IMG/VR virus record: IMGVR_UViG_3300037515_000543
Location: 1 to 40,429 of that record
Reading direction: 5' to 3' (one strand)
DNA length: 40,429 nucleotides
Source of the DNA: a virus
Lineage: Duplodnaviria > Caudoviricetes
Part shown: piece after piece, positions 1 through 40,429 of the stretch
Layout of the letters: the number at the start of each line of letters is the position of its first letter
Position numbering within the stretch: position 1 is the stretch's first letter
Made by a program: the position numbers and the translations under genes
The notes under the pieces: model-generated
Told to the model about the DNA's origin: nothing
The model's input: the letters and a program-made list of their open reading frames with translations, nothing else
The model's database searches: none

Positions 1-127
1 ACGGCCGTTCCAAAACCGACCACTTCCTTCAGGTCGGCGATGAGGTGATGGTGCGCGGCAAAAAAGACGAAAAGCCCGGCACCATCCTGGACACCAACGG
101 CGGCGAACTGTTCACCGTATCCGTCGA
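1..127. repeat. Terminal direct repeat, identical to 40303-40429 (circular assembly overlap)
   Basis: Exact 127-bp identity between the two contig ends; 127 is a common assembler k-mer length. Confidence 0.95.
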
Positions 128-185
128 TGGCCATCAATTAAAAGTCGGTGCCGACAAGCTGCGGCTGATTCCGTCAGCGTCGTAA
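1..185 (+). CDS. 3' part of the junction-spanning ORF that starts at 39837; C-terminal KOW/SH3-like segment
   Basis: Frame continues from 39837 through the overlap to TAA at 183-185; LQVGDEVMVRGKKDEKPGTILD resembles a KOW motif. Confidence 0.8.
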   Translation, partial: GRSKTDHFLQVGDEVMVRGKKDEKPGTILDTNGGELFTVSVDGHQLKVGADKLRLIPSAS

Positions 186-227
186 CCGTTCGCGCGCAAA
201 CCAGCGCGCCGGGAAAGGAGCAACCCC

Positions 228-464
228 GTGCCGGGGCGGGAAATTCCCCGGCAAAGGAGAATCATGATCACCGAACAATCAAACCGCACCGTCTGGGTCA
301 TGCACCCAGACGACAACGTACCCGTCCGGGCCACCAAAACCGGCTACTACCTGAAAAACGGCCGTGCCGTGGGCCTGGAGCTACAATTCCCCGACGGCAA
401 GCGCGTCGGATTCAGCTACGATGAAATCAGATCGTCGATGGCGCAGGCGGCGGAGATTTTTTAA
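228..464 (+). CDS. Hypothetical protein (GTG 228 or ATG 264)
   Basis: AAGGAG precedes both candidate starts. Confidence 0.7.
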   Translation: MPGREIPRQRRIMITEQSNRTVWVMHPDDNVPVRATKTGYYLKNGRAVGLELQFPDGKRVGFSYDEIRSSMAQAAEIF

Positions 465-530
465 TAGTGAGTGGCTCGTAATGAGCAGCGCTCCCAGCGC
501 AAACGGCCGTATGGCCAAAGGAACCCGAAA

Positions 531-947
531 ATGTACAAAACAACAGCAGCAGGATACCAAGGAGCTAATTGGGTACAGGCCGCGCTTAAACCGAAAGAGA
601 TGTCAGAATTTGGATGCAAGGTTGCTGATATGCTAGGCGATCTCTTTGAAGGAATTTATCACTTGCACGATGATCAGTTAAAGGCCGTTGATTGGGGCAA
701 TAATCATCACATTACATTTGTGCTCGGACAGGGATGCCTATCAACTTACGACAGCAGATTGTTGACCGACCTCGTTTTGATGGCGCACCAGCGTGCTATC
801 CGTGTTCAGATTTCGCCCCGTTCTTATCGCAACCTGACACTTACCTTCCACCCGCGAAAAAGCGGAATGGAGCACGAGTGGCACGAGCGACATCCAACGA
901 TTGATGAGGCAATAGCGAACTTCAACAACCTATTCCCATTTGAATAG
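531..947 (+). CDS. Phage hypothetical protein (STYD..LT.LV..AH...IRV motif)
   Basis: ORF 471-947; AAAGGA SD favours ATG 531; AT-richer than flanks. Confidence 0.75.
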   Translation: MYKTTAAGYQGANWVQAALKPKEMSEFGCKVADMLGDLFEGIYHLHDDQLKAVDWGNNHHITFVLGQGCLSTYDSRLLTDLVLMAHQRAIRVQISPRSYRNLTLTFHPRKSGMEHEWHERHPTIDEAIANFNNLFPFE

Positions 948-1003
948 CAAAAACGGCCGTAACCCGGCCCCAGGCCGCAGTGGCGGCGAAGGAGACAATC
1001 ACG

Positions 1004-1402
1004 ATGTATGTACAGTTTATGTGTGAAACCGACCCAATGATGGGCTACGAGGAGGCTGATTTAGTGAAACTCGATACCGTTCCCGCCCCCGGGGACACGA
1101 TTATTAATTTCCCCTTTGGCAACAATGGTACGTGGGAGTGGGATGTTCTTGCTCGCACCTTCAACTTTGACTGCGGTAATGACGACATCGGCATATTGGC
1201 GATGGTCTACTGCAAGCCCGAGGGAGTTGGGAAGCGGCGCAAGCTCACTTACGGCGAAAAGTTGCTGGCTCGCTTTGTGGAGCTAATGGCCGAGATGAGT
1301 GACGAAAATCACCCTACCTTTAATCGAATGCCAAGCGAGTTGCGCGATTTGTGGAACGATGCGGCGGATACCATCTCATCCCTAACAGGCAATCCGCATT
1401 AA
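1004..1402 (+). CDS. Hypothetical protein
   Basis: AAGGAG at 989-994 before ATG 1004. Confidence 0.7.
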   Translation: MYVQFMCETDPMMGYEEADLVKLDTVPAPGDTIINFPFGNNGTWEWDVLARTFNFDCGNDDIGILAMVYCKPEGVGKRRKLTYGEKLLARFVELMAEMSDENHPTFNRMPSELRDLWNDAADTISSLTGNPH

Positions 1403-1479
1403 TAGCAGGCAGCAAAAACGGCCGTTTCCCCACCTCGTCAAAAGCAAAGGAAACGGCCGTATCACGAGGAACTAAACCC

Positions 1480-1734
1480 ATGACAGAACAATTTTACCAC
1501 ACCGTGATCATCCATCTGCATATCGCTTACGATGGCACGCTTCACTTTTACAACCGGCGAGAAAACGGCCGTATCGTCGTCGATGCCAAGCCCATCAGCG
1601 CCCAGCGCGCCGCCGACATTATGAAACTGAACGACGACGATCCGGCCGTGCAGACGAGCAAGCGCCCCATCGGCAGCGGCTGGAGCTGGATGGCCAGCGT
1701 CAATGTCCAGGTGGAGGAGCTGGCCAATGCATGA
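1480..1734 (+). CDS. Hypothetical protein
   Basis: GAGGA SD, ATG 1480, in the frame of ORF 1351-1734. Confidence 0.7.
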   Translation: MTEQFYHTVIIHLHIAYDGTLHFYNRRENGRIVVDAKPISAQRAADIMKLNDDDPAVQTSKRPIGSGWSWMASVNVQVEELANA

Positions 1735-1939
1735 TCCCAACCTGGCAATCATCAACCTGCAAACCGGTGAAATAACCCCGCTCGACGAATGGCTGCGTGA
1801 CCACCGGCGGCGGCAGCTCCAGCTCATTTTGGCCCAGCTGGGGCAGGTGCCCACGGGAGTGGGTGGGGATGAGGGGGCACAGGCCAGCGCCGACGAGATG
1901 GCGCGGGCGCTGTTTGCGCGGCGGGAGACACCCGGTTAA
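1727..1939 (+). CDS. Hypothetical protein
   Basis: GGAGG SD, ATG 1727 overlapping the upstream gene end. Confidence 0.6.
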   Translation: MHDPNLAIINLQTGEITPLDEWLRDHRRRQLQLILAQLGQVPTGVGGDEGAQASADEMARALFARRETPG

Positions 1940-1975
1940 AATACCTTACCCTCCCCCCGAGGCTGGCACGCACCA

Positions 1976-2006
1976 AAAAACCCCTGACAATTTGTCAGGG
2001 GTTTTT
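1976..2006. terminator. Bidirectional Rho-independent terminator between the convergent arms
   Basis: AAAAA-CCCCTGACAA-T-TTGTCAGGGG-TTTTT perfect inverted repeat with A/T tracts on both sides. Confidence 0.85.
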
Positions 2007-2258
2007 GTTTTCCAGTTCACACCGCTGCCTAAACTCCAAGTCAGCATAAGCCTGCAACTCATCCACCTCTCCCAAACGAATCCCCTCCACCACCGCCTCT
2101 ACCCGGCTGCGTGCCTTCAGGCGCTTAAAAATCCCCGTCAGGTGGTTTTTGACCGTCCTCTCTTTATTCCCCAGCGCCCGCCCGATCTCCGCATTGCTGG
2201 CGCCGCCGGCCGCCAACTGTAACACGCGGCGCTGGGCAGGGGTGAGCAGCCAGGTCAT
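1995..2258 (-). CDS. Stand-alone LuxR/NarL-type HTH protein
   Basis: LTPAQRRVLQLAAGGASNAEIGRALGNKERTVKNHLTGIFKRL...SR matches the LuxR C-terminal pattern; ATGA overlap with the M23 gene. Confidence 0.9.
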   Translation of the reverse strand: MTWLLTPAQRRVLQLAAGGASNAEIGRALGNKERTVKNHLTGIFKRLKARSRVEAVVEGIRLGEVDELQAYADLEFRQRCELENKNP

Positions 2259-2734
2259 ATCAGCGGCTCTAGAAACGGCCACGGATCCATATAGCCCGCT
2301 GGCCAGCCCGGCAGCTGATACCCCTCCCGCTTCAGCGTCAAATGCAGGTGTGGGCCGCTGCTGTTACCCGTATTGCCGCTAATCCCCACCACATCCCCGG
2401 CAGAAACGGCCGTACCCACCACCGCCAGACTACCCGCCGCCGCGTGTGCATATAGCGTCGAATAGCCAGCCGCGTGCTGCACAATCACGTGCCAGCCATA
2501 AGCCGACGGCCCGCCGCTTCTGCGCTGGTCGCTGGCCCAAATGACCTCGCCAGAGGCAACGGCATAGTAAGGCGTGCCGAATGGGGCGGAAATATCAATC
2601 CCTTCGTGGCCGGGGAAACCAAACTTTTCGTAATTCTCTGGGTTGTCTCCAAAGCGCTGGGTGATGTATTTCTGGGTTGTGGGCCACGCCTGAAACTCAA
2701 ACGCGGCCCCGTTCAGTTTGGGTCCGTAAACCAC
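2255..2734 (-). CDS. M23 family peptidase (endolysin)
   Basis: HEGID (HxxxD), YAH and GNTGNSSGPHLH zinc motifs. Confidence 0.92.
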   Translation of the reverse strand: MVYGPKLNGAAFEFQAWPTTQKYITQRFGDNPENYEKFGFPGHEGIDISAPFGTPYYAVASGEVIWASDQRRSGGPSAYGWHVIVQHAAGYSTLYAHAAAGSLAVVGTAVSAGDVVGISGNTGNSSGPHLHLTLKREGYQLPGWPAGYMDPWPFLEPLI

Positions 2735-3858
2735 TTAACGTCATTCCAGGCGGGCACAACGGCATAATAGACCCGCCGCTCGCCGGTTCCCAGATGTTCA
2801 GCCGCCATTGCCGCCCGCTGCTTGCCGTCCGTGGGCGTATACCAGAATTCGGACTCAACCGGGGTAAAGCCATCAGCAAAAATCGCCGCCTGCAAAGCCG
2901 CGTTTGGGTTCAGGCTGATCGCCTGCCGGTTAATCGATTCGCTCCAAAGTTCACTTTGCCATGTCATAATGCTTACTCCATTTTTAATTGCCTGCGCTAG
3001 CTGCACCATCTCGGCGGCGGATAGCTCATACATCGGCCACCCGCCCGTTTGTCCAAAAGTAAAAAAGACGCTGCCTAAATAGCGGTTTTCGTGGCTGGCG
3101 TTCCATTCGGCCGTCTTTAATAGCTGGTACTCAACCACCTCATCTATGTACCGCGTCAGGTTGCCGCTCAAAACCTTGCTGCTTTTCCAGCCATCATAAA
3201 CACCCTGATACGGTCCGCCTTCGGTCGAAATCCAGCGGACTTTAATCCCCCGGCTCACAAAATCCTGATCCATGTAGACCCATCGGCCGCTGTGATAGCG
3301 CCAATCCTGCGGATCGCGCTGGCCGAAATCGTAATGGGTATAGTTGTGATAGCTCAGAATGTTGCCCGTGTTGGCCGCAATTTGGGCATAGCGAAAATCA
3401 ATATCGTTGCCAATGGCCGTGCTGGTGAGCGCCAGAGGGATGTCACGATAGCCCACAATCGACTTGCCCCGGTATTCACCATTCCATACGGCCGTTACCG
3501 CCTGAAGCCAGGTGATCACAAGTTGCCGCTGGGCCTCGCTGTCGCTACTGGCCACGTACTCATTCCAGTCCTTGATTACATCGATATAGCGCCAAAGCTC
3601 CTGTTCTTGCCAGGTGCCATCCACGAACTTGTTAAAATAGGCGCGCGCCTTTTCTTTTGCCGCTTCGTAATCAGGCGTAAAGTTTTGGTCTTCAATCTTT
3701 TTCCTAAAGACGGTCAACACGCCCGGATTATTCAGCTTGGCATCGCGCAGCATATGCAAATCGTCAACGGCTAAAAGTGGTGATTTGGCCGGTAAGAGCT
3801 TTACCGCTTCCAACCAATCAGGTATCGGCCGTTGGCCGTGAAATCCTAAAGCAGTCAT
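2713..3858 (-). CDS. Putative clan-A-like glycoside hydrolase with C-terminal accessory domain (second lysin)
   Basis: WNE (acid/base), SYHNY and STEGG (nucleophile) motifs; located in the lysis cassette. Confidence 0.55.
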   Translation of the reverse strand: MTALGFHGQRPIPDWLEAVKLLPAKSPLLAVDDLHMLRDAKLNNPGVLTVFRKKIEDQNFTPDYEAAKEKARAYFNKFVDGTWQEQELWRYIDVIKDWNEYVASSDSEAQRQLVITWLQAVTAVWNGEYRGKSIVGYRDIPLALTSTAIGNDIDFRYAQIAANTGNILSYHNYTHYDFGQRDPQDWRYHSGRWVYMDQDFVSRGIKVRWISTEGGPYQGVYDGWKSSKVLSGNLTRYIDEVVEYQLLKTAEWNASHENRYLGSVFFTFGQTGGWPMYELSAAEMVQLAQAIKNGVSIMTWQSELWSESINRQAISLNPNAALQAAIFADGFTPVESEFWYTPTDGKQRAAMAAEHLGTGERRVYYAVVPAWNDVKWFTDPN

Positions 3859-4373
3859 TATTCAATCTCCTCAATGCGTGTCATATCGGTGGCCCAATCC
3901 CACACCAGGCCATAGACCGGCTCATCTGTCAAAATATCTGTCGGAATTACCCAAAGCCCGTACCGCTCGTGAAAAAACGGCCGTCGATACCCCTCATCCC
4001 CAAAATTATCAAAGCAAGCCACCGCCCGATCCTCGCCGCCCCAGGTGAACGAAACGGCCGTAGTCCAACTCCACTCACCTTCATACAATTTTGTCCAACC
4101 CTGAATACAGCCAGCCACGCGCCATTCGTGCGCCGCGCTGGTGGGGTAGAGGTTGGCGTAGCGTTCCGGCTCTCCGTTGGCCTGACCTGCCCACGGCACA
4201 GGGTTGCCGTCGCTGTCGAAAAACCAATAGTTCGTCAGGCTCAGCGGCATTGTCTCAAGCGGCGGAACGGCCGTTACCGTTTCCACCGCGCCGCTGATTG
4301 CGAACAGGATACATACGGCCGTCTGGCAAGCGCTGACTATCAAACGATGACCCCGCCACTGGCCGCGAGCCAA
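3858..4373 (-). CDS. Hypothetical exported protein in the lysis module
   Basis: N-terminal hydrophobic segment; stop overlaps the next start. Confidence 0.6.
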   Translation of the reverse strand: MARGQWRGHRLIVSACQTAVCILFAISGAVETVTAVPPLETMPLSLTNYWFFDSDGNPVPWAGQANGEPERYANLYPTSAAHEWRVAGCIQGWTKLYEGEWSWTTAVSFTWGGEDRAVACFDNFGDEGYRRPFFHERYGLWVIPTDILTDEPVYGLVWDWATDMTRIEEIE

Positions 4374-4444
4374 AACCAGATGATAAAACCAACAAACAGC
4401 AGCACCAGTGCCGCCGCCAGAATAAGCAGGATTATGCGGATCAT
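4340..4444 (-). CDS. 34-aa single-TM membrane peptide
   Basis: MIRIILLILAAALVLLFVGFIIWFWLAASGGVIV; ATGA overlap with the holin stop. Confidence 0.6.
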   Translation of the reverse strand: MIRIILLILAAALVLLFVGFIIWFWLAASGGVIV

Positions 4445-4737
4445 GCCTTTTTCGTCAGCAGGTAGGTGCCCTGGTTGACGCCAATCGCTACGCCAATCAT
4501 CCCCAGCAGCTCCAAAACGCCGCGCGCGGTGCATTCCACGTACAGCACCAAATCGGCACAGGAGAGGCCGAAGAGCGCCCCGGCTGACAGCAGCAGTAAA
4601 ACTAGCACCACAAGCCGCTTCTGCACGGCCGTCAGCCCCTCGTAGCGCCCGGCAACCCCCGGAACGTATTCCAGCACCAAACTCAAAATCATACCTGCAA
4701 TTGCGCTCAAACTCAGTTCGATAGACATCGTTTTCAA
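4441..4737 (-). CDS. Putative holin (3 TM)
   Basis: Three hydrophobic helices, basic C-terminus, upstream of the lysins. Confidence 0.7.
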   Translation of the reverse strand: MKTMSIELSLSAIAGMILSLVLEYVPGVAGRYEGLTAVQKRLVVLVLLLLSAGALFGLSCADLVLYVECTARGVLELLGMIGVAIGVNQGTYLLTKKA

Positions 4738-4748
4738 TCTCCTATTTT

Positions 4749-5135
4749 CTATATCAGCGGCCAGTCATAATTCGGCCGTCTGGTCCTGCACTCATCCAAT
4801 AATTTGTAAAGCTCACTGCGGCGCTCCATATAGTCGATCAGCGCCCAGAGCTTCAAATCTTTGTTTTCACCTTCCAGATTTTCCCAATCCACCCCCAGGG
4901 CCATGCACAGGCTAATCACATCGGCATTGTTAAACGCCGCGTCCATGAGACGCTGCAAATATTTGCGGTCAACGAAGTAGCCCGTGTCCTTGTCTCGGCG
5001 CTTCGGTACGCCAATGGCTTGCCACCAGCGGCGCTGTTCGTCGATCTGCTGCTGCTGCTTTTGCAATTCGCCAGAGTGATTTTTTAGCAGCGCGGCAATC
5101 TGCCTGAAATCGCCGGTCCAAAAGCGCTTGATCAT
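4749..5135 (-). CDS. Protein with C-terminal effector-associated domain (EAD7-like)
   Basis: L..AF...DV..LCMALGVDWENLEGENK..K...LIDYMERR..L..LL..C...RP...W matches the EAD7 pattern as I recall it. Confidence 0.65.
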   Translation of the reverse strand: MIKRFWTGDFRQIAALLKNHSGELQKQQQQIDEQRRWWQAIGVPKRRDKDTGYFVDRKYLQRLMDAAFNNADVISLCMALGVDWENLEGENKDLKLWALIDYMERRSELYKLLDECRTRRPNYDWPLI

Positions 5136-5223
5136 AATTGCGCTCTTGGAGTGCCTCCCTCATGGATTTCAATTCGGTAATCAGTGCTGTAATGAGTTCA
5201 TCATTGCTCATGTTTTCATTCAT
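4969..5223 (-). CDS. Probable N-terminal half of the EAD7-like gene in another frame (frameshift near 5115-5127)
   Basis: Coupled to the upstream stop; protein-like helix MSNDELITALITELKSMREALQERNYDQALL, then non-protein-like sequence where the downstream frame begins. Confidence 0.5.
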   Translation of the reverse strand: MNENMSNDELITALITELKSMREALQERNYDQALLDRRFQADCRAAKKSLWRIAKAAAADRRTAPLVASHWRTEAPRQGHGLLR

Positions 5224-5551
5224 TGTCCCCGGCCGTTACTTCGTTTGCCTGCTGATTTTTCAGCGTCGATTCCAGCAACAGCACCCGCGCCTTTAGCTCT
5301 AAAATCTGGTCTTCTAGTTTGCGCACGTCAGTTTTACGCCGCTGCCAAAGCTCTTCATAGGCCACGGCCTTTGCCTCTGCATTGCCCAGGCGGTTGGTCA
5401 ATTCCTCCACCCGCTCCTGACACTGTTTCATTTTGACATAATCCAGGTCGGCAAACGCATTGATCATGGCCTTGTTTACGGCCGTATCCAACATCTCCTG
5501 AAACCCCGGAAAGATCTCTTTTTCTTCAGCCATCCTAAAATCCTTCTTCAC
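5216..5551 (-). CDS. Coiled-coil hypothetical protein
   Basis: Heptad-rich ORF in operon order. Confidence 0.7.
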   Translation of the reverse strand: MKKDFRMAEEKEIFPGFQEMLDTAVNKAMINAFADLDYVKMKQCQERVEELTNRLGNAEAKAVAYEELWQRRKTDVRKLEDQILELKARVLLLESTLKNQQANEVTAGDNE

Positions 5552-7415
5552 GCCGCGCCACCAAAAACTCCAACGAGGCCGGCGGCTCCTCGGGAACCGG
5601 CGTCAGCACATCCTCCATCACGTCATAGCCATTCTCCTCCAGTAAAAACGTTCTCACCCGGTCAACCTCACTGCCGAGGGTAGGGGGCAAATTGCGGATG
5701 TTCATTGTCTGCCCCGCCCGCGCCAACCATTTAGGCGCAATCGCCCCGGTTTGGTCCATCAAATAATCCGGCTGCAATTCACTGCGCGGCTTCACCACCC
5801 GGCCGTCTTCCAGCGCCGCATCCCTGTGCTTACCGGCCTGTGTGCTGCTGGTCGTGCTGGCGCTAATCACCCCGCGCCGCACAATGCCGTACTGCGCCTG
5901 GCTGGTGGCATCATCGGCCACGGCCGTGCGCAGCGTCCGGTTGTTGGCGTCCTGGTAGCTGGCATATACCGAATTTCGCAGCAGCTCCAGCGTGCTGTTG
6001 ACGGTCAATTCGTCGGCATCGATGGCCCAGATTTGGGAGTCGCTGCCCTTCGGCCGGAAATGGAGCTTTTGCCCTTCCCACACCCCCACTTCCCACAATC
6101 GCGGCGGGTCCTGGTTATCCCCTAGGCCCGCCAGTTTGGTGGCGATGTCGCCGGGCCAGGCGTCTTCGTATACCTCGTCGAGGAGGTCGAGGCCGGGGGA
6201 TTCGATGAGGGCGGTGGAGGCGGAGAGCTGGGCCGGGTTGGCGGCCGTTATGTGGTTCACCAGGTCGCTGATTATCTGATCGGCATAAATTGCGTGAGCC
6301 TGGACAAATTGAGTTGAGGTGTGGGCATTGGCAAAAGTGGCGGTAAATGTCGTGCTCGAATTTACCGCCTCCACCACTACCCGCTCGCGGTTGCTGCTGC
6401 CCGAGGCGATGTAAAGCGACTGCCCCACATACATCCCCGCCGTTGTGCCCACCGGGACAGTTTGCGACCCGGTTGATGTATTGGCCGTTAGCGCGGTATT
6501 CACCCGCCGAGCTGTGGATGTCACATTACGCAGGTTGGTGATTTTCAGATAGGTGTCCCCCGTTTCGCCCGTGTACGTTGCGCTGGCTGCGTTGAAAAAG
6601 ACCATGAACATCAGATTGTCTATCCCGGAAAAAGCTAAATGAACGCTTCCAGATTGCACTGAGCCGGTGCCCGATAGGAGCCATTCGGACGAATCAAAAA
6701 CCCAATCCGAATCGCGGCGCTGCAACCGGAAAGCCCAGCTTGACGATCCATTGACCTCATAGTCAAACTCGACCCCAACCACCTGACGCCCGCCGTTGTC
6801 AGGTGTGGTAAATCCAACGACCCCCTGGGAACCGCTGCTGCTGAATGTTTCGTTTTTGCGCGGCGCAATATAAATCCTGTTGTTATTATCAATTTCGTAT
6901 TTTCCTGGATTAAACGTGCTGTTGTCATCTCCCGTCACCACCCGCCACCCCGCCGTCCCACTCTTCGACCACAGCGCCGTATACGGCACATCAAACAGCG
7001 CCCGCCACGCACCAAACGCCGTCACCTGCAAGCCCGTCCCATCCTCGGCAATGACGACGGTCGGGTCCTCCACCCGGCCCTCCCACACCACGCCCGCGCC
7101 GTAATTCAACGACAGCCATTTCGCCTTGCCCTGCTCGGCAATGGCAAAAGCCAGCTCAAGCGGCATCGGCACAAAGCAGGTGAGGCTGCGGAAACCATGA
7201 CGGCCGTTGTCAATCACGCAGTCGGTCGCGTCCGAAAGGTCAGCAATCAGCGCGCCGCCGGGGGATTCGTAGAGTTGCAGTGCCAGCGGTATCGCCCCGC
7301 CACTGCTGGCTGGCACGGGGGCCACAACGGACGCCGGAAATAGCCCCGTCGTCACAAACGGGGTGATGCTTACCGGCGTCGCGCCAATGCCCAGGGTGAT
7401 AATTGATTCAGCCAT
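5535..7415 (-). CDS. Minor tail protein (tail tip/hub-like) with inserted beta-rich domain
   Basis: 626 aa; VWEGRV and SQAQYGIVRR segments typical of siphophage tail proteins; position after the TMP. Confidence 0.7.
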   Translation of the reverse strand: MAESIITLGIGATPVSITPFVTTGLFPASVVAPVPASSGGAIPLALQLYESPGGALIADLSDATDCVIDNGRHGFRSLTCFVPMPLELAFAIAEQGKAKWLSLNYGAGVVWEGRVEDPTVVIAEDGTGLQVTAFGAWRALFDVPYTALWSKSGTAGWRVVTGDDNSTFNPGKYEIDNNNRIYIAPRKNETFSSSGSQGVVGFTTPDNGGRQVVGVEFDYEVNGSSSWAFRLQRRDSDWVFDSSEWLLSGTGSVQSGSVHLAFSGIDNLMFMVFFNAASATYTGETGDTYLKITNLRNVTSTARRVNTALTANTSTGSQTVPVGTTAGMYVGQSLYIASGSSNRERVVVEAVNSSTTFTATFANAHTSTQFVQAHAIYADQIISDLVNHITAANPAQLSASTALIESPGLDLLDEVYEDAWPGDIATKLAGLGDNQDPPRLWEVGVWEGQKLHFRPKGSDSQIWAIDADELTVNSTLELLRNSVYASYQDANNRTLRTAVADDATSQAQYGIVRRGVISASTTSSTQAGKHRDAALEDGRVVKPRSELQPDYLMDQTGAIAPKWLARAGQTMNIRNLPPTLGSEVDRVRTFLLEENGYDVMEDVLTPVPEEPPASLEFLVARREEGF

Positions 7416-7418
7416 AGG

Positions 7419-8129
7419 TTACGTTGCTCGCGTGATGCTGGTTGGACTGGTGCCGCTGTCCAGCGTAAAGGTCATTGAGCTCGTAGTGCCATCTTCTTTT
7501 TTGACCGTCACCGTCGTGCCGCTGACGCTCTTTTCCATCAGGAAGCGGGCGATCATGAGCAGCGCCTGGCGCATCGTCGGGCGGCTGCCGTCGGCGGGTA
7601 CGCTGTCGGCAATCACATCCGTGGCTACCACGTCCACCATTTCGGCGTTGACCTGGGCGGCGCTTAAATCATTCAGCGCGGCAATCAGGCCGGGGATGGT
7701 GGTATCGGTGTCTACCAGAATCGCATCCACAATGCCGTCCACCGTGGCCAGCGCTGCGGCCGTGGCCCGGCTGCTAATGGTTGCGTCCAGATTGGTAACA
7801 CCTAGATTGCTGGCCGTAAATGGATCAAAGGCCACGACCAGGCCACGCGCCACCACCTCCGCACATGCGGCCGTTTTGAAGCGGAATTCAATAATGCCAA
7901 GCGTATTCACCTCCGTGGCCGTCAGCTCAATGTAGTAGCGGCCGGGCATATTCGTGGCGTCAATTTCCGTGATGTTGTTCGTGCTGGCGGCCGTGGCTGC
8001 CCCCGCCTTGGAAATACGCCCGGCCCCGGTCAATCCCGTTTCGGCCGTAATGCCGTCAGCTGCGTCCACCGCCTGAAAAAAAATCCGCCGCAGTGAGGCG
8101 GTTGCTTCGCTTAGTTGAATGAGTTGCAT
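7419..8129 (-). CDS. Putative virion structural protein
   Basis: A/T/D-rich 236 aa ORF in the tail module. Confidence 0.55.
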   Translation of the reverse strand: MQLIQLSEATASLRRIFFQAVDAADGITAETGLTGAGRISKAGAATAASTNNITEIDATNMPGRYYIELTATEVNTLGIIEFRFKTAACAEVVARGLVVAFDPFTASNLGVTNLDATISSRATAAALATVDGIVDAILVDTDTTIPGLIAALNDLSAAQVNAEMVDVVATDVIADSVPADGSRPTMRQALLMIARFLMEKSVSGTTVTVKKEDGTTSSMTFTLDSGTSPTSITRAT

Positions 8130-8130
8130 A

Positions 8131-8829
8131 TCACACCTGTCCTATGAGCTGCTGGTAATAATGCGGCGTTGCCCCGCCTGCCGCCGGTGCTGGCTTGATT
8201 GCTACAATCGTCACCGCCCAATTCTCGGCTCCTGTCAGACTGCCGGCCATCGTCTGTAACCCGGCCGTCGCCTTCTCGATCCAGCGCGTAGACAGCCGGG
8301 TCACAAATGCCCCGCCACCTGACTGCAAATTTGTCGTCTCCACATTCAGCCCGCTGCTGCTGAAATCTTGCGTCTCATGAGCGACGCAGGCAAACACAAA
8401 ACAGCCATCCACCGTCGTCGTCACATCGCCCGTCGGCGCGTTATCCGTCCCACCGACCTCGTCGATCACATCCACCGGATCGCTGTTGTCGGCGTCGGTG
8501 ATTGTCACCAGCTCGGCATTGATCGCCGTAGCGGTGCCTACATTGATATTCACCGTCACACCCGTGTCCGACGACCCCACCGGCGCGGTAAAAATCAGCG
8601 AAGTCACCCCTTCGGTGGTGTTGAAAATCTGAGCAAAACGGGCCCGCTGCGTCCAGGTCAGCCCGGCCCCGCCGCCGCTGTCGTCAGAGATGGTGCAGGT
8701 TTTGTTGCCACTGAGCGTGACCTTCATCAGCAGCAGCTGGCCGGCCGTAATATCGACCAGATCGTCTAAATCCGTATTGGTCGCGCCGGTAGTGTTGGCC
8801 GTGGAGAGGATAGAGCCGTAGGTGGTCAT
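8131..8829 (-). CDS. Putative tail fibre/adhesin-like beta-rich protein
   Basis: T/G/A-rich; ATG 8829 overlaps the upstream TGA. Confidence 0.55.
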   Translation of the reverse strand: MTTYGSILSTANTTGATNTDLDDLVDITAGQLLLMKVTLSGNKTCTISDDSGGGAGLTWTQRARFAQIFNTTEGVTSLIFTAPVGSSDTGVTVNINVGTATAINAELVTITDADNSDPVDVIDEVGGTDNAPTGDVTTTVDGCFVFACVAHETQDFSSSGLNVETTNLQSGGGAFVTRLSTRWIEKATAGLQTMAGSLTGAENWAVTIVAIKPAPAAGGATPHYYQQLIGQV

Positions 8830-10265
8830 CGTGGCACCAGGTAGGCCGGGCGGCGCGTGGCCTTGAGTCTTATGTCCACCGGAACGTATGAACCAGCAAA
8901 GTCGAACCCCAGCAACCAATTGTCATCCTGAATCCCCAGTACAAGCGCGGCAATTTCGGCCGTGCCGTTGTAAATCAACGGCAGGCCGTCGTAATTAATA
9001 GAGTGTTCATCGCCTGAAATACCGCCAGTTCCAACCACCGGTTTCAATCGGCTCAATAGCGCGTGTTCAATCACCACACTGTTGTTGGTGTTTTTGAAAT
9101 TTACATCGCGTAATGTCAGCGACGTCACGCCCGCGCCCAGTTCGACGGCCGCCAGTGTATCCACCTCCAGCTCGTGCCCCGCGCCTGAGCCGGCTGAAGG
9201 CACGGCAAAAAACGCAACGGCAGTGCCGCCGGACGCTACCATGTCGATCGAATGATTGAACCATAGCGGCCCGATGCTGGCGATTTGAGGATTATTTGCC
9301 CCCGCCTCCACCCGGATATTGCTGAATGTCCTGAACTGCGTAAAGCCCTTTCCTGCCCGGTGGTAGCGCATTTGAGTGATGTCCCAGTGAATCGAGGCAG
9401 AATTGTTCCGCAGTACCAGGAAAAACATGTATGCGTGATTGCCCGGCGTTGCTGGAAAAGTGTGATTTAAGGTTGGGCTAATCTCCACGGCTACCGTGTC
9501 GTTTGGTACGATATGCAACGTCTCATTGGCCGAAGCGTCAGCATCCGCATGATTATTTGTTATGGTGCTGGTGCCCAGCGTCGCGCCAGTGAGTGTTGTA
9601 GAAACGTACAATTTATCGGCATCGTCGGCGATAAAAGCGAACGCTGTACCTGTTTCCACCGAGTCTCCATTGCCGCTCCTGAACTCAATTTCCACATCAA
9701 CCGGCCCCGGCGTGGTCAGCGCCCCGGTAAACGCGGCCGTATTCACCACCGGATTCTCAGCCTCGCCGCTGGTGACCTCGCTCTCCTCATCCCCCAGCCA
9801 CAGCCCCCGCCGCTCCACTGGCAGCGTGACCGGATTCACCTCAAATACCTGCAAATGCCGGTTGAATTCCACCGGCAAACTCAAAATATCGGCCGCGTCC
9901 ATAGGCGTGCCCAAAACGGCCGTTTGCAGCGCACTCGCCAGCGTCGTGCCATCAATCGCATAATTAAAAATAACCGCGTCAACGGCCGCGCCGTCTTTCC
10001 AGTTCCGCGCCTGGTCCATGGCGGCCGCCAATACCTCTAGCGCCGTCACGCATTCCAATTCACTCGCCCCATGCACCCGCAGCGGAATAGATTCCACCAC
10101 GTCCTCATGGCGTTTGCCGCCCAGCACACCCCGCCGTCGTTTGGCCACACGCGGCCGCCAGCCGGGCAGCAGCGTAATGGAGGCCATGCCGGTATTGGTG
10201 CCGTTCAGGTTCAGCACGCCGCCGGTGATGGCCCCGACGCCGGATAGATTCAAAGTAGTTGCCAT
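8826..10265 (-). CDS. Distal tail (Dit-like) protein
   Basis: Immediately downstream of the tape measure gene; 479 aa. Confidence 0.6.
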   Translation of the reverse strand: MATTLNLSGVGAITGGVLNLNGTNTGMASITLLPGWRPRVAKRRRGVLGGKRHEDVVESIPLRVHGASELECVTALEVLAAAMDQARNWKDGAAVDAVIFNYAIDGTTLASALQTAVLGTPMDAADILSLPVEFNRHLQVFEVNPVTLPVERRGLWLGDEESEVTSGEAENPVVNTAAFTGALTTPGPVDVEIEFRSGNGDSVETGTAFAFIADDADKLYVSTTLTGATLGTSTITNNHADADASANETLHIVPNDTVAVEISPTLNHTFPATPGNHAYMFFLVLRNNSASIHWDITQMRYHRAGKGFTQFRTFSNIRVEAGANNPQIASIGPLWFNHSIDMVASGGTAVAFFAVPSAGSGAGHELEVDTLAAVELGAGVTSLTLRDVNFKNTNNSVVIEHALLSRLKPVVGTGGISGDEHSINYDGLPLIYNGTAEIAALVLGIQDDNWLLGFDFAGSYVPVDIRLKATRRPAYLVPR

Positions 10266-13200
10266 TTAGCCTGTCCTGATGCGCACGTCGGCACGACGGC
10301 CGCTGGTTGCCAGCTCTTCGCGGATAATGCCGCGCAGCCGGTCAACGGTTGGCGCGTCGGTGCCTCGTGCGTCGATATTGATAGTTGTTGAAGAGCCGCC
10401 GCCGGATAGGGCAGGGGAGGAAACGGCCGTTGCGGTTGTCTCCGCATTTATTTGCGGCTGCACCGTGGCAAAAGGCAACGTCATTTCGTTCACCAGGTCG
10501 GCCACGGAATTGCGGACGGCTCCTACGTCCCCCAGGCCGTCAGCCAGGCCGCGCATGGCAAACTGCCCGATTTCCTTGAATACGCCAGAGGGCGAGCTGA
10601 TGTCTAGCTGCTCGTTGGCCTGCTCTATTATCGCCTGAATCGCCCGCGTCATGGCCTGCACAAGCCCCTGAGTGTCAGCGCCCAGGCCCAGCTCCAGGCC
10701 GCCCAAAATATCCTGAGCGTTTAGGCCGTGTTCGGAGATGAGGTCGAGTAAATCCTGCTGCTGCTTTAGGAATGCGAGGTCGGACTGTGCTTTTTGCAGC
10801 GCCAGAATATCAGCCTGCGCGCTCTCGTATTCGGCCGTGGCGCTATTCAGCTCGTTTTGCGTCTGCCAGATAGCCTCGATCTCCCGTTTCATTTTGTCGT
10901 TGCCAGAATGAACGGCGTCGAAGTAGGCTTTGATGAGGCGGTTTTGATCCAACATATCGACATCATCCAGGCCCAGCGTTTCCGCCATACTGTCCCGCAG
11001 TGACTCTAGCTCGGTGCCGCGGGTATCCATGACCGCCTTCAGGTCAGTCATGAGGCCGGATTGCAGCTGGCCAGCGAATCCGCCGGCGATACCGCTCAAG
11101 CTGCTGCCAACCTGGAATAGTCGCCGCGTCGCATCCTGAACGCTCTTTTCGCTCATTGCAATACCATTCACCAAGCCCTGACCAATGTTTCTACCTACTT
11201 CGGTAAAAACTTTTGATGGCGATTCAATCCCCAAAAATCCCTTAGCCGCGTCCAGCGCCGCTTGCGCTGCGTTTTTCGCCGCTTCAGCAATCGCCCCGGC
11301 CCCGGCAGTTATCGCCCCGGCAATGCCGTTGATAATACCCCAGCCAACTTCAGCCCAATCCGTATCATGGAATTTGGCAATCAGATCGAGGATCAGCCCG
11401 GCGGCAATGCGGATGATCGTTTCTTTAGCATTGGTAAATAGTTCGCTAATCCGCGCCCAGGCCGTGTCCCAGGCGTCGCGCAGCTTCTCGCCGAATGTTG
11501 TCCAGTCGCCTTCGAATGCTGCTTTGAACGCGGCAAATATTGATTGGATCATATCAACGGCCGTTTGCACGTTCGTCGATATAAATTCCCAGGCAGCGCG
11601 GGCCGATTCCATGATGGCCTCGCCATGTTCGGCCCAAAACGCTTGCAGGCCGGTCATCACGGTGGTGACGACATTGCGCACGAACTCAACGGCCGTATTT
11701 ACCGCCGTCTGAATCCCCGTCCAAATCTCCTGAGCTTTGGCCATGATGGCCTCGCCGTTCTCAGCCCAGAACGCCTGCACCCCGGCCATAACGGCCGTAA
11801 TCACGCCGCGTATGAATTCCACCGCAGCGGCCGTCTTCTCTTGAATCCCGCCCCAATTTTGTTCCCAGGCCGTGCGCAGCAGGGCCACGATGGCAATGAT
11901 GGCCACGATTGGGGCGGCAATCGCCAGGACAGAGAGGAGGAGCGACCCGAGAATGGGCAGGATGACGCTGGCCAGCAGGATGCCCAGGGCGATAAGGACA
12001 TCTTTTAGCTGAACATGGTTGGCAATCCAATCAATAACCGGCTGCACGTTAGCGGTAAACCACTCCACCAGCTGCGGCAATACGCTGTTGTTGAACATGT
12101 TTAGGGTCTGGGCCAGCTGCATGGACTGCTCAGACGAAAGGCCAAAGACGCTGGCGAGTTGCAGAATAAGCCCCGTGAGGTTGCTCAACATCGGCGCGCC
12201 ATTCTGCATTCGGCTAAAGAAGTTACCGATAACGCCAATAACCGTCTCAATCGCCGGAATTACGGCCGTATTCAGCACATTCTCGATCTTAGGCAGCGCG
12301 CCCTCGGCAAAACTCACCACCGCATTGATAATCGGTTCCATCGCCCCGCCGATCTGGATCAGCACCGCGCTGCCAAATGCCTTAAATCGCTCAATGCTGC
12401 GGCCGATGCCCCGATTCATGGTGTCATAGGCCGCGTCCGTGGCCCCGGTAGAATCGGCCATCTCATCCATTGCCGCCGATACCGCGTCAAAGTTTGGCCC
12501 CGTCACGCCCAGCACGGCGTTCATCGCCTCGACAGACCCAAATAAATCCTTGAAATCCTGCTCAGGCATCGACTGGCGCAAATCCTCAAAAATGCCCGGC
12601 ATGGATTCACCAGATTCGATCAGCTCAGCAAACGACTTTCCGGTCAAGTCCTGAATGGCGTCACTCAGATTAGTACCGCTTTTGCTGGCCTCTACCATTG
12701 CCGACCGGATCTGCGTCGTGGCTACGCTCGTAGGCGTGCCCTGCGCTGTCAGCGTCGCCAGCTGCGCGGCCACGTCACCAAACCCAACGCCCAAACTGGC
12801 CGCCGTGGGGATGACATTAAACAGGCTGGCAGAGAGCTGATTGAAGTCGGTCTTACCCAAGCGAACGGCCGTAAACATCACGTCGCTGGCCTTCGCCGCA
12901 TCTACCACGTCGCTGCCGTAGGCATTCATCACGCTGGTGATGCCGTCAACGGCCGTTTCCAGCTCAGTAACGCCACCCACCGCCGCCTTCTGGGCAATCT
13001 CCAGGAATGAAAAAACATTGTCCTGGGGCACGCCTGCTGACAGGCTCTGGTACAACGCGGGCACCACTTTTTCGGGGAGCACGGCAAAATCTTTACTGAA
13101 TTGCAGCACCTGCCCGCTCATGTCATCCATAGCATCCTGGGAGATGCCAGGCAGCAGGGTAAATACTTCGTTCATCTGGCCCTGGAAACCGATAAACGCC

Positions 13201-13409
13201 GCCCCCGAGGCGACGGCCACCCCCACAACCGCCGCGCCAATGGCAGCAGCAGCAGCCACAGCCACCCCCTGAGCTGCCTTGAAGCCGTCGCCAATCGTCT
13301 TACCTACCCGATCCCGAAAAGACGACGCCTCTTTTTGCGCGTCGTCAAGCCCGCCGGTGTAATCGGCGGCATCGAGGAGGAGGGAGACAAATAGCTTTTG
13401 AATTTCCAT
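10266..13409 (-). CDS. Tail tape measure protein (TP901-like core)
   Basis: 1047 aa; LYQSLSAGV, VRLGKT, W-spaced amphipathic repeats, LGIESPSKVF motif. Confidence 0.95.
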   Translation of the reverse strand: MEIQKLFVSLLLDAADYTGGLDDAQKEASSFRDRVGKTIGDGFKAAQGVAVAAAAAIGAAVVGVAVASGAAFIGFQGQMNEVFTLLPGISQDAMDDMSGQVLQFSKDFAVLPEKVVPALYQSLSAGVPQDNVFSFLEIAQKAAVGGVTELETAVDGITSVMNAYGSDVVDAAKASDVMFTAVRLGKTDFNQLSASLFNVIPTAASLGVGFGDVAAQLATLTAQGTPTSVATTQIRSAMVEASKSGTNLSDAIQDLTGKSFAELIESGESMPGIFEDLRQSMPEQDFKDLFGSVEAMNAVLGVTGPNFDAVSAAMDEMADSTGATDAAYDTMNRGIGRSIERFKAFGSAVLIQIGGAMEPIINAVVSFAEGALPKIENVLNTAVIPAIETVIGVIGNFFSRMQNGAPMLSNLTGLILQLASVFGLSSEQSMQLAQTLNMFNNSVLPQLVEWFTANVQPVIDWIANHVQLKDVLIALGILLASVILPILGSLLLSVLAIAAPIVAIIAIVALLRTAWEQNWGGIQEKTAAAVEFIRGVITAVMAGVQAFWAENGEAIMAKAQEIWTGIQTAVNTAVEFVRNVVTTVMTGLQAFWAEHGEAIMESARAAWEFISTNVQTAVDMIQSIFAAFKAAFEGDWTTFGEKLRDAWDTAWARISELFTNAKETIIRIAAGLILDLIAKFHDTDWAEVGWGIINGIAGAITAGAGAIAEAAKNAAQAALDAAKGFLGIESPSKVFTEVGRNIGQGLVNGIAMSEKSVQDATRRLFQVGSSLSGIAGGFAGQLQSGLMTDLKAVMDTRGTELESLRDSMAETLGLDDVDMLDQNRLIKAYFDAVHSGNDKMKREIEAIWQTQNELNSATAEYESAQADILALQKAQSDLAFLKQQQDLLDLISEHGLNAQDILGGLELGLGADTQGLVQAMTRAIQAIIEQANEQLDISSPSGVFKEIGQFAMRGLADGLGDVGAVRNSVADLVNEMTLPFATVQPQINAETTATAVSSPALSGGGSSTTINIDARGTDAPTVDRLRGIIREELATSGRRADVRIRTG

Positions 13410-13413
13410 CGGT

Positions 13414-13746
13414 TTACTGTGGCTTATTCGGGAAACGGCCGCCCATCGCCGCGAAGCGCATCATGAGTGCCATTTCCATTTCTTGCAGGGACATTTCCCG
13501 GTTGGTCTGGCGGAACTGGAGCAAAAACGATTTAGCTGGTTTGCTGGCCTTACTCTTACCCCGGTTCATGTTGTAGGTTTGCTCCATGAGCCGGGCAAAG
13601 TGCCAGTCGTTGCGATCGTCGCCAAACGGTTCAAGCGACGAAAAAGCCGCCCAGCGGAGGAATTCGTCAACGGTCATCCCATCGCTTAATTCCTGCACCG
13701 TGCGGCCTCCGATTCCATACCTGACAAGTTTGTGAGCCAGCATCAA
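13414..13746 (-). CDS. Tail assembly chaperone, T-like portion reached by -1 frameshift
   Basis: TVQELSDGMTVDEFLRWAAFSSLEPFG resembles gpT; open in the -1 frame from the slippery site. Confidence 0.85.
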   Translation of the reverse strand: MMLAHKLVRYGIGGRTVQELSDGMTVDEFLRWAAFSSLEPFGDDRNDWHFARLMEQTYNMNRGKSKASKPAKSFLLQFRQTNREMSLQEMEMALMMRFAAMGGRFPNKPQ

Positions 13747-13760
13747 GTTTTTATTTTCGA

Positions 13761-14270
13761 CTAATCTTTTTTTTCCTGCTCTGCTGCGTCCTCCGCCGTG
13801 CCGGAAATCTCACGCACCGTTTTAACGATTAAGTTGGTCACCGCATTGGCCATGCGGCCTAGTTTTTCTTCAACTTCACTGTGCTTCAGGCCGTCACCGC
13901 GCAGCACGTCATAAAGGCGCGTCAGCTCGCTTTCTGGCCAGACGATGTACGGCTCGCCGTCCTCTGGCAGGTCAGCAAAAGCAGCTTCCAGCAAACGGCC
14001 GTTTTCCGCGTCCGTCACCAGGCATTCAATCATCATTTTGAGCGGGGCATCTTTCGGCATACTGGCCAAATCCACATCCATAGATTTATCGGCATAGACG
14101 CGGGTTTTGCCCTTTGGGCCGATGGCGATCTTTTGCTGTTTAGCCGTGGAGAGGTCGCAGGCGTACACAATGCCGCTGTAACCCACGTCGGCCAGGTCAA
14201 TCCGGGCCACGCGCCGCTGTTCGGCCAGGTTCAGAAAATCGACGGCGCTTAATGTCACCTTTTCACTCAT
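13761..14270 (-). CDS. Tail assembly chaperone G-like
   Basis: Between tail tube and TMP; ends EKKD at the A8G run. Confidence 0.85.
   Translation of the reverse strand: MSEKVTLSAVDFLNLAEQRRVARIDLADVGYSGIVYACDLSTAKQQKIAIGPKGKTRVYADKSMDVDLASMPKDAPLKMMIECLVTDAENGRLLEAAFADLPEDGEPYIVWPESELTRLYDVLRGDGLKHSEVEEKLGRMANAVTNLIVKTVREISGTAEDAAEQEKKD
13766..13775 (-). other. Programmed -1 frameshift slippery site (GAAAAAAAAG, containing A AAA AAG)
   Basis: GAA AAA AAA GAT TAG; the -1 frame reads R-L-V-E-N-K-N-L-M-L-A-H into the next ORF. Confidence 0.85.
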
Positions 14271-14520
14271 TCAGTTTCTCCAATTGGTCTACCCAGCGGT
14301 CAAGCTGCGTGGCAACGTGGGCGCACGATTCCGCCTTCTTGCCGCCTTTGCTGCGCAGCATGGCCGCCGCTCGAGTCATGTGTTCAATCGCCGCGCCAAT
14401 GAGGTTGCGCGGTTCGGTTTTGGGTTCGTCGGTAGAAGCCCCCGTGACGGGGGGGGCCGTTTCGTCGATGGTCTCAGATACGGCCGTTGGCGCTGTGGCG
14501 CTCTCTTTTTTCTTAGCCAT
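14263..14520 (-). CDS. Hypothetical protein
   Basis: ORF with GGGG SD, in operon order. Confidence 0.65.
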   Translation of the reverse strand: MAKKKESATAPTAVSETIDETAPPVTGASTDEPKTEPRNLIGAAIEHMTRAAAMLRSKGGKKAESCAHVATQLDRWVDQLEKLNE

Positions 14521-14529
14521 AATTTCCCC

Positions 14530-14973
14530 TTAAAGCAGCTGGTCCCACGTGGGCGCGCCGGTCGGAGACAAGCCGATTTCGCCAGTCACTAATTCTTCCA
14601 TTGGAATGCTGCCGTTCAGCGACATAATCCAGGCGCAAAACTCCATATAGGTTTGCTGCGGGTTCATCAGCACGATCCGCCAATTCAAGATCGTCTTATT
14701 GGCCTTGATGCTGACCAGGGTAGACCACTGCGACCAGCGGAAATTCATTGAATAGCTGGTTTCGCCCAGCTCGGAAAGCGGGCTGGGAATATTGGTCTTG
14801 TAGCCGCCGTCGCTGTCATTGCTGGTGGTGTCAATTTTGCCGGTGGAATCCTCTGGAAAATCCAAATCTTTGGTGCCGCCGACGGTGGTCCACTGTGTAG
14901 CGATTACGTCGTAGTATTGGAGCAACGCCCCAAACCCCACCAGTTCCTCTGGTGGGATACATGCTTCTGTCAT
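14530..14973 (-). CDS. Major tail tube protein
   Basis: IDTTSND...YKTNIPS.L and terminal TGAP motif typical of lambda gpV/TP901-like tubes. Confidence 0.8.
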   Translation of the reverse strand: MTEACIPPEELVGFGALLQYYDVIATQWTTVGGTKDLDFPEDSTGKIDTTSNDSDGGYKTNIPSPLSELGETSYSMNFRWSQWSTLVSIKANKTILNWRIVLMNPQQTYMEFCAWIMSLNGSIPMEELVTGEIGLSPTGAPTWDQLL

Positions 14974-14982
14974 GATCGCCTC

Positions 14983-15345
14983 CTATAGCGGAATAGCCAG
15001 AATGAAAACATCGACGGATTCGGGCGTGACGGTCAGATCTCGCCCGCCCAATGTCTGCTCCCAGCCGACGGGCTCAAAAATTCGGGCAGCGTAACCACCA
15101 ATAGCGATGTCCAATTCGGTGATGGGCGCGGTACGGCCGTATGGGTCGTTGCTGCTGGCGATGGTCACCCACTGCGCGGCCACGTTATCGTTGCGGAACA
15201 GCAGCAGAATGCGACGGCCAGGAATAACGATCTTGTTGCCATTGGTGGGATCGCCTGCCGTCCAGGTAACGGCCGTCAACTGCGCGGCAGCTTCACTGAC
15301 ATACGGCCCGGCTACCTCTTGTGGAGCAACTGTTGTTAATGCCAT
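14983..15345 (-). CDS. Putative structural/decoration protein
   Basis: GAGGT SD before ATG 15345; beta-rich 120 aa. Confidence 0.55.
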   Translation of the reverse strand: MALTTVAPQEVAGPYVSEAAAQLTAVTWTAGDPTNGNKIVIPGRRILLLFRNDNVAAQWVTIASSNDPYGRTAPITELDIAIGGYAARIFEPVGWEQTLGGRDLTVTPESVDVFILAIPL

Positions 15346-15355
15346 TATGTTTACC

Positions 15356-15772
15356 TCACTTTTCGATATGAATAATGTAGTCACTGACTACGTGCCAGAG
15401 TTCGGTTTCCGGCTCGTAAATTGATACTGTGTTTGCGCGCAAACTAACGAAAGCTCGCCCGCCCATGCCCGCCCGCTTGCCATCCAGCACGGCGCGGATT
15501 TTGCCATCGACGCGCCGCGCCGCCTGTTTGCTGGCTGCCCAGCTGTCAATCTGATAACGCAGCTGGTGATAGGCACCTACGCCTTCTGGCCCGGTGTGGT
15601 CGCCCACGTCGGAAATGTCCTGATAGGTCACCGCCGGCAGCGTTTCGGCCTGGGGTAGGGGGGCGGGTGTCAGCCGGTCGCCAATCTCCTCGCTCACGGC
15701 CGGGAATTGCAGCAGGTAGGCCGTCAACTCCTCATCTAAATCGACAAAGGGAGAAAGCAGTTCGGTGGTCAT
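15356..15772 (-). CDS. Tail terminator (DUF3168-like)
   Basis: LPAVTYQDIS and RYQIDSWA motifs; synteny. Confidence 0.8.
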   Translation of the reverse strand: MTTELLSPFVDLDEELTAYLLQFPAVSEEIGDRLTPAPLPQAETLPAVTYQDISDVGDHTGPEGVGAYHQLRYQIDSWAASKQAARRVDGKIRAVLDGKRAGMGGRAFVSLRANTVSIYEPETELWHVVSDYIIHIEK

Positions 15773-16137
15773 GGCGTGGTCAGCTCCTCTAATACGTCGG
15801 CTACCTCTGCCACCGCCCGGCCCTTGTTTTCGTCATAGGCGGGTCGTAGGTAGGGCTGGGCACGTTGGCGACTGGTGCCAAATTCCACATGAGGCGCGTA
15901 CTCTGTGTTGGTGCCCACACGGGCCTGGGCTTTCGTGCCGCTGCTGCTGACCTCGGTGTGAATCGACCGGCGCAAATTGCCCGTCAGTACCGGCGCTTTG
16001 GCTTTGGCTGGAGTTTCGATCACCAGCCCGCCGGCGCGCAGGGCCGTGGCCAATTGTGCGCCGCTGGCCTTAGCCTTTAATCCCTTCAGTGTGGCGTTCA
16101 GCTTGTCAACGCCGGTAACTTTCGCACCGCTGGCCAT
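15769..16137 (-). CDS. HK97 gp10-like tail completion protein
   Basis: APVLTGNLRRSI, YAPHVEFGT, AQPYLRPA motifs. Confidence 0.9.
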   Translation of the reverse strand: MASGAKVTGVDKLNATLKGLKAKASGAQLATALRAGGLVIETPAKAKAPVLTGNLRRSIHTEVSSSGTKAQARVGTNTEYAPHVEFGTSRQRAQPYLRPAYDENKGRAVAEVADVLEELTTP

Positions 16138-16508
16138 TAGTGATTCACCTCTTCCAGCTCCAGCTTAGTTTGCTGGCTCTGGCTGTCGTGGTGTACGGCC
16201 ACGATGTTGAACGTTCTGGTTAGCCCGCCGCCAACGGCCGTATACACCACCGCCCGCTGGGTCACAACGATGTCGGGGTAGTAGCCCTGCAAATCCAGTA
16301 CATGCGTTGCCGTCTGCACCGTCAGCGCCGTGCCGCGCTTTTCGGCCGCTGCCGCGCTGGCCAGAATGGCTGTCAGCGCGGTCAGGTTGGAAACGGCCGT
16401 CCACTCATTGACGATCTCGCCATTCGCCTGGCGCGTTTGGGCCGATTCCTGGATCGTGACCAGCGCCGGGTAGAACCGGTTCAAGCTGTCCAATAATTCA
16501 GGGTGCAT
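16137..16508 (-). CDS. Head closure (stopper) protein
   Basis: VTIQ...GE....W pattern and synteny; start uncertain. Confidence 0.7.
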   Translation of the reverse strand: MHPELLDSLNRFYPALVTIQESAQTRQANGEIVNEWTAVSNLTALTAILASAAAAEKRGTALTVQTATHVLDLQGYYPDIVVTQRAVVYTAVGGGLTRTFNIVAVHHDSQSQQTKLELEEVNH

Positions 16509-16545
16509 GATGGTGTCTAAAACGCCACCGCTACCTAATCCGCCA

Positions 16546-16932
16546 TTACCCAGTGCCACGTAACCCATCCTTGTACAAAAATTCACGATATTGGGCGGGG
16601 GTGTTGATTTGTTCCGCCCAATCGAAAGCGCCGTCGATTTCTTCCAGGTCAGCTTCTTCGCGGAGCTGAAGCGCCAGTTTGCGCAGCGCCTCCGCTTCGG
16701 CCGGGCCATCGGTACTCAAATCCAGCAGCTTAATCCGCTTCTGGACAAGCACCTCATTCGTAGCCATCACCAGCAACGCACTCGCCGCCGCTCGTTTGAC
16801 GTTGCCATCAAGCGCCATTGACAAAAAGGTACTGATGGCCTGGTCGTTGAAAATCTGCGCCGCGTCATCGATGTCGCTGATGAGCAGGCGGACTTTGGCC
16901 ACGTCGGTGCTGTAATCGGTGATAGCTGCCAT
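16546..16932 (-). CDS. Head-tail adaptor protein
   Basis: VRLLISD....IFNDQ.I..FL motif; synteny. Confidence 0.75.
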   Translation of the reverse strand: MAAITDYSTDVAKVRLLISDIDDAAQIFNDQAISTFLSMALDGNVKRAAASALLVMATNEVLVQKRIKLLDLSTDGPAEAEALRKLALQLREEADLEEIDGAFDWAEQINTPAQYREFLYKDGLRGTG

Positions 16933-17276
16933 TAAGAATTCACCTTGAACCAGGTCAGAATTTGATTAGCCGTTACCGCGCCAATGCCGGAAACGGCCGT
17001 CAGCGCCTTACCGGTCCGGGGCACGTCCTCCAGATAGGCAATGCCCGCCGTCTCCAAAGCCGCCTTGCCGGGAAAGTCATCCGGTAGGGGGGTCGGGTCC
17101 GGCTCCGCCAGTGGCGATGCCACCACCACCAGCGGCTCACGCAATTCCGTCATCCCGTCCGGTGCCGGTTCTGGCTTTGTCGTCAGGTCAGCCCGTAATT
17201 CGTGCAGCTCATCGAGCAGCGCCTTCAGGTAAAAATCCGTTGCCGACACCGGCCGGGGTAGTTTCCTTTCGTCCAT
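16932..17276 (-). CDS. Small protein with C-terminal helix-hairpin-helix-like motif
   Basis: LTAVSGIGAVTANQI; follows the MCP. Confidence 0.6.
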   Translation of the reverse strand: MDERKLPRPVSATDFYLKALLDELHELRADLTTKPEPAPDGMTELREPLVVVASPLAEPDPTPLPDDFPGKAALETAGIAYLEDVPRTGKALTAVSGIGAVTANQILTWFKVNS

Positions 17277-17289
17277 TAGCTAATCCGTT

Positions 17290-18606
17290 TTAGGAGTTAC
17301 TCCCGTTGGAGCCTACAACCGATTTCGGCTCAATCGTGGCCCCGCCAAAGGCCACCAGGCCCTTGTATTCGGTGGACATGCTTTGGAAGTCGCCCACACC
17401 CTCGTCCAGCCCGCCGCCCACGCGCATCGTGTTCGGTGCCTTCTGGTAAAGCGCGGGCTGCTCGAAGCCAGCCAGGAAGCGCACCCGCGCCGCCGGGCGG
17501 TTGACGTTGGGGTCAGCTGCCAGCAGCCAGGAGGTTGCGCCGTTTGTAGTGGCGATAATCGGGATGTAGGGGTCCTCAACGGCCGTCAATCCGCGGACAA
17601 TCCAGTTGTTGACGCGCACCGTCTGGCCGGAAACGCCGGGGGCGTCGGTCATGTCTACTGACAATTGATTCAGCAGATTTTGCACCACTACCCGCAGGCC
17701 GGGGCCGTGTACCAGGCGAATGCCTTCGACCATGATCGGCTCACCTTCGGAGTCGGTGAAGCCTGCCAATACGCCAATCGCCGTACCCAGGCTGTCGATA
17801 GCCAGATCGGGGTTGTCGGTCAACAGATTGCCGTTGGCGGTGCTGATGAATGTGGCGTCAGGGCCGTTGCTGTCAAAGAGCAGGTCGGTAGCAAATTTGC
17901 TGATGGTGCGACGGCCGCCGCGTCCCAGGACGGCCGGGATTTCGCTGAAAGCGTCGAGGTCGTCATTGATGAGCAGCCGCCAGGCCAGGCGCACCGCCTT
18001 GCCGTACAGCGCCGGGCTGATGGTGTGGCCAGATTCAGAGATGGTCGTGTAGGTCAGACCCTCTTCCTCGGTGATTTCGTCCCACTGCCCATCGCCGCCG
18101 TCGGTTTGGATCAGGCGCGTGGCCCGGAAATCGCGCAGCGGCCGGCCGACATGGATGTACTGCCGCCACACCTGCGGCCGTTCCGTGAAGCGCTGGAGCA
18201 GCATCCGATCTAGCACGTCGCCGACCAAAAGCGGAAAATCGCTGGTGGTCATCGATTCGGAGATTCTGGAACCGTACATGGCTTCTGCCAGGTGGGTTTC
18301 ATGCGCCGTCATGGGCCGGAATACGCCGGGGTAGCGGGCGTTAATCAGCGCGGCCATTTGGGGCGAGGAGGGATTCAGCGCCTCGCGCACCATGTAGCTG
18401 CGCTCCACGCCGTTTACCACGTCGGCGATCAGCTGCGCGGCGCTGGCAATGCGGGATTCCCGCAGGGCATGGGCGCGGCGCTGGGGTTCGCTCATGCGCC
18501 GGATATGGGCCTCGCTAATGCGCTGGACTCTGGAAAAGCCCTCCACAAAATCGACGGGGCTGGGGGCGTAGTGATTTTTACTTAATTGCATTTCATTCAT
18601 CGTCAT
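17290..18606 (-). CDS. Major capsid protein (Mu gpT-like, HK97 fold)
   Basis: TTSDFPLL, YGKAVRLAWRLLINDDL motifs; GGAG SD before ATG 18606. Confidence 0.9.
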   Translation of the reverse strand: MTMNEMQLSKNHYAPSPVDFVEGFSRVQRISEAHIRRMSEPQRRAHALRESRIASAAQLIADVVNGVERSYMVREALNPSSPQMAALINARYPGVFRPMTAHETHLAEAMYGSRISESMTTSDFPLLVGDVLDRMLLQRFTERPQVWRQYIHVGRPLRDFRATRLIQTDGGDGQWDEITEEEGLTYTTISESGHTISPALYGKAVRLAWRLLINDDLDAFSEIPAVLGRGGRRTISKFATDLLFDSNGPDATFISTANGNLLTDNPDLAIDSLGTAIGVLAGFTDSEGEPIMVEGIRLVHGPGLRVVVQNLLNQLSVDMTDAPGVSGQTVRVNNWIVRGLTAVEDPYIPIIATTNGATSWLLAADPNVNRPAARVRFLAGFEQPALYQKAPNTMRVGGGLDEGVGDFQSMSTEYKGLVAFGGATIEPKSVVGSNGSNS

Positions 18607-18611
18607 ATCTC

Positions 18612-19541
18612 CTATGCCCGTGTGTACTCGACCCAAATCGCAAACACGTACAGGTCATCTGTGCCGTGCGCGGCCGGGGTCAATTCAACCGTTAGCGTTT
18701 GTGCCCCGGCGGGCACGTCGGCGGCGGCAATCGTGATAATGTATTCAGCCGGGGTCGTACCGGTGATGGCGGCGCTGGCATCACTCACCTTCGTGTCGCC
18801 TTCGTTGAAATAGGAATCGGCGTCAATGACGGGGGTGTCGTTGGCGGCTTCCATCGCCGCCCGCAGATGCACGACCACATCAGCGCTTACGTCGATGTCG
18901 GGCGGCAACGGTACCTGGAAAATGATCGGGTCCACGTTCGTGGCTGCCCAGAGAATGCGCAGCGCTGAATCCGTGTCCCCATCGGTCATATCCAGGACGG
19001 GGGTCGTAGATGGCCCCAGGGCGGCCACGGTGTTTGTGCCGTCGCCTTCAAAAACGGCCGTTAACGGCATGGGGATAAAGCCGGTTTTGAGCGTGGTGCT
19101 GAGTTTGGCAGCTGTCACCGCGCCGGCGGCCAGGTCGCCCGTGCTAACGGTGCCAATAAATGAGCCGGCGGGCACTTTCAGCACCTCAATGGTGGCTGTA
19201 GCCGCACTGTTGACTGTGCCAATGGCAAAGCCGAAAAAGTAGCCCGATGCTTTCTTGGAGAGCTTCGGCGTATCGGCATCGACATAAAAAATAGAGTCGC
19301 CGGCAGCAACGGCGCTGTTGCCGCTGTCGTCAATGCCCTTGACGCTGACCTCGGCAACCAATGCGCCAAATTGGACAGTCGTTTCGGTGGCAGAGTTGCC
19401 GCCTTCACCCTCATCGGTGAGGGCGATACCGGTCATCTCGCCATAGCGCACCGGGTCACCGGTCACCGGCGAGGCCGGATTTGTGACCACCACCGGCAGC
19501 GCAAAGTGTTCCTGTAAATAGCGTTTGATATTAGTTGCCAT
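18612..19541 (-). CDS. Capsid cement/decoration protein (DUF2190-like) with C-terminal extension
   Basis: MATN start, GDPVRYG..GIALTD, AAGDSIFY motifs; lies between protease and MCP. Confidence 0.75.
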   Translation of the reverse strand: MATNIKRYLQEHFALPVVVTNPASPVTGDPVRYGEMTGIALTDEGEGGNSATETTVQFGALVAEVSVKGIDDSGNSAVAAGDSIFYVDADTPKLSKKASGYFFGFAIGTVNSAATATIEVLKVPAGSFIGTVSTGDLAAGAVTAAKLSTTLKTGFIPMPLTAVFEGDGTNTVAALGPSTTPVLDMTDGDTDSALRILWAATNVDPIIFQVPLPPDIDVSADVVVHLRAAMEAANDTPVIDADSYFNEGDTKVSDASAAITGTTPAEYIITIAAADVPAGAQTLTVELTPAAHGTDDLYVFAIWVEYTRA

Positions 19542-19543
19542 CG

Positions 19544-20935
19544 TTATGCCTCCTGTACCGTGGCGTAGCCCATGCTGGCCAGCGCCTCATCGGCCCGCTT
19601 GCGGCTTTCGGCCAAATCGGGCAGCTGCTCGCCACCGCCGCCGTTAGCCGTCTCACCGTTGCCGGTCACGCGGCCGTCTTTACCCAGCAGCGCGGCAATC
19701 TCGGTCTGGGCCTCGGTAACGGCCGTTTCCACTGCCTTGCCCATAGCTGCCTCATCCAATTTGCCGTCGGTGGCAATCGGGTTGCGGGCCAGCTGCCCAG
19801 CCAGGCGGGTTTGGGTAATTTCCGGCAGGTCGGTTTCGGCCAGTTTACCGGTGACAAAATCCCGCGCCTCACGCAGCAGCAATTGCTCCCGCATTTTGGC
19901 CAGGGCGGCTTCGGTTTCGGCCAGCTTTGCATCTCGTTCGGCGAGTGCGGCCTGGGCCTCTTTCAATTGTTCTTCGCTCATAGCGTCCTCCGATTCTTGC
20001 ATCATGCCGCCCATTGCGGCGATGTCGTCACTATCCGGGCTTTTGGCCCATGTATCACGTTTGAATAATTGCGGCGCGTTGCTCATCAGGTCGGTGCGGT
20101 AGGTGTCCAGGGCCGCGCCGATAGCGCTGCTCATGGCCTTGCGTTCTTCCCGGCTCACACGGCCGTCTCCATACATATCATCGCCAACCATCGTTAGGTG
20201 GAGGTGCAGGCGACTTTCCAGCCACTCGCCAATGTTGCGGGCCTCTGCCAGCTTCTTGAACGATTCACTGGTTTTCTCGCTGTTCAGCAGCGACAAAACG
20301 GCCGTCAGTTGCTCCAACGCCGCCTTCAATTTCGTTTCGTTGGCCTTGCTCAGCACCCGCCCGGCTTCGCTCAAAAATTCGTCAATGCCATTGGGTTGGG
20401 TAGGGGGTGGCAGCTTGCCTGCATTCGGGGCGCTCTCGAAAATAGAGACGATGGCGCCGCCCGCGCCGGGAACGGTCACAAAGTCAACGCTCTTCCCGGC
20501 GGCAATCTCTTGAATGATACGGCCGTTTTTGCCCTCCGCTTCCCCGGTGGTGTGGCGACCCATGCCGCGAATGCTTACGCCGATGTGCTCACCGATTTCG
20601 TCGATAGCGTTGGCGTAGCCTGCAAACGGCCGTGCCTCGGCATACATGCCGGGGCCGTGGGGTCCGCCTTCAAGCCAGATGGGATCGGAAACGGTTACGG
20701 CGGCCAGATCGCGCAGATCGCCTTCTGGCCGCTCCATTTCCTCGGTAGGGGTGGCATGGTTCCACATCATATGAGTGCCTTTGGGGAAAACTTTGGGGAT
20801 GTCGCGTTCTAAAACTTCACGGGGGTAGTAGCCGCTGCTGCCCCAGCCAGGCTGGATCAACTTTAGGCTGATGGTGCCGTCACGCCGGACGGCGCGTTCG
20901 GAGAGGGGGATAAATTCGGTGAATTTTTCGGCCAT
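19544..20935 (-). CDS. Prohead protease-scaffold fusion
   Basis: WNH, IGVSIRG, SVDFVTVPGAGG motifs, then a coiled-coil scaffold region. Confidence 0.85.
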   Translation of the reverse strand: MAEKFTEFIPLSERAVRRDGTISLKLIQPGWGSSGYYPREVLERDIPKVFPKGTHMMWNHATPTEEMERPEGDLRDLAAVTVSDPIWLEGGPHGPGMYAEARPFAGYANAIDEIGEHIGVSIRGMGRHTTGEAEGKNGRIIQEIAAGKSVDFVTVPGAGGAIVSIFESAPNAGKLPPPTQPNGIDEFLSEAGRVLSKANETKLKAALEQLTAVLSLLNSEKTSESFKKLAEARNIGEWLESRLHLHLTMVGDDMYGDGRVSREERKAMSSAIGAALDTYRTDLMSNAPQLFKRDTWAKSPDSDDIAAMGGMMQESEDAMSEEQLKEAQAALAERDAKLAETEAALAKMREQLLLREARDFVTGKLAETDLPEITQTRLAGQLARNPIATDGKLDEAAMGKAVETAVTEAQTEIAALLGKDGRVTGNGETANGGGGEQLPDLAESRKRADEALASMGYATVQEA

Positions 20936-20973
20936 GCTGCAACGCTACAACATTACCGCGTCAAAAATTGTCG
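20936..20973 (-). promoter_or_regulatory. Putative leaderless activator-dependent promoter for head genes
   Basis: CGACA-N5-TGACG dyad, then TAGCGT 6 nt upstream of ATG 20935; no SD. Confidence 0.4.
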
Positions 20974-20982
20974 TTTTGTCTT

Positions 20983-21222
20983 TTAGTAGGGGGAAATCTG
21001 CACGGTGCCATCACCGATGAGGCGGTACACGCCGTCCTCATCGCGGTAGATAGGCACGCCAGCGCGGGAAGCGGCCGCAAACATCCTTTGGGCTGTACGC
21101 TGGCTTATTTGCAAATCATCGGCAACGTCGACCGTTGTTAATTCCCGGCCAATGTGCAGCCAGTGAATGAGGAGTACAGCGCGTTCGGTGGGGGTGGATT
21201 CGGTGATGTAGGTCATTGTCAT
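20983..21222 (-). CDS. Winged HTH protein (HTH_11, like the N-terminus of WYL regulators)
   Basis: LTTVDVADDLQISQRTAQRMF...GVPIY....GVYRL. Confidence 0.8.
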   Translation of the reverse strand: MTMTYITESTPTERAVLLIHWLHIGRELTTVDVADDLQISQRTAQRMFAAASRAGVPIYRDEDGVYRLIGDGTVQISPY

Positions 21223-22142
21223 TTAGGTTTGCGCCTATAGAGCGTCGTGCAACGGCAGCCCGGATCGCTGGGGAACGTCATATCACCGCTGGGGAATTCG
21301 TCATCTATTTCAATCCAGCCAGCCGCCGCGTTGTCACGGTGAGACGGCCGTACCCGGTCATCCCCGGCCGTCAATGCCTTTTTCTCAATCTTTAACCCGG
21401 CGTCTTTCAACTCGCCCGCCGCCTGGAAGTTCCCCTGCTCATAGGCCGATCCCAGCTCGTAAACTGCCACCCGCCTAGACCTCGGGTTATCCCCGCCGGT
21501 GGCAAATTCGGTGAACCGCTCGCCAATCGAATCGCTCAATCGGTCATAGCTCCAACCCTCGTCAACAGCCTGGCTAATCATGCTGTTCAAATAGCTGCGC
21601 GTGGTGTCGTTGATTTTGGTCACCTGTTCGGCCGCGTGCTGCCGGGCATAGGCCACGGCGCGGGGGTTTTTCAGGTTCCAGGATACGCCCAGCTCCTCTT
21701 GCTCATCAGCGGCAATGCCCAGCCCCTTGATGAGATCGCCGCCGCCTAAGATGAGCATGTCGAGGATGGCGGCTTGCAGGGGGTCGGTGAGGTCGAGTTT
21801 GCTATCCCGCGCCGCCGCGTTCCAGTAGGGTATCCAATCGGCTGCGCTCGGAGCGCCGGCGGCTTCACGCAAACCGAAAAGGAATCCAGCCATAAACAGA
21901 ACGTTAAGGTCGGTTTCCGTCTCTTTCACGCGTTGCGCCTCGCTGGTGGCTGCTGCGATCTTGTCAAACTTGCCTTTGAGCTGGCCCAGGCTGCGCAGGA
22001 AGAGCCGCCCTTGCTTTTGGAACGCTTTCGCAACGGCCGTTTCCAGCCGTTTACGCCGCTGCTCTACCAGTTTGTCCCGGCGTATGGCGGCGTTGGCTTC
22101 GAGGAAGCGGGTGAGGGGGGCGATTAAATCAGCTGTGGCCAT
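21219..22142 (-). CDS. Minor head protein (SPP1 gp7/Mu F-like)
   Basis: TAGDDRVRPSH and PGCRCT motifs. Confidence 0.88.
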   Translation of the reverse strand: MATADLIAPLTRFLEANAAIRRDKLVEQRRKRLETAVAKAFQKQGRLFLRSLGQLKGKFDKIAAATSEAQRVKETETDLNVLFMAGFLFGLREAAGAPSAADWIPYWNAAARDSKLDLTDPLQAAILDMLILGGGDLIKGLGIAADEQEELGVSWNLKNPRAVAYARQHAAEQVTKINDTTRSYLNSMISQAVDEGWSYDRLSDSIGERFTEFATGGDNPRSRRVAVYELGSAYEQGNFQAAGELKDAGLKIEKKALTAGDDRVRPSHRDNAAAGWIEIDDEFPSGDMTFPSDPGCRCTTLYRRKPK

Positions 22143-22323
22143 TTGGTTTTTGGGCCACGTGTAAAATAGAGCTGACCCACACGCTCGTCAATTGGATGCT
22201 TTCAGCCCGCGTCAATCCTTCTTTGCGTAAGGCGTTAAAATAAACGGCCGTTAGCCGCGCAAAATTTTCGGCGCTGGCCTCCTGCTGTTCAACCTCTCTG
22301 GATAGTTCGTCTAGTACGCTCAT
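22129..22323 (-). CDS. Hypothetical protein
   Basis: Translationally coupled small ORF with GAGGAGG SD. Confidence 0.65.
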   Translation of the reverse strand: MSVLDELSREVEQQEASAENFARLTAVYFNALRKEGLTRAESIQLTSVWVSSILHVAQKPNGHS

Positions 22324-22610
22324 TGCGCCTCCTCGGTTGGTTTCCTGTAAATAGCAATGTATTGGTTTCCGCCAGCCGCATCACCCAACGGGAACAGCCC
22401 GGCCTCTACAAGCGCCTCCCATACGGCGTTTCGCAGCTTCGGTGAAACGGCCGTATATCGCTCACCTCTAAGAATCCAGGAGCATTCCCACGCCCCAGTG
22501 TCCTCTCCATAATCGAGCGTGCAAGATTGCGATTGCCTTGCCATCCACTCAAGCATGGCCTCAATGGTAGGATCCATAGTGTCTATATATACCAGATTAG
22601 CTGTGTCCAT
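22320..22610 (-). CDS. Hypothetical protein
   Basis: GGAGG SD; overlaps the portal end. Confidence 0.65.
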   Translation of the reverse strand: MDTANLVYIDTMDPTIEAMLEWMARQSQSCTLDYGEDTGAWECSWILRGERYTAVSPKLRNAVWEALVEAGLFPLGDAAGGNQYIAIYRKPTEEAQ

Positions 22611-24297
22611 TCATCGCCTCCCGTAAATCCACCAGCAAATCAGAAACGGCCGTTACCTGCCGGTTCCAGATCGCCTCACTCGTTTCCTCTTCCTCACTAT
22701 CCTCCTCCTCCTCCTCCCCACCTGCCGGGGCAGGGGAGAGCCGCGCCGCCATCTCATCCGCCCGCGCCTGGCGCGCCTCCTGCTCTTCTTGCCATATCCC
22801 CATCACCGCGTCAACGTCATCAATCCCCAGCTCGGAGATGAGACGACGAACGGCCGTTTCCAGCGGAATGCCAACGCCTTCGCTGCGTCCGGCCAATGTC
22901 TGCGCCTCAATGATAGAGCCGATGGTTTCTTTGATGTCGTGCTGAATAATCGACGGAAAGGCCACGGCCACAGTCGGGTCAATGTCATCATTCCAGTTTA
23001 CGCGTTCGTGCACCTGGTCACCGTCCTTCTCTGGCACCATCCGTCCCAGGCTGCGCAGCGGGCCTTGTGGCGCTTTCACCGCCCACAGCATCGCGTAGCC
23101 CAGAATGTCACCCAGGACGCTTTTCCATAAAGCCTGCCGATCCATAATCAGCAGCTCAGTGGGCCGGTCCAGTGATTTAGCCGTGGCCAGGCTGCCCACG
23201 CTGGCATCGCCGAAAAAGGTTTCGGGAAAGCCAAAATCCATAATCGCCATGAGCAGCAGGCGACGGCCGTCCTCCGCGCTCATGGTAGCCCCGGCCGTGC
23301 GGAATGGTTGCAGGTCCGTGCCCTCGCCGCTGATGAAGGTGGAGCCGGTGACCGGCGGCGGATTCGTTTCATCGCCCAGCCCGCCGCCCAGCGTCGTGTT
23401 CAGTTTGGCCTTAGCCGCCGCCACGCCGCGTTTGCCGCCCTGCACGGTGAGCTTGGCAGCCCAGCGGGCCAATGCCTGCCACACTGACGCCAGCTGCTCT
23501 AGGAACGATTTATAGGCCAGCGCCCAATCGTTGCCCGCGTAAAATTCCGATACTCCCCAACGGCCCATCTTGTTTGTGGCCACGTGGTAGACCGGCGTGT
23601 CCCAGTCGACACGGCCGTTTATCCCGCCCAGCGTCGCCAATTTCTCTGTGAAGCCGACTTTGGAGCGGGGGGTAAATTGCCAATCGGGGTAATAAACGGT
23701 GTGGGCCACCGTGCCGCCGTCGAGATTCCGCTGCACCCAGACGCGCCGGTAGAACCACGGTTCGCGCTTGTCCTCGGGATTGCAGATGATGTCGTCGATT
23801 TCCTGCGGGTCAATGGTGCTGAGGCGGATACGGCCGTTTAGCGCGTTGACGTGGAATCGAAAGAAGAGATTGCCGTCCTGCTGCAAATCCGTCTCCCGCT
23901 CGCCGCGCGCCTGGTGGCCGGTCAATTCGGCGCGGTTGCGTTCATCGTCGATGAACGCCTGCACCGTGGCGTTGATTGTTTCGTCGGCGGCCGAAATGTT
24001 GACGCCCTGTGCCCAGACGTAGAGGCGCTGGATTTTGACGCCGCGCTTGATGATCGGGTTTTTCAGGCGCATGATCCGGGAGAGTTCCGTGATTTGGCGC
24101 AGGCCCGCGCGGGTAAACTCCTGATCGGCCTGCATACTCATCATACGCCATTCGGTGCTGTAGAGCAGCTGCTCCAGGCGCTGCAGAGATTCGGTGAGCT
24201 GCCAGATTTGGCCGCTTTGGGAAACGGCCGTTTCCTGTAGACTGCTCAGTTTGCCGCCGGTCAGCCGGTCGGCTATGGATTCGGTTATTGTTGCCAT
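22597..24297 (-). CDS. Portal protein
   Basis: 566 aa directly after TerL; DGNLF and FPETFFGDAS.GSLATAKSL motifs. Confidence 0.85.
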   Translation of the reverse strand: MATITESIADRLTGGKLSSLQETAVSQSGQIWQLTESLQRLEQLLYSTEWRMMSMQADQEFTRAGLRQITELSRIMRLKNPIIKRGVKIQRLYVWAQGVNISAADETINATVQAFIDDERNRAELTGHQARGERETDLQQDGNLFFRFHVNALNGRIRLSTIDPQEIDDIICNPEDKREPWFYRRVWVQRNLDGGTVAHTVYYPDWQFTPRSKVGFTEKLATLGGINGRVDWDTPVYHVATNKMGRWGVSEFYAGNDWALAYKSFLEQLASVWQALARWAAKLTVQGGKRGVAAAKAKLNTTLGGGLGDETNPPPVTGSTFISGEGTDLQPFRTAGATMSAEDGRRLLLMAIMDFGFPETFFGDASVGSLATAKSLDRPTELLIMDRQALWKSVLGDILGYAMLWAVKAPQGPLRSLGRMVPEKDGDQVHERVNWNDDIDPTVAVAFPSIIQHDIKETIGSIIEAQTLAGRSEGVGIPLETAVRRLISELGIDDVDAVMGIWQEEQEARQARADEMAARLSPAPAGGEEEEEDSEEEETSEAIWNRQVTAVSDLLVDLREAMNGHS

Positions 24298-24306
24298 ATC
24301 ATCCTC

Positions 24307-25803
24307 CTAATACGGTGAGATCTCCACCGCCTCCTCGTCTACAACAACGCCCGTTTCGTGCTGGGGCGTCTCGATCATGATTGCCACCGATAGGGCCAGC
24401 ATAAGGCCCCAAAATTTATCCGCATGATGCTTTTCATTCCGTTCCGTGTCAAATACCAGATTTTTACTCGCCGTTATTTTCCGCTTGATGCTGTGAATCT
24501 GGTAAGCTAAATCCTTGTCAGTCGGAATCGGGGCCCGGCGCTGCTGGAAAAGCATTTTACCATCCGTGGCCCACAGCGCCTTGCTCTGGTTGGTAAAGTC
24601 CACCCCGGCCGCCTTGCCGGGAAATAGCCGCTCCATTGTCTCCGATAAATTGCGGCCTATGCCGTTCCGGTCAATCAGCAGGCCCAGCAGTGGCAATTTT
24701 GTTAAAGCGGCAGTTAAAACTGCCACCTGACTATCAAAGTCGCAATTGTCCAGGCTGATGGCCAGCCGGACCGGGTAGCTTCGCAGCGTCGAGACGCCAA
24801 CCAGGTAAAGCTCCGAGGTATTTCGCGTGCGGCCTACATCGTAGCCGGCCGCAAAAACCAGCTCCACCGCGTTTTTCTCAACCAGGTCGGCCAGTTCGTC
24901 AATAGCCTCGAGCGCCCGGTCGATAACGCTGTCTCTCACATCGACCATGATCGCCGGTCCGCTGTGGGCCGCCTGGTTGTTCTTGATTTCGTCCCAGGTT
25001 ATCCAGGCCGTCGATTCGTCAACAAAAGCACACTCGTACTCTTGCTGAAAATCTTCCAGCGGCATGTTGGCGTAAATCGCTTTAATGCGATCGTTGCCAA
25101 ACATCTCCACCCGTTCAAAGGTGGAGAGGGTGGGGGCGAGCCGCCGCGCCGCTTTTACGTTGCGGCAAAACGCCTGCACTTCCCACCACGGCGTCGCTTT
25201 GCGCGTGTAGCCGGGGAACGGTTGCAGCGATTGGGTGAACACTTCCCAGAAACGGCCGCTGCCGCCCATCGGGCTGCTGGCCATCCGCAGCCGCCGGGTG
25301 CCTTTCGTCATCATGGGCAGGGCGGCGGTGTAGATGGTTTTGTCATCACGGACGTGGGCGAATTCGTCCAGGTAGACATTCATCTGCGCCTTGCCGCGCG
25401 GGGCAGTGCTGGGTAGGGAGATAAGCCGCCCGCCGTTGTCGAATTCGATTTCCTGCTTGTTGTCGGTGATGAGCTTGGGACGCATCGAGCGGGGCAGGGC
25501 GTGACGCACATTGTGGGCGTAGCGGATTTTTTCCTTTGCTTCATCCAGGTTTATGGAAACGAAGACGCTGGACGCCCCGGTCAGGATGGCGTCGGCGACG
25601 GCCTCGGCCGCGCTTAAAAAAGACCATGCTATTTGACGACTTTTGACTTCGGTGCGGAATGTAGCGTCGTCTTGTAAATGTGCTAACTGGAAATGTTCCC
25701 AGCGTGCTCCCTCAAATTGTGCCGCCTCTGGCAGGTCTAAGTTATCTACCAGGAAGGCGGCGCGTTCGGTTTTAGGTTGCCATGTCATCTGCGTCGTCTT
25801 CAA
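24307..25803 (-). CDS. terL: Terminase large subunit (Mu gp28-like); start may be ATG 25788
   Basis: KSRQIAWS Walker A variant, VYLDEFAH Walker B, ASSP motif, GYDVG and HADKFW nuclease aspartates. Confidence 0.93.
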   Translation of the reverse strand: MKTTQMTWQPKTERAAFLVDNLDLPEAAQFEGARWEHFQLAHLQDDATFRTEVKSRQIAWSFLSAAEAVADAILTGASSVFVSINLDEAKEKIRYAHNVRHALPRSMRPKLITDNKQEIEFDNGGRLISLPSTAPRGKAQMNVYLDEFAHVRDDKTIYTAALPMMTKGTRRLRMASSPMGGSGRFWEVFTQSLQPFPGYTRKATPWWEVQAFCRNVKAARRLAPTLSTFERVEMFGNDRIKAIYANMPLEDFQQEYECAFVDESTAWITWDEIKNNQAAHSGPAIMVDVRDSVIDRALEAIDELADLVEKNAVELVFAAGYDVGRTRNTSELYLVGVSTLRSYPVRLAISLDNCDFDSQVAVLTAALTKLPLLGLLIDRNGIGRNLSETMERLFPGKAAGVDFTNQSKALWATDGKMLFQQRRAPIPTDKDLAYQIHSIKRKITASKNLVFDTERNEKHHADKFWGLMLALSVAIMIETPQHETGVVVDEEAVEISPY

Positions 25804-26437
25804 ATAAAGCGGCCGTTTCCGCTGCCTGTTGGCGGCGCTTTTCGGATTCAGTACGCCATTCGTCCAGGGTCATGCCGACGTTGTGGACCGGATCGTCTTC
25901 GGTGCCCTTGACGCCAAATAGGCCGTGATAGCGGCCGACATGAACAAGCGCGCTCTGCGGGTCATGCAGCTCAACCTCGATCCATTCCGTCACCGTTTCC
26001 TCGTCATCCTTGTTGACGTAGCTCGTCCGCTTCTGTTTGTACTTTTTCAGCAGGTGAAGCTTACCGTCGCGCTTGGCTTTAGCCAGGCTCAGTGCCGGGT
26101 CACGGCCGTCTTTAATGTCGAGGAAGTCACCCAGCGAGCCGCGCGCCTGGTCGGAGAGCCGGGCAATGACTTCGCGGGCGCTCATTTCCTGGGCATAAAA
26201 GAACTCGTCTATGGCTTCGCGGATTTTGGGATTCTTTAGGAGGCGCGGGCCGGATTTGTTGGGGGTGCTGTAGCCTGCTTTTTCGGCGGCGTTTGTGGCG
26301 TTGGGCTTTTCGGCAGCGAGGTATTCAATCAGAAAACGGCGCTGCATTCCGGTCAACGTAGAAACGACGCTCAAAGTCTCTTCTATGTCGGCGCGGCGGA
26401 CTTCTTCGGCGGTTGGCTGCTGCGTGTTTTCTGTCAA
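25772..26437 (-). CDS. terS: Terminase small subunit
   Basis: QRRFLIEYL...NATNAAEKAGYS....RLLKNPKIREAI. Confidence 0.92.
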   Translation of the reverse strand: MTENTQQPTAEEVRRADIEETLSVVSTLTGMQRRFLIEYLAAEKPNATNAAEKAGYSTPNKSGPRLLKNPKIREAIDEFFYAQEMSAREVIARLSDQARGSLGDFLDIKDGRDPALSLAKAKRDGKLHLLKKYKQKRTSYVNKDDEETVTEWIEVELHDPQSALVHVGRYHGLFGVKGTEDDPVHNVGMTLDEWRTESEKRRQQAAETAALFEDDADDMAT

Positions 26438-26591
26438 TTTACCTACAAATACCTACATGTTAGATGAGGTCAATTTATGCCCATTTGTATCACTATCCGA
26501 AAAATACACCTAAAATATACATACCGATAATTCAAAGTTATGGGTATCTGTGAATATATTTCACTTTAGCGGCTATTTCTTACGGCCGTTG

Positions 26592-26735
26592 CTACAACCC
26601 AGTCGCCCCAGCCAGCCAGGCCGCAACCAGCAGCGCTTTCCCCAGCTGGTCCCAGTTGACCCGGGCGGCCACACCAGCCGCGCCAAGCGAAAAAGAAACC
26701 AATGCCAACACCGCGAGAATTATTTGTAAACTCAT
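26592..26735 (-). CDS. 47-aa membrane protein
   Basis: Manual translation MSLQIILAVLALVSFSLGAAGVAARVNWDQLGKALLVAAWLAGATGL. Confidence 0.55.
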   Translation of the reverse strand: MSLQIILAVLALVSFSLGAAGVAARVNWDQLGKALLVAAWLAGATGL

Positions 26736-26736
26736 C

Positions 26737-27138
26737 TCACACCCTTGCCAGCCGCGGCAACGGCCGTTTCCGGTTCCCCGGCCATCGCAGCAAAAAAGCC
26801 AGCGGCGCTTGTTCCTCCGCTGGCTCCAAAACTTGAATATCGAATGACGCTTTAATTGGCCAGGAAACGGCCGTTTCTAACTCGTTCAATACCGCTGCGT
26901 AATCCATCCGGTACTTTTTCGACAGATACCCGGCAAAGCGCTGGCGCTGTGGGCCGGTCAACTCACCCATAGCCAGATCGTAAGCCAGGACCGGGAACGC
27001 CCTCCCCTGCTGCTCTTGCCAGCGCGGGGTGGCAGCCATCACCGGGAGTGTGTCCGTGCCAAAGACGTGCAGCCAGGTAGCCTGGCGCTTTTCGTCAGTG
27101 GTTTGGATCAGGTGGATAGAACGGCCGTTTGTGAACAT
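26737..27138 (-). CDS. Hypothetical protein, paralog of 29123-29443
   Basis: Shared WLHVFG and LT..QR.R motifs. Confidence 0.75.
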   Translation of the reverse strand: MFTNGRSIHLIQTTDEKRQATWLHVFGTDTLPVMAATPRWQEQQGRAFPVLAYDLAMGELTGPQRQRFAGYLSKKYRMDYAAVLNELETAVSWPIKASFDIQVLEPAEEQAPLAFLLRWPGNRKRPLPRLARV

Positions 27139-27145
27139 AATACTA

Positions 27146-27174
27146 ATTTTAACATAAAGCGGGATACGTGTCTA
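27146..27174 (-). promoter_or_regulatory. Sigma70-type leaderless promoter
   Basis: TAGACA-17-TAAAAT with extended TG, 7 nt upstream of ATG 27138. Confidence 0.65.
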
Positions 27175-27185
27175 TTTGCGTGGTG

Positions 27186-27314
27186 TTAGCCCTCCTGCAC
27201 ATACCCCAACCACCCGCCATTATCCCGCGCCTCTGGCGGCACAAACTCCATTTGCAGCGCCTCAAACACATCCGCCTCCTCTGCTGTGGGGATGAGCTGG
27301 TGCTGCCAGGTGTA
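27186..27314 (-). pseudogene. Orphan 3' fragment of a second PolX allele
   Basis: 27197-27314 is 112/118 identical to 28556-28673; reads ...YTWQHQLIPTAEEADVFEALQMEFVPPEARDNGGWLGYVQEG-stop. Confidence 0.85.
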
Positions 27315-27354
27315 CGCTGGCAGCTGCTATCACGAGGCGTTTGGGTAGGAAATG

Positions 27355-27380
27355 AAAAAGCCCGGCAAGGGCGCCGGGCT
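27355..27380 (-). terminator. Rho-independent terminator
   Basis: AGCCCGGC-gccctt-GCCGGGCT followed by TTTT on the minus strand. Confidence 0.8.
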
Positions 27381-27405
27381 GTACTTTTACAATCGAATAT
27401 TTGAC

Positions 27406-27696
27406 CTATTTTGGTGCGGGATTTTTACGCGGGCGGCCACCTTTACGGCCGTTTGCGCGGGCTGCTGCGGATTTGGCTTTGCTGGTGACGGATCCGCCCC
27501 GACGGCCTAGGGATTGCGCGGCTGGGTCGCTGATGTCTTCGTAGCAAAGCGTAGGCTGATAGCCGCGTTCTGCCCAGAGCAGTTGCTTATCTTCATATAT
27601 CTGCAATGCCCGACCAGGGCTGTCACATACACACTCACCCAACTGCTCTAGGACTTTGTCAAGCTCAAGGTCTTTAATGTAGATTTTGATTCTCAT
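27406..27696 (-). CDS. Small protein with basic GRKGGRPRK (AT-hook-like) tail
   Basis: GAGG SD; C-terminus SLGRRGGSVTSKAKSAAARANGRKGGRPRK. Confidence 0.75.
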   Translation of the reverse strand: MRIKIYIKDLELDKVLEQLGECVCDSPGRALQIYEDKQLLWAERGYQPTLCYEDISDPAAQSLGRRGGSVTSKAKSAAARANGRKGGRPRKNPAPK

Positions 27697-27756
27697 GATT
27701 TTTCCTCTTGTCGGGTTTACCCACCCACCCGGCGAAGGTTATTTTTAATCGCCAGA

Positions 27757-28065
27757 CTACCAATCTTTTCCATGCCCCTCGGTGATGAGGTCGTAATACT
27801 GCGCCCGGCTCATTGTTGATTGTTGCTGCGCGGCTTGGGGGCGGGGGCTGTTGTCAATATCAAGGCCGATTTGGTTACGGATTTCCGTGAGGGCCATCAA
27901 TTTGTCAACGTTTATGCGCCAGCCCTGCGTGGCTTCATCCCAGGTTCCGCCACAATGTTGACGGATAAAGTTTTTTACATCATAGGTATCACCGGTCAAT
28001 AAATTGCCGTCTAACTGTAAGTTTTTCTTTTCATTTCTGCCGCTGTAGGTGAAGTATGTTGTCAT
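27757..28065 (-). CDS. Hypothetical protein
   Basis: AAGGA SD; follows its own promoter. Confidence 0.75.
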   Translation of the reverse strand: MTTYFTYSGRNEKKNLQLDGNLLTGDTYDVKNFIRQHCGGTWDEATQGWRINVDKLMALTEIRNQIGLDIDNSPRPQAAQQQSTMSRAQYYDLITEGHGKDW

Positions 28066-28103
28066 TTCCGTATCCTTTTCTGCTGTATTTGTAAGATGTC
28101 TCT

Positions 28104-28132
28104 ATTGTAAGCTAACCGCTTGGGTTTAGCAA
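28104..28132 (-). promoter_or_regulatory. Sigma70-type promoter of the two-gene moron
   Basis: TTGCTA-17-TACAAT. Confidence 0.7.
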
Positions 28133-28259
28133 TAGCAAAAGGTACTAATTACCTTAAATTTTTCTACCAATTTCAAAACTGGTCAAATATTCGATTCACA
28201 ACGGCCGCGAGGGATGCGCCCCACTCCACTCAGCAACCAGGCGCATACGGCCGTATCAA

Positions 28260-28291
28260 CAACCGGGCAACCGGACAACCGGACAACCGAA
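28260..28291 (+). repeat. Four tandem 8-mers CAACCGRR
   Basis: caaccggg caaccgga caaccgga caaccgaa. Confidence 0.8.
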
Positions 28292-28305
28292 GGAGAAAGC
28301 GTACC

Positions 28306-28674
28306 TTGCGCGTCCTCAAAATCTACCACCGAGGCAGCGGCTACGGCCGTGTGCTCACCGACGCCGAGCCCGAACACCATCTGGGTGATTTTATCCGGCT
28401 GGAATCGGCCGCCCTGCCCGACCTGGCCCAGCTGGCGGCCGATGTGCTGGGGGATGAGCAGCCGCTGCTGCCGCCGCAGCACCAGCGCAATCTGGCGCGG
28501 TGGATTTTGCGTCATGGTTGTGAGAGGTGGGGAGAACGGCCGTTTCACGCTTCGCGCACATACCCCAACCACCCGTCATTATCCCGCGCCCCTGGTGGCA
28601 CAAATTCCATTTGCAGCGCCTCAAACACATCCCCCTCCTCTGCTGTGGGGATGAGCTGGCGCTGCCAGGTGTAG
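28306..28674 (+). CDS. Possible inverted (plus-strand) gene or gene remnant
   Basis: AAGGAG SD, TTG start, phage-like codons and protein-like sequence up to ~28540; 3' end runs antisense into PolX. Confidence 0.4.
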   Translation: MRVLKIYHRGSGYGRVLTDAEPEHHLGDFIRLESAALPDLAQLAADVLGDEQPLLPPQHQRNLARWILRHGCERWGERPFHASRTYPNHPSLSRAPGGTNSICSASNTSPSSAVGMSWRCQV

Positions 28675-29138
28675 AGCAGGCCGCCGATAAACTTAACACT
28701 CACCTGCGGGGCACGGGTGCGCATCAGCCACATATTAAAATCGTGGCTGCCGGTGCGAATGGTAAAGACGCTGCCCCAATGGGCCGGGGATTCCGGCATG
28801 AAGAGATCGACGGAGTAACGGCCGTATTGAAACTGGATATATTTCTGGACCGTCTTTTTCTTTGGGTCGTAGCCGCCTTTGATGATATGCACCCGCTTTT
28901 CCAGCAGAAACGCCTCGACGGACGTAAGGCCGGGCACAGTGATGCCCAGCAGGTCAGTTTGGCGCATTGGCAGGCACACAATCTCAATATCGCCAATTTG
29001 CGGCCGCTGGCGGCGGATGCTGCCTGCTACGGCAATGCGGTGGCAAAATGGGTTCAGCGCTTCGAGAATGTGCCCGGCCGTTTTCTGGGCGGCGGCGAGC
29101 GGGGTTTTGGGGGTGGCGCTCATTACAGCCACCGCCAC
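28545..29138 (-). CDS. polX: Minimal family X DNA polymerase-like nucleotidyltransferase (no PHP domain)
   Basis: VAGSIRR...IGDIEIV, VDLF, IRTGSHDFN, EEGDVFEALQMEFVPP..R motifs. Confidence 0.88.
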   Translation of the reverse strand: MAVAVMSATPKTPLAAAQKTAGHILEALNPFCHRIAVAGSIRRQRPQIGDIEIVCLPMRQTDLLGITVPGLTSVEAFLLEKRVHIIKGGYDPKKKTVQKYIQFQYGRYSVDLFMPESPAHWGSVFTIRTGSHDFNMWLMRTRAPQVSVKFIGGLLYTWQRQLIPTAEEGDVFEALQMEFVPPGARDNDGWLGYVREA

Positions 29139-29443
29139 GGATTCGCAATCGTCACCGTCACGTGCTCAGCCAGGATCGGGCAGCCGTGTGTATCGAGGTC
29201 GCTTTCCACCTCTTCTGCCGCAATATCGAATTTGGCAGCGATGTGCTGCACCAGGCGGTCGCGCTGTTCGGCCGTCAGTGCTTCGATGTCTAGCATGTAG
29301 ACCTGTTCCGGCTCGCGGTCAGGCAATTTGGCCAGCTGCGCAATGGGAGAGCGCAGCGGTACGACCTCGCCTCCAAAGACATGCAGCCAGGCGGCGGCGC
29401 GCTCGTCATCGCCGTAAACGTGGGCGGTGAAGTCTTTGCTCAT
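29123..29443 (-). CDS. Hypothetical protein, paralog of 26737-27138
   Basis: AGGAGG SD inside the junction repeat; WLHVFG motif. Confidence 0.8.
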   Translation of the reverse strand: MSKDFTAHVYGDDERAAAWLHVFGGEVVPLRSPIAQLAKLPDREPEQVYMLDIEALTAEQRDRLVQHIAAKFDIAAEEVESDLDTHGCPILAEHVTVTIANPWRWL

Positions 29444-29724
29444 GATGCCTCCTGGGAAACGGCCGTTTCCAATTCTGGATTAGCCAGCAACATCGCTGAC
29501 TCGATTTTTGGTATGTCCTCATTTGCAACCTGCCGAACGGAAAACTTTAGACTCAGGGCATTGTTGTCTATGCCCCAGTAGTTTCGCAATTCAAGAGCAA
29601 CGGCCGTCTCGATACCTGCCATTATGCTGCCCATGTGTTGACCTACCATGTGTTTTAGATTGCTGTTGTGTACAACTTTCTCGACCGTAAAGGAAACAAC
29701 TGAACAATCATCGAAATTGCTCAC
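29440..29724 (-). CDS. Hypothetical cassette gene ending ETAVSQEAS
   Basis: Bounded by 23-bp repeats; AT-richer than flanks. Confidence 0.75.
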   Translation of the reverse strand: MSNFDDCSVVSFTVEKVVHNSNLKHMVGQHMGSIMAGIETAVALELRNYWGIDNNALSLKFSVRQVANEDIPKIESAMLLANPELETAVSQEAS

Positions 29725-29951
29725 GATTGCACCTCCTGGGAAACGGCCGTTTCCAGCGCCCTCTGATTATCCAAAAACGTTTTCAGGACATCCCACTCAT
29801 GCGGCTCTATGCTGAAATCAACCTGCGTTTTATCAGCAAACAGCACCGTAAAGCCAACCCCTTGCTGATAGTCGATCAATAATTCAGAATCGTTATTCCC
29901 GCTGATGGTTACTTTAATCACGACGATGCCTCCTGGGAAACGGCCGTTTCC
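29448..29951 (-). repeat. Three identical 23-bp junction repeats GGAAACGGCCGTTTCCCAGGAGG (29448-29470, 29732-29754, 29929-29951)
   Basis: Exact matches read from the sequence; each is palindrome plus SD at a gene boundary. Confidence 0.95.
29721..29921 (-). CDS. Hypothetical cassette gene ending ETAVSQEVQS
   Basis: Bounded by 23-bp repeats; GTGA overlaps. Confidence 0.75.
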   Translation of the reverse strand: MIKVTISGNNDSELLIDYQQGVGFTVLFADKTQVDFSIEPHEWDVLKTFLDNQRALETAVSQEVQS

Positions 29952-30172
29952 CGCTCCAGCTGCTCTTGTGCAATCGTCAGCAGCTCAGCGGCCGTAAACT
30001 GGTAGCTGATGCCGTTTTCATCGGTCACGCTGATGAGTGTCTGGCCGCAGCCCCAGTCGCATTCCAGCAGCGTGACGGGGCCGTGGTGCTCCATTACTAC
30101 GGCGGTGCTGTGTTCGCAGGTTTGGGTTGCTGTGGGGGCGGCGGTTTCGTAGGTTGGTTTGGGTTCGGTCAT
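29918..30172 (-). CDS. Hypothetical protein (CxH...CxxxC) ending ETAVSQEASS
   Basis: AAAGGAGCAAC SD. Confidence 0.75.
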   Translation of the reverse strand: MTEPKPTYETAAPTATQTCEHSTAVVMEHHGPVTLLECDWGCGQTLISVTDENGISYQFTAAELLTIAQEQLERETAVSQEASS

Positions 30173-30282
30173 TTTGTTGCTCCTTTGGTTTCCTTTGGTA
30201 AGACGGCCGTTTCCCGTTCGCTGCGAACGCCCCCTGCCCTGTTGTGAGGTGTGGGAAACGGCCGTTCGGCCGTGGTTGGGTG

Positions 30283-31119
30283 TTAGCCCTCTATTGATAC
30301 CCCTTCTGAAAGGGGTTTTTTGTATTCATAGTAACGCCAGTAACTCATGACTTCCTCTGGAACATCCAAAGGCAACGGATCGCCGCTAGGTTCTTTTGCA
30401 ACCTCTATCACTATGCCCATTTCGTCATCGTTGTACACACCAAGCCAATCGGCGGTGTTTTTCCGGTTGTAAATCGCGTTCTTTAGGGCTTGGTTCAAGA
30501 AGTCATGAAGAGACTTTAGCGGCGTAAACTCTCTGTAACTTTGCGGAAGGTGGCTAACTTCCCCTACCCGCTTTATCAATACATGTTGATTATCAACGAA
30601 TCGGAAATTAAAGCCTTTTGCCCAAAACGCCTGGAAATGTTCATTCTCGCCGGTAAGCCAGTGACCCCAGCGAAAAAGACTGAACATTGATGGAAACCGC
30701 TCATGGTCATCAGGTTGTCTAAAATGCCCCTTGTGCGTCATTCTAAAACGATGTACCTCCCCCAATTCGAGGATCGTTTTCTTATTGGGTCGCTCTTCGA
30801 GAAGTTCCGCGCCGCTGCTTTCATATTCAATAACTGGCCTAACAAACTGCTTTGGCTTCTCTTGCAAATGAGGGAACGTTTGGCGCATGGTCTCAACAAA
30901 ACTCAATAGCTTGTCGCTGGCGGAAAACCACTCGCCCCGCCCCGCCTCATCGCCGAATGCAATGTGTAACCCTGCCTCAAACTCAGTTCCGCCAGGCGCA
31001 ATCGCAAGAATCTCTAAAGACTCAGGGTTTCCGGTTTGCAATGAGGTCAGTCGCTTCCAAGGGTCTATCGACTTGCCTATCTTGATGTTGTTGCCACACT
31101 TGATAAAATATACGGCCAT
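30283..31119 (-). CDS. GIY-YIG/T5orf172-domain protein
   Basis: VYFI.....IKIGKS.DP.KRL.SLQTGNP..L...E..LH..F.....GEWF; AAGGAG SD; AT-rich. Confidence 0.85.
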   Translation of the reverse strand: MAVYFIKCGNNIKIGKSIDPWKRLTSLQTGNPESLEILAIAPGGTEFEAGLHIAFGDEAGRGEWFSASDKLLSFVETMRQTFPHLQEKPKQFVRPVIEYESSGAELLEERPNKKTILELGEVHRFRMTHKGHFRQPDDHERFPSMFSLFRWGHWLTGENEHFQAFWAKGFNFRFVDNQHVLIKRVGEVSHLPQSYREFTPLKSLHDFLNQALKNAIYNRKNTADWLGVYNDDEMGIVIEVAKEPSGDPLPLDVPEEVMSYWRYYEYKKPLSEGVSIEG

Positions 31120-31244
31120 TGGCGAAAGCTCCTTAAACAAAAGCGCCCCGGTGATTCGATAAGCTTCGCCAGAAGGTCGAATCACGCGGGGCGCATGATT
31201 AGTATATTCGATTAGCTCTGGCGAAGCTAGGAAGAATTATACCA
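31120..31244 (-). promoter_or_regulatory. Extended -10 promoter plus structured leader with complementary TTCGCCAG/CTGGCGAA boxes
   Basis: TGGTATAAT at 31236-31244; 17-bp bulged stem 31143-31194; boxes at 31218-31228, 31162-31172 and 31120-31130. Confidence 0.7.
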
Positions 31245-31262
31245 TGAAACGGCCGTTTTTGA

Positions 31263-31505
31263 TCACGCAGCTTCCATTTCTTCCTGAACCAATTCAAGGT
31301 TTCCATCGTTCAATTCGAACCCAGGAAGAAAGACCAAAATGCCCGCCTGCCCTGTTACCTTGGCATGTCTTACCACTATGTCGTGACCGCCGTCTCTCAC
31401 CTTAAGTGCAGTATTTACCACTAGTGCCACAGCGTCAAAGCGGCTAAGACTTTCGGTGCTTGGCGGCGTCTTCTTTTGCTTTTTCAACTTCGTTGATTGG
31501 GACAT
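31263..31505 (-). CDS. Hypothetical protein
   Basis: GAGG SD, protein-like ORF. Confidence 0.65.
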   Translation of the reverse strand: MSQSTKLKKQKKTPPSTESLSRFDAVALVVNTALKVRDGGHDIVVRHAKVTGQAGILVFLPGFELNDGNLELVQEEMEAA

Positions 31506-31866
31506 ATTCGCATCCTCTTTTATAAACGACTTTCCCCGACTTGTTTACATAAGTAACAGGCTTGCCGTTATGATCCTTTCGCTGCCAGCGCCAGCGCCAA
31601 TAGCCATCTGAGTTTTCTTCCAGCCGCCAGCCCTTCGCAGCTTTGCTAACATCGTCACCTAATTCTATATCATCGTCGGTTTCAGCCGTTAGTGGTAAAT
31701 TCTGCATTGGCGATTTGCCACTAGTCGCTACCTCTGGTTTGCCACTAGTTTTGCCACTAGTGGCAGGTGGGGTTTTACCACTAGATTTTTGAGTGATTTC
31801 ACCCACACTTTGCGCCGGTTCAGCTTGGGAAGAAACGGCCGTTTCCCCATCCTCAACAACTTCCAT
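31444..31866 (-). CDS. Hypothetical protein (TSGK repeats, Trp-rich C-terminal domain); start uncertain
   Basis: Part of ORF 31444-32142; TAATG at 31866. Confidence 0.55.
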   Translation of the reverse strand: MEVVEDGETAVSSQAEPAQSVGEITQKSSGKTPPATSGKTSGKPEVATSGKSPMQNLPLTAETDDDIELGDDVSKAAKGWRLEENSDGYWRWRWQRKDHNGKPVTYVNKSGKVVYKRGCEYVPINEVEKAKEDAAKHRKS

Positions 31867-31910
31867 TACTGGAACGGCCGTTCTATCGCCACTCTGACGC
31901 GCTGCGTCAT

Positions 31911-32861
31911 TTACTCCGGGCTGTGCCCGTCGCGCTTTGGGTAATTGTAGCCCCCGGTGCCGTTCGCTTGCGCCCGCGCCTGGCGCGGCGACGTAGGGCG
32001 GGCGCTCTGCGGTGCCTCCCGATTGCGCAAAACGTGATTGCCGTTCTGGTCCACGATGCGGCGCCGTGTTGTGGGGTACTTGTCGATCTCCACGTCGGCC
32101 TGGTCGAGCGTGGTGAACGGCCGTTTGTTGACGGTGTGCCATCCGCTCTCTTCGGCCAAGTCCTCAACCTGAACGTAGTATCCTGGGGTGGGTGGAACGG
32201 CCGTTTCCGCGCTGCCATACTTCGCCGCCTCACGCCGCTGGTACTGCGCGGCAATCCGCGCGGCCTGGTCATCCGCCAGGGTGGGGGCAATTTGGGTCAG
32301 CCGTTCTTTCAGCTTTTGTGATACCAGCGCATCTAATTCGTTCGCCGCGCCGTCCTCCGCCTTTTGGATTTCGTCCTCTCTATCGGATTCACGCACCGCC
32401 TGTTTGTTGTCGTAGCTGAAGCGCTGGTAAGCGATGGTGCTGCCAAAATTGGCAATCACGCCAATGATGACCGTTACCAGGGCCACGGTGGCAATGCTGT
32501 CCAGCGTAGCCACATCAAGCGCCAGCTCGCCCGTTGCCGATAGGGAGAGGTGGGCCACAGAAGCCGCCGCCGCGCCAATGAAGGTGATGATCAGCATCAT
32601 GAGGCTGATGGCCCGCTGCTCGGGCGTACGGGCGTCGTTTAGGTAGGTTTGTAGCCAGACCACGGCCGCCACGTCAAAGAGCAGTGTGCCAATCACGCCG
32701 CTGATGAGGGCGGCTACGTCCGGCCCCAGCACGCCGGGCGGGATCAGGCTGCTGAAGTAGTTGTAGAAGAAGGCGAAGCTGGTGCTGGCTGAAATTGCCA
32801 GGATAACGGCACCAAAGGCCATCGCCGTAAATTTTGCTGCTGTTTTCTTATGTGCGTTCAT
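31911..32861 (-). CDS. Four-TM membrane protein with C-terminal helical domain
   Basis: Four hydrophobic segments; AAGGA SD. Confidence 0.8.
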   Translation of the reverse strand: MNAHKKTAAKFTAMAFGAVILAISASTSFAFFYNYFSSLIPPGVLGPDVAALISGVIGTLLFDVAAVVWLQTYLNDARTPEQRAISLMMLIITFIGAAAASVAHLSLSATGELALDVATLDSIATVALVTVIIGVIANFGSTIAYQRFSYDNKQAVRESDREDEIQKAEDGAANELDALVSQKLKERLTQIAPTLADDQAARIAAQYQRREAAKYGSAETAVPPTPGYYVQVEDLAEESGWHTVNKRPFTTLDQADVEIDKYPTTRRRIVDQNGNHVLRNREAPQSARPTSPRQARAQANGTGGYNYPKRDGHSPE

Positions 32862-32974
32862 TTTCGTTTCCTTTTTTGGTTGGAAACGGCCGTTTCATCG
32901 GTTACAATGTTGACGGCCGTTTCCTGCATAGTTGACGGTCAAGGTGGAGGTCGGCCCGCAAAGGCTGACCTTTA

Positions 32975-33517
32975 CTAAAATCCCAACGCTTCCAGCCAGT
33001 CGGCTACCCCGGCCCGCGTCCACAAGTTTTCATCTACCAATTTGATCATCTCATCGGCCAGGTTATTGTGGCGCCCGGTCGGCCCAATCACCTGGCGCTG
33101 TCCAACGTTGAAGCCAACGCGCTGGCTCAGCCGCCATACGGCCATGCTGTAGCTAAAGTCCGGTCGTTCAATCGATTGTGGCCCAAAGGCGCCAGCGTAG
33201 ACAGCAGCCAGAGCACACGTGCGCCACTCTTCGCGCCGCTCGTAGGCATAGTAGCCAATCTGGACACACTCAACGAAGGAATTGCGGCACAGTGGATGGT
33301 ACTGGCGGCCGATGCGCAGCAGCTCGCTCAATGGCTGTTCCTGCGGCTTGCTGGTGGGTACGTAGCCGGGAATGATGATCGGCTCGGGCTGCTGCTGCGC
33401 CAACTCGCCTGCTGGCTGCCACATCGGCAGGGCAGGGCGGGTGGTTACGGCCGCTTCCTGGCCGGTGTCGATATTGAATAAGGTCAACAGGGGGCGGACA
33501 TTTTTTACAAGATTCAT
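32975..33517 (-). CDS. Hypothetical protein
   Basis: Protein-like ORF in operon order. Confidence 0.7.
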   Translation of the reverse strand: MNLVKNVRPLLTLFNIDTGQEAAVTTRPALPMWQPAGELAQQQPEPIIIPGYVPTSKPQEQPLSELLRIGRQYHPLCRNSFVECVQIGYYAYERREEWRTCALAAVYAGAFGPQSIERPDFSYSMAVWRLSQRVGFNVGQRQVIGPTGRHNNLADEMIKLVDENLWTRAGVADWLEALGF

Positions 33518-33520
33518 TTC

Positions 33521-33613
33521 TCACCATCCAGATGCCGCGACGCCAAGCGCTAGCAGCAAAATAGTTGTGATTGCAATCGTGCTCACAATCAGCTTCATGC
33601 TCTTGATTCTCAT
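33521..33613 (-). CDS. 30-aa hydrophobic peptide
   Basis: Manual translation MRIKSMKLIVSTIAITTILLLALGVAASGW fills the gap between neighbouring genes. Confidence 0.45.
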   Translation of the reverse strand: MRIKSMKLIVSTIAITTILLLALGVAASGW

Positions 33614-33616
33614 GGC

Positions 33617-34072
33617 TCACCGTCCTGGGCCGAGCAACTCGGCCGCATTGGTGGGGCAGTGGGGCGGCAGCCGACGGCCGTCTTGCTGGGCGGCTGCACA
33701 GGCAAGCAGCTGCTCATCCGTCAGCGGTCGTACGGTCGCAGTTGGTCGCGCCAGCATTTCGGCGTAGTCAATGATGGCCTCTGGCTCCTGCTGAGGAACG
33801 GCCGTTGGCGGCAGCTGCGGCACCAGGTTGGTGATCGCTGGCTCGCTGTTGTCATCGACGATGGTGAAGGTGACACCGGGTGCGGCCGTGGCTGCTGGTG
33901 GCAGGATGAGGTTGTTGAGGTTCTGGCCCTCGAGGTAGGGAACGGCCGTTGTGTCCTCTGCATTCGCGGCGATGCTGGCCAGAACACGGCCGTCGTTGAG
34001 GAAGAGGTCGGACACGATCAGCGCCAGGATAACAAGTAAAATGGTATTGAGGGGGTTGCTGTTGTTTTTCAT
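33617..34072 (-). CDS. Membrane-anchored Pro/Thr-rich protein
   Basis: AAAGGAGCAAC SD before ATG 34072; N-terminal TM helix. Confidence 0.75.
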   Translation of the reverse strand: MKNNSNPLNTILLVILALIVSDLFLNDGRVLASIAANAEDTTAVPYLEGQNLNNLILPPAATAAPGVTFTIVDDNSEPAITNLVPQLPPTAVPQQEPEAIIDYAEMLARPTATVRPLTDEQLLACAAAQQDGRRLPPHCPTNAAELLGPGR

Positions 34073-34087
34073 GTGTTGCTCCTTTTT

Positions 34088-34163
34088 TGCTACAATAAAA
34101 TAAGCCGGGTTTGGGTTGCTCCTTTCCCGGTGGGGCTGGTGGTTGCTCACCAGCCCCTTTTTT
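34088..34163 (+). ncRNA. Predicted ~60-nt two-hairpin antisense sRNA with its own promoter and terminator
   Basis: TGcTACAAT at 34088-34096; stem CCGGG/CCCGG; stem GGGGCTGGTG/CACCAGCCCC plus T6; both loops carry GTTGCT. Confidence 0.6.
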
Positions 34164-34165
34164 GA

Positions 34166-34537
34166 TTACGAATGTTTTCCCGGCAAATAAACCGGCTCCA
34201 ACTCCCCGCGCCGCACGGCCGTTTCCTGCTGCCGAATCTTGGCGCGGTTGCGGAGGTAGGTCAGCGGGTCAACCGTACGGCCGCCGCGCTTCACCTGCTG
34301 GGCCTTCGATGGCTTGCGGGTGCGCTGCTGCCGATTGGCGTAGCTGTCCTGCCACGCCTGGCCACTGCTGCGGTATTTGGCCACGCGCTCCACATCGGCC
34401 CGCCGGTAGTAGTAACCGTTATACGGTGCGCCCGGCTTGCGCTGGATGGTCTCGAAGCCGGTGACCTGGCTCAGGTTTCTACGCGATGAGATGCCGAGGA
34501 GAACGGCCGTTTCGCGGGAGGTTAGCCAGTCGGTCAT
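34166..34537 (-). CDS. Excisionase/MerR-like HTH DNA-binding protein
   Basis: WLTSRETAVLLGIS and YYRRADVE motifs; TGATG overlap. Confidence 0.7.
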   Translation of the reverse strand: MTDWLTSRETAVLLGISSRRNLSQVTGFETIQRKPGAPYNGYYYRRADVERVAKYRSSGQAWQDSYANRQQRTRKPSKAQQVKRGGRTVDPLTYLRNRAKIRQQETAVRRGELEPVYLPGKHS

Positions 34538-35406
34538 CACCGCCCCCCTCGCCGCCGTCTCCACGACGGCACGCCAAACATATCGACAATAAAGCTGTCA
34601 CCCGTACCCGGCACAGCCGGGGCCATTTGCAGCAGCCGGTCGGCTACCCGCTTGCCGATGTAGCGGCTCAATTCCGGCCACGTTTTATTGCTGGTGATAA
34701 TCACCGAAATGTTGCTCTGGCAGTGATTAATCACCTTGAAGAGCCGGGCGTGCCGCTCCTCCTCCTGCTGCTCGTGCTTGACGAACGGGATTACCTGCTC
34801 CAGGCCGATGTCGTCAATGACAATCAGCGGGGGGTAGCCAATGACCGACGCGGCGCGGGTGGACAGGATTAGGCCCGTCTCCGTGTCGCGTGATTGCCCC
34901 ATCAGGCTCAATAGGTCGTTACTCAGGTAAAAGCGGCCGGTGGGCCGGGGTACGTAGCCGGGCAGCGGCTTGCCGTATTCGAGTTTCAATCCCGGCATGA
35001 CATCGACCACCGTCTCACACATCGACCACCAGATAGCCTGGGCAATGTGGGTTTTGCCTACGCCGTTGTTACCGCACAAAATCAGGCTGGCATCGGTGTA
35101 GCCGTCTCGTTTGCGCTGTCCCCACAGGCGGGCCATGCGGACCGCCTGCTTTACCTGGGGGTGGCTGGTGTCGAGTGTGTCCAGCGTCACCCGCCCGGCC
35201 TGGATGAGGCGGGCTACGTGGGAACGAACGGCCGTTTCTGGGTTGTCCAGTTCGGCGGGCGGGGCTGCCGGGGCTGGGGTTGGTGCGTTGACGGCCGTTT
35301 GTATCAGGTTGGCGATTGGCTGCGGTTCGTTGGTTGACGGCCGTTTGGCTGCCAGTTGCTGCTGTGCCTTCATGATGTCCTGTGATATGCTCATTGCGTT
35401 TCCCAT
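34537..35406 (-). CDS. DnaC/IstB-like AAA+ helicase loader
   Basis: GNNGVGKT Walker A, LIVIDDIG Walker B, IITSN, RVADRL. Confidence 0.9.
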   Translation of the reverse strand: MGNAMSISQDIMKAQQQLAAKRPSTNEPQPIANLIQTAVNAPTPAPAAPPAELDNPETAVRSHVARLIQAGRVTLDTLDTSHPQVKQAVRMARLWGQRKRDGYTDASLILCGNNGVGKTHIAQAIWWSMCETVVDVMPGLKLEYGKPLPGYVPRPTGRFYLSNDLLSLMGQSRDTETGLILSTRAASVIGYPPLIVIDDIGLEQVIPFVKHEQQEEERHARLFKVINHCQSNISVIITSNKTWPELSRYIGKRVADRLLQMAPAVPGTGDSFIVDMFGVPSWRRRRGGR

Positions 35407-35455
35407 TGCCCGTGTCTGGCCCTGCTCAGGGTTGCCAGATGCGGGCGATTTTGTT

Positions 35456-35812
35456 TTATGCCGCTACGGCGGCCTCGCTCGCTTTCTTTTTGAGCTGTCT
35501 TATTTCATCTAAAGCGTAGTTAATTTCGTTTCGGGCGTGCCAAATCTGTTCGTTCAAATCTTCAATTTCTTGCTTCCGCACCTTGATTTCTGTTTCAAGC
35601 TCAATAATGCGGACTAGCTCTTTCGGCATCTGAGACAGCCCAACAAGCTCCTGAAGCGCCTCCCACTGCTTAGTAAATTCCCATGCCCCAATAGCTTCGA
35701 TTTCCTCCAATCTTGTGCCATATTCCCAGTAGTCAGTTTGGCAAGCCGGGAAATGCGGCGGGCCGAATACTTCCCAGCTTGCTAAATCTTTTTGACAAAT
35801 CGAACATTTCAT
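35456..35812 (-). CDS. Hypothetical Zn-finger/coiled-coil protein between initiator and loader
   Basis: MKCSIC start with AAAGGAGCAAC SD; AT-rich. Confidence 0.7.
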   Translation of the reverse strand: MKCSICQKDLASWEVFGPPHFPACQTDYWEYGTRLEEIEAIGAWEFTKQWEALQELVGLSQMPKELVRIIELETEIKVRKQEIEDLNEQIWHARNEINYALDEIRQLKKKASEAAVAA

Positions 35813-35831
35813 TTTGTTGCTCCTTTTGTTC

Positions 35832-36770
35832 TCACCAACCATGTTCCAGTTTCGGTATTGTCATTGCCTCGGAGAGTTCGGGGGAGGCGCGGCCGTTCTC
35901 TGACGGCACCACCGGCGCGCCCTTGCGTGCCCCGCTAATCGTTTCCCAAATGTTTGCCAGTTTCGGCCGGTCGCTTTTCCTGCCTCGCCAGTCGTGAAGA
36001 TACCAGCTCCAGGCCGCCGCGTTTTCACGGGCCGCGCCGGGGGAAAGTGGGCTGTAAAAAGTCGCTACCTCAACGGCCGTATAACCAGCGGTCAACAGCT
36101 CTTTGGCCTCATGGCTCAATTCCGACCAGAACCGATGCCCGTCAAGCCCGGTTACGTCAACCAGGGTATTAACCATTTCGGCTAAATCGGCGTCAACGGG
36201 GGGAGGGGGGGATTCTTCTCCCTCTTCTTCTGGATCAAAATATGGATCTAAGGGATCGTGCACAACGCCAGTCTGGAGGCTTGTACCATTTGTACCAATA
36301 CCTTGTACCAATGCTTGTACCAATAATTCGTTCTGTTGTACCAATAATTGCTTCATGTCGGCTATCTCTTGTACCAATAAATCGGTTTCGTTTCGTTCTA
36401 TTGGTACAACACCCGCCTGGGCGCTTGTGCCGTTTCGTTTGCCCTCGGGCAAATTCACAGGGTCTATGGGCAGTAAAATCGTGTAAACCAGGTGCGCCCC
36501 ACGGCCGTTACCGTGCTTCTCCGCTACCAGTTCTCCGGCCTCTTGCAGTTTGGGGAGCCAATTCATAACGGTATTGCGGTGAACACGCGCCCGGTCGGCT
36601 AACGTATTGACGCTGGGGCATTCCTTATGATTGCCTGCCACACCCGCTACGCCGTTGTCATCTGCGTACCAGGCAATGGCCACCATGATTCGGTAAGGCG
36701 CAAAGTTCTCCGGTGAGTCTTCGTTGTATTGGCTATACCGTTGCACTGCGTCGATTGCGCGAAGTCCCAT
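35832..36770 (-). CDS. Phage replication initiator (N-terminal wHTH, lambda O-like organisation)
   Basis: PSVNTLADRARVHRNTVMNWLPKLQEAGEL HTH; internal iterons; upstream of the loader. Confidence 0.82.
   Translation of the reverse strand: MGLRAIDAVQRYSQYNEDSPENFAPYRIMVAIAWYADDNGVAGVAGNHKECPSVNTLADRARVHRNTVMNWLPKLQEAGELVAEKHGNGRGAHLVYTILLPIDPVNLPEGKRNGTSAQAGVVPIERNETDLLVQEIADMKQLLVQQNELLVQALVQGIGTNGTSLQTGVVHDPLDPYFDPEEEGEESPPPPVDADLAEMVNTLVDVTGLDGHRFWSELSHEAKELLTAGYTAVEVATFYSPLSPGAARENAAAWSWYLHDWRGRKSDRPKLANIWETISGARKGAPVVPSENGRASPELSEAMTIPKLEHGW
36281..36409. repeat. Iteron array TTGTACCA(A/T)T, probable replication origin
   Basis: Direct copies at 36281, 36290, 36303, 36315, 36336, 36369 and an inverted copy at 36400-36409, in an AT-rich patch. 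Confidence 0.85.
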
Positions 36771-37027
36771 TAAATAAAATCCTCCGCCCTCGGCACCCGC
36801 TGCGCCTCCGCATACCGGTGCCAAAGCTCACGGCCGTTTACCGCGTCATAAGCAAATAATTGCAGCTGGTAGCCCGGGCAATCAGGATGCGTCCACACGC
36901 CCTGACCCAGCGCCTGCCAGCCGACGGCCCGCATTTCGGCCCACAGCTTATGCTCGGTCCATTTGGCGGGTTGCCCGTTGGTTACAATGGGTACTGCTCT
37001 CATGCCTGGTTTTGCGTTTCTTGTCAT
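36770..37027 (-). CDS. Hypothetical protein
   Basis: TAATG coupling to the initiator; GGAG SD. Confidence 0.65.
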   Translation of the reverse strand: MTRNAKPGMRAVPIVTNGQPAKWTEHKLWAEMRAVGWQALGQGVWTHPDCPGYQLQLFAYDAVNGRELWHRYAEAQRVPRAEDFI

Positions 37028-37126
37028 AGTGAAATCTCCGATAAAAACATGGCCAGCAGAGCCAGCGATACGGCCGTTTCCAGCGGTACCAGATTGCGGC
37101 GCGGCGGGTAGGGTGGTGGTGGCAGG

Positions 37127-37834
37127 TTATTGTCTCCACGCGCTTATGATGTTGCGGCAGCTGCGCGCGAAAGCCTCGTAGGGTGCGTCTGCCGCCCCGC
37201 TTCCGTCACCCCATTTGCGGCCGTCGTAATCAACCAAGCTGGGCCAGAATCCGCGCTGCGTAGTCTTACATGGGTCAAAAAATGAATTAAACTGAGTAGC
37301 CATTTTTAGGTGCATATTTCCATCTACACTCACCACATCGGCGAAGTTTCGCATTTCGCTGTGTATCTGCATTTGCCGCTGCGGGGATCCGCCTAGCAGA
37401 TGTACGGGCCATCCAGAAAACTCCAGCATGGGCACATCTGTTTTGCCGTGCCGGGTAGGAACTGAATACCCAAGCACGACTCGCCGGGAATTGATGTGCC
37501 GGGGAATTTTTTTGATCGTGCCAGGAACCTTTGGGATCAACAGTATCGACTCCCGAACATGCTCGGCAATTTCCTCCGCCCGTAGCATGATCTCTTGGTA
37601 TCCACGCCCGGCGTGCCAGTCATGTACTGATGCCATAGTTGGTTGGTGCCGCCGCAATTTTGAAACGTAATCCCACTGGTTTGGCGGCCGCTCTGGGTGT
37701 AAATCAACAAAGTGAAGGTCATAGTAAACAGTTCCTGGCATTTGCGCGCCGTACAGGAATCCCGCATCAATAGCGATTTGCGCAAATCTCTTATTTCCGT
37801 TGGCACAGTAAATCAGCTCAAGGTCAGTCGCCAC
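37127..37834 (-). CDS. TGT/DpdA-like TIM-barrel protein (tentatively DUF6610-like)
   Basis: VHLLGGS and VSVDGN motifs resemble transglycosylase H.LG and D-S motifs. Confidence 0.5.
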   Translation of the reverse strand: MATDLELIYCANGNKRFAQIAIDAGFLYGAQMPGTVYYDLHFVDLHPERPPNQWDYVSKLRRHQPTMASVHDWHAGRGYQEIMLRAEEIAEHVRESILLIPKVPGTIKKIPRHINSRRVVLGYSVPTRHGKTDVPMLEFSGWPVHLLGGSPQRQMQIHSEMRNFADVVSVDGNMHLKMATQFNSFFDPCKTTQRGFWPSLVDYDGRKWGDGSGAADAPYEAFARSCRNIISAWRQ

Positions 37835-38107
37835 AATTCAATCCTCACACTCACCCCGTGCCCGTTCGCGGGCACTCAGGCGGCTGCTCATCAACGATGC
37901 GGCCGTGACGCACACGAGGGAGGTGGCCACAAATAAAATTAAAATAATCAGGATGGTGATGATCGCATTCATTCCGGCTCCCAAAAAAGGGGCAGGCGGC
38001 GGGGCTTTGCAGATTGCCTACGGGGATCGCGTATTGTGGAGGTCGTATCATCGTACCCATTCATGGAAGAAGGTAATGCCCGCCGCCCGCCGCCCGGCAA
38101 ACGGCCG

Positions 38108-38317
38108 TTAAGCCGGGATTGCTAAAGTGTTTTCGTAGGCCCGCCGCTGCTCATTTACGAGCCGCTCACGGTTCTTTAGCTCGCTGTCTACGGCTTCCGC
38201 CGGAACGAACCACTTGCCAGCCTCATCCTGACGACCGTTTAACTTAGCAAACGCCAACGCAGTAGGGTAGGACCACCCAAGAATATTTTCTATGTTTTTT
38301 ATCGTTAATTCGTCCAT
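38108..38317 (-). CDS. Small HTH-like regulator from a leaderless transcript
   Basis: LTIKNIENILGWSYPTA...GKWFVP; first gene at the divergent switch. Confidence 0.7.
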   Translation of the reverse strand: MDELTIKNIENILGWSYPTALAFAKLNGRQDEAGKWFVPAEAVDSELKNRERLVNEQRRAYENTLAIPA

Positions 38318-38324
38318 GACCACC

Positions 38325-38353
38325 ATTCTATAGGAAATCAATACCAATGTCAA
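38325..38353 (-). promoter_or_regulatory. Leftward sigma70 promoter
   Basis: TTGACA-17-TAGAAT, 7 nt upstream of ATG 38317. Confidence 0.85.
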
Positions 38354-38371
38354 TTGATTTATAGAAATTGG

Positions 38372-38400
38372 TTGACACATAGTAGAAAATAGTTTATACT
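38372..38400 (+). promoter_or_regulatory. Rightward sigma70 promoter
   Basis: TTGACA-17-TATACT. Confidence 0.85.
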
Positions 38401-38478
38401 TCCCTTAGTTAAGAAATAAAAAAGCCGCCCCACTCCAGCAAAGAAAAGGACGGCCAAAACCCAGAAAGGATTTGAACC

Positions 38479-38718
38479 ATGATAGCACAGCAGACAGAAA
38501 TCAAAAAGCACAGCTTCTCCGAAATCAAACGACACAAGCAGAAAACATACTGCCCAGTAACCCAGATGCAGCGCTTAAACCGCGCCCTGGCCGAACTCCT
38601 CACCCTGGCCCCCAACGACCTGATGTACGACTACCTGGTCAACCGCTACCTGCAAAGCCTGGACCTCTACCACGTCAACGGCCGCAGCGGCAGCCTGCTG
38701 CCCCAGGCGGTGCAATAA
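38479..38718 (+). CDS. Hypothetical early protein
   Basis: AAAGGA SD; first gene after the rightward promoter. Confidence 0.75.
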   Translation: MIAQQTEIKKHSFSEIKRHKQKTYCPVTQMQRLNRALAELLTLAPNDLMYDYLVNRYLQSLDLYHVNGRSGSLLPQAVQ

Positions 38719-38939
38719 TGGCCCGGCTAACCGACCCCATTATCGAAACCAGCATCCAGCTGCGCAGCCTGCCGTTCCGGCCCATCATTCAGGTAGACGA
38801 CAACACCGTCACCGTCACCCTGCGGCCCTTCTACGGCGATCACGTCCAGTGTACGGCCGTTTCCTTTGCCCTGGCCTGGACCGGGGCAATGAACCAACTC
38901 AAGGGCGAATCGCTCCTCAGTCATGGCGGTGGGCAATGA
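38718..38939 (+). CDS. Hypothetical protein
   Basis: TAATG coupling; MARLTDPIIETS... Confidence 0.7.
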   Translation: MARLTDPIIETSIQLRSLPFRPIIQVDDNTVTVTLRPFYGDHVQCTAVSFALAWTGAMNQLKGESLLSHGGGQ

Positions 38940-39076
38940 CCAACCAAGACCAAAAAGCCCGCGAAGCCGCCGCCGCCGAAAAGGCGCGCCAGGCTGCCGA
39001 AAGATGGCAACGAATCGACAGCGCAGCAGCAGCCGCGATCAAAGAAGACACCTACCGCCGGGAGATGAGCAAATGA
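38936..39076 (+). CDS. Small Ala-rich protein
   Basis: ATGA overlaps at both ends. Confidence 0.55.
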   Translation: MTNQDQKAREAAAAEKARQAAERWQRIDSAAAAAIKEDTYRREMSK

Positions 39077-39762
39077 TTACCCTACAATCACTCACCAAAC
39101 TAGAAAACGGCACCTACTACGCCAAATGGTACGACGCCGACGACCAGCACCCAGACATCGGCCACACCGTTGCGGCCCTGCACCACGAAGACGGCCGTCT
39201 CGACGCCGCCAATCTCAACATCCGCGCCCCGCGCCTGACGGCCGAACAAATGCAGCAGGCGCAGCCGGACACACACCCGGCCTACGAGCTGGCCGCCAAA
39301 GGCACGGCCGTCAAACCCAGCTGGGCCAACCGCTACCAGAAAGCGGCCGAACTGGTGGAGGCGGGGCAGGTGCGGCTCACCGGACCGGAAACGGCCGTAG
39401 TCACCGGCAGCAGCGACACCTACCAGGTCAATGGCAAATGTCACTGCCGCTGGACCCAGTTCCACAGCGAGCCATGCAGCCATTACCTGGCCGTCCGCAT
39501 GGCCCGCGCCCTGGCTCAGCCCATCCTGCCCACCACAGAGGCCGAAAAAGAGGCAGCTTGCGAAGCCCGCCGGCAGGCTAATAAGGACGCGATGGCCAAA
39601 CGCATCGCCGCCCGTGGCGAGAATATCCACGAACGCAACCGCCGCCGCGCTCGCAGCGATGGCGACGGCGCGCGCCAGTGGGCCCGCATGGCCCAGGCCA
39701 ACGGCCGCAGCACCGTCCCGGCGCGCATCTACGACCGGGCAACCGGGGGAGGGGGAAGCTGA
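39073..39762 (+). CDS. SWIM zinc-finger protein
   Basis: YQV...CHC.......PCSHYLA (CxC-xn-CxH). Confidence 0.8.
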   Translation: MITLQSLTKLENGTYYAKWYDADDQHPDIGHTVAALHHEDGRLDAANLNIRAPRLTAEQMQQAQPDTHPAYELAAKGTAVKPSWANRYQKAAELVEAGQVRLTGPETAVVTGSSDTYQVNGKCHCRWTQFHSEPCSHYLAVRMARALAQPILPTTEAEKEAACEARRQANKDAMAKRIAARGENIHERNRRRARSDGDGARQWARMAQANGRSTVPARIYDRATGGGGS

Positions 39763-39836
39763 TGCTCTTCCAAATCTTTTTTGTTATCCTGTTTTTTGCA
39801 ATCGTCATTAGATGTTTGATCAACTGGAGGTGAACT

Positions 39837-40429
39837 GTGAGTAATCAACTGAACGAAATCCACACTATGCTCGAAGCGCTGCTCAAAAGCAGCAATCATA
39901 TTCATTGGATCGGCGGCTACGTGTACGGCCGTACATCCCAGGATGACCCGTTTGTCATCCTCTACCCGGCCAGCGATATGCTGAAAGAAAAAGCGGTGCG
40001 CGTCTACGAGCACGATTTTCGCAAGCTGCCGCCGTTCATCGCCACCGACAACGTTCCGGCCGATACCGAGAACAATCCCAACAAAACCCAGGCGCAGAAG
40101 AGCCGCATCTATCACACCTGCCCGCTCTTCAAAATCTGCACCTACGACGGCAAGGATACCCAGATGGGCAAAGAAAAGCGTTTCGGCGGCGTCCTGCGGG
40201 TGACAGACAGGATGCCAAATGCCCCGAGCGTAAGCGAAGCGTCGCCAACGGCCGTTTCCCAGCCAGCCGCCAAACCAGCAGCAGCACCGGCCGCGAACGC
40301 CAACGGCCGTTCCAAAACCGACCACTTCCTTCAGGTCGGCGATGAGGTGATGGTGCGCGGCAAAAAAGACGAAAAGCCCGGCACCATCCTGGACACCAAC
40401 GGCGGCGAACTGTTCACCGTATCCGTCGA
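39837..40429 (+). CDS. 216-aa hypothetical protein continuing across the circular junction to 185
   Basis: GGAGG SD at 39826-39830, GTG start, open frame to the contig end. Confidence 0.8.
   Translation, partial: MSNQLNEIHTMLEALLKSSNHIHWIGGYVYGRTSQDDPFVILYPASDMLKEKAVRVYEHDFRKLPPFIATDNVPADTENNPNKTQAQKSRIYHTCPLFKICTYDGKDTQMGKEKRFGGVLRVTDRMPNAPSVSEASPTAVSQPAAKPAAAPAANANGRSKTDHFLQVGDEVMVRGKKDEKPGTILDTNGGELFTVSV
40303..40429. repeat. Terminal direct repeat, identical to 1-127
   Basis: Exact identity. Confidence 0.95.

What the first reader, a model, noticed from the sequence alone, without database searches (positions are those of the whole stretch)
1..40302. Genome saturated with a highly iterated palindrome ACGGCCGT (extended GAAACGGCCGTTTC)
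Seen: I counted 91 exact ACGGCCGT by eye in the 40,302-bp unit, about 1 per 440 bp. About 1 copy is expected from base composition if GC is 55-60%. The 14-mer GAAACGGCCGTTTC occurs perfectly at 24221, 26864, 29456, 29740, 29937, 31832 and 32883, and many 7/8 near matches exist. It lies inside conserved structural genes in all three frames (TAV/ETAVS, NGR/DGR/YGR, RP) as well as between genes, so it is not a codon effect. Known: cyanobacterial HIP1 (GCGATCGC) reaches comparable density and is linked to a methyltransferase for its core hexamer, and phages usually avoid palindromes. The core here is CGGCCG (EagI/XmaIII site). Inference: this is a non-cyanobacterial HIP system imprinted on the phage by a host process such as methyl-directed repair or conversion, uptake bias, nucleoid protein binding or recombination. 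No methyltransferase is recognisable in the phage, so the machinery is likely host-encoded.
Basis: partly seen in the sequence, partly recalled or inferred. Interest (0 to 1): 0.9.

Follow-up and report, generated by a model that had tools for sequence, protein, structure and literature searches.

The report
Host palindrome dialect written into phage
This phage carries the 8-letter palindrome ACGGCCGT 92 times, 40-90 times more than chance, and thousands of copies fill the genomes of its likely hosts (filamentous Chloroflexota), where sister lineages use other palindromes and each copy sits in a mirror-image G/C base bias, likely the footprint of a site-directed DNA repair process like the one proposed for cyanobacterial HIP1.

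Summary
Observation confirmed: 92 ACGGCCGT in the 40,302-bp phage (1-2 expected); 63 in genes against 8.9 after synonymous shuffling; silent positions inside the motif are 93-98% conserved in related phages (59-76% outside). It is a host signature: 64 of 151 Promineifilales genomes (Ca. Leptofilum, Ca. Leptovillus) carry 0.9-2.2 per kb, other Anaerolineae do not. Sister lineages use TCGGCCGA, GCGGCCGC, plain CGGCCG or TGCCGGCA, and related phage contigs follow their bin's word. The scan found this motif and host before on other DNA (six notes). Added here: (1) all six TGCCGGCA genomes hold a lone methyltransferase whose homologues pair with NgoMIV (GCCGGC), one evolutionary event; (2) 123 of 151 genomes hold a lone methyltransferase that elsewhere pairs with a NotI-family nuclease, but it tracks the motif imperfectly; (3) every dialect tested has a G-rich-5'/C-rich-3' halo at silent codon sites, decaying over about 100 bp, and HIP1-rich contigs show the same halo. 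Best reading: a host site-directed repair or conversion ratchet (0.45). Methylation and the acting nuclease are unshown. Not found in the papers searched.

The parts
1..40302 (.). 92 dispersed copies of the palindrome ACGGCCGT (2.28 per kb), graded symmetric flank consensus GGAA-ACGGCCGT-TTCC
   Evidence: positions, flank matrix; shuffles, spacing
24221..24234 (.). Perfect 14-mer GAAACGGCCGTTTC in the portal gene 5' end (ETAVS); six more at 26864, 29456, 29740, 29937, 31832, 32883
22597..24297 (-). Portal gene, 6 copies; sites arose by substitution (gap columns at most 5%) at both variable and invariant positions; 81-83% identical portal in a bin of the Ca. Leptofilum clade (G130)
24307..25803 (-). 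Terminase large subunit, 0 copies in 1,497 bp
10266..13409 (-). Tape measure protein gene, 7 copies
19544..20935 (-). Head maturation protease gene, 5 copies
40303..40429 (+). 127-bp terminal overlap (circular assembly); both it and base 1 begin with the motif

Best explanation
The window is a tailed phage whose 92 ACGGCCGT copies match the genome-wide signature palindrome of its likely Promineifilales hosts, where a host system likely recognises the (probably methylated) CGGCCG core and would direct short, strand-polarised repair or gene conversion from it, acting as a ratchet that creates and preserves sites in any DNA replicating in the cell. SHOWN: enrichment in phage and hosts; restriction to this order; an all-or-none hexamer core with graded symmetric flanks; preservation at silent positions; dialect changes along the host tree with new sites at new positions; related phage contigs carrying their bin's dialect; a mirror-symmetric G-rich-5'/C-rich-3' halo around host sites. 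INFERRED: the host link (by composition and binned relatives, no spacer or integration seen); that the lone methyltransferases mark the core (B predicted GCCGGC from its NgoMIV partner; A only compatible with CGGCCG through its NotI-family partner); that a dimeric factor nicks at the site and the strand running 3' from it is resynthesised while the strand 5' of it is exposed as template, which would skew C:T and G:A ratios in the observed directions; that favouring the site-bearing strand at mismatches drives the accumulation (Elhai-type model). The nicking factor is unidentified.
For: Host range: 67 of the first 80 GTDB loci are Chloroflexota-labelled, 0.9-3.9 copies per kb in pattern-selected loci; 64 of 151 order genomes at 0.9-2.2 per kb; among 251 Anaerolineae only 4 known order members exceed 1 WCGGCCGW per kb, the other 243 reach at most 0.42, and C/G-flanked forms exceed their mirror control at most 2.3-fold there. 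Only 8 of 75 loci of portal/terminase relatives carry it. Same phage family: 40 ACGGCCGT in 22.5 kb (G130 bin), 33 TCGGCCGA and 0 ACGGCCGT in 34.9 kb (G129 bin), 1 and 0 in two other bins. Core: one-off variants enriched only at positions 1/8 (O/E 1.7-6.9), inner variants 0.4-1.4 in hosts, the pattern Elhai 2015 reports for HIP1. Preservation: 73 of 89 window-site comparisons intact in relatives against 21-57% of GC-matched 8-mers; fourfold sites 37/39, 27/29, 42/44, 42/43 inside against 0.59-0.76 outside. Only 1 of 55 site positions in ribosomal genes is shared between dialects. Halo: fourfold sites 5-12 bp upstream G 0.587/C 0.165, downstream G 0.159/C 0.567, baseline 0.350/0.331, still 0.05 at 101-160 bp; same for TCGGCCGA and TGCCGGCA, flat for control palindromes; sign holds in 109 of 109 host loci. 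Methyltransferase B in 6 of 6 TGCCGGCA genomes against 11 of 145 others, partner NgoMIV E 3e-108. Methyltransferase A in 123 of 151, 58 of 64 motif-rich genomes, none of the 6 TGCCGGCA genomes, largely vertical in the order; 11 of 11 tested neighbours outside the order hit Pfam NotI. MutL present in 5 of 5.
Against: Methyltransferase A is not found in a whole CGGCCG-rich clade (8 genomes on the tree; 0 of 5 at E 0.01), and 3 of those relatives tested showed no amino-methyltransferase and a Dcm-like C5 enzyme; A is present in a clade without enrichment (G103, G025, G075, G138, G021, G069) and in 25 other Anaerolineae. A has DPPY, usually an adenine enzyme, while CGGCCG has no A. Site avoidance in 12 genomes with A plus nuclease is inconclusive (CGGCCG pooled O/E 0.72; 2 vs 20 in G252 but 44 vs 43 in G251). 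The B association is a single event (5 genomes monophyletic, support 1.00; G142 not on the tree) and 11 genomes have B without the TGCCGGCA word. No NotI-like nuclease in 4 of 4 CGGCCG-type genomes tested. The halo is weak in the window (0.08+-0.08, 0.12+-0.07, 0.15+-0.06, then nil) and in other phages although site density there is as high as in hosts, so sites and halo may have different causes. Silent divergence near sites is only slightly lower (0.39-0.41 vs 0.46). No integrase found, so long residence in the host chromosome is not shown.
Confidence: 0.45

Rival explanations
1. Transformation or recombination signal: incoming DNA is bound, cut or integrated preferentially at the palindrome (uptake-sequence or Chi-like), leaving the site at the 3' end of an invading strand whose G-rich 5' flank favours RecA; molecular drive then spreads sites.
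For: [quoted passage not shown] ComEC in 41 of 44 order genomes. Halo polarity fits a 3' overhang ending at the site; RecA prefers TGG repeats (PMC3763553, listing only). Graded flanks and lineage dialects resemble uptake sequences.
Against: ComEC is equally present in the non-enriched clade. Inner one-off variants sit at background, unlike the graded cores of uptake sequences (recalled). A phage without a detected integrase should gain little from uptake drive, yet has 2.28 per kb, above the highest of 151 hosts (2.18). Halo length of tens of bases is short for transformation tracts.
Confidence: 0.2
2. Binding site of an abundant dimeric nucleoid or replication-associated protein, kept by purifying selection in host and phage; the halo reflects the protein's extended sequence preference or loading direction.
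For: Strong preservation at silent positions in phage; symmetric graded flanks; persistence in clades without a detectable cognate methyltransferase; Xu et al. 2018 argue this for HIP1 (PMC5861425, passages).
Against: Sites are not positionally kept across dialects (1 of 55); whole clades lose the word; spacing in the phage is Poisson-like; the switch to GCCGGC coincides with a GCCGGC-predicted methyltransferase; a halo reaching 100-160 bp is long for a footprint.
Confidence: 0.15
3. Self tag in host defence: methylated sites mark DNA as self and DNA poor in them is destroyed, so phages are selected to match their host's word.
For: Phage density equals or exceeds hosts while the halo is weak in phages; related phages follow the bin's dialect; both candidate methyltransferases derive from restriction-modification pairs.
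Against: Does not by itself explain 10,000 host copies or the halo; no nuclease partner found beside A in the order; the phage avoids other palindromes in the usual way.
Confidence: 0.1
4. Relic or compositional by-product: codon or amino-acid bias, dispersed repeats, or hairpin-driven template switching.
For: Two thirds of genic copies are in the TAV frame; slight mirror pairing in host flanks 1-4 (z 6.1).
Against: Survives synonymous shuffling 7-fold; flanks are not a repeat family; no mirror pairing in the window, phage pool or TGCCGGCA pool; halo holds at fourfold sites on both sides.
Confidence: 0.02

Closest known systems
HIP1 (GCGATCGC) and alternate HIPs of cyanobacteria (Elhai 2015, PMC4390886; Xu, Lawrence and Durand 2018, PMC5861425)
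   Same: GC-rich palindromic octamer at 1,000-2,300 per Mb, O/E up to about 90, in all reading frames; hexamer core with variable outer bases (TCGGCCGA here parallels TCGATCGA there); palindromic extensions; one-off variants at positions 1 and 8; conservation beyond codon use; replacement by another word together with a methyltransferase predicted for it; clades lacking the cognate enzyme; and, found here, the same-sign flank halo (+0.14+-0.025 around HIP1).
   Different: Other phylum, other sequence (0 HIP1 in the window), candidate enzymes are alpha-type amino-methyltransferases derived from NotI-family and NgoMIV-family systems rather than DmtC/DmtA; A/T outer bases are not explained by Elhai's G-meC rule; dialects form clades; halo about three times stronger; carried at full density by phages.
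DNA uptake sequences of Neisseriaceae and Pasteurellaceae (DUS/USS; features recalled)
   Same: Thousands of copies, lineage dialects around a fixed core, imprint on protein sequence.
   Different: Those are non-palindromic with graded cores; here a strict palindromic hexamer with inner one-off variants at background.
Chi sites (RecBCD/AddAB; features recalled and from 10.1101/2024.09.10.611283)
   Same: Over-represented short word with a polarised G-rich side.
   Different: Chi is non-palindromic and unmethylated; density here is far higher.
Dcm/Vsr very-short-patch repair enriching CCWGG (recalled)
   Same: A methylase site enriched by local repair.
   Different: No C5 methyltransferase in 4 motif-rich genomes and Vsr in 1 of 5 tested; enrichment is far larger.

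Membership tests
Highly iterated palindrome (HIP class, Elhai 2015) | Palindromic 6-8-mer at about 300-2,700 per Mb with O/E above about 15 | tested here: met
   2,283 per Mb, O/E 40-90 in the window; O/E 93 in host pool
Highly iterated palindrome (HIP class, Elhai 2015) | Genome-wide, in all three frames, not due to codon or amino-acid use | tested here: met
Highly iterated palindrome (HIP class, Elhai 2015) | One-off variants concentrated at first and last base; palindromic extensions | tested here: met
Highly iterated palindrome (HIP class, Elhai 2015) | Sites conserved more than control words and than the same codons elsewhere | tested here: met
Highly iterated palindrome (HIP class, Elhai 2015) | Co-occurring lone methyltransferase for the core hexamer | tested here: inconclusive
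   B predicted for GCCGGC in 6 of 6 (one event); A in 58 of 64 motif-rich genomes but missing from one enriched clade, present in a non-enriched one, specificity unproven
Highly iterated palindrome (HIP class, Elhai 2015) | Core is methylated in vivo | not testable with these tools
   no methylation data in the tools; one paper search for Anaerolineae methylomes gave nothing on this order
Highly iterated palindrome (HIP class, Xu 2018) | 10-90 kb periodic spacing on the chromosome | not tested
   whole host chromosomes were not available as files
HIP1 in the strict sense | Sequence GCGATCGC in a cyanobacterial context | tested here: not met
   0 copies in the window; hosts are Chloroflexota
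DNA uptake sequence (DUS/USS) | Non-palindromic word with enriched single-mismatch variants across the core | tested here: not met
DNA uptake sequence (DUS/USS) | Raises DNA uptake through a receptor | not testable with these tools
   ComEC present in 41 of 44 regardless of motif
Chi site | Non-palindromic, oriented word | tested here: not met
   perfect palindrome with symmetric flanks
Dcm/Vsr-driven enrichment | C5 methyltransferase and Vsr present in carriers | tested here: not met
   no C5 enzyme found in G002, G004, G063, G092; Vsr 1 of 5; genomes may be incomplete

The most novel reading that the evidence does not exclude
HIPs are the visible trace of one undescribed, widely portable DNA-maintenance pathway: a restriction-modification methyltransferase loses its nuclease, is captured by a site-directed strand-polarised repair or conversion machine, and rewrites the genome and its phages around the new word. 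It evolved or was retargeted independently in cyanobacteria and Promineifilales, switched target once within the order (CGGCCG to GCCGGC with a methyltransferase swap), and leaves in both phyla the same mirror-image G/C halo of about 100 bp.
Probability: 0.3. Interest if true: 0.92.

Novelty: new variant of a known kind. Interest (0 to 1): 0.74.

Why it matters
[quoted passage not shown] A second phylum with several dialects, losses and a core switch gives the independent contrasts needed to find the responsible genes. The flank halo is a measurable footprint that separates repair or conversion models from pure binding-site selection and can be tested at once on all cyanobacterial genomes. Practically, the dialect is a strong host-assignment tag for phages and plasmids of abundant sludge and sediment Chloroflexota, and explains TAV/NGR-rich proteins in them.

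Tried and rejected
Codon or peptide cause: rejected. Asymmetric uptake-type word with a palindromic core: rejected (flank independence). Hairpin/template switching: no mirror pairing in window, phage or TGCCGGCA pools. Insertion origin of the sites: portal columns nearly gap-free, most non-conserved sites differ by 1-2 substitutions (15 of 26). C5 methyltransferase shared by the A-minus clade: the one shared by G088, G147, G149, G150, G065 and G024 looks Dcm-like by recalled motif, so CCWGG. Specificity of A from solved structures: nothing close; from plasmid homologues: at most 31% identity; from site avoidance: inconclusive. rpoB survey failed through too strict a cut-off (replaced by rplB). 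Five non-Chloroflexota genomes hit by the pattern hold only 36-327 copies. Lower divergence near sites: weak in hosts, none in phages; the distance-0 bin there is circular and ignored. Fisher P values are not phylogenetically independent and are not relied on. The spacing histogram is biased by the search pattern and not used. Paper searches: ACGGCCGT (293 holders, 30 listed, none relevant), Promineifil+palindrom, Chloroflex+CGGCCG (25 of 34 listed, none relevant), (2 cyanobacterial papers), Leptofilum/Leptovillus (1 listed). Delaye 2011 (PMC3271550) is not held. No structure or complex prediction was run.
Full report
OBSERVATION. The 40,302-bp unit (127-bp terminal overlap) holds 92 exact ACGGCCGT against 1.0-2.3 expected under 0th-2nd order Markov models; the seven 14-mers are at the stated places. 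In 47 provisional genes there are 63 copies in three frames (41/16/6); synonymous shuffles give 8.9 (max 16 of 500) and codon-order shuffles 1.6. The flank consensus GGAA..TTCC is graded and symmetric, left and right independent; other 6-bp palindromes are mostly avoided. The DNA is a long-tailed phage (terminase, portal, protease, capsid, tape measure) with no recognised methyltransferase or integrase.

HOST. A triple-copy pattern scan of GTDB contigs stopped after 43 of 64 parts with 123 loci; 67 of the first 80 are Chloroflexota-labelled, the named ones Promineifilaceae/'Ardenticatenaceae', Ca. Leptofilum and Ca. Leptovillus; five non-Chloroflexota genomes checked hold only 36-327 copies. 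In 151 of the order's 167 genomes, 64 carry 0.9-2.2 copies per kb. In 251 genomes drawn from the class, WCGGCCGW exceeds 1 per kb only in four order members, and C/G-flanked forms show no comparable excess. Eighteen of 37 viral loci picked by a double-copy pattern carry at least 1 per kb, several from the same or similar contigs, whereas only 8 of 75 loci of portal and terminase relatives carry the motif: it follows the host, not the phage family. Portal homologues occur in 4 of 167 order genomes; the closest (81-83%) is in G130, sister to Ca. Leptofilum proximum on my tree. These phage contigs carry their bin's word: 40 ACGGCCGT (G130), 33 TCGGCCGA and no ACGGCCGT (G129), 1 and 0 in bins without an octamer. 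Caveat: composition-based binning could produce part of this agreement, and no integration junction was shown.

DIALECTS. The search tool's mirror control revealed TGCCGGCA at 3,639-8,850 copies in six genomes that are poor in ACGGCCGT. Sampled regions show TCGGCCGA (4 genomes), GCGGCCGC (G040) and plain CGGCCG; CGGCCG exceeds its mirror up to 270-fold. On a 3,641-residue ribosomal-protein tree of 60 genomes the five TGCCGGCA genomes included are one clade, TCGGCCGA and GCGGCCGC fall in one further clade, ACGGCCGT occurs in several, and one clade has no excess (FastTree, rooted on G014, deep nodes weak). Only 1 of 55 site positions in these genes is shared between dialects.

HOW SITES BEHAVE. 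With masked background the octamer has O/E 93 in 924 kb of host DNA and 78 in 354 kb of phage DNA; single changes at positions 1/8 are enriched 1.7-6.9-fold, inner changes are near background. Window sites are intact in relatives in 20/23, 14/17, 23/32, 13/14 and 3/3 cases against 21-57% for GC-matched words; fourfold-degenerate positions inside sites are 93-98% identical against 59-76% outside. In 120 portal homologues the six sites map to nearly gap-free columns, some variable, one invariant, so they arise by substitution.

THE HALO. Prompted by an earlier scan note (e1-4029451), I measured flank composition. Around isolated host sites, fourfold positions 5-12 bp upstream are G 0.587/C 0.165 and downstream G 0.159/C 0.567 (baseline 0.350/0.331); the mirror skew falls from 0.415 to 0.051 at 101-160 bp. 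It has the same sign in 109 of 109 host loci with enough isolated sites, appears around TCGGCCGA and TGCCGGCA, and is absent around control palindromes, around CGGCCG with other flanks and in the non-enriched clade. It is strong in the three ACGGCCGT genomes of the A-minus clade (25 sites), short in plain-CGGCCG genomes and weak in phages including the window. Gene calls here are crude ORF picks, and host loci were partly pattern-selected. For comparison I took 26 of 51 metagenome contigs of at least 3 kb with HIP1 O/E above 15 and GC below 60%: 182 isolated HIP1 sites show +0.140+-0.025 at 5-21 bp and +0.07 to 100 bp, positive in 14 of 19 contigs; controls are few and near zero, the GATC control includes HIP1 itself. 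Three of these contigs encode proteins named from cyanobacteria; the rest are assumed. The word 'skew' in this sense was not found in the main texts of PMC4390886, PMC5861425 or PMC13756078. Inference: downstream G:A falls and C:T rises about twofold, as expected if the strand 3' of the site is resynthesised and the strand 5' of it is exposed.

ENZYMES. No C5 methyltransferase was found in four motif-rich genomes. Methyltransferase B (alpha order, SPPY) is in 6 of 6 TGCCGGCA genomes with no nuclease seen beside it (two contigs end close by) and in 11 of 145 others, mostly beside a nuclease confirmed as NgoMIV-family in G133; NgoMIV's GCCGGC target is recalled. Methyltransferase A (658 aa, alpha order, DPPY) is single-copy in 123 of 151 genomes, without a nuclease neighbour by eye in the 30 loci fetched (part of that output was cut), and not found in any TGCCGGCA genome. 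Outside the order it occurs in 25 of 243 genomes, and 11 of 11 tested neighbours from 24 fetched loci hit Pfam NotI (10 above cut-off); their profile finds NotI in the PDB at E 1e-5. NotI's site GCGGCCGC contains CGGCCG (recalled), but the family may have other targets. Against A: absent from an enriched clade, present in a non-enriched clade, DPPY, avoidance test inconclusive. Elhai likewise lists HIP1-rich strains without the cognate enzyme (PMC4390886, part 3). ComEC (41 of 44) and MutL (5 of 5) do not discriminate; Vsr 1 of 5; NotI-like nuclease 0 of 4 CGGCCG-type genomes.

MECHANISM. I commit to a host site-directed, strand-polarised repair or conversion ratchet keyed to the core (0.45), ahead of a transformation/recombination signal (0.2), a selected nucleoid-protein site (0.15) and a self tag (0.1); these are not exclusive. 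The phage shows full site density with little halo, which the ratchet explains only if halos build more slowly than sites.

LITERATURE SEEN. PMC4390886: parts 1, 2, 3 and 5 of 8 and a term search. PMC5861425, PMC13756078, PMC12772301: passages only. 10.1101/2024.09.10.611283: part 1 of 4 and passages. PMC3763553, PMC10746286: listing only. PMC3271550: not held. No supplements were read; genome-wide oligomer tables or methylome lists in supplements, REBASE and subscription journals could hold this motif. Searches found no description. DUS/USS, Chi, Dcm/Vsr features and enzyme specificities are recalled.

VERDICT. Real, host-derived, a new variant of the HIP kind in Chloroflexota, already noted by this scan on other DNA; the core switch with a methyltransferase swap, the restriction-modification ancestry of both candidates and the halo shared with HIP1 make the old HIP question testable. 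Interest 0.74.

Noticed in passing
window 1-8 and 40303-40310: The assembly begins exactly at a copy of the motif (chance about 0.2%); probably how the circle was opened, but a preferred end cannot be excluded.
   Followed up: no
G020, G022, G039, G076, G127, G142 (loci L197-L202, L217-L221, L192): Alternate palindrome TGCCGGCA at 0.9-1.8 per kb with a lone GCCGGC-predicted m4C-type methyltransferase next to ftsK or a nurA gene; no earlier scan note found for it.
   Followed up: yes
L499-L573 (HIP1-rich metagenome contigs): Mirror-image G/C skew halo around cyanobacterial HIP1, not found in three HIP1 papers searched.
   Followed up: partly
L629-L656: A widespread Anaerolineae restriction-modification pair: 660-700 aa DPPY methyltransferase plus NotI-family nuclease in three subtypes, specificity unknown.
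   Followed up: partly
window 38923-39762 (+), 39837-185 (+), 471-1734 (+): A small plus-strand early region without family hits (one protein has a Cys/His pattern like a SWIM zinc finger, by eye); no integrase anywhere, so lifestyle is open.
   Followed up: no
window 28545-29138 (-): Stand-alone DNA polymerase beta/X-like nucleotidyltransferase (Pfam PF14791, E 3e-7).
   Followed up: no
window 37127-37834 (-): DUF6610 protein (E 1e-31).
   Followed up: no
L622:17149-18390: The closest relative (G130 bin) has a different terminase large subunit beside an 81% identical portal: module swap.
   Followed up: no
G263, G302, G327, G234, G335 (class survey): Several Anaerolineae almost lack CGGCCG (0-6 WCGGCCGW per genome), the opposite extreme, suggesting restriction or methyl-C loss at the same word.
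   Followed up: no
L657 (G022:C2:3160234-3163452): C5 methyltransferase plus Vsr without a nuclease in the densest TGCCGGCA genome.
   Followed up: no

What the first reader, a model, noticed from the sequence alone, without database searches (positions are those of the whole stretch)
4749..5223. Phage-encoded EAD7-like domain beside the holin: candidate decoy of host conflict systems
Seen: the C-terminal ~70 aa (LQRLMDAAFNNADVISLCMALGVDWENLEGENKDLKLWALIDYMERRSELYKLLDECRTRRPNYDW) follow a short coiled coil and have no enzyme domain. Known, from recall: effector-associated domains of this pattern are homotypic adaptors in ternary conflict systems of multicellular bacteria, notably Chloroflexota. 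Inference: a stand-alone phage copy could jam host EAD-EAD assembly (anti-defence mimicry) or trigger a host effector at lysis. It also supports a Chloroflexota host.
Basis: partly seen in the sequence, partly recalled or inferred. Interest (0 to 1): 0.72.

Follow-up and report, generated by a model that had tools for sequence, protein, structure and literature searches.

The report
Frameshift-made phage death-fold (EAD7) adaptor
An uncultured phage carries, between its tail and lysis genes, a copy of the bacterial immune docking domain EAD7 written in a second reading frame; it is likely made only when some ribosomes slip one base forward at a conserved UUU-C site, giving a small amount of a coiled-coil protein that would jam the host's self-destruct defence late in infection.

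Summary
The EAD7 domain is real (Pfam PF19960, 57 bits against a cut-off of 32; CARD-like model). But 4749-5223 is not one ORF. A helical ORF A (5223-4969) overlaps the EAD7 frame at +1. This is no assembly error: contigs from four other runs span it without gaps, and silent changes switch from frame A to frame B across it. Four more lineages (32-43% identical) share the layout with the junction at UUU-C; a fifth has UUU-U. A hairpin is predicted just upstream. Two further lineages reach EAD7 in the -1 frame at a run of nine A. All 5 phages fetched by neighbouring genes, blind to EAD7, carry a split gene. Best reading: a programmed +1 frameshift makes a minor 157-aa coiled-coil-EAD7 protein (about 85%); it most likely works as a late decoy of host EAD7 signalling, like phage pCARD (about 45%). 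Host and function are untested. The scan has already noted phage EAD7 genes and the A9/-1 route on other DNA; I found no note or paper on the +1 route for this gene.

The parts
4969..5223 (-). ORF A, 84 aa: 39-residue helical start ending ...DRRF, then a 45-residue unconserved tail (the short product)
   Evidence: start overlaps the upstream gene's stop; silent third-position changes at 5128-5191; tail length 17-47 codons across lineages
5106..5109 (-). Predicted +1 shift site UUU-C (Phe39; tRNA-Phe would re-pair from UUU to UUC)
   Evidence: only run of four invariant columns in the 6-row DNA alignment; conservation crosses from frame A to frame B here
5117..5150 (-). Predicted 11-bp hairpin (5150-5140 with 5127-5117) ending 7 nt before the UUU; its loop holds the frame-B AUG at 5135
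   Evidence: same register with different letters in L004; the three nearby variants keep it (two in the loop, one C-G to U-G)
5154..5160 (-). Shine-Dalgarno-like AGGGAGG just 5' of the hairpin (possible co-stimulator)
   Evidence: strong in window and L007, moderate in L002, absent in L004, L008, L013
4749..5135 (-). ORF B as gene callers call it (128 aa); codons from 5105 on would form the C-terminal 118 aa of the 157-aa shifted product
   Evidence: 12 of 13 changes in 4905-5019 are silent third positions of this frame
5013..5108 (-). Coiled-coil helix of frame B (residues 10-41), predicted to self-associate as a trimer
   Evidence: AF2; complex model score 0.66 against best control 0.00
4980..4988 (-). 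Conserved DTG linker motif
   Evidence: also in the -1 lineages and in the unsplit protein P0085
4773..4958 (-). EAD7 domain (Pfam PF19960), CARD/death-like fold
5216..5551 (-). Upstream coiled-coil-like gene whose stop overlaps the start of ORF A; a similar gene precedes the split gene in L011, L012, L019, L020 and L007 (by eye)
4441..4737 (-). Holin-like membrane protein (three hydrophobic segments; no family hit)
2255..4373 (-). Downstream lysis-like genes: 171-aa conserved protein, 381-aa protein without family hit, M23 peptidase
5535..7415 (-). 626-aa gene at the end of the tail module, used to fetch relatives blind to EAD7

Best explanation
This late phage gene is written in two overlapping frames, a short helical ORF A and a +1 frame that holds a coiled coil, a DTG linker and an EAD7 death-fold domain; it is likely decoded by a programmed +1 ribosomal slip at UUU-C, and the minor 157-aa product would act as a decoy that binds host EAD7-bearing sensors or effectors and delays host suicide until the lysis genes fire. 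Shown: two frames, EAD7 match, conserved junction, switch of selection at the junction. Predicted: the upstream hairpin (with an SD-like site in half the lineages) stimulates the slip as it refolds behind the ribosome; the coil trimerises. Inferred: most ribosomes make only the short chain, so EAD7 is kept scarce, and in mixed coils most oligomers would show one EAD7, which caps rather than seeds host death-fold assemblies. My odds: recoding 0.85, decoy given recoding about 0.5.
For: Not an error: contigs of 4 of 4 other runs (X2-X5, 95-99% alike) cross the junction with 0 gaps. Of 19 listed changes in 4905-5214, 12 of 13 downstream are silent third positions of frame B (p 2e-5) and 5 of 6 upstream are silent third positions of frame A (p 0.018); the five inside the overlap (4977-5019) all alter A's tail. 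L008 against L009: 21 of 21 differences after the site are silent in B, including a double change that keeps Ser in the first shifted codon. Five homologous lineages have UUU-C at the junction and L013 has UUU-U; mean BLOSUM62 per codon is A 1.44 / B -0.21 before the Phe and A 0.16 / B 1.37 after it. In 11 window genes only 12 of 202 Phe codons are UUU-C, and C after UUU is under-used (12 of 115 against 21%, p 0.002). Called homologues without DNA show Phe exactly 28 residues before the conserved Trp in 3 of 4 clusters that reach that far. The -51..-4 window folds best of 25 windows (combined z -5.8; -5.1 against a synonymous-codon null); upstream hairpins stimulate +1 shifts on 70S ribosomes in vitro (PMC6321510 sections 2.1, 3.1); P-site slip on UUU-C is established for PA-X (PMC3498833). 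Blind test: 5 of 5 phages fetched by neighbouring genes carry EAD7 in a split gene; L011/L012/L019 and L020 use the -1 frame at exactly nine A with GAGG 7 nt before the heptamer, and selection switches frame there too (L011 vs L019, Fisher p 8e-6). An unsplit coil-DTG-EAD7 protein exists (P0085). Function: CARD-like model (best Z 7.8 NOD1 CARD, rmsd 2.7, 69 aligned; Z 7.4 bacterial CARD 8ss1, rmsd 2.2, 72 aligned); pCARD precedent; host-type EAD7 on nSTAND1, TIR, SEFIR, CHAT, FGS proteins; coil self-association 0.66 against control 0.00, runs agree in at least 52% of contacts, pLDDT at least 74; the mark was reached by 20 of 30 solved pairs and 1 of 23 single chains, and this three-copy job is unlike that calibration.
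Against: No RNA or protein data. A frame-B start codon sits 9 codons before the Phe in the window, L004 and L008/L009 (and in called P0160, P0025), so separate initiation is not excluded. UUU-C alone is not enough: it also occurs in frame later in L002 and L004. There is no shared slow A-site codon or stop (CAG, CGA, CGC, CUC, UGU), while the published hairpin effect needed RF2 to be absent. The hairpin window was picked after seeing two cases, is significant alone in only 3 of 6 lineages (p 0.011, 0.001, 0.013; others 0.089, 0.25, 0.31) and shows no covariation in a fixed register over 7 rows (447 of 500 shuffles as high). L011 against L012 after the A run is uninformative (2 silent in A, 1 in B, of 7). 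Structural Z values are under 8 and Foldseek found nothing at E <= 0.001. A late, lysis-linked position and a trimeric display fit a trigger as well as a decoy; pCARD lies beside rIIAB, not in a lysis module.
Confidence: 0.45

Rival explanations
1. Same frameshift, opposite use: the trimeric coil clusters three EAD7 domains and seeds host death-fold assembly, so the phage fires a host effector (TIR, protease, pore former) to help or time lysis; the shift keeps this trigger scarce until late.
For: Position beside holin-like and peptidoglycan-hydrolase-like genes in the window and relatives; predicted trimer; death-fold signalling works by oligomerisation (PMC7159879 section on EADs); low output suits a toxic product.
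Against: Premature host death costs the phage progeny; the phage has its own lysis-like genes; the one tested phage death-fold-only protein is an inhibitor.
Confidence: 0.25
2. Two separate overlapping genes: ORF B starts at its own AUG (5135), perhaps gated by the hairpin, and makes a 128-aa coil-EAD7 protein; no ribosome changes frame.
For: A start codon lies 9 codons before the Phe in 3 of 6 +1 lineages with DNA; databases call ORF B this way; in the -1 lineages A's UGA overlaps an NUG of frame B.
Against: In L007 that start is followed by a stop in frame B, and L002 and L013 lack it; the nine residues before the Phe are not conserved in frame B but are in frame A; the site before AUG 5135 pairs weakly with the anti-SD (-2.1 against -7.3 for the holin-like gene); A's stop is 164 nt downstream, too far for usual reinitiation (own knowledge); the start-codon pattern follows from A's conserved Asp codon.
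Confidence: 0.12
3. The two products are virion or assembly parts: short and long chains co-assemble in a fixed ratio, as lambda gpG/gpGT do or as frameshift-added Ig domains do on capsid and tail proteins, and EAD7 is carried in the particle and delivered early.
For: Gene follows the tail module directly; ratio-setting frameshifts in either direction are common in phage structural genes (PMC5009743 passages).
Against: The short chain ends in an unconserved tail; the gene moves among holin-like genes in relatives; the window already has its own chaperone pair with a -1 site; no structural family hit.
Confidence: 0.12
4. A dead gene: an old one-base indel broke a coil-EAD7 gene, or the split is an assembly error.
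For: An unsplit form exists (P0085).
Against: Gap-free contigs in four other runs; both halves under purifying selection; the same junction kept across 32-43% identity; independent -1 junctions in two other lineages.
Confidence: 0.03

Closest known systems
EAD7 (Pfam PF19960), effector-associated domain of NTP-dependent conflict systems (Kaur et al. 2020, PMC7159879; 2021, PMC8195603)
   Same: Full-length profile match over the cut-off; small, all-helical, non-enzymatic, at a protein end.
   Different: Single copy in a phage genome; fused to a coiled coil, not to a core component or effector; reached by a frameshift.
Phage CARD-only protein pCARD of Acinetobacter phage 133 (PMC10312443)
   Same: Phage-encoded death-fold domain with no enzyme; my model resembles the Azospirillum bacterial CARD of that paper (8ss1, Z 7.4).
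   Different: Different Pfam family and presumably different target; coiled-coil stalk; lysis module instead of rIIAB; recoded expression; activity here untested.
+1 shift at UUU-C (influenza PA-X type UCC_UUU_CGU, PMC3498833)
   Same: P-site Phe on UUU followed by C, internal to an ORF, no stop at the site.
   Different: Bacterial ribosome; the CGN A-site codon is present in only 2 of 6 lineages; a 5' hairpin is predicted instead.
Lambda gpG/gpGT and Listeria phage PSA/A118 +1 shifts (PMC5009743)
   Same: One phage gene, short and long product, direction of shift differs between relatives.
   Different: Not a tail chaperone, capsid or tail protein; the added domain is a host-type immune adaptor; Listeria sites are CCC-U.
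A9 slippage (Thermus dnaX) and A_AAA_AAG -1 shift (E. coli dnaX)
   Same: Relatives L011, L012, L019 and L020 have exactly nine A with an SD-like GAGG upstream.
   Different: Applies to the relatives, not the window; polymerase slippage and ribosomal -1 shift cannot be told apart from sequence.

Membership tests
EAD7 domain (PF19960) | Profile match above the gathering score | tested here: met
   57.1 bits against 32, positions 1-62 of 62; 18 of 18 further EAD-frame proteins scanned also pass
EAD7 domain (PF19960) | Small all-alpha domain without enzymatic features | tested here: met
   AF2 model, helices 57-67, 70-80, 92-105, 109-119, pLDDT 87-91 in blocks 61-120
EAD-coupled ternary conflict system | One EAD copy on a core component and another on an effector, usually in the same operon | tested here: not met
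   One EAD7 match in the whole 40.4-kb record; neighbours are tail and lysis-like genes. The domain is EAD7; the locus is not such a system
EAD7 domain (PF19960) | Homotypic EAD-EAD binding | not tested
   No host partner is known; the one complex job addressed self-association of ORF B
Phage death-fold-only inhibitors (pCARD type) | CARD/death-like fold | tested here: inconclusive
   CARD and death domains fill the list, best Z 7.8, under the tool's mark of 8; Foldseek no hit at E <= 0.001
Phage death-fold-only inhibitors (pCARD type) | Suppresses a host defence system | not testable with these tools
   Needs a bench assay
+1 programmed frameshift at UUU-C | In-frame UUU-C at the point where coding constraint moves to the +1 frame, conserved across lineages | tested here: met
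   5 of 5 homologous lineages UUU-C, L013 UUU-U
+1 programmed frameshift at UUU-C | Slow CGN codon in the A site (PA-X motif) | tested here: not met
   Window has CAG; CGN only in L002 and L004
+1 programmed frameshift at UUU-C | Trans-frame peptide or reporter evidence | not testable with these tools
   No RNA holder listed; no proteomics
Lambda gpG/gpGT tail chaperone frameshift | Gene between tail tube and tape measure | tested here: not met
   That pair is separate, at 14270-13414
Holin (neighbour 4441-4737) | Small multi-TM protein beside an endolysin; family match | tested here: inconclusive
   Three hydrophobic segments; no family hit

The most novel reading that the evidence does not exclude
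A phage family has independently wired a host death-fold adaptor onto a late coiled-coil gene by two different recoding devices, a hairpin-driven +1 slip at UUU-C and an A9 -1 slip, because the valency of EAD7 on the trimer sets whether host suicide is blocked or fired; the hairpin would be a natural case of a refolding 5' stem driving +1 frameshifting on bacterial ribosomes, so far shown with designed reporters.
Probability: 0.25. Interest if true: 0.88.

Novelty: new variant of a known kind. Interest (0 to 1): 0.72.

Why it matters
EADs are predicted adaptors of a large class of bacterial immune systems whose EAD-EAD coupling was proposed from genomics. A phage gene that keeps EAD7 under selection is indirect evidence that these systems act against phage, and offers a ready inhibitor or activator to test the model. 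The gene is also mis-annotated in every database entry I saw (called from a chance start in the second frame), and it supplies a short natural cassette to test whether a 5' hairpin drives +1 shifting at an internal UUU-C without a stop codon.

Tried and rejected
Assembly error and pseudogene: rejected. Downstream stimulatory RNA structure: none in 7 +1 loci (z from +0.9 to -1.2) or 4 -1 loci (best z -1.7). Fixed-register covariation of the hairpin over 7 rows: not above shuffles. SD directly before the slip site as in prfB: not seen; an SD-like site about 50 nt upstream is in 3 of 6 lineages only. No match of ORF B in 50,697 phage or 72,556 plasmid records, PHROGs, NCBIfam or PADLOC. No RNA holder listed. 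Scans that returned nothing new; word-index searches were shallow. In the three-copy model no confident contact involved the EAD7 part; that is no evidence on EAD-EAD binding. The trimer motif R-h-x-x-h-E (abstract of PMC3653964) spans the junction only in L002 and occurs in frame in L011/L012/L019; it is incomplete in the window, so I give it little weight. No broad survey of EAD7 genes over all viral contigs and no language-model look-alike search were done, so the family's extent and the share of +1, -1 and unsplit forms stay open.

Full report
Observation. The window is a whole virus record with direct terminal repeats (127 bp) and siphovirus-type head and tail genes. An AF2 model shows a helix at 10-41, a loose linker and a helical domain at 57-119. 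CARD and death domains fill the structural list, best Z 7.8 (NOD1 CARD, rmsd 2.7, 69 aligned) and 7.4 for the bacterial CARD 8ss1; these are under the tool's mark of 8 and Foldseek gave nothing significant.

The split is real and selected. Contigs from four other runs, 95-99% alike, cross the overlap with no gap (X1 may be the source and is left out). Of the 21 variant rows, 19 fall in 4905-5214 and 2 in the upstream gene. Downstream (4905-5019), 12 of 13 are silent third positions of frame B; upstream (5128-5214), 5 of 6 are silent third positions of frame A. The tool's per-contig mismatch counts exceed the listed rows by 1-4 for several contigs, so the list is not complete.

Relatives. A profile-free search of 1.84 billion proteins gave 1,400 hits at E <= 0.001; of the 150 listed, six short proteins aligned over coil and domain. 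DNA was found for four further lineages, 32-43% identical to the window in frame B: L001-L003/L005/L006 (one a complete 49-kb phage), L004, L007 and L008/L009 (the last three are phage-like by gene content, not classed as viral by a call). Each has a homologous ORF A that overlaps the EAD7 frame at +1, and each junction is an Arg or Gln codon followed by UUU-C. Reading that word as one Phe step gives a single open frame of 157 aa in the window and 160-161 aa in L007, L008 and L009; in L002 and L004 a second in-frame UUU-C further on breaks this mechanical reading, which shows that the word alone is not the signal. Anchored on the Phe, conservation is in frame A before it and in frame B after it (L013 left out as its ORF A does not align). 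A's tail after the Phe is 17-47 codons and unconserved. UUU-C is rare in this phage's genes (12 of 202 Phe codons) and under-used.

Blind test. Phages fetched with the neighbouring tail gene (3 loci) and the 171-aa gene (5 loci, 2 new) all hold EAD7 over the cut-off, 5 of 5, and all are split. L013 is +1 at AAA-UUU-U. L011, L012, L019 and the unrelated L020 have EAD7 in the -1 frame, which opens at a run of exactly nine A with GAGG 7 nt before the heptamer. In L011 against L019, silent changes favour frame A before the run (27 to 1) and frame B after it (8 to 2); L011 against L012 is uninformative there. Nine A is also the classic polymerase slippage signal (PMC5009743, passages). So six lineages use +1, two use -1, and one protein without DNA context, P0085, appears unsplit.

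Stimulator. No downstream structure stands out. The 48 nt ending just before the E-site codon fold best of 25 windows (combined z -5.8 over six lineages; -5.1 against a synonymous null). The window and L004 have 11-bp stems in one register; of their 10 shared pairs four differ on both sides and one on one side (read). But the window was chosen after seeing these two, only 3 of 6 lineages are significant alone, and a fixed register fails over all 7 rows. PMC6321510 (abstract, sections 2.1 and 3.1) shows that a refolding 5' hairpin stimulates +1 shifting on 70S ribosomes, at a stop codon and only without RF2; here there is no stop, so the drive is not fully explained. An SD-like site precedes the hairpin in 3 of 6 lineages, a lead I took from scan note e1-3660598. 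P-site slip on UUU-C is shown for PA-X at about 1% (PMC3498833, abstract and passages).

Function. Three copies of ORF B residues 10-128 are modelled as a bundle through the coil (score 0.66, best control 0.00, contact agreement at least 52%, pLDDT at least 74; 20 of 30 solved pairs and 1 of 23 single chains reach the mark, and a three-copy job is outside that calibration). Among 26 longer EAD7 hits that I scanned, several carry nSTAND1 or other NTPases, TIR, SEFIR, CHAT or FGS domains. Kaur et al. propose EADs as homotypic adaptors (PMC7159879, passages and the EAD section; PMC8195603, passages). A phage CARD-only protein lowers gasdermin defence (PMC10312443, passages). I infer a late decoy, co-expressed with the structural proteins that STAND sensors often detect (own knowledge), and kept scarce by the shift. 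A lysis trigger remains a serious rival, and nothing here tests either.

Host. Not established.

Novelty. ORF B has no match among cultured phages or plasmids. Paper searches for EAD7 or effector-associated domains with phage terms returned 3, 5, 1 and 8 papers and one for UUU CGN frameshifting in phage returned 0; beyond the papers named above I saw listings only, and no title or abstract start describes a phage EAD7 gene. The library lacks most subscription journals. This scan has noted phage EAD7 genes in lysis cassettes, several behind an A9 or -1 shift, and +1 UUU-C sites in other phage genes; two look-ups found no note that joins EAD7 to a +1 site. Verdict: real, a new variant of known kinds (viral death-fold mimic plus ratio-setting frameshift), interest 0.72.

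Noticed in passing
window 13766-13776 (- strand), genes 14270-13761 and 13746-13414: Tail assembly chaperone pair with GAA AAA AAA G just before the stop; the -1 frame runs into the Phage_tail_T gene. Ordinary gpG/gpGT-type site.
   Followed up: partly
window 5020-5127: No listed variant in 108 nt across four related contigs, against 15 variable sites in the 315 nt around it (p about 0.024 for the largest gap, post hoc). It covers the 3' hairpin arm and slip site but also about 85 nt beyond, where no structure was found. Unexplained.
   Followed up: partly
L020:5311-5340 and window 5223-5194: The ORF A starts are alike (7 of 10 residues) although L020 shifts -1 at A9 and the window +1 at UUU-C, which hints at exchange of the recoding cassette within one gene family.
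   Followed up: no
L004:2004-2999: A membrane histidine kinase gene directly follows the EAD7 gene in this phage-like contig.
   Followed up: no
L002:5426-5864 and 6628-6927: Small genes inserted around the split gene; weak hits to antitoxin TumA and HicB-like families, below cut-off: possible toxin-antitoxin modules in the lysis region.
   Followed up: partly
window 3858-4373: 171-aa protein with a hydrophobic start, 60-79% conserved in five related phages beside the lysis genes, no Pfam, PHROG or NCBIfam hit.
   Followed up: no
window 2713-3858: 381-aa endolysin-position protein with no family hit; relatives swap this gene for unrelated-looking long hydrolase-like genes.
   Followed up: no
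window 28545-29138 and 37127-37834: DNA polymerase beta thumb domain protein and DUF6610 protein.
   Followed up: no
proteins P0004, P0008, P0010, P0015, P0017-P0019: Proteins made largely of three to five tandem EAD7 domains: possible host scaffolds or sinks.
   Followed up: no

Follow-up and report, generated by a model that had tools for sequence, protein, structure and literature searches.

Junctions and genes of the accessory row

The window, i.e., the whole stretch of 40,429 nucleotides analyzed here (IMG/VR record IMGVR_UViG_3300037515_000543), is the 40-kb genome of a tailed phage; it has a 127-nt terminal duplication and encodes terminase, portal, capsid, tail-tube and tape-measure proteins. 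Between its replication genes (a DnaC-like loader and an initiator) and the terminase lies a row of small coupled genes that contains the junctions described below. The features concerned are the following; relatives, samples and gene families are cited by our own handles.

30283..31119, minus strand: gene with a MUG113 (T5orf172-type) domain (PF13455), upstream of the row
30196..30277, minus strand: conserved leader of the row; contains two palindrome cores as well as the Shine-Dalgarno (SD) site of P0001; common to G007 and G008
29918..30172, minus strand: P0001, 84 aa, first gene of the row; its family usually ends in the junction peptide
29929..29951, minus strand: junction 1, 18-bp palindrome and AGGAGG; ETAVSQE of the 84-aa gene; GTGA overlap
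29721..29921, minus strand: P0002, 66-aa cassette gene, 0.47 G+C; its unit, 29732-29928, measures 197 bp
29732..29754, minus strand: junction 2, 16-bp palindrome and AGGAGG; GTGA overlap
29440..29724, minus strand: P0003, 94-aa cassette gene, 0.46 G+C; its unit, 29448-29731, measures 284 bp
29448..29470, minus strand: junction 3, 16-bp palindrome and AGGAGG; ATGA overlap
29123..29443, minus strand: P0004, 106 aa, the gene that follows junction 3; in sample X6, the sequence joined upstream of its start is non-palindromic
28545..29138, minus strand: DNA polymerase beta thumb-domain gene (PolX-like, PF14791), coupled to the row
28535..28545, no strand: bare palindrome, 11 bp shared, marking the place where the window and G007 differ by a 1,894-nt indel
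32862-32900 (minus strand), 30180-30210 (minus strand), 495-530 (plus strand) and 1445-1482 (plus strand): a second class of palindrome-led gene leaders

The three junctions are exact copies of one 23-mer, GGAAACGGCCGTTTCCCAGGAGG on the minus strand, repeated with periods of 284 and 197 bp. This 23-mer combines the upstream C-terminus ETAVSQE, an SD site and the stop/start overlap: the three consecutive upstream proteins (84, 66, and 94 aa) end in ETAVSQEASS, ETAVSQEVQS and ETAVSQEAS, respectively, and an (A/G)TGA overlap opens the gene after each copy. An earlier note on this DNA had described the copies, their periods, the shared protein ends, the AGGAGG sites and the overlaps, as well as a perfect palindrome of 16 bp within the 23-mer, and all of this was confirmed, with the palindrome extending to 18 bp in junction 1. 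The note was also right in calling the two enclosed genes AT-richer, since the genome has a G+C content of 0.57 and each of the flanking genes one of 0.61, and they rank fourth and second lowest in G+C among the 57 called genes.

No additional copy of the 23-mer was present in the window at up to three mismatches, and none appeared in 100 dinucleotide shuffles. This shuffle null is too lenient and overstates the surprise, because the palindrome core, ACGGCCGT, is already so common in the genome: it occurs 92 times in positions 1-40302, whereas a second-order Markov model predicts 2.2 copies, and no other palindromic 8-mer comes close to it in number. A fairer test is the spacing of the SD site after the core, for which the excess remains sharp. 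The full 16-mer palindrome has a fourth copy in the window, in the start of the portal gene (24220-24236, near 24224), where it is not followed by an SD site.

Several alternative origins and roles of the repeats were rejected. Mis-assembly was ruled out by a contig, likely from the source run, which covers 26500-31500 unbroken and without any difference; as this contig may be the record's own source, it excludes mis-assembly only. Chance arising from the abundance of the palindrome was also ruled out, the 18-mer made of palindrome and SD site being absent from three of four host genomes and occurring once in the fourth, within a prophage-like contig. A role as an mRNA hairpin was discarded, as the three junctions fold differently and no better than shuffled sequences (z from -0.09 to -0.50). 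A structured RNA was likewise set aside, Rfam giving one weak and unrelated match only, and no promoter-like or terminator-like site was detected on the minus strand of 28400-31400.

Five of the six relatives of P0001 end in (E/K)TAV(S/A)QE.., and the sixth is fused to another gene; in one relative, the junction peptide comes after a different stretch of 50 residues (two loci, L007 and L008, were left out as weak matches to P0001). P0002 has one relative, in G006, which lies behind the same junction and a different upstream gene and itself ends in a shortened junction, ETAGGEA. Among the four relatives of P0003, one ends in ETAVSQEAS, two go on, where ETAV would stand, into an additional domain, and one is tailless. 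P0003 had no family match in Pfam, PHROGs or NCBIfam and none in the ESM Atlas, and its alignment used as a query found no viral locus. Recognizable cargo at the junctions is rare (ASCH, HerA/DUF87, ParB-HTH), and neighboring genes of the same operon manage without the palindrome. The PolX-like gene shares 91% nucleotide identity with G007, where an ASCH-like gene comes before it. The MUG113 gene occupies the same place in three of the eight mapped records, namely the window, G007 and G008.

Further observations concern the surroundings of the row. The thumb-domain protein, also found in G007, is of the stand-alone PolX/DNA polymerase beta type, and the 3′ end of its gene is present as a direct repeat of 118 bp (95%) at 27197-27314 and 28556-28673. 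Between these repeats lies a 1.2-kb block with 96% identity to a sequence located elsewhere in G008; the block looks like an insertion through homologous recombination. The second class of leaders consists of the core followed by an A-rich stretch and AAAGGA or GAGGA; the leader near 32886 is common to G007 and G008, yet heads a different gene family there. Near the lysis genes, 4749-5135 encodes a small protein with an EAD7 (effector-associated) domain, which is also found at L037:7870-8445 (G010).

The palindrome in the phage and in its likely host

In the phage, ACGGCCGT has a density of 2.3 per kb; the corresponding value for the bacterial genome G002, over 340 kb, is 1.2 per kb. Within the called genes of the window, 40 of the 61 cores lie in the frame that reads T-A-V. 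A degenerate pattern of the junction matched eight GTDB contigs, six of them labeled Ardenticatenaceae, Anaerolineae or Anaerolineales. Four of the five corresponding genomes tested contained 366-756 copies of AAACGGCCGTTT, compared with 0-2 copies of a control word, and of 151 genomes sampled from the class, two contained the 14-mer. In the family of G002, at least 500 copies of AACGGCCGTT were counted in 32 of 61 genomes, and at least one copy of the 16-mer was present in 36 of 61. The 340 kb of G002 hold 415 cores, which are most often followed by TTCC(C), like those of the phages; the junction palindrome is thus the longest consensus of the host word. The palindrome signature, together with a prophage-like contig (G005:C24) that carries the junction, suggests that the host is likely a member of the Chloroflexota, in an Ardenticatenaceae-labeled lineage of Anaerolineae.

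The word is over-represented tens-fold genome-wide and has palindromic extensions, and in this it behaves as a highly iterated palindrome (HIP). A C5 methylase was present in one of five palindrome-rich genomes, and a shared N6/N4 methylase occurs in 27 of the 32 rich genomes and in 19 of the 29 poor ones. Among the genomes compared, which are incomplete and in which specificity is unreadable from sequence, no methylase was seen to follow the palindrome. In three genomes of this family (G174, G178, G205), AACGGCCGTT is scarce (0-20 copies) and the control word TTGCCGGCAA occurs 1086, 250, and 343 times, respectively, so that TTGCCGGCAA is likely an alternate HIP there; these genomes also lack the 661-aa N6/N4 methylase. 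Around the cores of G002 (L054-L070), the excess of G over C amounts to +4.7 per 100 nt on the left and -1.5 on the right, a flip that is not seen around the cores of the phages (-0.7, -1.7).

Junctions and neighbor switches among related phages

The earlier note had proposed a search for the 23-mer in the host and in other phages. The exact 23-mer was recovered from four other IMG/VR records, one of which holds three copies, and from one metagenome contig (same record as L004), and none was found in GTDB contigs; relaxed patterns brought in G010, L016 and G005:C24. In total, seven other phage or prophage records have the junction in the same accessory region. The pattern, which was derived after the fact from the variants found, gave 18 matches in eight records, i.e., 17 gene junctions and one intragenic match, and the junctions of each record fall within 800 bp. 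Single matches in core-poor DNA were dropped (L013, L018, L021, L022, L044, L046, L048, L050, and nine further loci), as were intragenic matches (L017, L019, L020, L024, L038/L110, G009:37776).

All 17 junctions are read in the T-A-V frame of the upstream gene and carry at their 3′ end the SD site and start codon of the next gene, the SD site being part of the pattern used; 14 of them have the 4-nt overlap. The genes that meet there are highly diverse, 15 unrelated upstream families facing 15 unrelated downstream families over the 17 junctions of the eight records, and relatedness is limited to three upstream genes of the P0001 family and two downstream pairs. Thus, the comparison of gene content called for by the earlier note revealed different genes at the same junction, and the outcome that would have spoken against its reading, a constant gene order with diverged junctions, was not seen.

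The spacing between palindrome and SD site is conserved. In seven phage genomes, AGGAG at distance five after any core was observed 20 times, against 1.1 expected per position, and it was absent from all 830 host half-sites; this fixed spacing is phage-specific. The left arm is also near consensus, with GGAA in 11 of the 18 pattern matches against 122 of 1382 other phage half-sites. Lineage-specific versions exist, TTCCCAGGAGG being found in four records and TTCTGAGGAGG three times in G010, which has its own version. Also, spacers and tails are common to unrelated genes across junctions.

Breaks of homology or neighbor switches were found at each junction. The homology of G006 to the window here is limited to the P0002 unit (87.6% over 29746-29954, 209 nt) and ends at 29746, inside junction 2; in G006, this unit follows an unrelated gene ending in GPETAVSQEASS. 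G008 and G009 share P0001 until 29929, and then continue into different genes. In X4, a sample from another study, a contig of 332 nt corresponds to 29862-29951 with 90 of 90 positions identical (84 of 90 only for G006), then goes on into 30 bases identical to the upstream gene of G006, which places a switch of neighbor at 29951. A second X4 contig matches 29449-29527 with one difference before entering another coupled gene, hence a switch at 29449, and a third is identical to 29500-29654; the X4 contigs are short, have a depth of 3-5 and may derive from more than one phage. In X6, the neighbor switches at 29453, where the start of P0004 is joined at AGGAGG to the sequence without palindrome. 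In X5, a junction is followed by a gene starting MSEPTNCR (read by hand from a loose end), the same gene being found at a plain boundary in G008; also, 35 bases of junction 1 together with its left flank recur unchanged in another pair of genes. A loose end of the source run, also read by hand, corresponds to a G010-like phage. These comparisons show near-identical cassettes with different neighbors and a break inside the junction, and gene replacements between relatives are bounded by the repeat, in a hypervariable region.

The earlier note had gone further, predicting that crossover between repeats adds or removes exactly one gene. The different genes at the same junction, the breaks of homology there and the preserved frame and coupling agree with its reading; as to the exact step, no close pair of phages was found to differ by one cassette with both flanks kept, all cases being replacements. 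Neither a skipped junction nor a circle of 197 or 284 bp was detected in the contigs of the source run and of six others, contigs being a material that drops such variants; in runs X2-X7, uncovered parts of the stretch were never counted as absence.

Joints are also not confined to the palindrome. Among the alignment ends near junctions, 5 of 10 fall on a shared palindrome, and 210 of all 247 ends do not. Several abutting alignment pairs meet at SD/start microhomologies, the G007 relative of P0001 is a mid-gene fusion without palindrome, and joints occur within the SD part, after the start codon and at plain gene starts. The joints in the SD part and at gene-start microhomologies point to homology, and away from a fixed cut site. 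Of the shuffling system that the note had envisaged, the building of the junction on an iterated palindrome is supported, and this palindrome is shared with the likely host; a confinement of the joints to the center of the palindrome is not supported.

The window appears to be devoid of an integrase although its relatives are temperate-like. No match to PF00589 or PF07508 was obtained in the window, a profile search of limited sensitivity since it overlooked the weak integrase of G008, and the integrases of two relatives used as tblastn queries found no match there; the statement of the earlier note that the genome has no integron integrase agrees with these searches. Tyrosine integrases are present in G007, G008, G010 and G005:C24, away from the row. 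No RecT was detected in five records, no recombination protein among the window ORFs scanned against Pfam, PHROGs and NCBIfam, and nothing in the ESM Atlas for 39837-40304. At 37127-38380, a DUF6610 gene and small ORFs occupy the place of the tyrosine integrase of G007. Two relatives encode an actin-like (ParM/ALP-type) protein (L033:5976-6971, and L037, i.e., G010 33245-34222), which suggests plasmid-like prophage maintenance.

Explanations for the junction and comparison with known systems

Taken together, our data make it probable that the 23-mer is the standard gene junction of a group of uncultured phages, where crossover over short homology likely swaps single accessory genes between phages, without a dedicated integrase. 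The junction is built from the longest consensus of the iterated palindrome of the likely host, followed by AGGAGG and the stop/start overlap, and a mutational drive of the host towards the palindrome may supply the seed. A crossover anywhere in the 18-35 shared bases would keep the full ETAVSQE tail as well as the SD site and overlap of the next gene, and recombinants would survive because every product retains a complete upstream protein and coupling. Exchange would rely on short homology anywhere from the palindrome to the start codon, SD site and spacer included, and would take place when phages co-infect a cell or meet a prophage. Within a lineage, the copies may be held identical by gene conversion or by repeated exchange. 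Less confidently, new genes might enter via crossover at an in-frame palindrome near their own 3′ end. Against this explanation, a stretch of 18-23 bp is a short homology for RecA-type exchange, and RecT was not detected in the five records searched; the candidate enzyme would be a RecA-type protein of the host or an unrecognized annealing protein of the phage.

Two rival explanations deserve consideration. According to the first, which we regard as quite unlikely, a host enzyme that recognizes the palindrome for nicking, repair or site-specific recombination cuts or pairs at ACGGCCGT, an activity that the phages exploit, the junction being an optimal site before an SD site and the exchange being site-directed. 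The full palindromic consensus on both arms is indeed far commoner at junctions than at other sites, two relatives of P0003 switch domain at ETAV, and HIP1 has been linked to site-specific recombination (PMC4390886). Moreover, outside the junctions, the 11-bp palindrome is the sole stretch shared at the 1,894-nt indel between the window and G007; however, such a palindrome-bounded indel accounts for only 1 of the 14 listed pairs of abutting alignments, reciprocal duplicates included. Of 247 alignment ends, 37 coincide with a shared core (32 of 237 when those near junctions are left aside), compared with 93 of 1685 interior windows, but these ends are non-independent and attracted by conserved motifs, so that the threefold excess is an upper guide. 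The joints in AGGAGG and past the start codon also argue against a cut at the palindrome, and no candidate enzyme emerges, the methylase counts given above included.

A broader claim, which we hold to be unlikely, is that a host enzyme acting at ACGGCCGT drives the exchange. Any gene of host or phage that holds an in-frame copy close to its end could then be captured into the row, whereby it would acquire the ETAVSQE tail and become coupled to the gene that follows. If true, this would be an integrase-free cassette system with the palindrome as a universal cloning site, and it would reveal what HIP-type palindromes do.

The second rival, rather improbable in our judgment, holds that the junction is an expression signal, i.e., a protein-binding or translation re-initiation site gained by selection, and that undirected swaps merely seem to end there, as joints elsewhere are lethal to genes. 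Selection for intact genes can yield boundary-matched mosaics without targeting (PMC3233612), the SAS of mycobacteriophages offers a precedent (PMC3203893), and both the fixed SD spacing and the confinement to one early accessory operon fit such a signal. However, the three junctions differ in their mRNA folds, which are no better than those of shuffles, adjacent genes of the same operon lack the palindrome, and palindromes in general are not enriched at gene ends (35 against 29.9 expected). The identical copies within lineages (such as the three of G010), the shared spacers and tails and the 35 bases in X5 need an exchange of sequence beyond convergence.

A true integron or CALIN, with the junctions as attC-type sites for an integron integrase of phage or host, is extremely unlikely, since "integron-like", the term of the earlier note, applies to the layout only: gene and 3′ site stand in tandem and the palindrome contains AAC...GTT, but the hairpin is of 6-7 bp only (-4 to -6 kcal/mol), the site overlaps coding sequence, the window is without integrase, and the two integrases of relatives that were tested gave 30.4 bits and no match on the integron integrase model TIGR02249, whose cut-off is 265. 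Neither GTTRRRY nor its complement, RYYYAAC, occurs on either strand of 29401-30000. GTTRRRY is the R-box motif of attC sites, and parts of integrons do occur in phages (PMC9892861). Integrons and CALINs share with the row the tandem units of one gene and a 3′ site and the variable content (PMC8618304; PMC9892861); they differ by IntI and attC boxes, both absent here, and here the site lies within coding sequence and the joints are not at a single fixed base.

The closest known systems are the PeSL cassettes of T4-type phages, in which repeats that end in an SD site and start codon lie between small unrelated genes of a hypervariable region, relatives differ in gene content at the repeats, and no integrase is involved (PMC2839356; PMC4122927). 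The authors of these studies themselves liken PeSLs to integrons (Arbiol et al., 2010, PMC2839356; Comeau et al., 2014, PMC4122927). However, PeSLs are intergenic cassettes of about 100 bp with a sigma-70-like promoter and a terminator stem-loop (PMC2839356; PMC4122927), whereas the junction of the present phages is a fifth as long (18-23 bp), forms part of the coding sequence of the upstream gene and is devoid of promoter and terminator; it keeps coupling and comes from a signature of the host genome. PeSL mini-circles have been shown by inverse PCR, at about 1 in 100,000 virions (PMC2839356), whereas contigs alone were examined here. The kind of system is one already described for the T4-type PeSLs, and the row is not itself a PeSL, an integron or a CALIN.

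Other parallels can be drawn. As in the boundary-sequence model of phage mosaicism, in which recombination is targeted to short conserved sequences at gene boundaries (PMC3233612), the joints lie at gene boundaries. In the present case, the boundary is a perfect palindrome that recurs at thousands of sites in the host and also encodes a C-terminal peptide. HIP1 and the alternate HIPs of cyanobacteria are likewise GC-rich palindromic octamers, present at 1-2 per kb and with palindromic extensions (Elhai, 2015, PMC4390886); patchy replacement by another word among relatives and a suggested role in recombination complete the likeness (PMC4390886). The word (ACGGCCGT) and the phylum are different, no cognate methylase was found, and the palindrome is here part of a phage gene junction; CGGCCG is absent from the text of PMC4390886. 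The SAS/ESAS of cluster K mycobacteriophages is also an SD-containing repeat just 5′ of non-structural genes of different families, but it is asymmetric, 13 bp long, absent from the host and proposed for translation rather than shuffling (PMC3203893), while the present junction is palindromic, with a core abundant in the likely host and only the full combination of palindrome and SD site being phage-specific. NTS/SRM repeats have an Ssn-type GIY-YIG nuclease (PMC11893778); here, the neighboring gene has a MUG113 domain in the three mapped records mentioned above. In the literature covered, largely that of open-access journals, no description of the palindrome in Chloroflexota or of the junction was found.

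These phages thus offer a compact and measurable case of the boundary-sequence model: every crossover in the 18-23-bp junction would give a working operon, because the junction carries the C-terminus, the SD site and the stop/start overlap. It stands out in that a HIP-like palindrome of the host, in its full consensus, forms the junction. What HIP words are for is a long-standing question (PMC4390886), and the phages provide a direct assay of whether or not such a word promotes recombination beyond its homology length. Also, the approximately 15 small cassette genes are candidate factors of interaction with the host in a little-studied phylum.

Follow-up and report, generated by a model that had tools for sequence, protein, structure and literature searches.

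Does the intergenic locus at 34088-34163 of this phage encode a small RNA and, if it does, would that RNA act on one neighbouring gene, on several ribosome-binding sites of the same genome or, as the preliminary description had proposed, as an RNA-based immunity determinant? The window, by which we mean the whole 40,429-nt stretch that was analysed, is a circular phage contig (127-nt terminal repeat, circle of 40,302 bp) carrying genes for terminase, portal, capsid and tail proteins together with an O-like initiator and a DnaC-like loader. Since a relative, L108, sits in a MAG of the class Anaerolineae, the host probably belongs to that class. A pair of strong sigma-70-like promoters point away from each other, from 38353(-) and 38372(+); within 38325-38400 these near-consensus promoters stand back to back and only 19 bp apart, so that a cI gene has no room between them, and the first minus-strand gene that follows encodes a 69-aa protein with weak DNA-binding-like matches. 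Neither an integrase nor a CI-type repressor was found among the window ORFs scanned, in line with the earlier remark that the phage has no obvious CI/S24 repressor, and the integrases of relatives, used as tblastn queries, found no match in the window; no route to lysogeny is thus apparent in this phage.

Elsewhere in the genome, the palindrome ACGGCCGT occurs 92 times (2.3 copies per kb), frequently in the form AAACGGCCGTTT, and yields ETAV in many of the encoded proteins; it is common to relatives and to host-family DNA and is nearly absent from G173, a phage described below. Three successive minus-strand genes (29448, 29732 and 29929) terminate in one cassette, GGAAACGGCCGTTTCCCAGGAGG, which provides the following gene with its ribosome site and so forms a translational-coupling module in repeated use. 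A 118-nt direct repeat, 95% identical (27197-27314 and 28556-28673), brackets a block of small genes; 28545-29138(-) encodes a stand-alone DNA polymerase X/beta thumb-domain protein, the G001 copy of which is 88% identical; and 1995-2282(-), at the end of the late operon, encodes 95 aa that match a sigma-factor HTH (E 2.7e-7). Gene 32975-33517 (minus strand), the second one downstream of the RNA locus, has close homologs in 26 of 167 host-order genomes, mostly in seemingly chromosomal settings and without the RNA.

Read along the plus strand, the locus opens with a predicted extended -10 promoter, TG-C-TACAAT (34088-34096), which had been noted earlier, which we confirmed, and which the ribosome site of gene 34072, on the opposite strand, immediately precedes. 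The predicted small RNA (34103-34163, plus strand, about 60 nt, its 5' end placed from the position of the -10) would consist of stem-loop 1 (34104-34131), with a CCGGG/CCCGG stem and a 16-nt loop that holds a weak inner stem and an apical UUGC, followed by stem-loop 2 and a U-tract (34132-34163; hairpin 34132-34157, T6 34158-34163), which together are terminator-like and form the top terminator match within 28000-40429. The 3' end lies 2 nt from the stop codon of the upstream opposite-strand gene (34166-34537, minus strand). The two hairpins described before stand up to folding (MFE -36 kcal/mol, z -4.69), with none of 200 shuffles equally stable. Within loop 1 lies the putative seed, GUUGCUCCUUU (34115-34125), composed of a mimic of the 16S tail, CUCCUUU, and a phage-specific extension, GUUG. 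In the MFE structure the anti-SD CC is weakly paired inside the inner stem, so that the exposed apical loop is UUGC. A contig from DNA runs that spans 34075-34164 (contigs of three such runs were available) has one change, in the variable part of the loop. Both hairpins of the window do display GTTGCT, as had been reported, but among 20 aligned loci the second loop has it only in the window and in L002; its sequence varies freely, which rules it out as a seed and defeats the idea of two functional loops.

Exact-pattern scans recovered the full architecture at 4 of 5 viral, 18 of 66 metagenome and 1 of 5 genome loci, the remaining loci being discarded for want of the second hairpin and the promoter; the chance matches removed were L003 (1 of 5), 26 of 30, 48 of 66, 4 of 5, 20 of 24 and 91 of 96, the last set judged by eye. 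Two cassette loci were also recovered via protein searches, a form of retrieval that gave few unbiased relatives. Altogether the cassette was found at 18 further loci, flanked by differing genes, making 19 loci of the GUUG type. In the 20 aligned loci the order of parts is constant: start codon and ribosome site on the opposite strand, -10, 7-11 variable bases, stem-loop 1, stem-loop 2 and tail. The T, A, A and T of the -10 hexamer do not vary, although retrieval imposed no constraint on the -10, and the TG of the extended -10 is in place at 13 of the 20, with a spacer of 7-11 nt to the stem. In a model-based alignment (20 rows, 18 distinct), which is fitted to the structure and therefore leans towards it, 99.6% of cells are paired and double-sided changes occur at 8 of 15 pairs; none of 500 shuffles reaches these values, and slid controls drop to 34-57%. 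Most of the covariation falls in stem-loop 2 (7 of 10 pairs); stem-loop 1 has a single double-sided change, in L226, and its invariance, like that of loop 1, is partly a matter of ascertainment because the retrieval patterns fixed most of that sequence. The plus strand folds better than the minus strand in 16 of the 18 distinct sequences; a run of at least five U follows hairpin 2 in 12 of them, the other 6 having a pyrimidine-rich tail only, and an opposite-strand U-tract after hairpin 2 was found at 0 of the 20 loci. Thus, an invariant -10, covarying stems and a strand bias support the prediction of a plus-strand small RNA gene, and on balance we take the locus to be a conserved, uncatalogued small-RNA cassette with a credible function against several ribosome-binding sites.

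We also considered whether the cassette might be an element of host chromosomes, and rejected this: a pattern search of 160 family genomes gave one true match (G005:C24), a second match lacking the structure; a model search of 151 genomes gave one strong match, the weaker ones that were inspected being terminators; and across the class the count was 1 of 401 genomes, samples that consist of incomplete genomes. An annotated phage collection held no real match for the cassette or for its variant. As to the carriers themselves, G005:C24 has a tRNA-like sequence immediately upstream of its integrase and a cold-shock protein gene within the operon downstream of the RNA (L120:481-1741 and L120:7742-8014), while G002, G003 and G173 encode actin-like ParM-type proteins (L113:4649-5653, L115:5976-6971 and L226:6002-7363); G002 and G173 encode an integrase as well, which suggests phage-plasmid and integrating lifestyles in this group.

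What would such an RNA bind? The complement of the loop 11-mer, AAAGGAGCAAC, occurs exactly five times in the window, at 214+, 30176-, 34075-, 34115- and 35816-: one copy is the loop complement itself, three lie 2-3 nt before an ATG, which bears out the claim that the loop can pair with the SD sequences of three minus-strand genes, and one occupies 214-224. With one mismatch allowed, 0.81 copies are expected, and five were reached in 1 of 100 shuffles. The first predicted target (34075-34085, minus strand) is the ribosome site of the neighbour gene (34072-33617), which encodes 151 aa with a hydrophobic N-terminus; this site is retained in all homologs of the cassette, although beside differing genes, and the variants in L044 and L070 are G-U compatible. 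The second (35816-35826, minus strand) precedes a 118-aa gene (35812-35456) located between the O-like initiator and the DnaC-like loader, and the third (30176-30186, minus strand) an 84-aa gene (30172-29918). Genes 35812 and 30172 do share a 17-mer, as had been stated; among homologs of gene 30172, G003 has a wobble variant and G001 and G004 lack the motif. Pfam, PHROG and ESM Atlas gave nothing usable on the functions of the target genes.

The motif is not confined to the window. We counted AAGGAG sites followed by a start codon and an ORF of at least 40 aa, and scored the CAAC extension. Among six carriers, 18 of 65 such starts are preceded by the loop complement AAGGAGCAAC; for the non-carriers (nine prophage or chromosome stretches) the count is 0 of 51 (p 1e-5). 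After removal of the six neighbour sites and two leader sites AAGGAG+CAAC remains at 10 of 57 versus 0 of 51 (p 0.0014), p-values that overstate independence because the genomes are related. BLAST sorts the 23 genes whose sites are exact or differ by one mismatch into 12 groups; where a site has one mismatch, G-U pairing is preserved in 4 of 5 cases among carriers and in 0 of 5 among non-carriers, counts that are likewise not independent, the phages being related. In the host MAG G005, the 11-mer has 10 copies, 4 of them on a 48.6-kb phage contig and 6 across the other 7.65 Mb, the reversed control 11-mer having 12. The tag is enriched at phage start codons and rare in the host-group MAG.

The fifth copy belongs to a longer match. 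Bases 34113-34130 are, as claimed, an exact reverse complement of 209-226 (18 of 18), for which about 1e-6 matches would be expected in 80.6 kb at uniform composition, and since the contig is circular, the reported distance of 6.4 kb around the circle is right. The site had been described as the SD of an ORF starting at 228; this fails in comparison, a start codon after the motif being present only in the window and in G001 and missing in G002, G004, G005 and G172, so that 209-226 (plus strand) is better read as an upstream leader site and GTG228 is disfavoured as the regulated start. Downstream lie a conserved hairpin (230-252) and a plain AAAGGAG (253-259), and then, at 264-464(+), a 66-aa gene in frame with GTG228 and with this AAAGGAG of its own, so that ATG264 is the probable true start; 209-226, in the divergent operon, is probably a conserved site within the leader, located 39 nt ahead of the ribosome site for ATG264. 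The layout recurs in G001, G002, G004 and G172, and in G005 without the second AAAGGAG, before differing genes: the hairpin is present in 6 of 6 leaders, with a different sequence in G001, and AAAGGAG comes next in 5 of 6. Homologs of the 66-aa gene in G001 and G004 (89-91%) are located one gene further from the leader. Predicted pairing with the leader runs from the loop through the 3' arm, often into hairpin 2, and cognate and noncognate duplex energies gave no consistent cognate advantage for this long site. In G172 (57 kb, with terminal repeats) the leader is kept with 16-nt complementarity and no RNA gene was found; a weak complement at 34865 was rejected, being in a coding region and without a cassette. 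This is evidence against a strict dependence, and could reflect recent loss or a second role of the leader.

The persistence of that leader without the RNA would also fit a different explanation, in which AAAGGAGCAAC is an mRNA site bound or cleaved by a phage or host protein, such as a translational repressor or a factor resembling RegB or CsrA. The element would then be a leader of the minus strand that has two sites in tandem, at a distance of 40 nt, and the plus-strand RNA would be incidental. Both leaders, read in the mRNA sense, do have the same arrangement of hairpin, motif, about 40 nt and ribosome site. Binding by a protein, however, does not account for a -10 that is invariant on the opposite strand, for the U-tract of that strand or for the G-U pairs, which favour that strand too, and the Pfam/PHROG scans of ORF subsets revealed no shared RNA-binding protein, a cold-shock protein occurring only in G005; we judge it improbable.

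The 16S ends of the host family read GGATCACCTCCTTT in 4 of 5 fetched loci and match the CUCCUUU of the loop; the duplex of loop and tag is predicted at -15.7 kcal/mol versus -7.8 for the 16S tail, the extension nearly doubling the energy, and opening the loop 11-mer costs 4.7 kcal/mol. By an accessibility-corrected score, the four sites rank 1-4 among 54 start regions, the leader being first and by far the strongest predicted target (-16.1); the three SD-type sites (-11.5, -9.3 and -8.9) are barely above the best starts without the motif (-8.8, -8.4 and -8.2). The bare loop binds 208 windows below -14 kcal/mol, and the one that lies opposite the tape-measure gene reaches -25.9. A conserved, accessible seed complementary to several ribosome-binding sites, as a trans-acting anti-RBS RNA should have, is thus present.

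From these elements the following mechanism can be proposed. Host sigma-70 polymerase would likely transcribe 34103-34163(+), and the loop would pair with AAAGGAGCAAC and likely block translation initiation at several unrelated phage genes. With UUGC open and the CC of the generic anti-SD CUCC weakly masked, the phage-specific bases would govern first contact: UUGC would nucleate pairing at GCAA, and ordinary host sites would be spared. The duplex would then extend to 11 bp and prevail over the 16S tail. For the three SD sites, translational repression by occlusion would follow. At 209-226, likely a ribosome standby or processing site, the RNA would open its own stem and form at least 18 bp, with standby blocking or duplex cleavage as the presumable outcome. 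The mRNA of gene 34166-34537 would read through the locus and so pair perfectly in cis with the RNA, 40 nt ahead of the neighbour's site. The net effect would likely be that accessory genes of the early and middle phases, a set that changes, are damped in both operons; the weakest step concerns the physiological purpose, because the functions of the targets give no lead, and damping of accessory early genes is the minimal reading. On the strength of these sequence comparisons, then, a multi-target antisense RNA that likely blocks translation initiation is the interpretation that we favour, with fair rather than high confidence.

Covariation between loop and targets had been named as a check. 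When nothing but two CTCCTTT copies around a -10 was fixed in the search, 96 loci were obtained, among them four that were known and one new full architecture, in G173, a 40.8-kb phage of 65% GC which has in common with G002 and G003 distant actin-like and integrase genes. Its stems are rewritten, but promoter, stems and U-tract are retained, and a model (R1) built without G173 scores it at 35.8 bits. The loop is GUGUCUCCUUU and the site of the neighbour, here an FtsK/SpoIIIE gene, is AAAGGAGACAC: loop and neighbouring site have changed together, from GUUG to GUGU, in bases that are located in the apical loop and that the search pattern had left free. At distant sites the picture is mixed. Only one further start in G173 has AAGGAGACAC, with the full ACAC, and there is no long leader; AAGGAG-AC starts amount to 7 of 14 versus 4 of 51 in non-carriers (p 0.001), yet a 2x2 swap test of loops and sites that excluded the neighbour sites gave p 0.25, and a reciprocal energy test against non-carriers gave p 0.54 for G173 and 0.0007 for the GUUG group. 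The covariation is, in short, one clean event at the neighbouring site only, with a mixed signal in trans. A changed specificity of a binding protein would also alter two tandem sites together. The notion that the neighbouring genes were spread by plasmids was dropped, the FtsK gene in G173 being its sole basis.

The restriction of the clean event to the neighbouring site also bears on a narrower explanation, that the RNA is real but targets only the neighbour, by cis pairing and by pairing of the loop with the adjacent ribosome site, and the leader, the other copies being a ribosome site favoured in this lineage and spread by recombination between intergenic regions. Such a restriction would agree with the mixed trans tests in G173, with the dominance of the leader in the energy ranking, with the gain or loss of the motif at gene 30172, which amounts to a 2-nt indel, and with the reuse of RBS cassettes in these genomes (families D1 and D3). 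It has to contend with the exact complement at 10 of 57 trans starts versus 0 of 51, on non-homologous genes, and with G172, which has no RNA and 0 of 3 such starts, a small number; we hold this explanation to be unlikely. The claim of a multi-target translational regulon that we favour has been upheld in part: enrichment of the tag at several ribosome-binding sites of the phage itself and one concerted change of loop and site speak for it, and the two functional loops have to be given up.

Could the RNA instead replace CI, silencing both early operons in the prophage as a determinant of immunity or lysogeny? The RNA has predicted targets in both operons, tyrosine integrases are present in G001, G002, G004 and G005, no CI-like match was obtained among the ORFs scanned, and it is G172, without the RNA, that has a phrog_3 CI-like repressor. 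However, no integrase was detected in the window, and the targets, which are internal, include neither cro-like genes nor the initiator nor first genes and gave no match to an antirepressor; G004 has a small HTH-like gene at the switch, with no PHROG match, G005 has a weak match to the G172 repressor, and the relatives are fragments of which some ORFs were scanned. The proposal of RNA-based immunity is thus unsupported, and we regard it as very improbable.

In spite of its likeness to several known RNAs, the predicted RNA that we favour differs from all those considered: (i) RNAs of the C4 type are cloverleaf-like, with two loops that pair with targets; they are processed from a precursor by RNase P and control an antirepressor or immunity, and C4 of P1/P7 and the CI RNA of P4 control phage genes via short loop-target pairing at repeated sites. 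The candidate shares with them this short pairing of a phage small RNA at repeated sites, but it has two plain hairpins and no cloverleaf, a predicted promoter of its own, one conserved seed and targets that are ribosome sites across two operons. Rfam/Infernal found no family match at the locus, and none of the C4 families up to E=1; the sole c4-a1b1 match is at 8951, with 23 bits against a cut-off of 46.7, and L226, L113 and L120 gave no C4 match at the gathering cut-off. The c4 and c4-a1b1 motifs are catalogued in the available text of PMC2864571. (ii) The mycobacterial sRNA B11/6C, according to the accessible part of PMC10470900, uses an unstructured loop to repress many mRNAs by pairing with their ribosome-binding sites, a clear likeness; B11 is chromosomal and, as described there, has two redundant C-rich loops and host targets (Actinomycetota), whereas the RNA predicted here is phage-encoded, with one conserved loop, no Rfam match and a tag nearly absent from the host-group MAG. 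(iii) P22 sar, which blocks initiation of ant translation, and lambda OOP/aQ are, in the portion consulted of PMC12197685, short cis, single-target antisense RNAs, each from a promoter facing against a phage operon. The present RNA, whose promoter and terminator signatures are conserved, would have this orientation as well, but it would start about 18 nt beyond the neighbour's site and end 2 nt before the upstream stop, so that it would overlap in cis neither the ribosome site nor the coding region of its target, and it would reach the neighbour and the others via a second copy of the site in its loop. (iv) SviR of the Vibrio satellite PLE is, in the sections consulted of 10.1101/2022.04.08.487710, an sRNA that a mobile element encodes and that acts in trans on several phage-related targets, repressing translation, all of which is predicted here as well; SviR, as presented there, acts across two genomes, whereas every target predicted here belongs to the phage itself and bears the one tag. 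Our literature search gave no description of this RNA; subscription papers, supplements and large catalogues of candidate RNAs may hold one.

The closest parallel to the tag itself comes from Cluster K mycobacteriophages. Their SAS, in the available text of PMC3203893, is an extended SD motif, the 13-bp GGGATAGGAGCCC, found 3-7 bp before the start codons of non-homologous, non-structural genes in 11-19 copies and rare in the host, the same position and kind of motif as AAAGGAGCAAC; Pope 2011 noted in four phages one reverse copy away from gene starts and left RNA or protein binding open (PMC3203893), and SAS is still unexplained in the consulted parts of the 2024-2025 papers (PMC11373665, PMC12699233). 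The two motifs are distinct, SAS having another sequence, more copies and, as those papers describe it, a host of another phylum, and the passages available of PMC3203893, PMC11373665 and PMC12699233 describe no partner RNA. In Anaya (25,000-60,800), SAS matches run forward in 16 of 17 cases; the lone reverse copy falls between genes 96 and 97, where a long hairpin (z -4.81) displays CCUCCUAU in its loop. The region 59770-59990 (L329:34770-34990) has matches in 150 phage records, and among 11 sampled phages (Anaya and L330-L339) both the stems and a TAGACT that lies upstream are conserved. The anti-SAS loop CCUCCUAUCCC is exact in 6 of these phages and nearly so in 1, and it is missing from 4 (Yuna, SirPhilip, Keshu and Pixie). 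This structured intergenic region is a candidate anti-SAS RNA, which we offer as a lead only.

Taken one step further, phages may tag chosen genes with a private SD extension that is read by the apical loop of one sRNA, a re-programmable regulon that replaces a protein repressor across both early operons in Anaerolineae phages, the same logic explaining SAS; as a whole we consider this generalisation rather doubtful. Most phage antisense RNAs known so far act either on a single target in cis or on genes of the host. If the multi-target function is true, a 60-nt RNA and a private tag on unrelated genes would make up a compact, portable regulon, which a gene could enter or quit by a 2-nt change. 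An anti-RBS RNA of this kind would offer, for the SAS motifs of Cluster K, a concrete hypothesis that can be tested at the bench, since those phages can be grown on a laboratory strain, and, for the little-studied phages of the Anaerolineae, a piece of regulatory anatomy.
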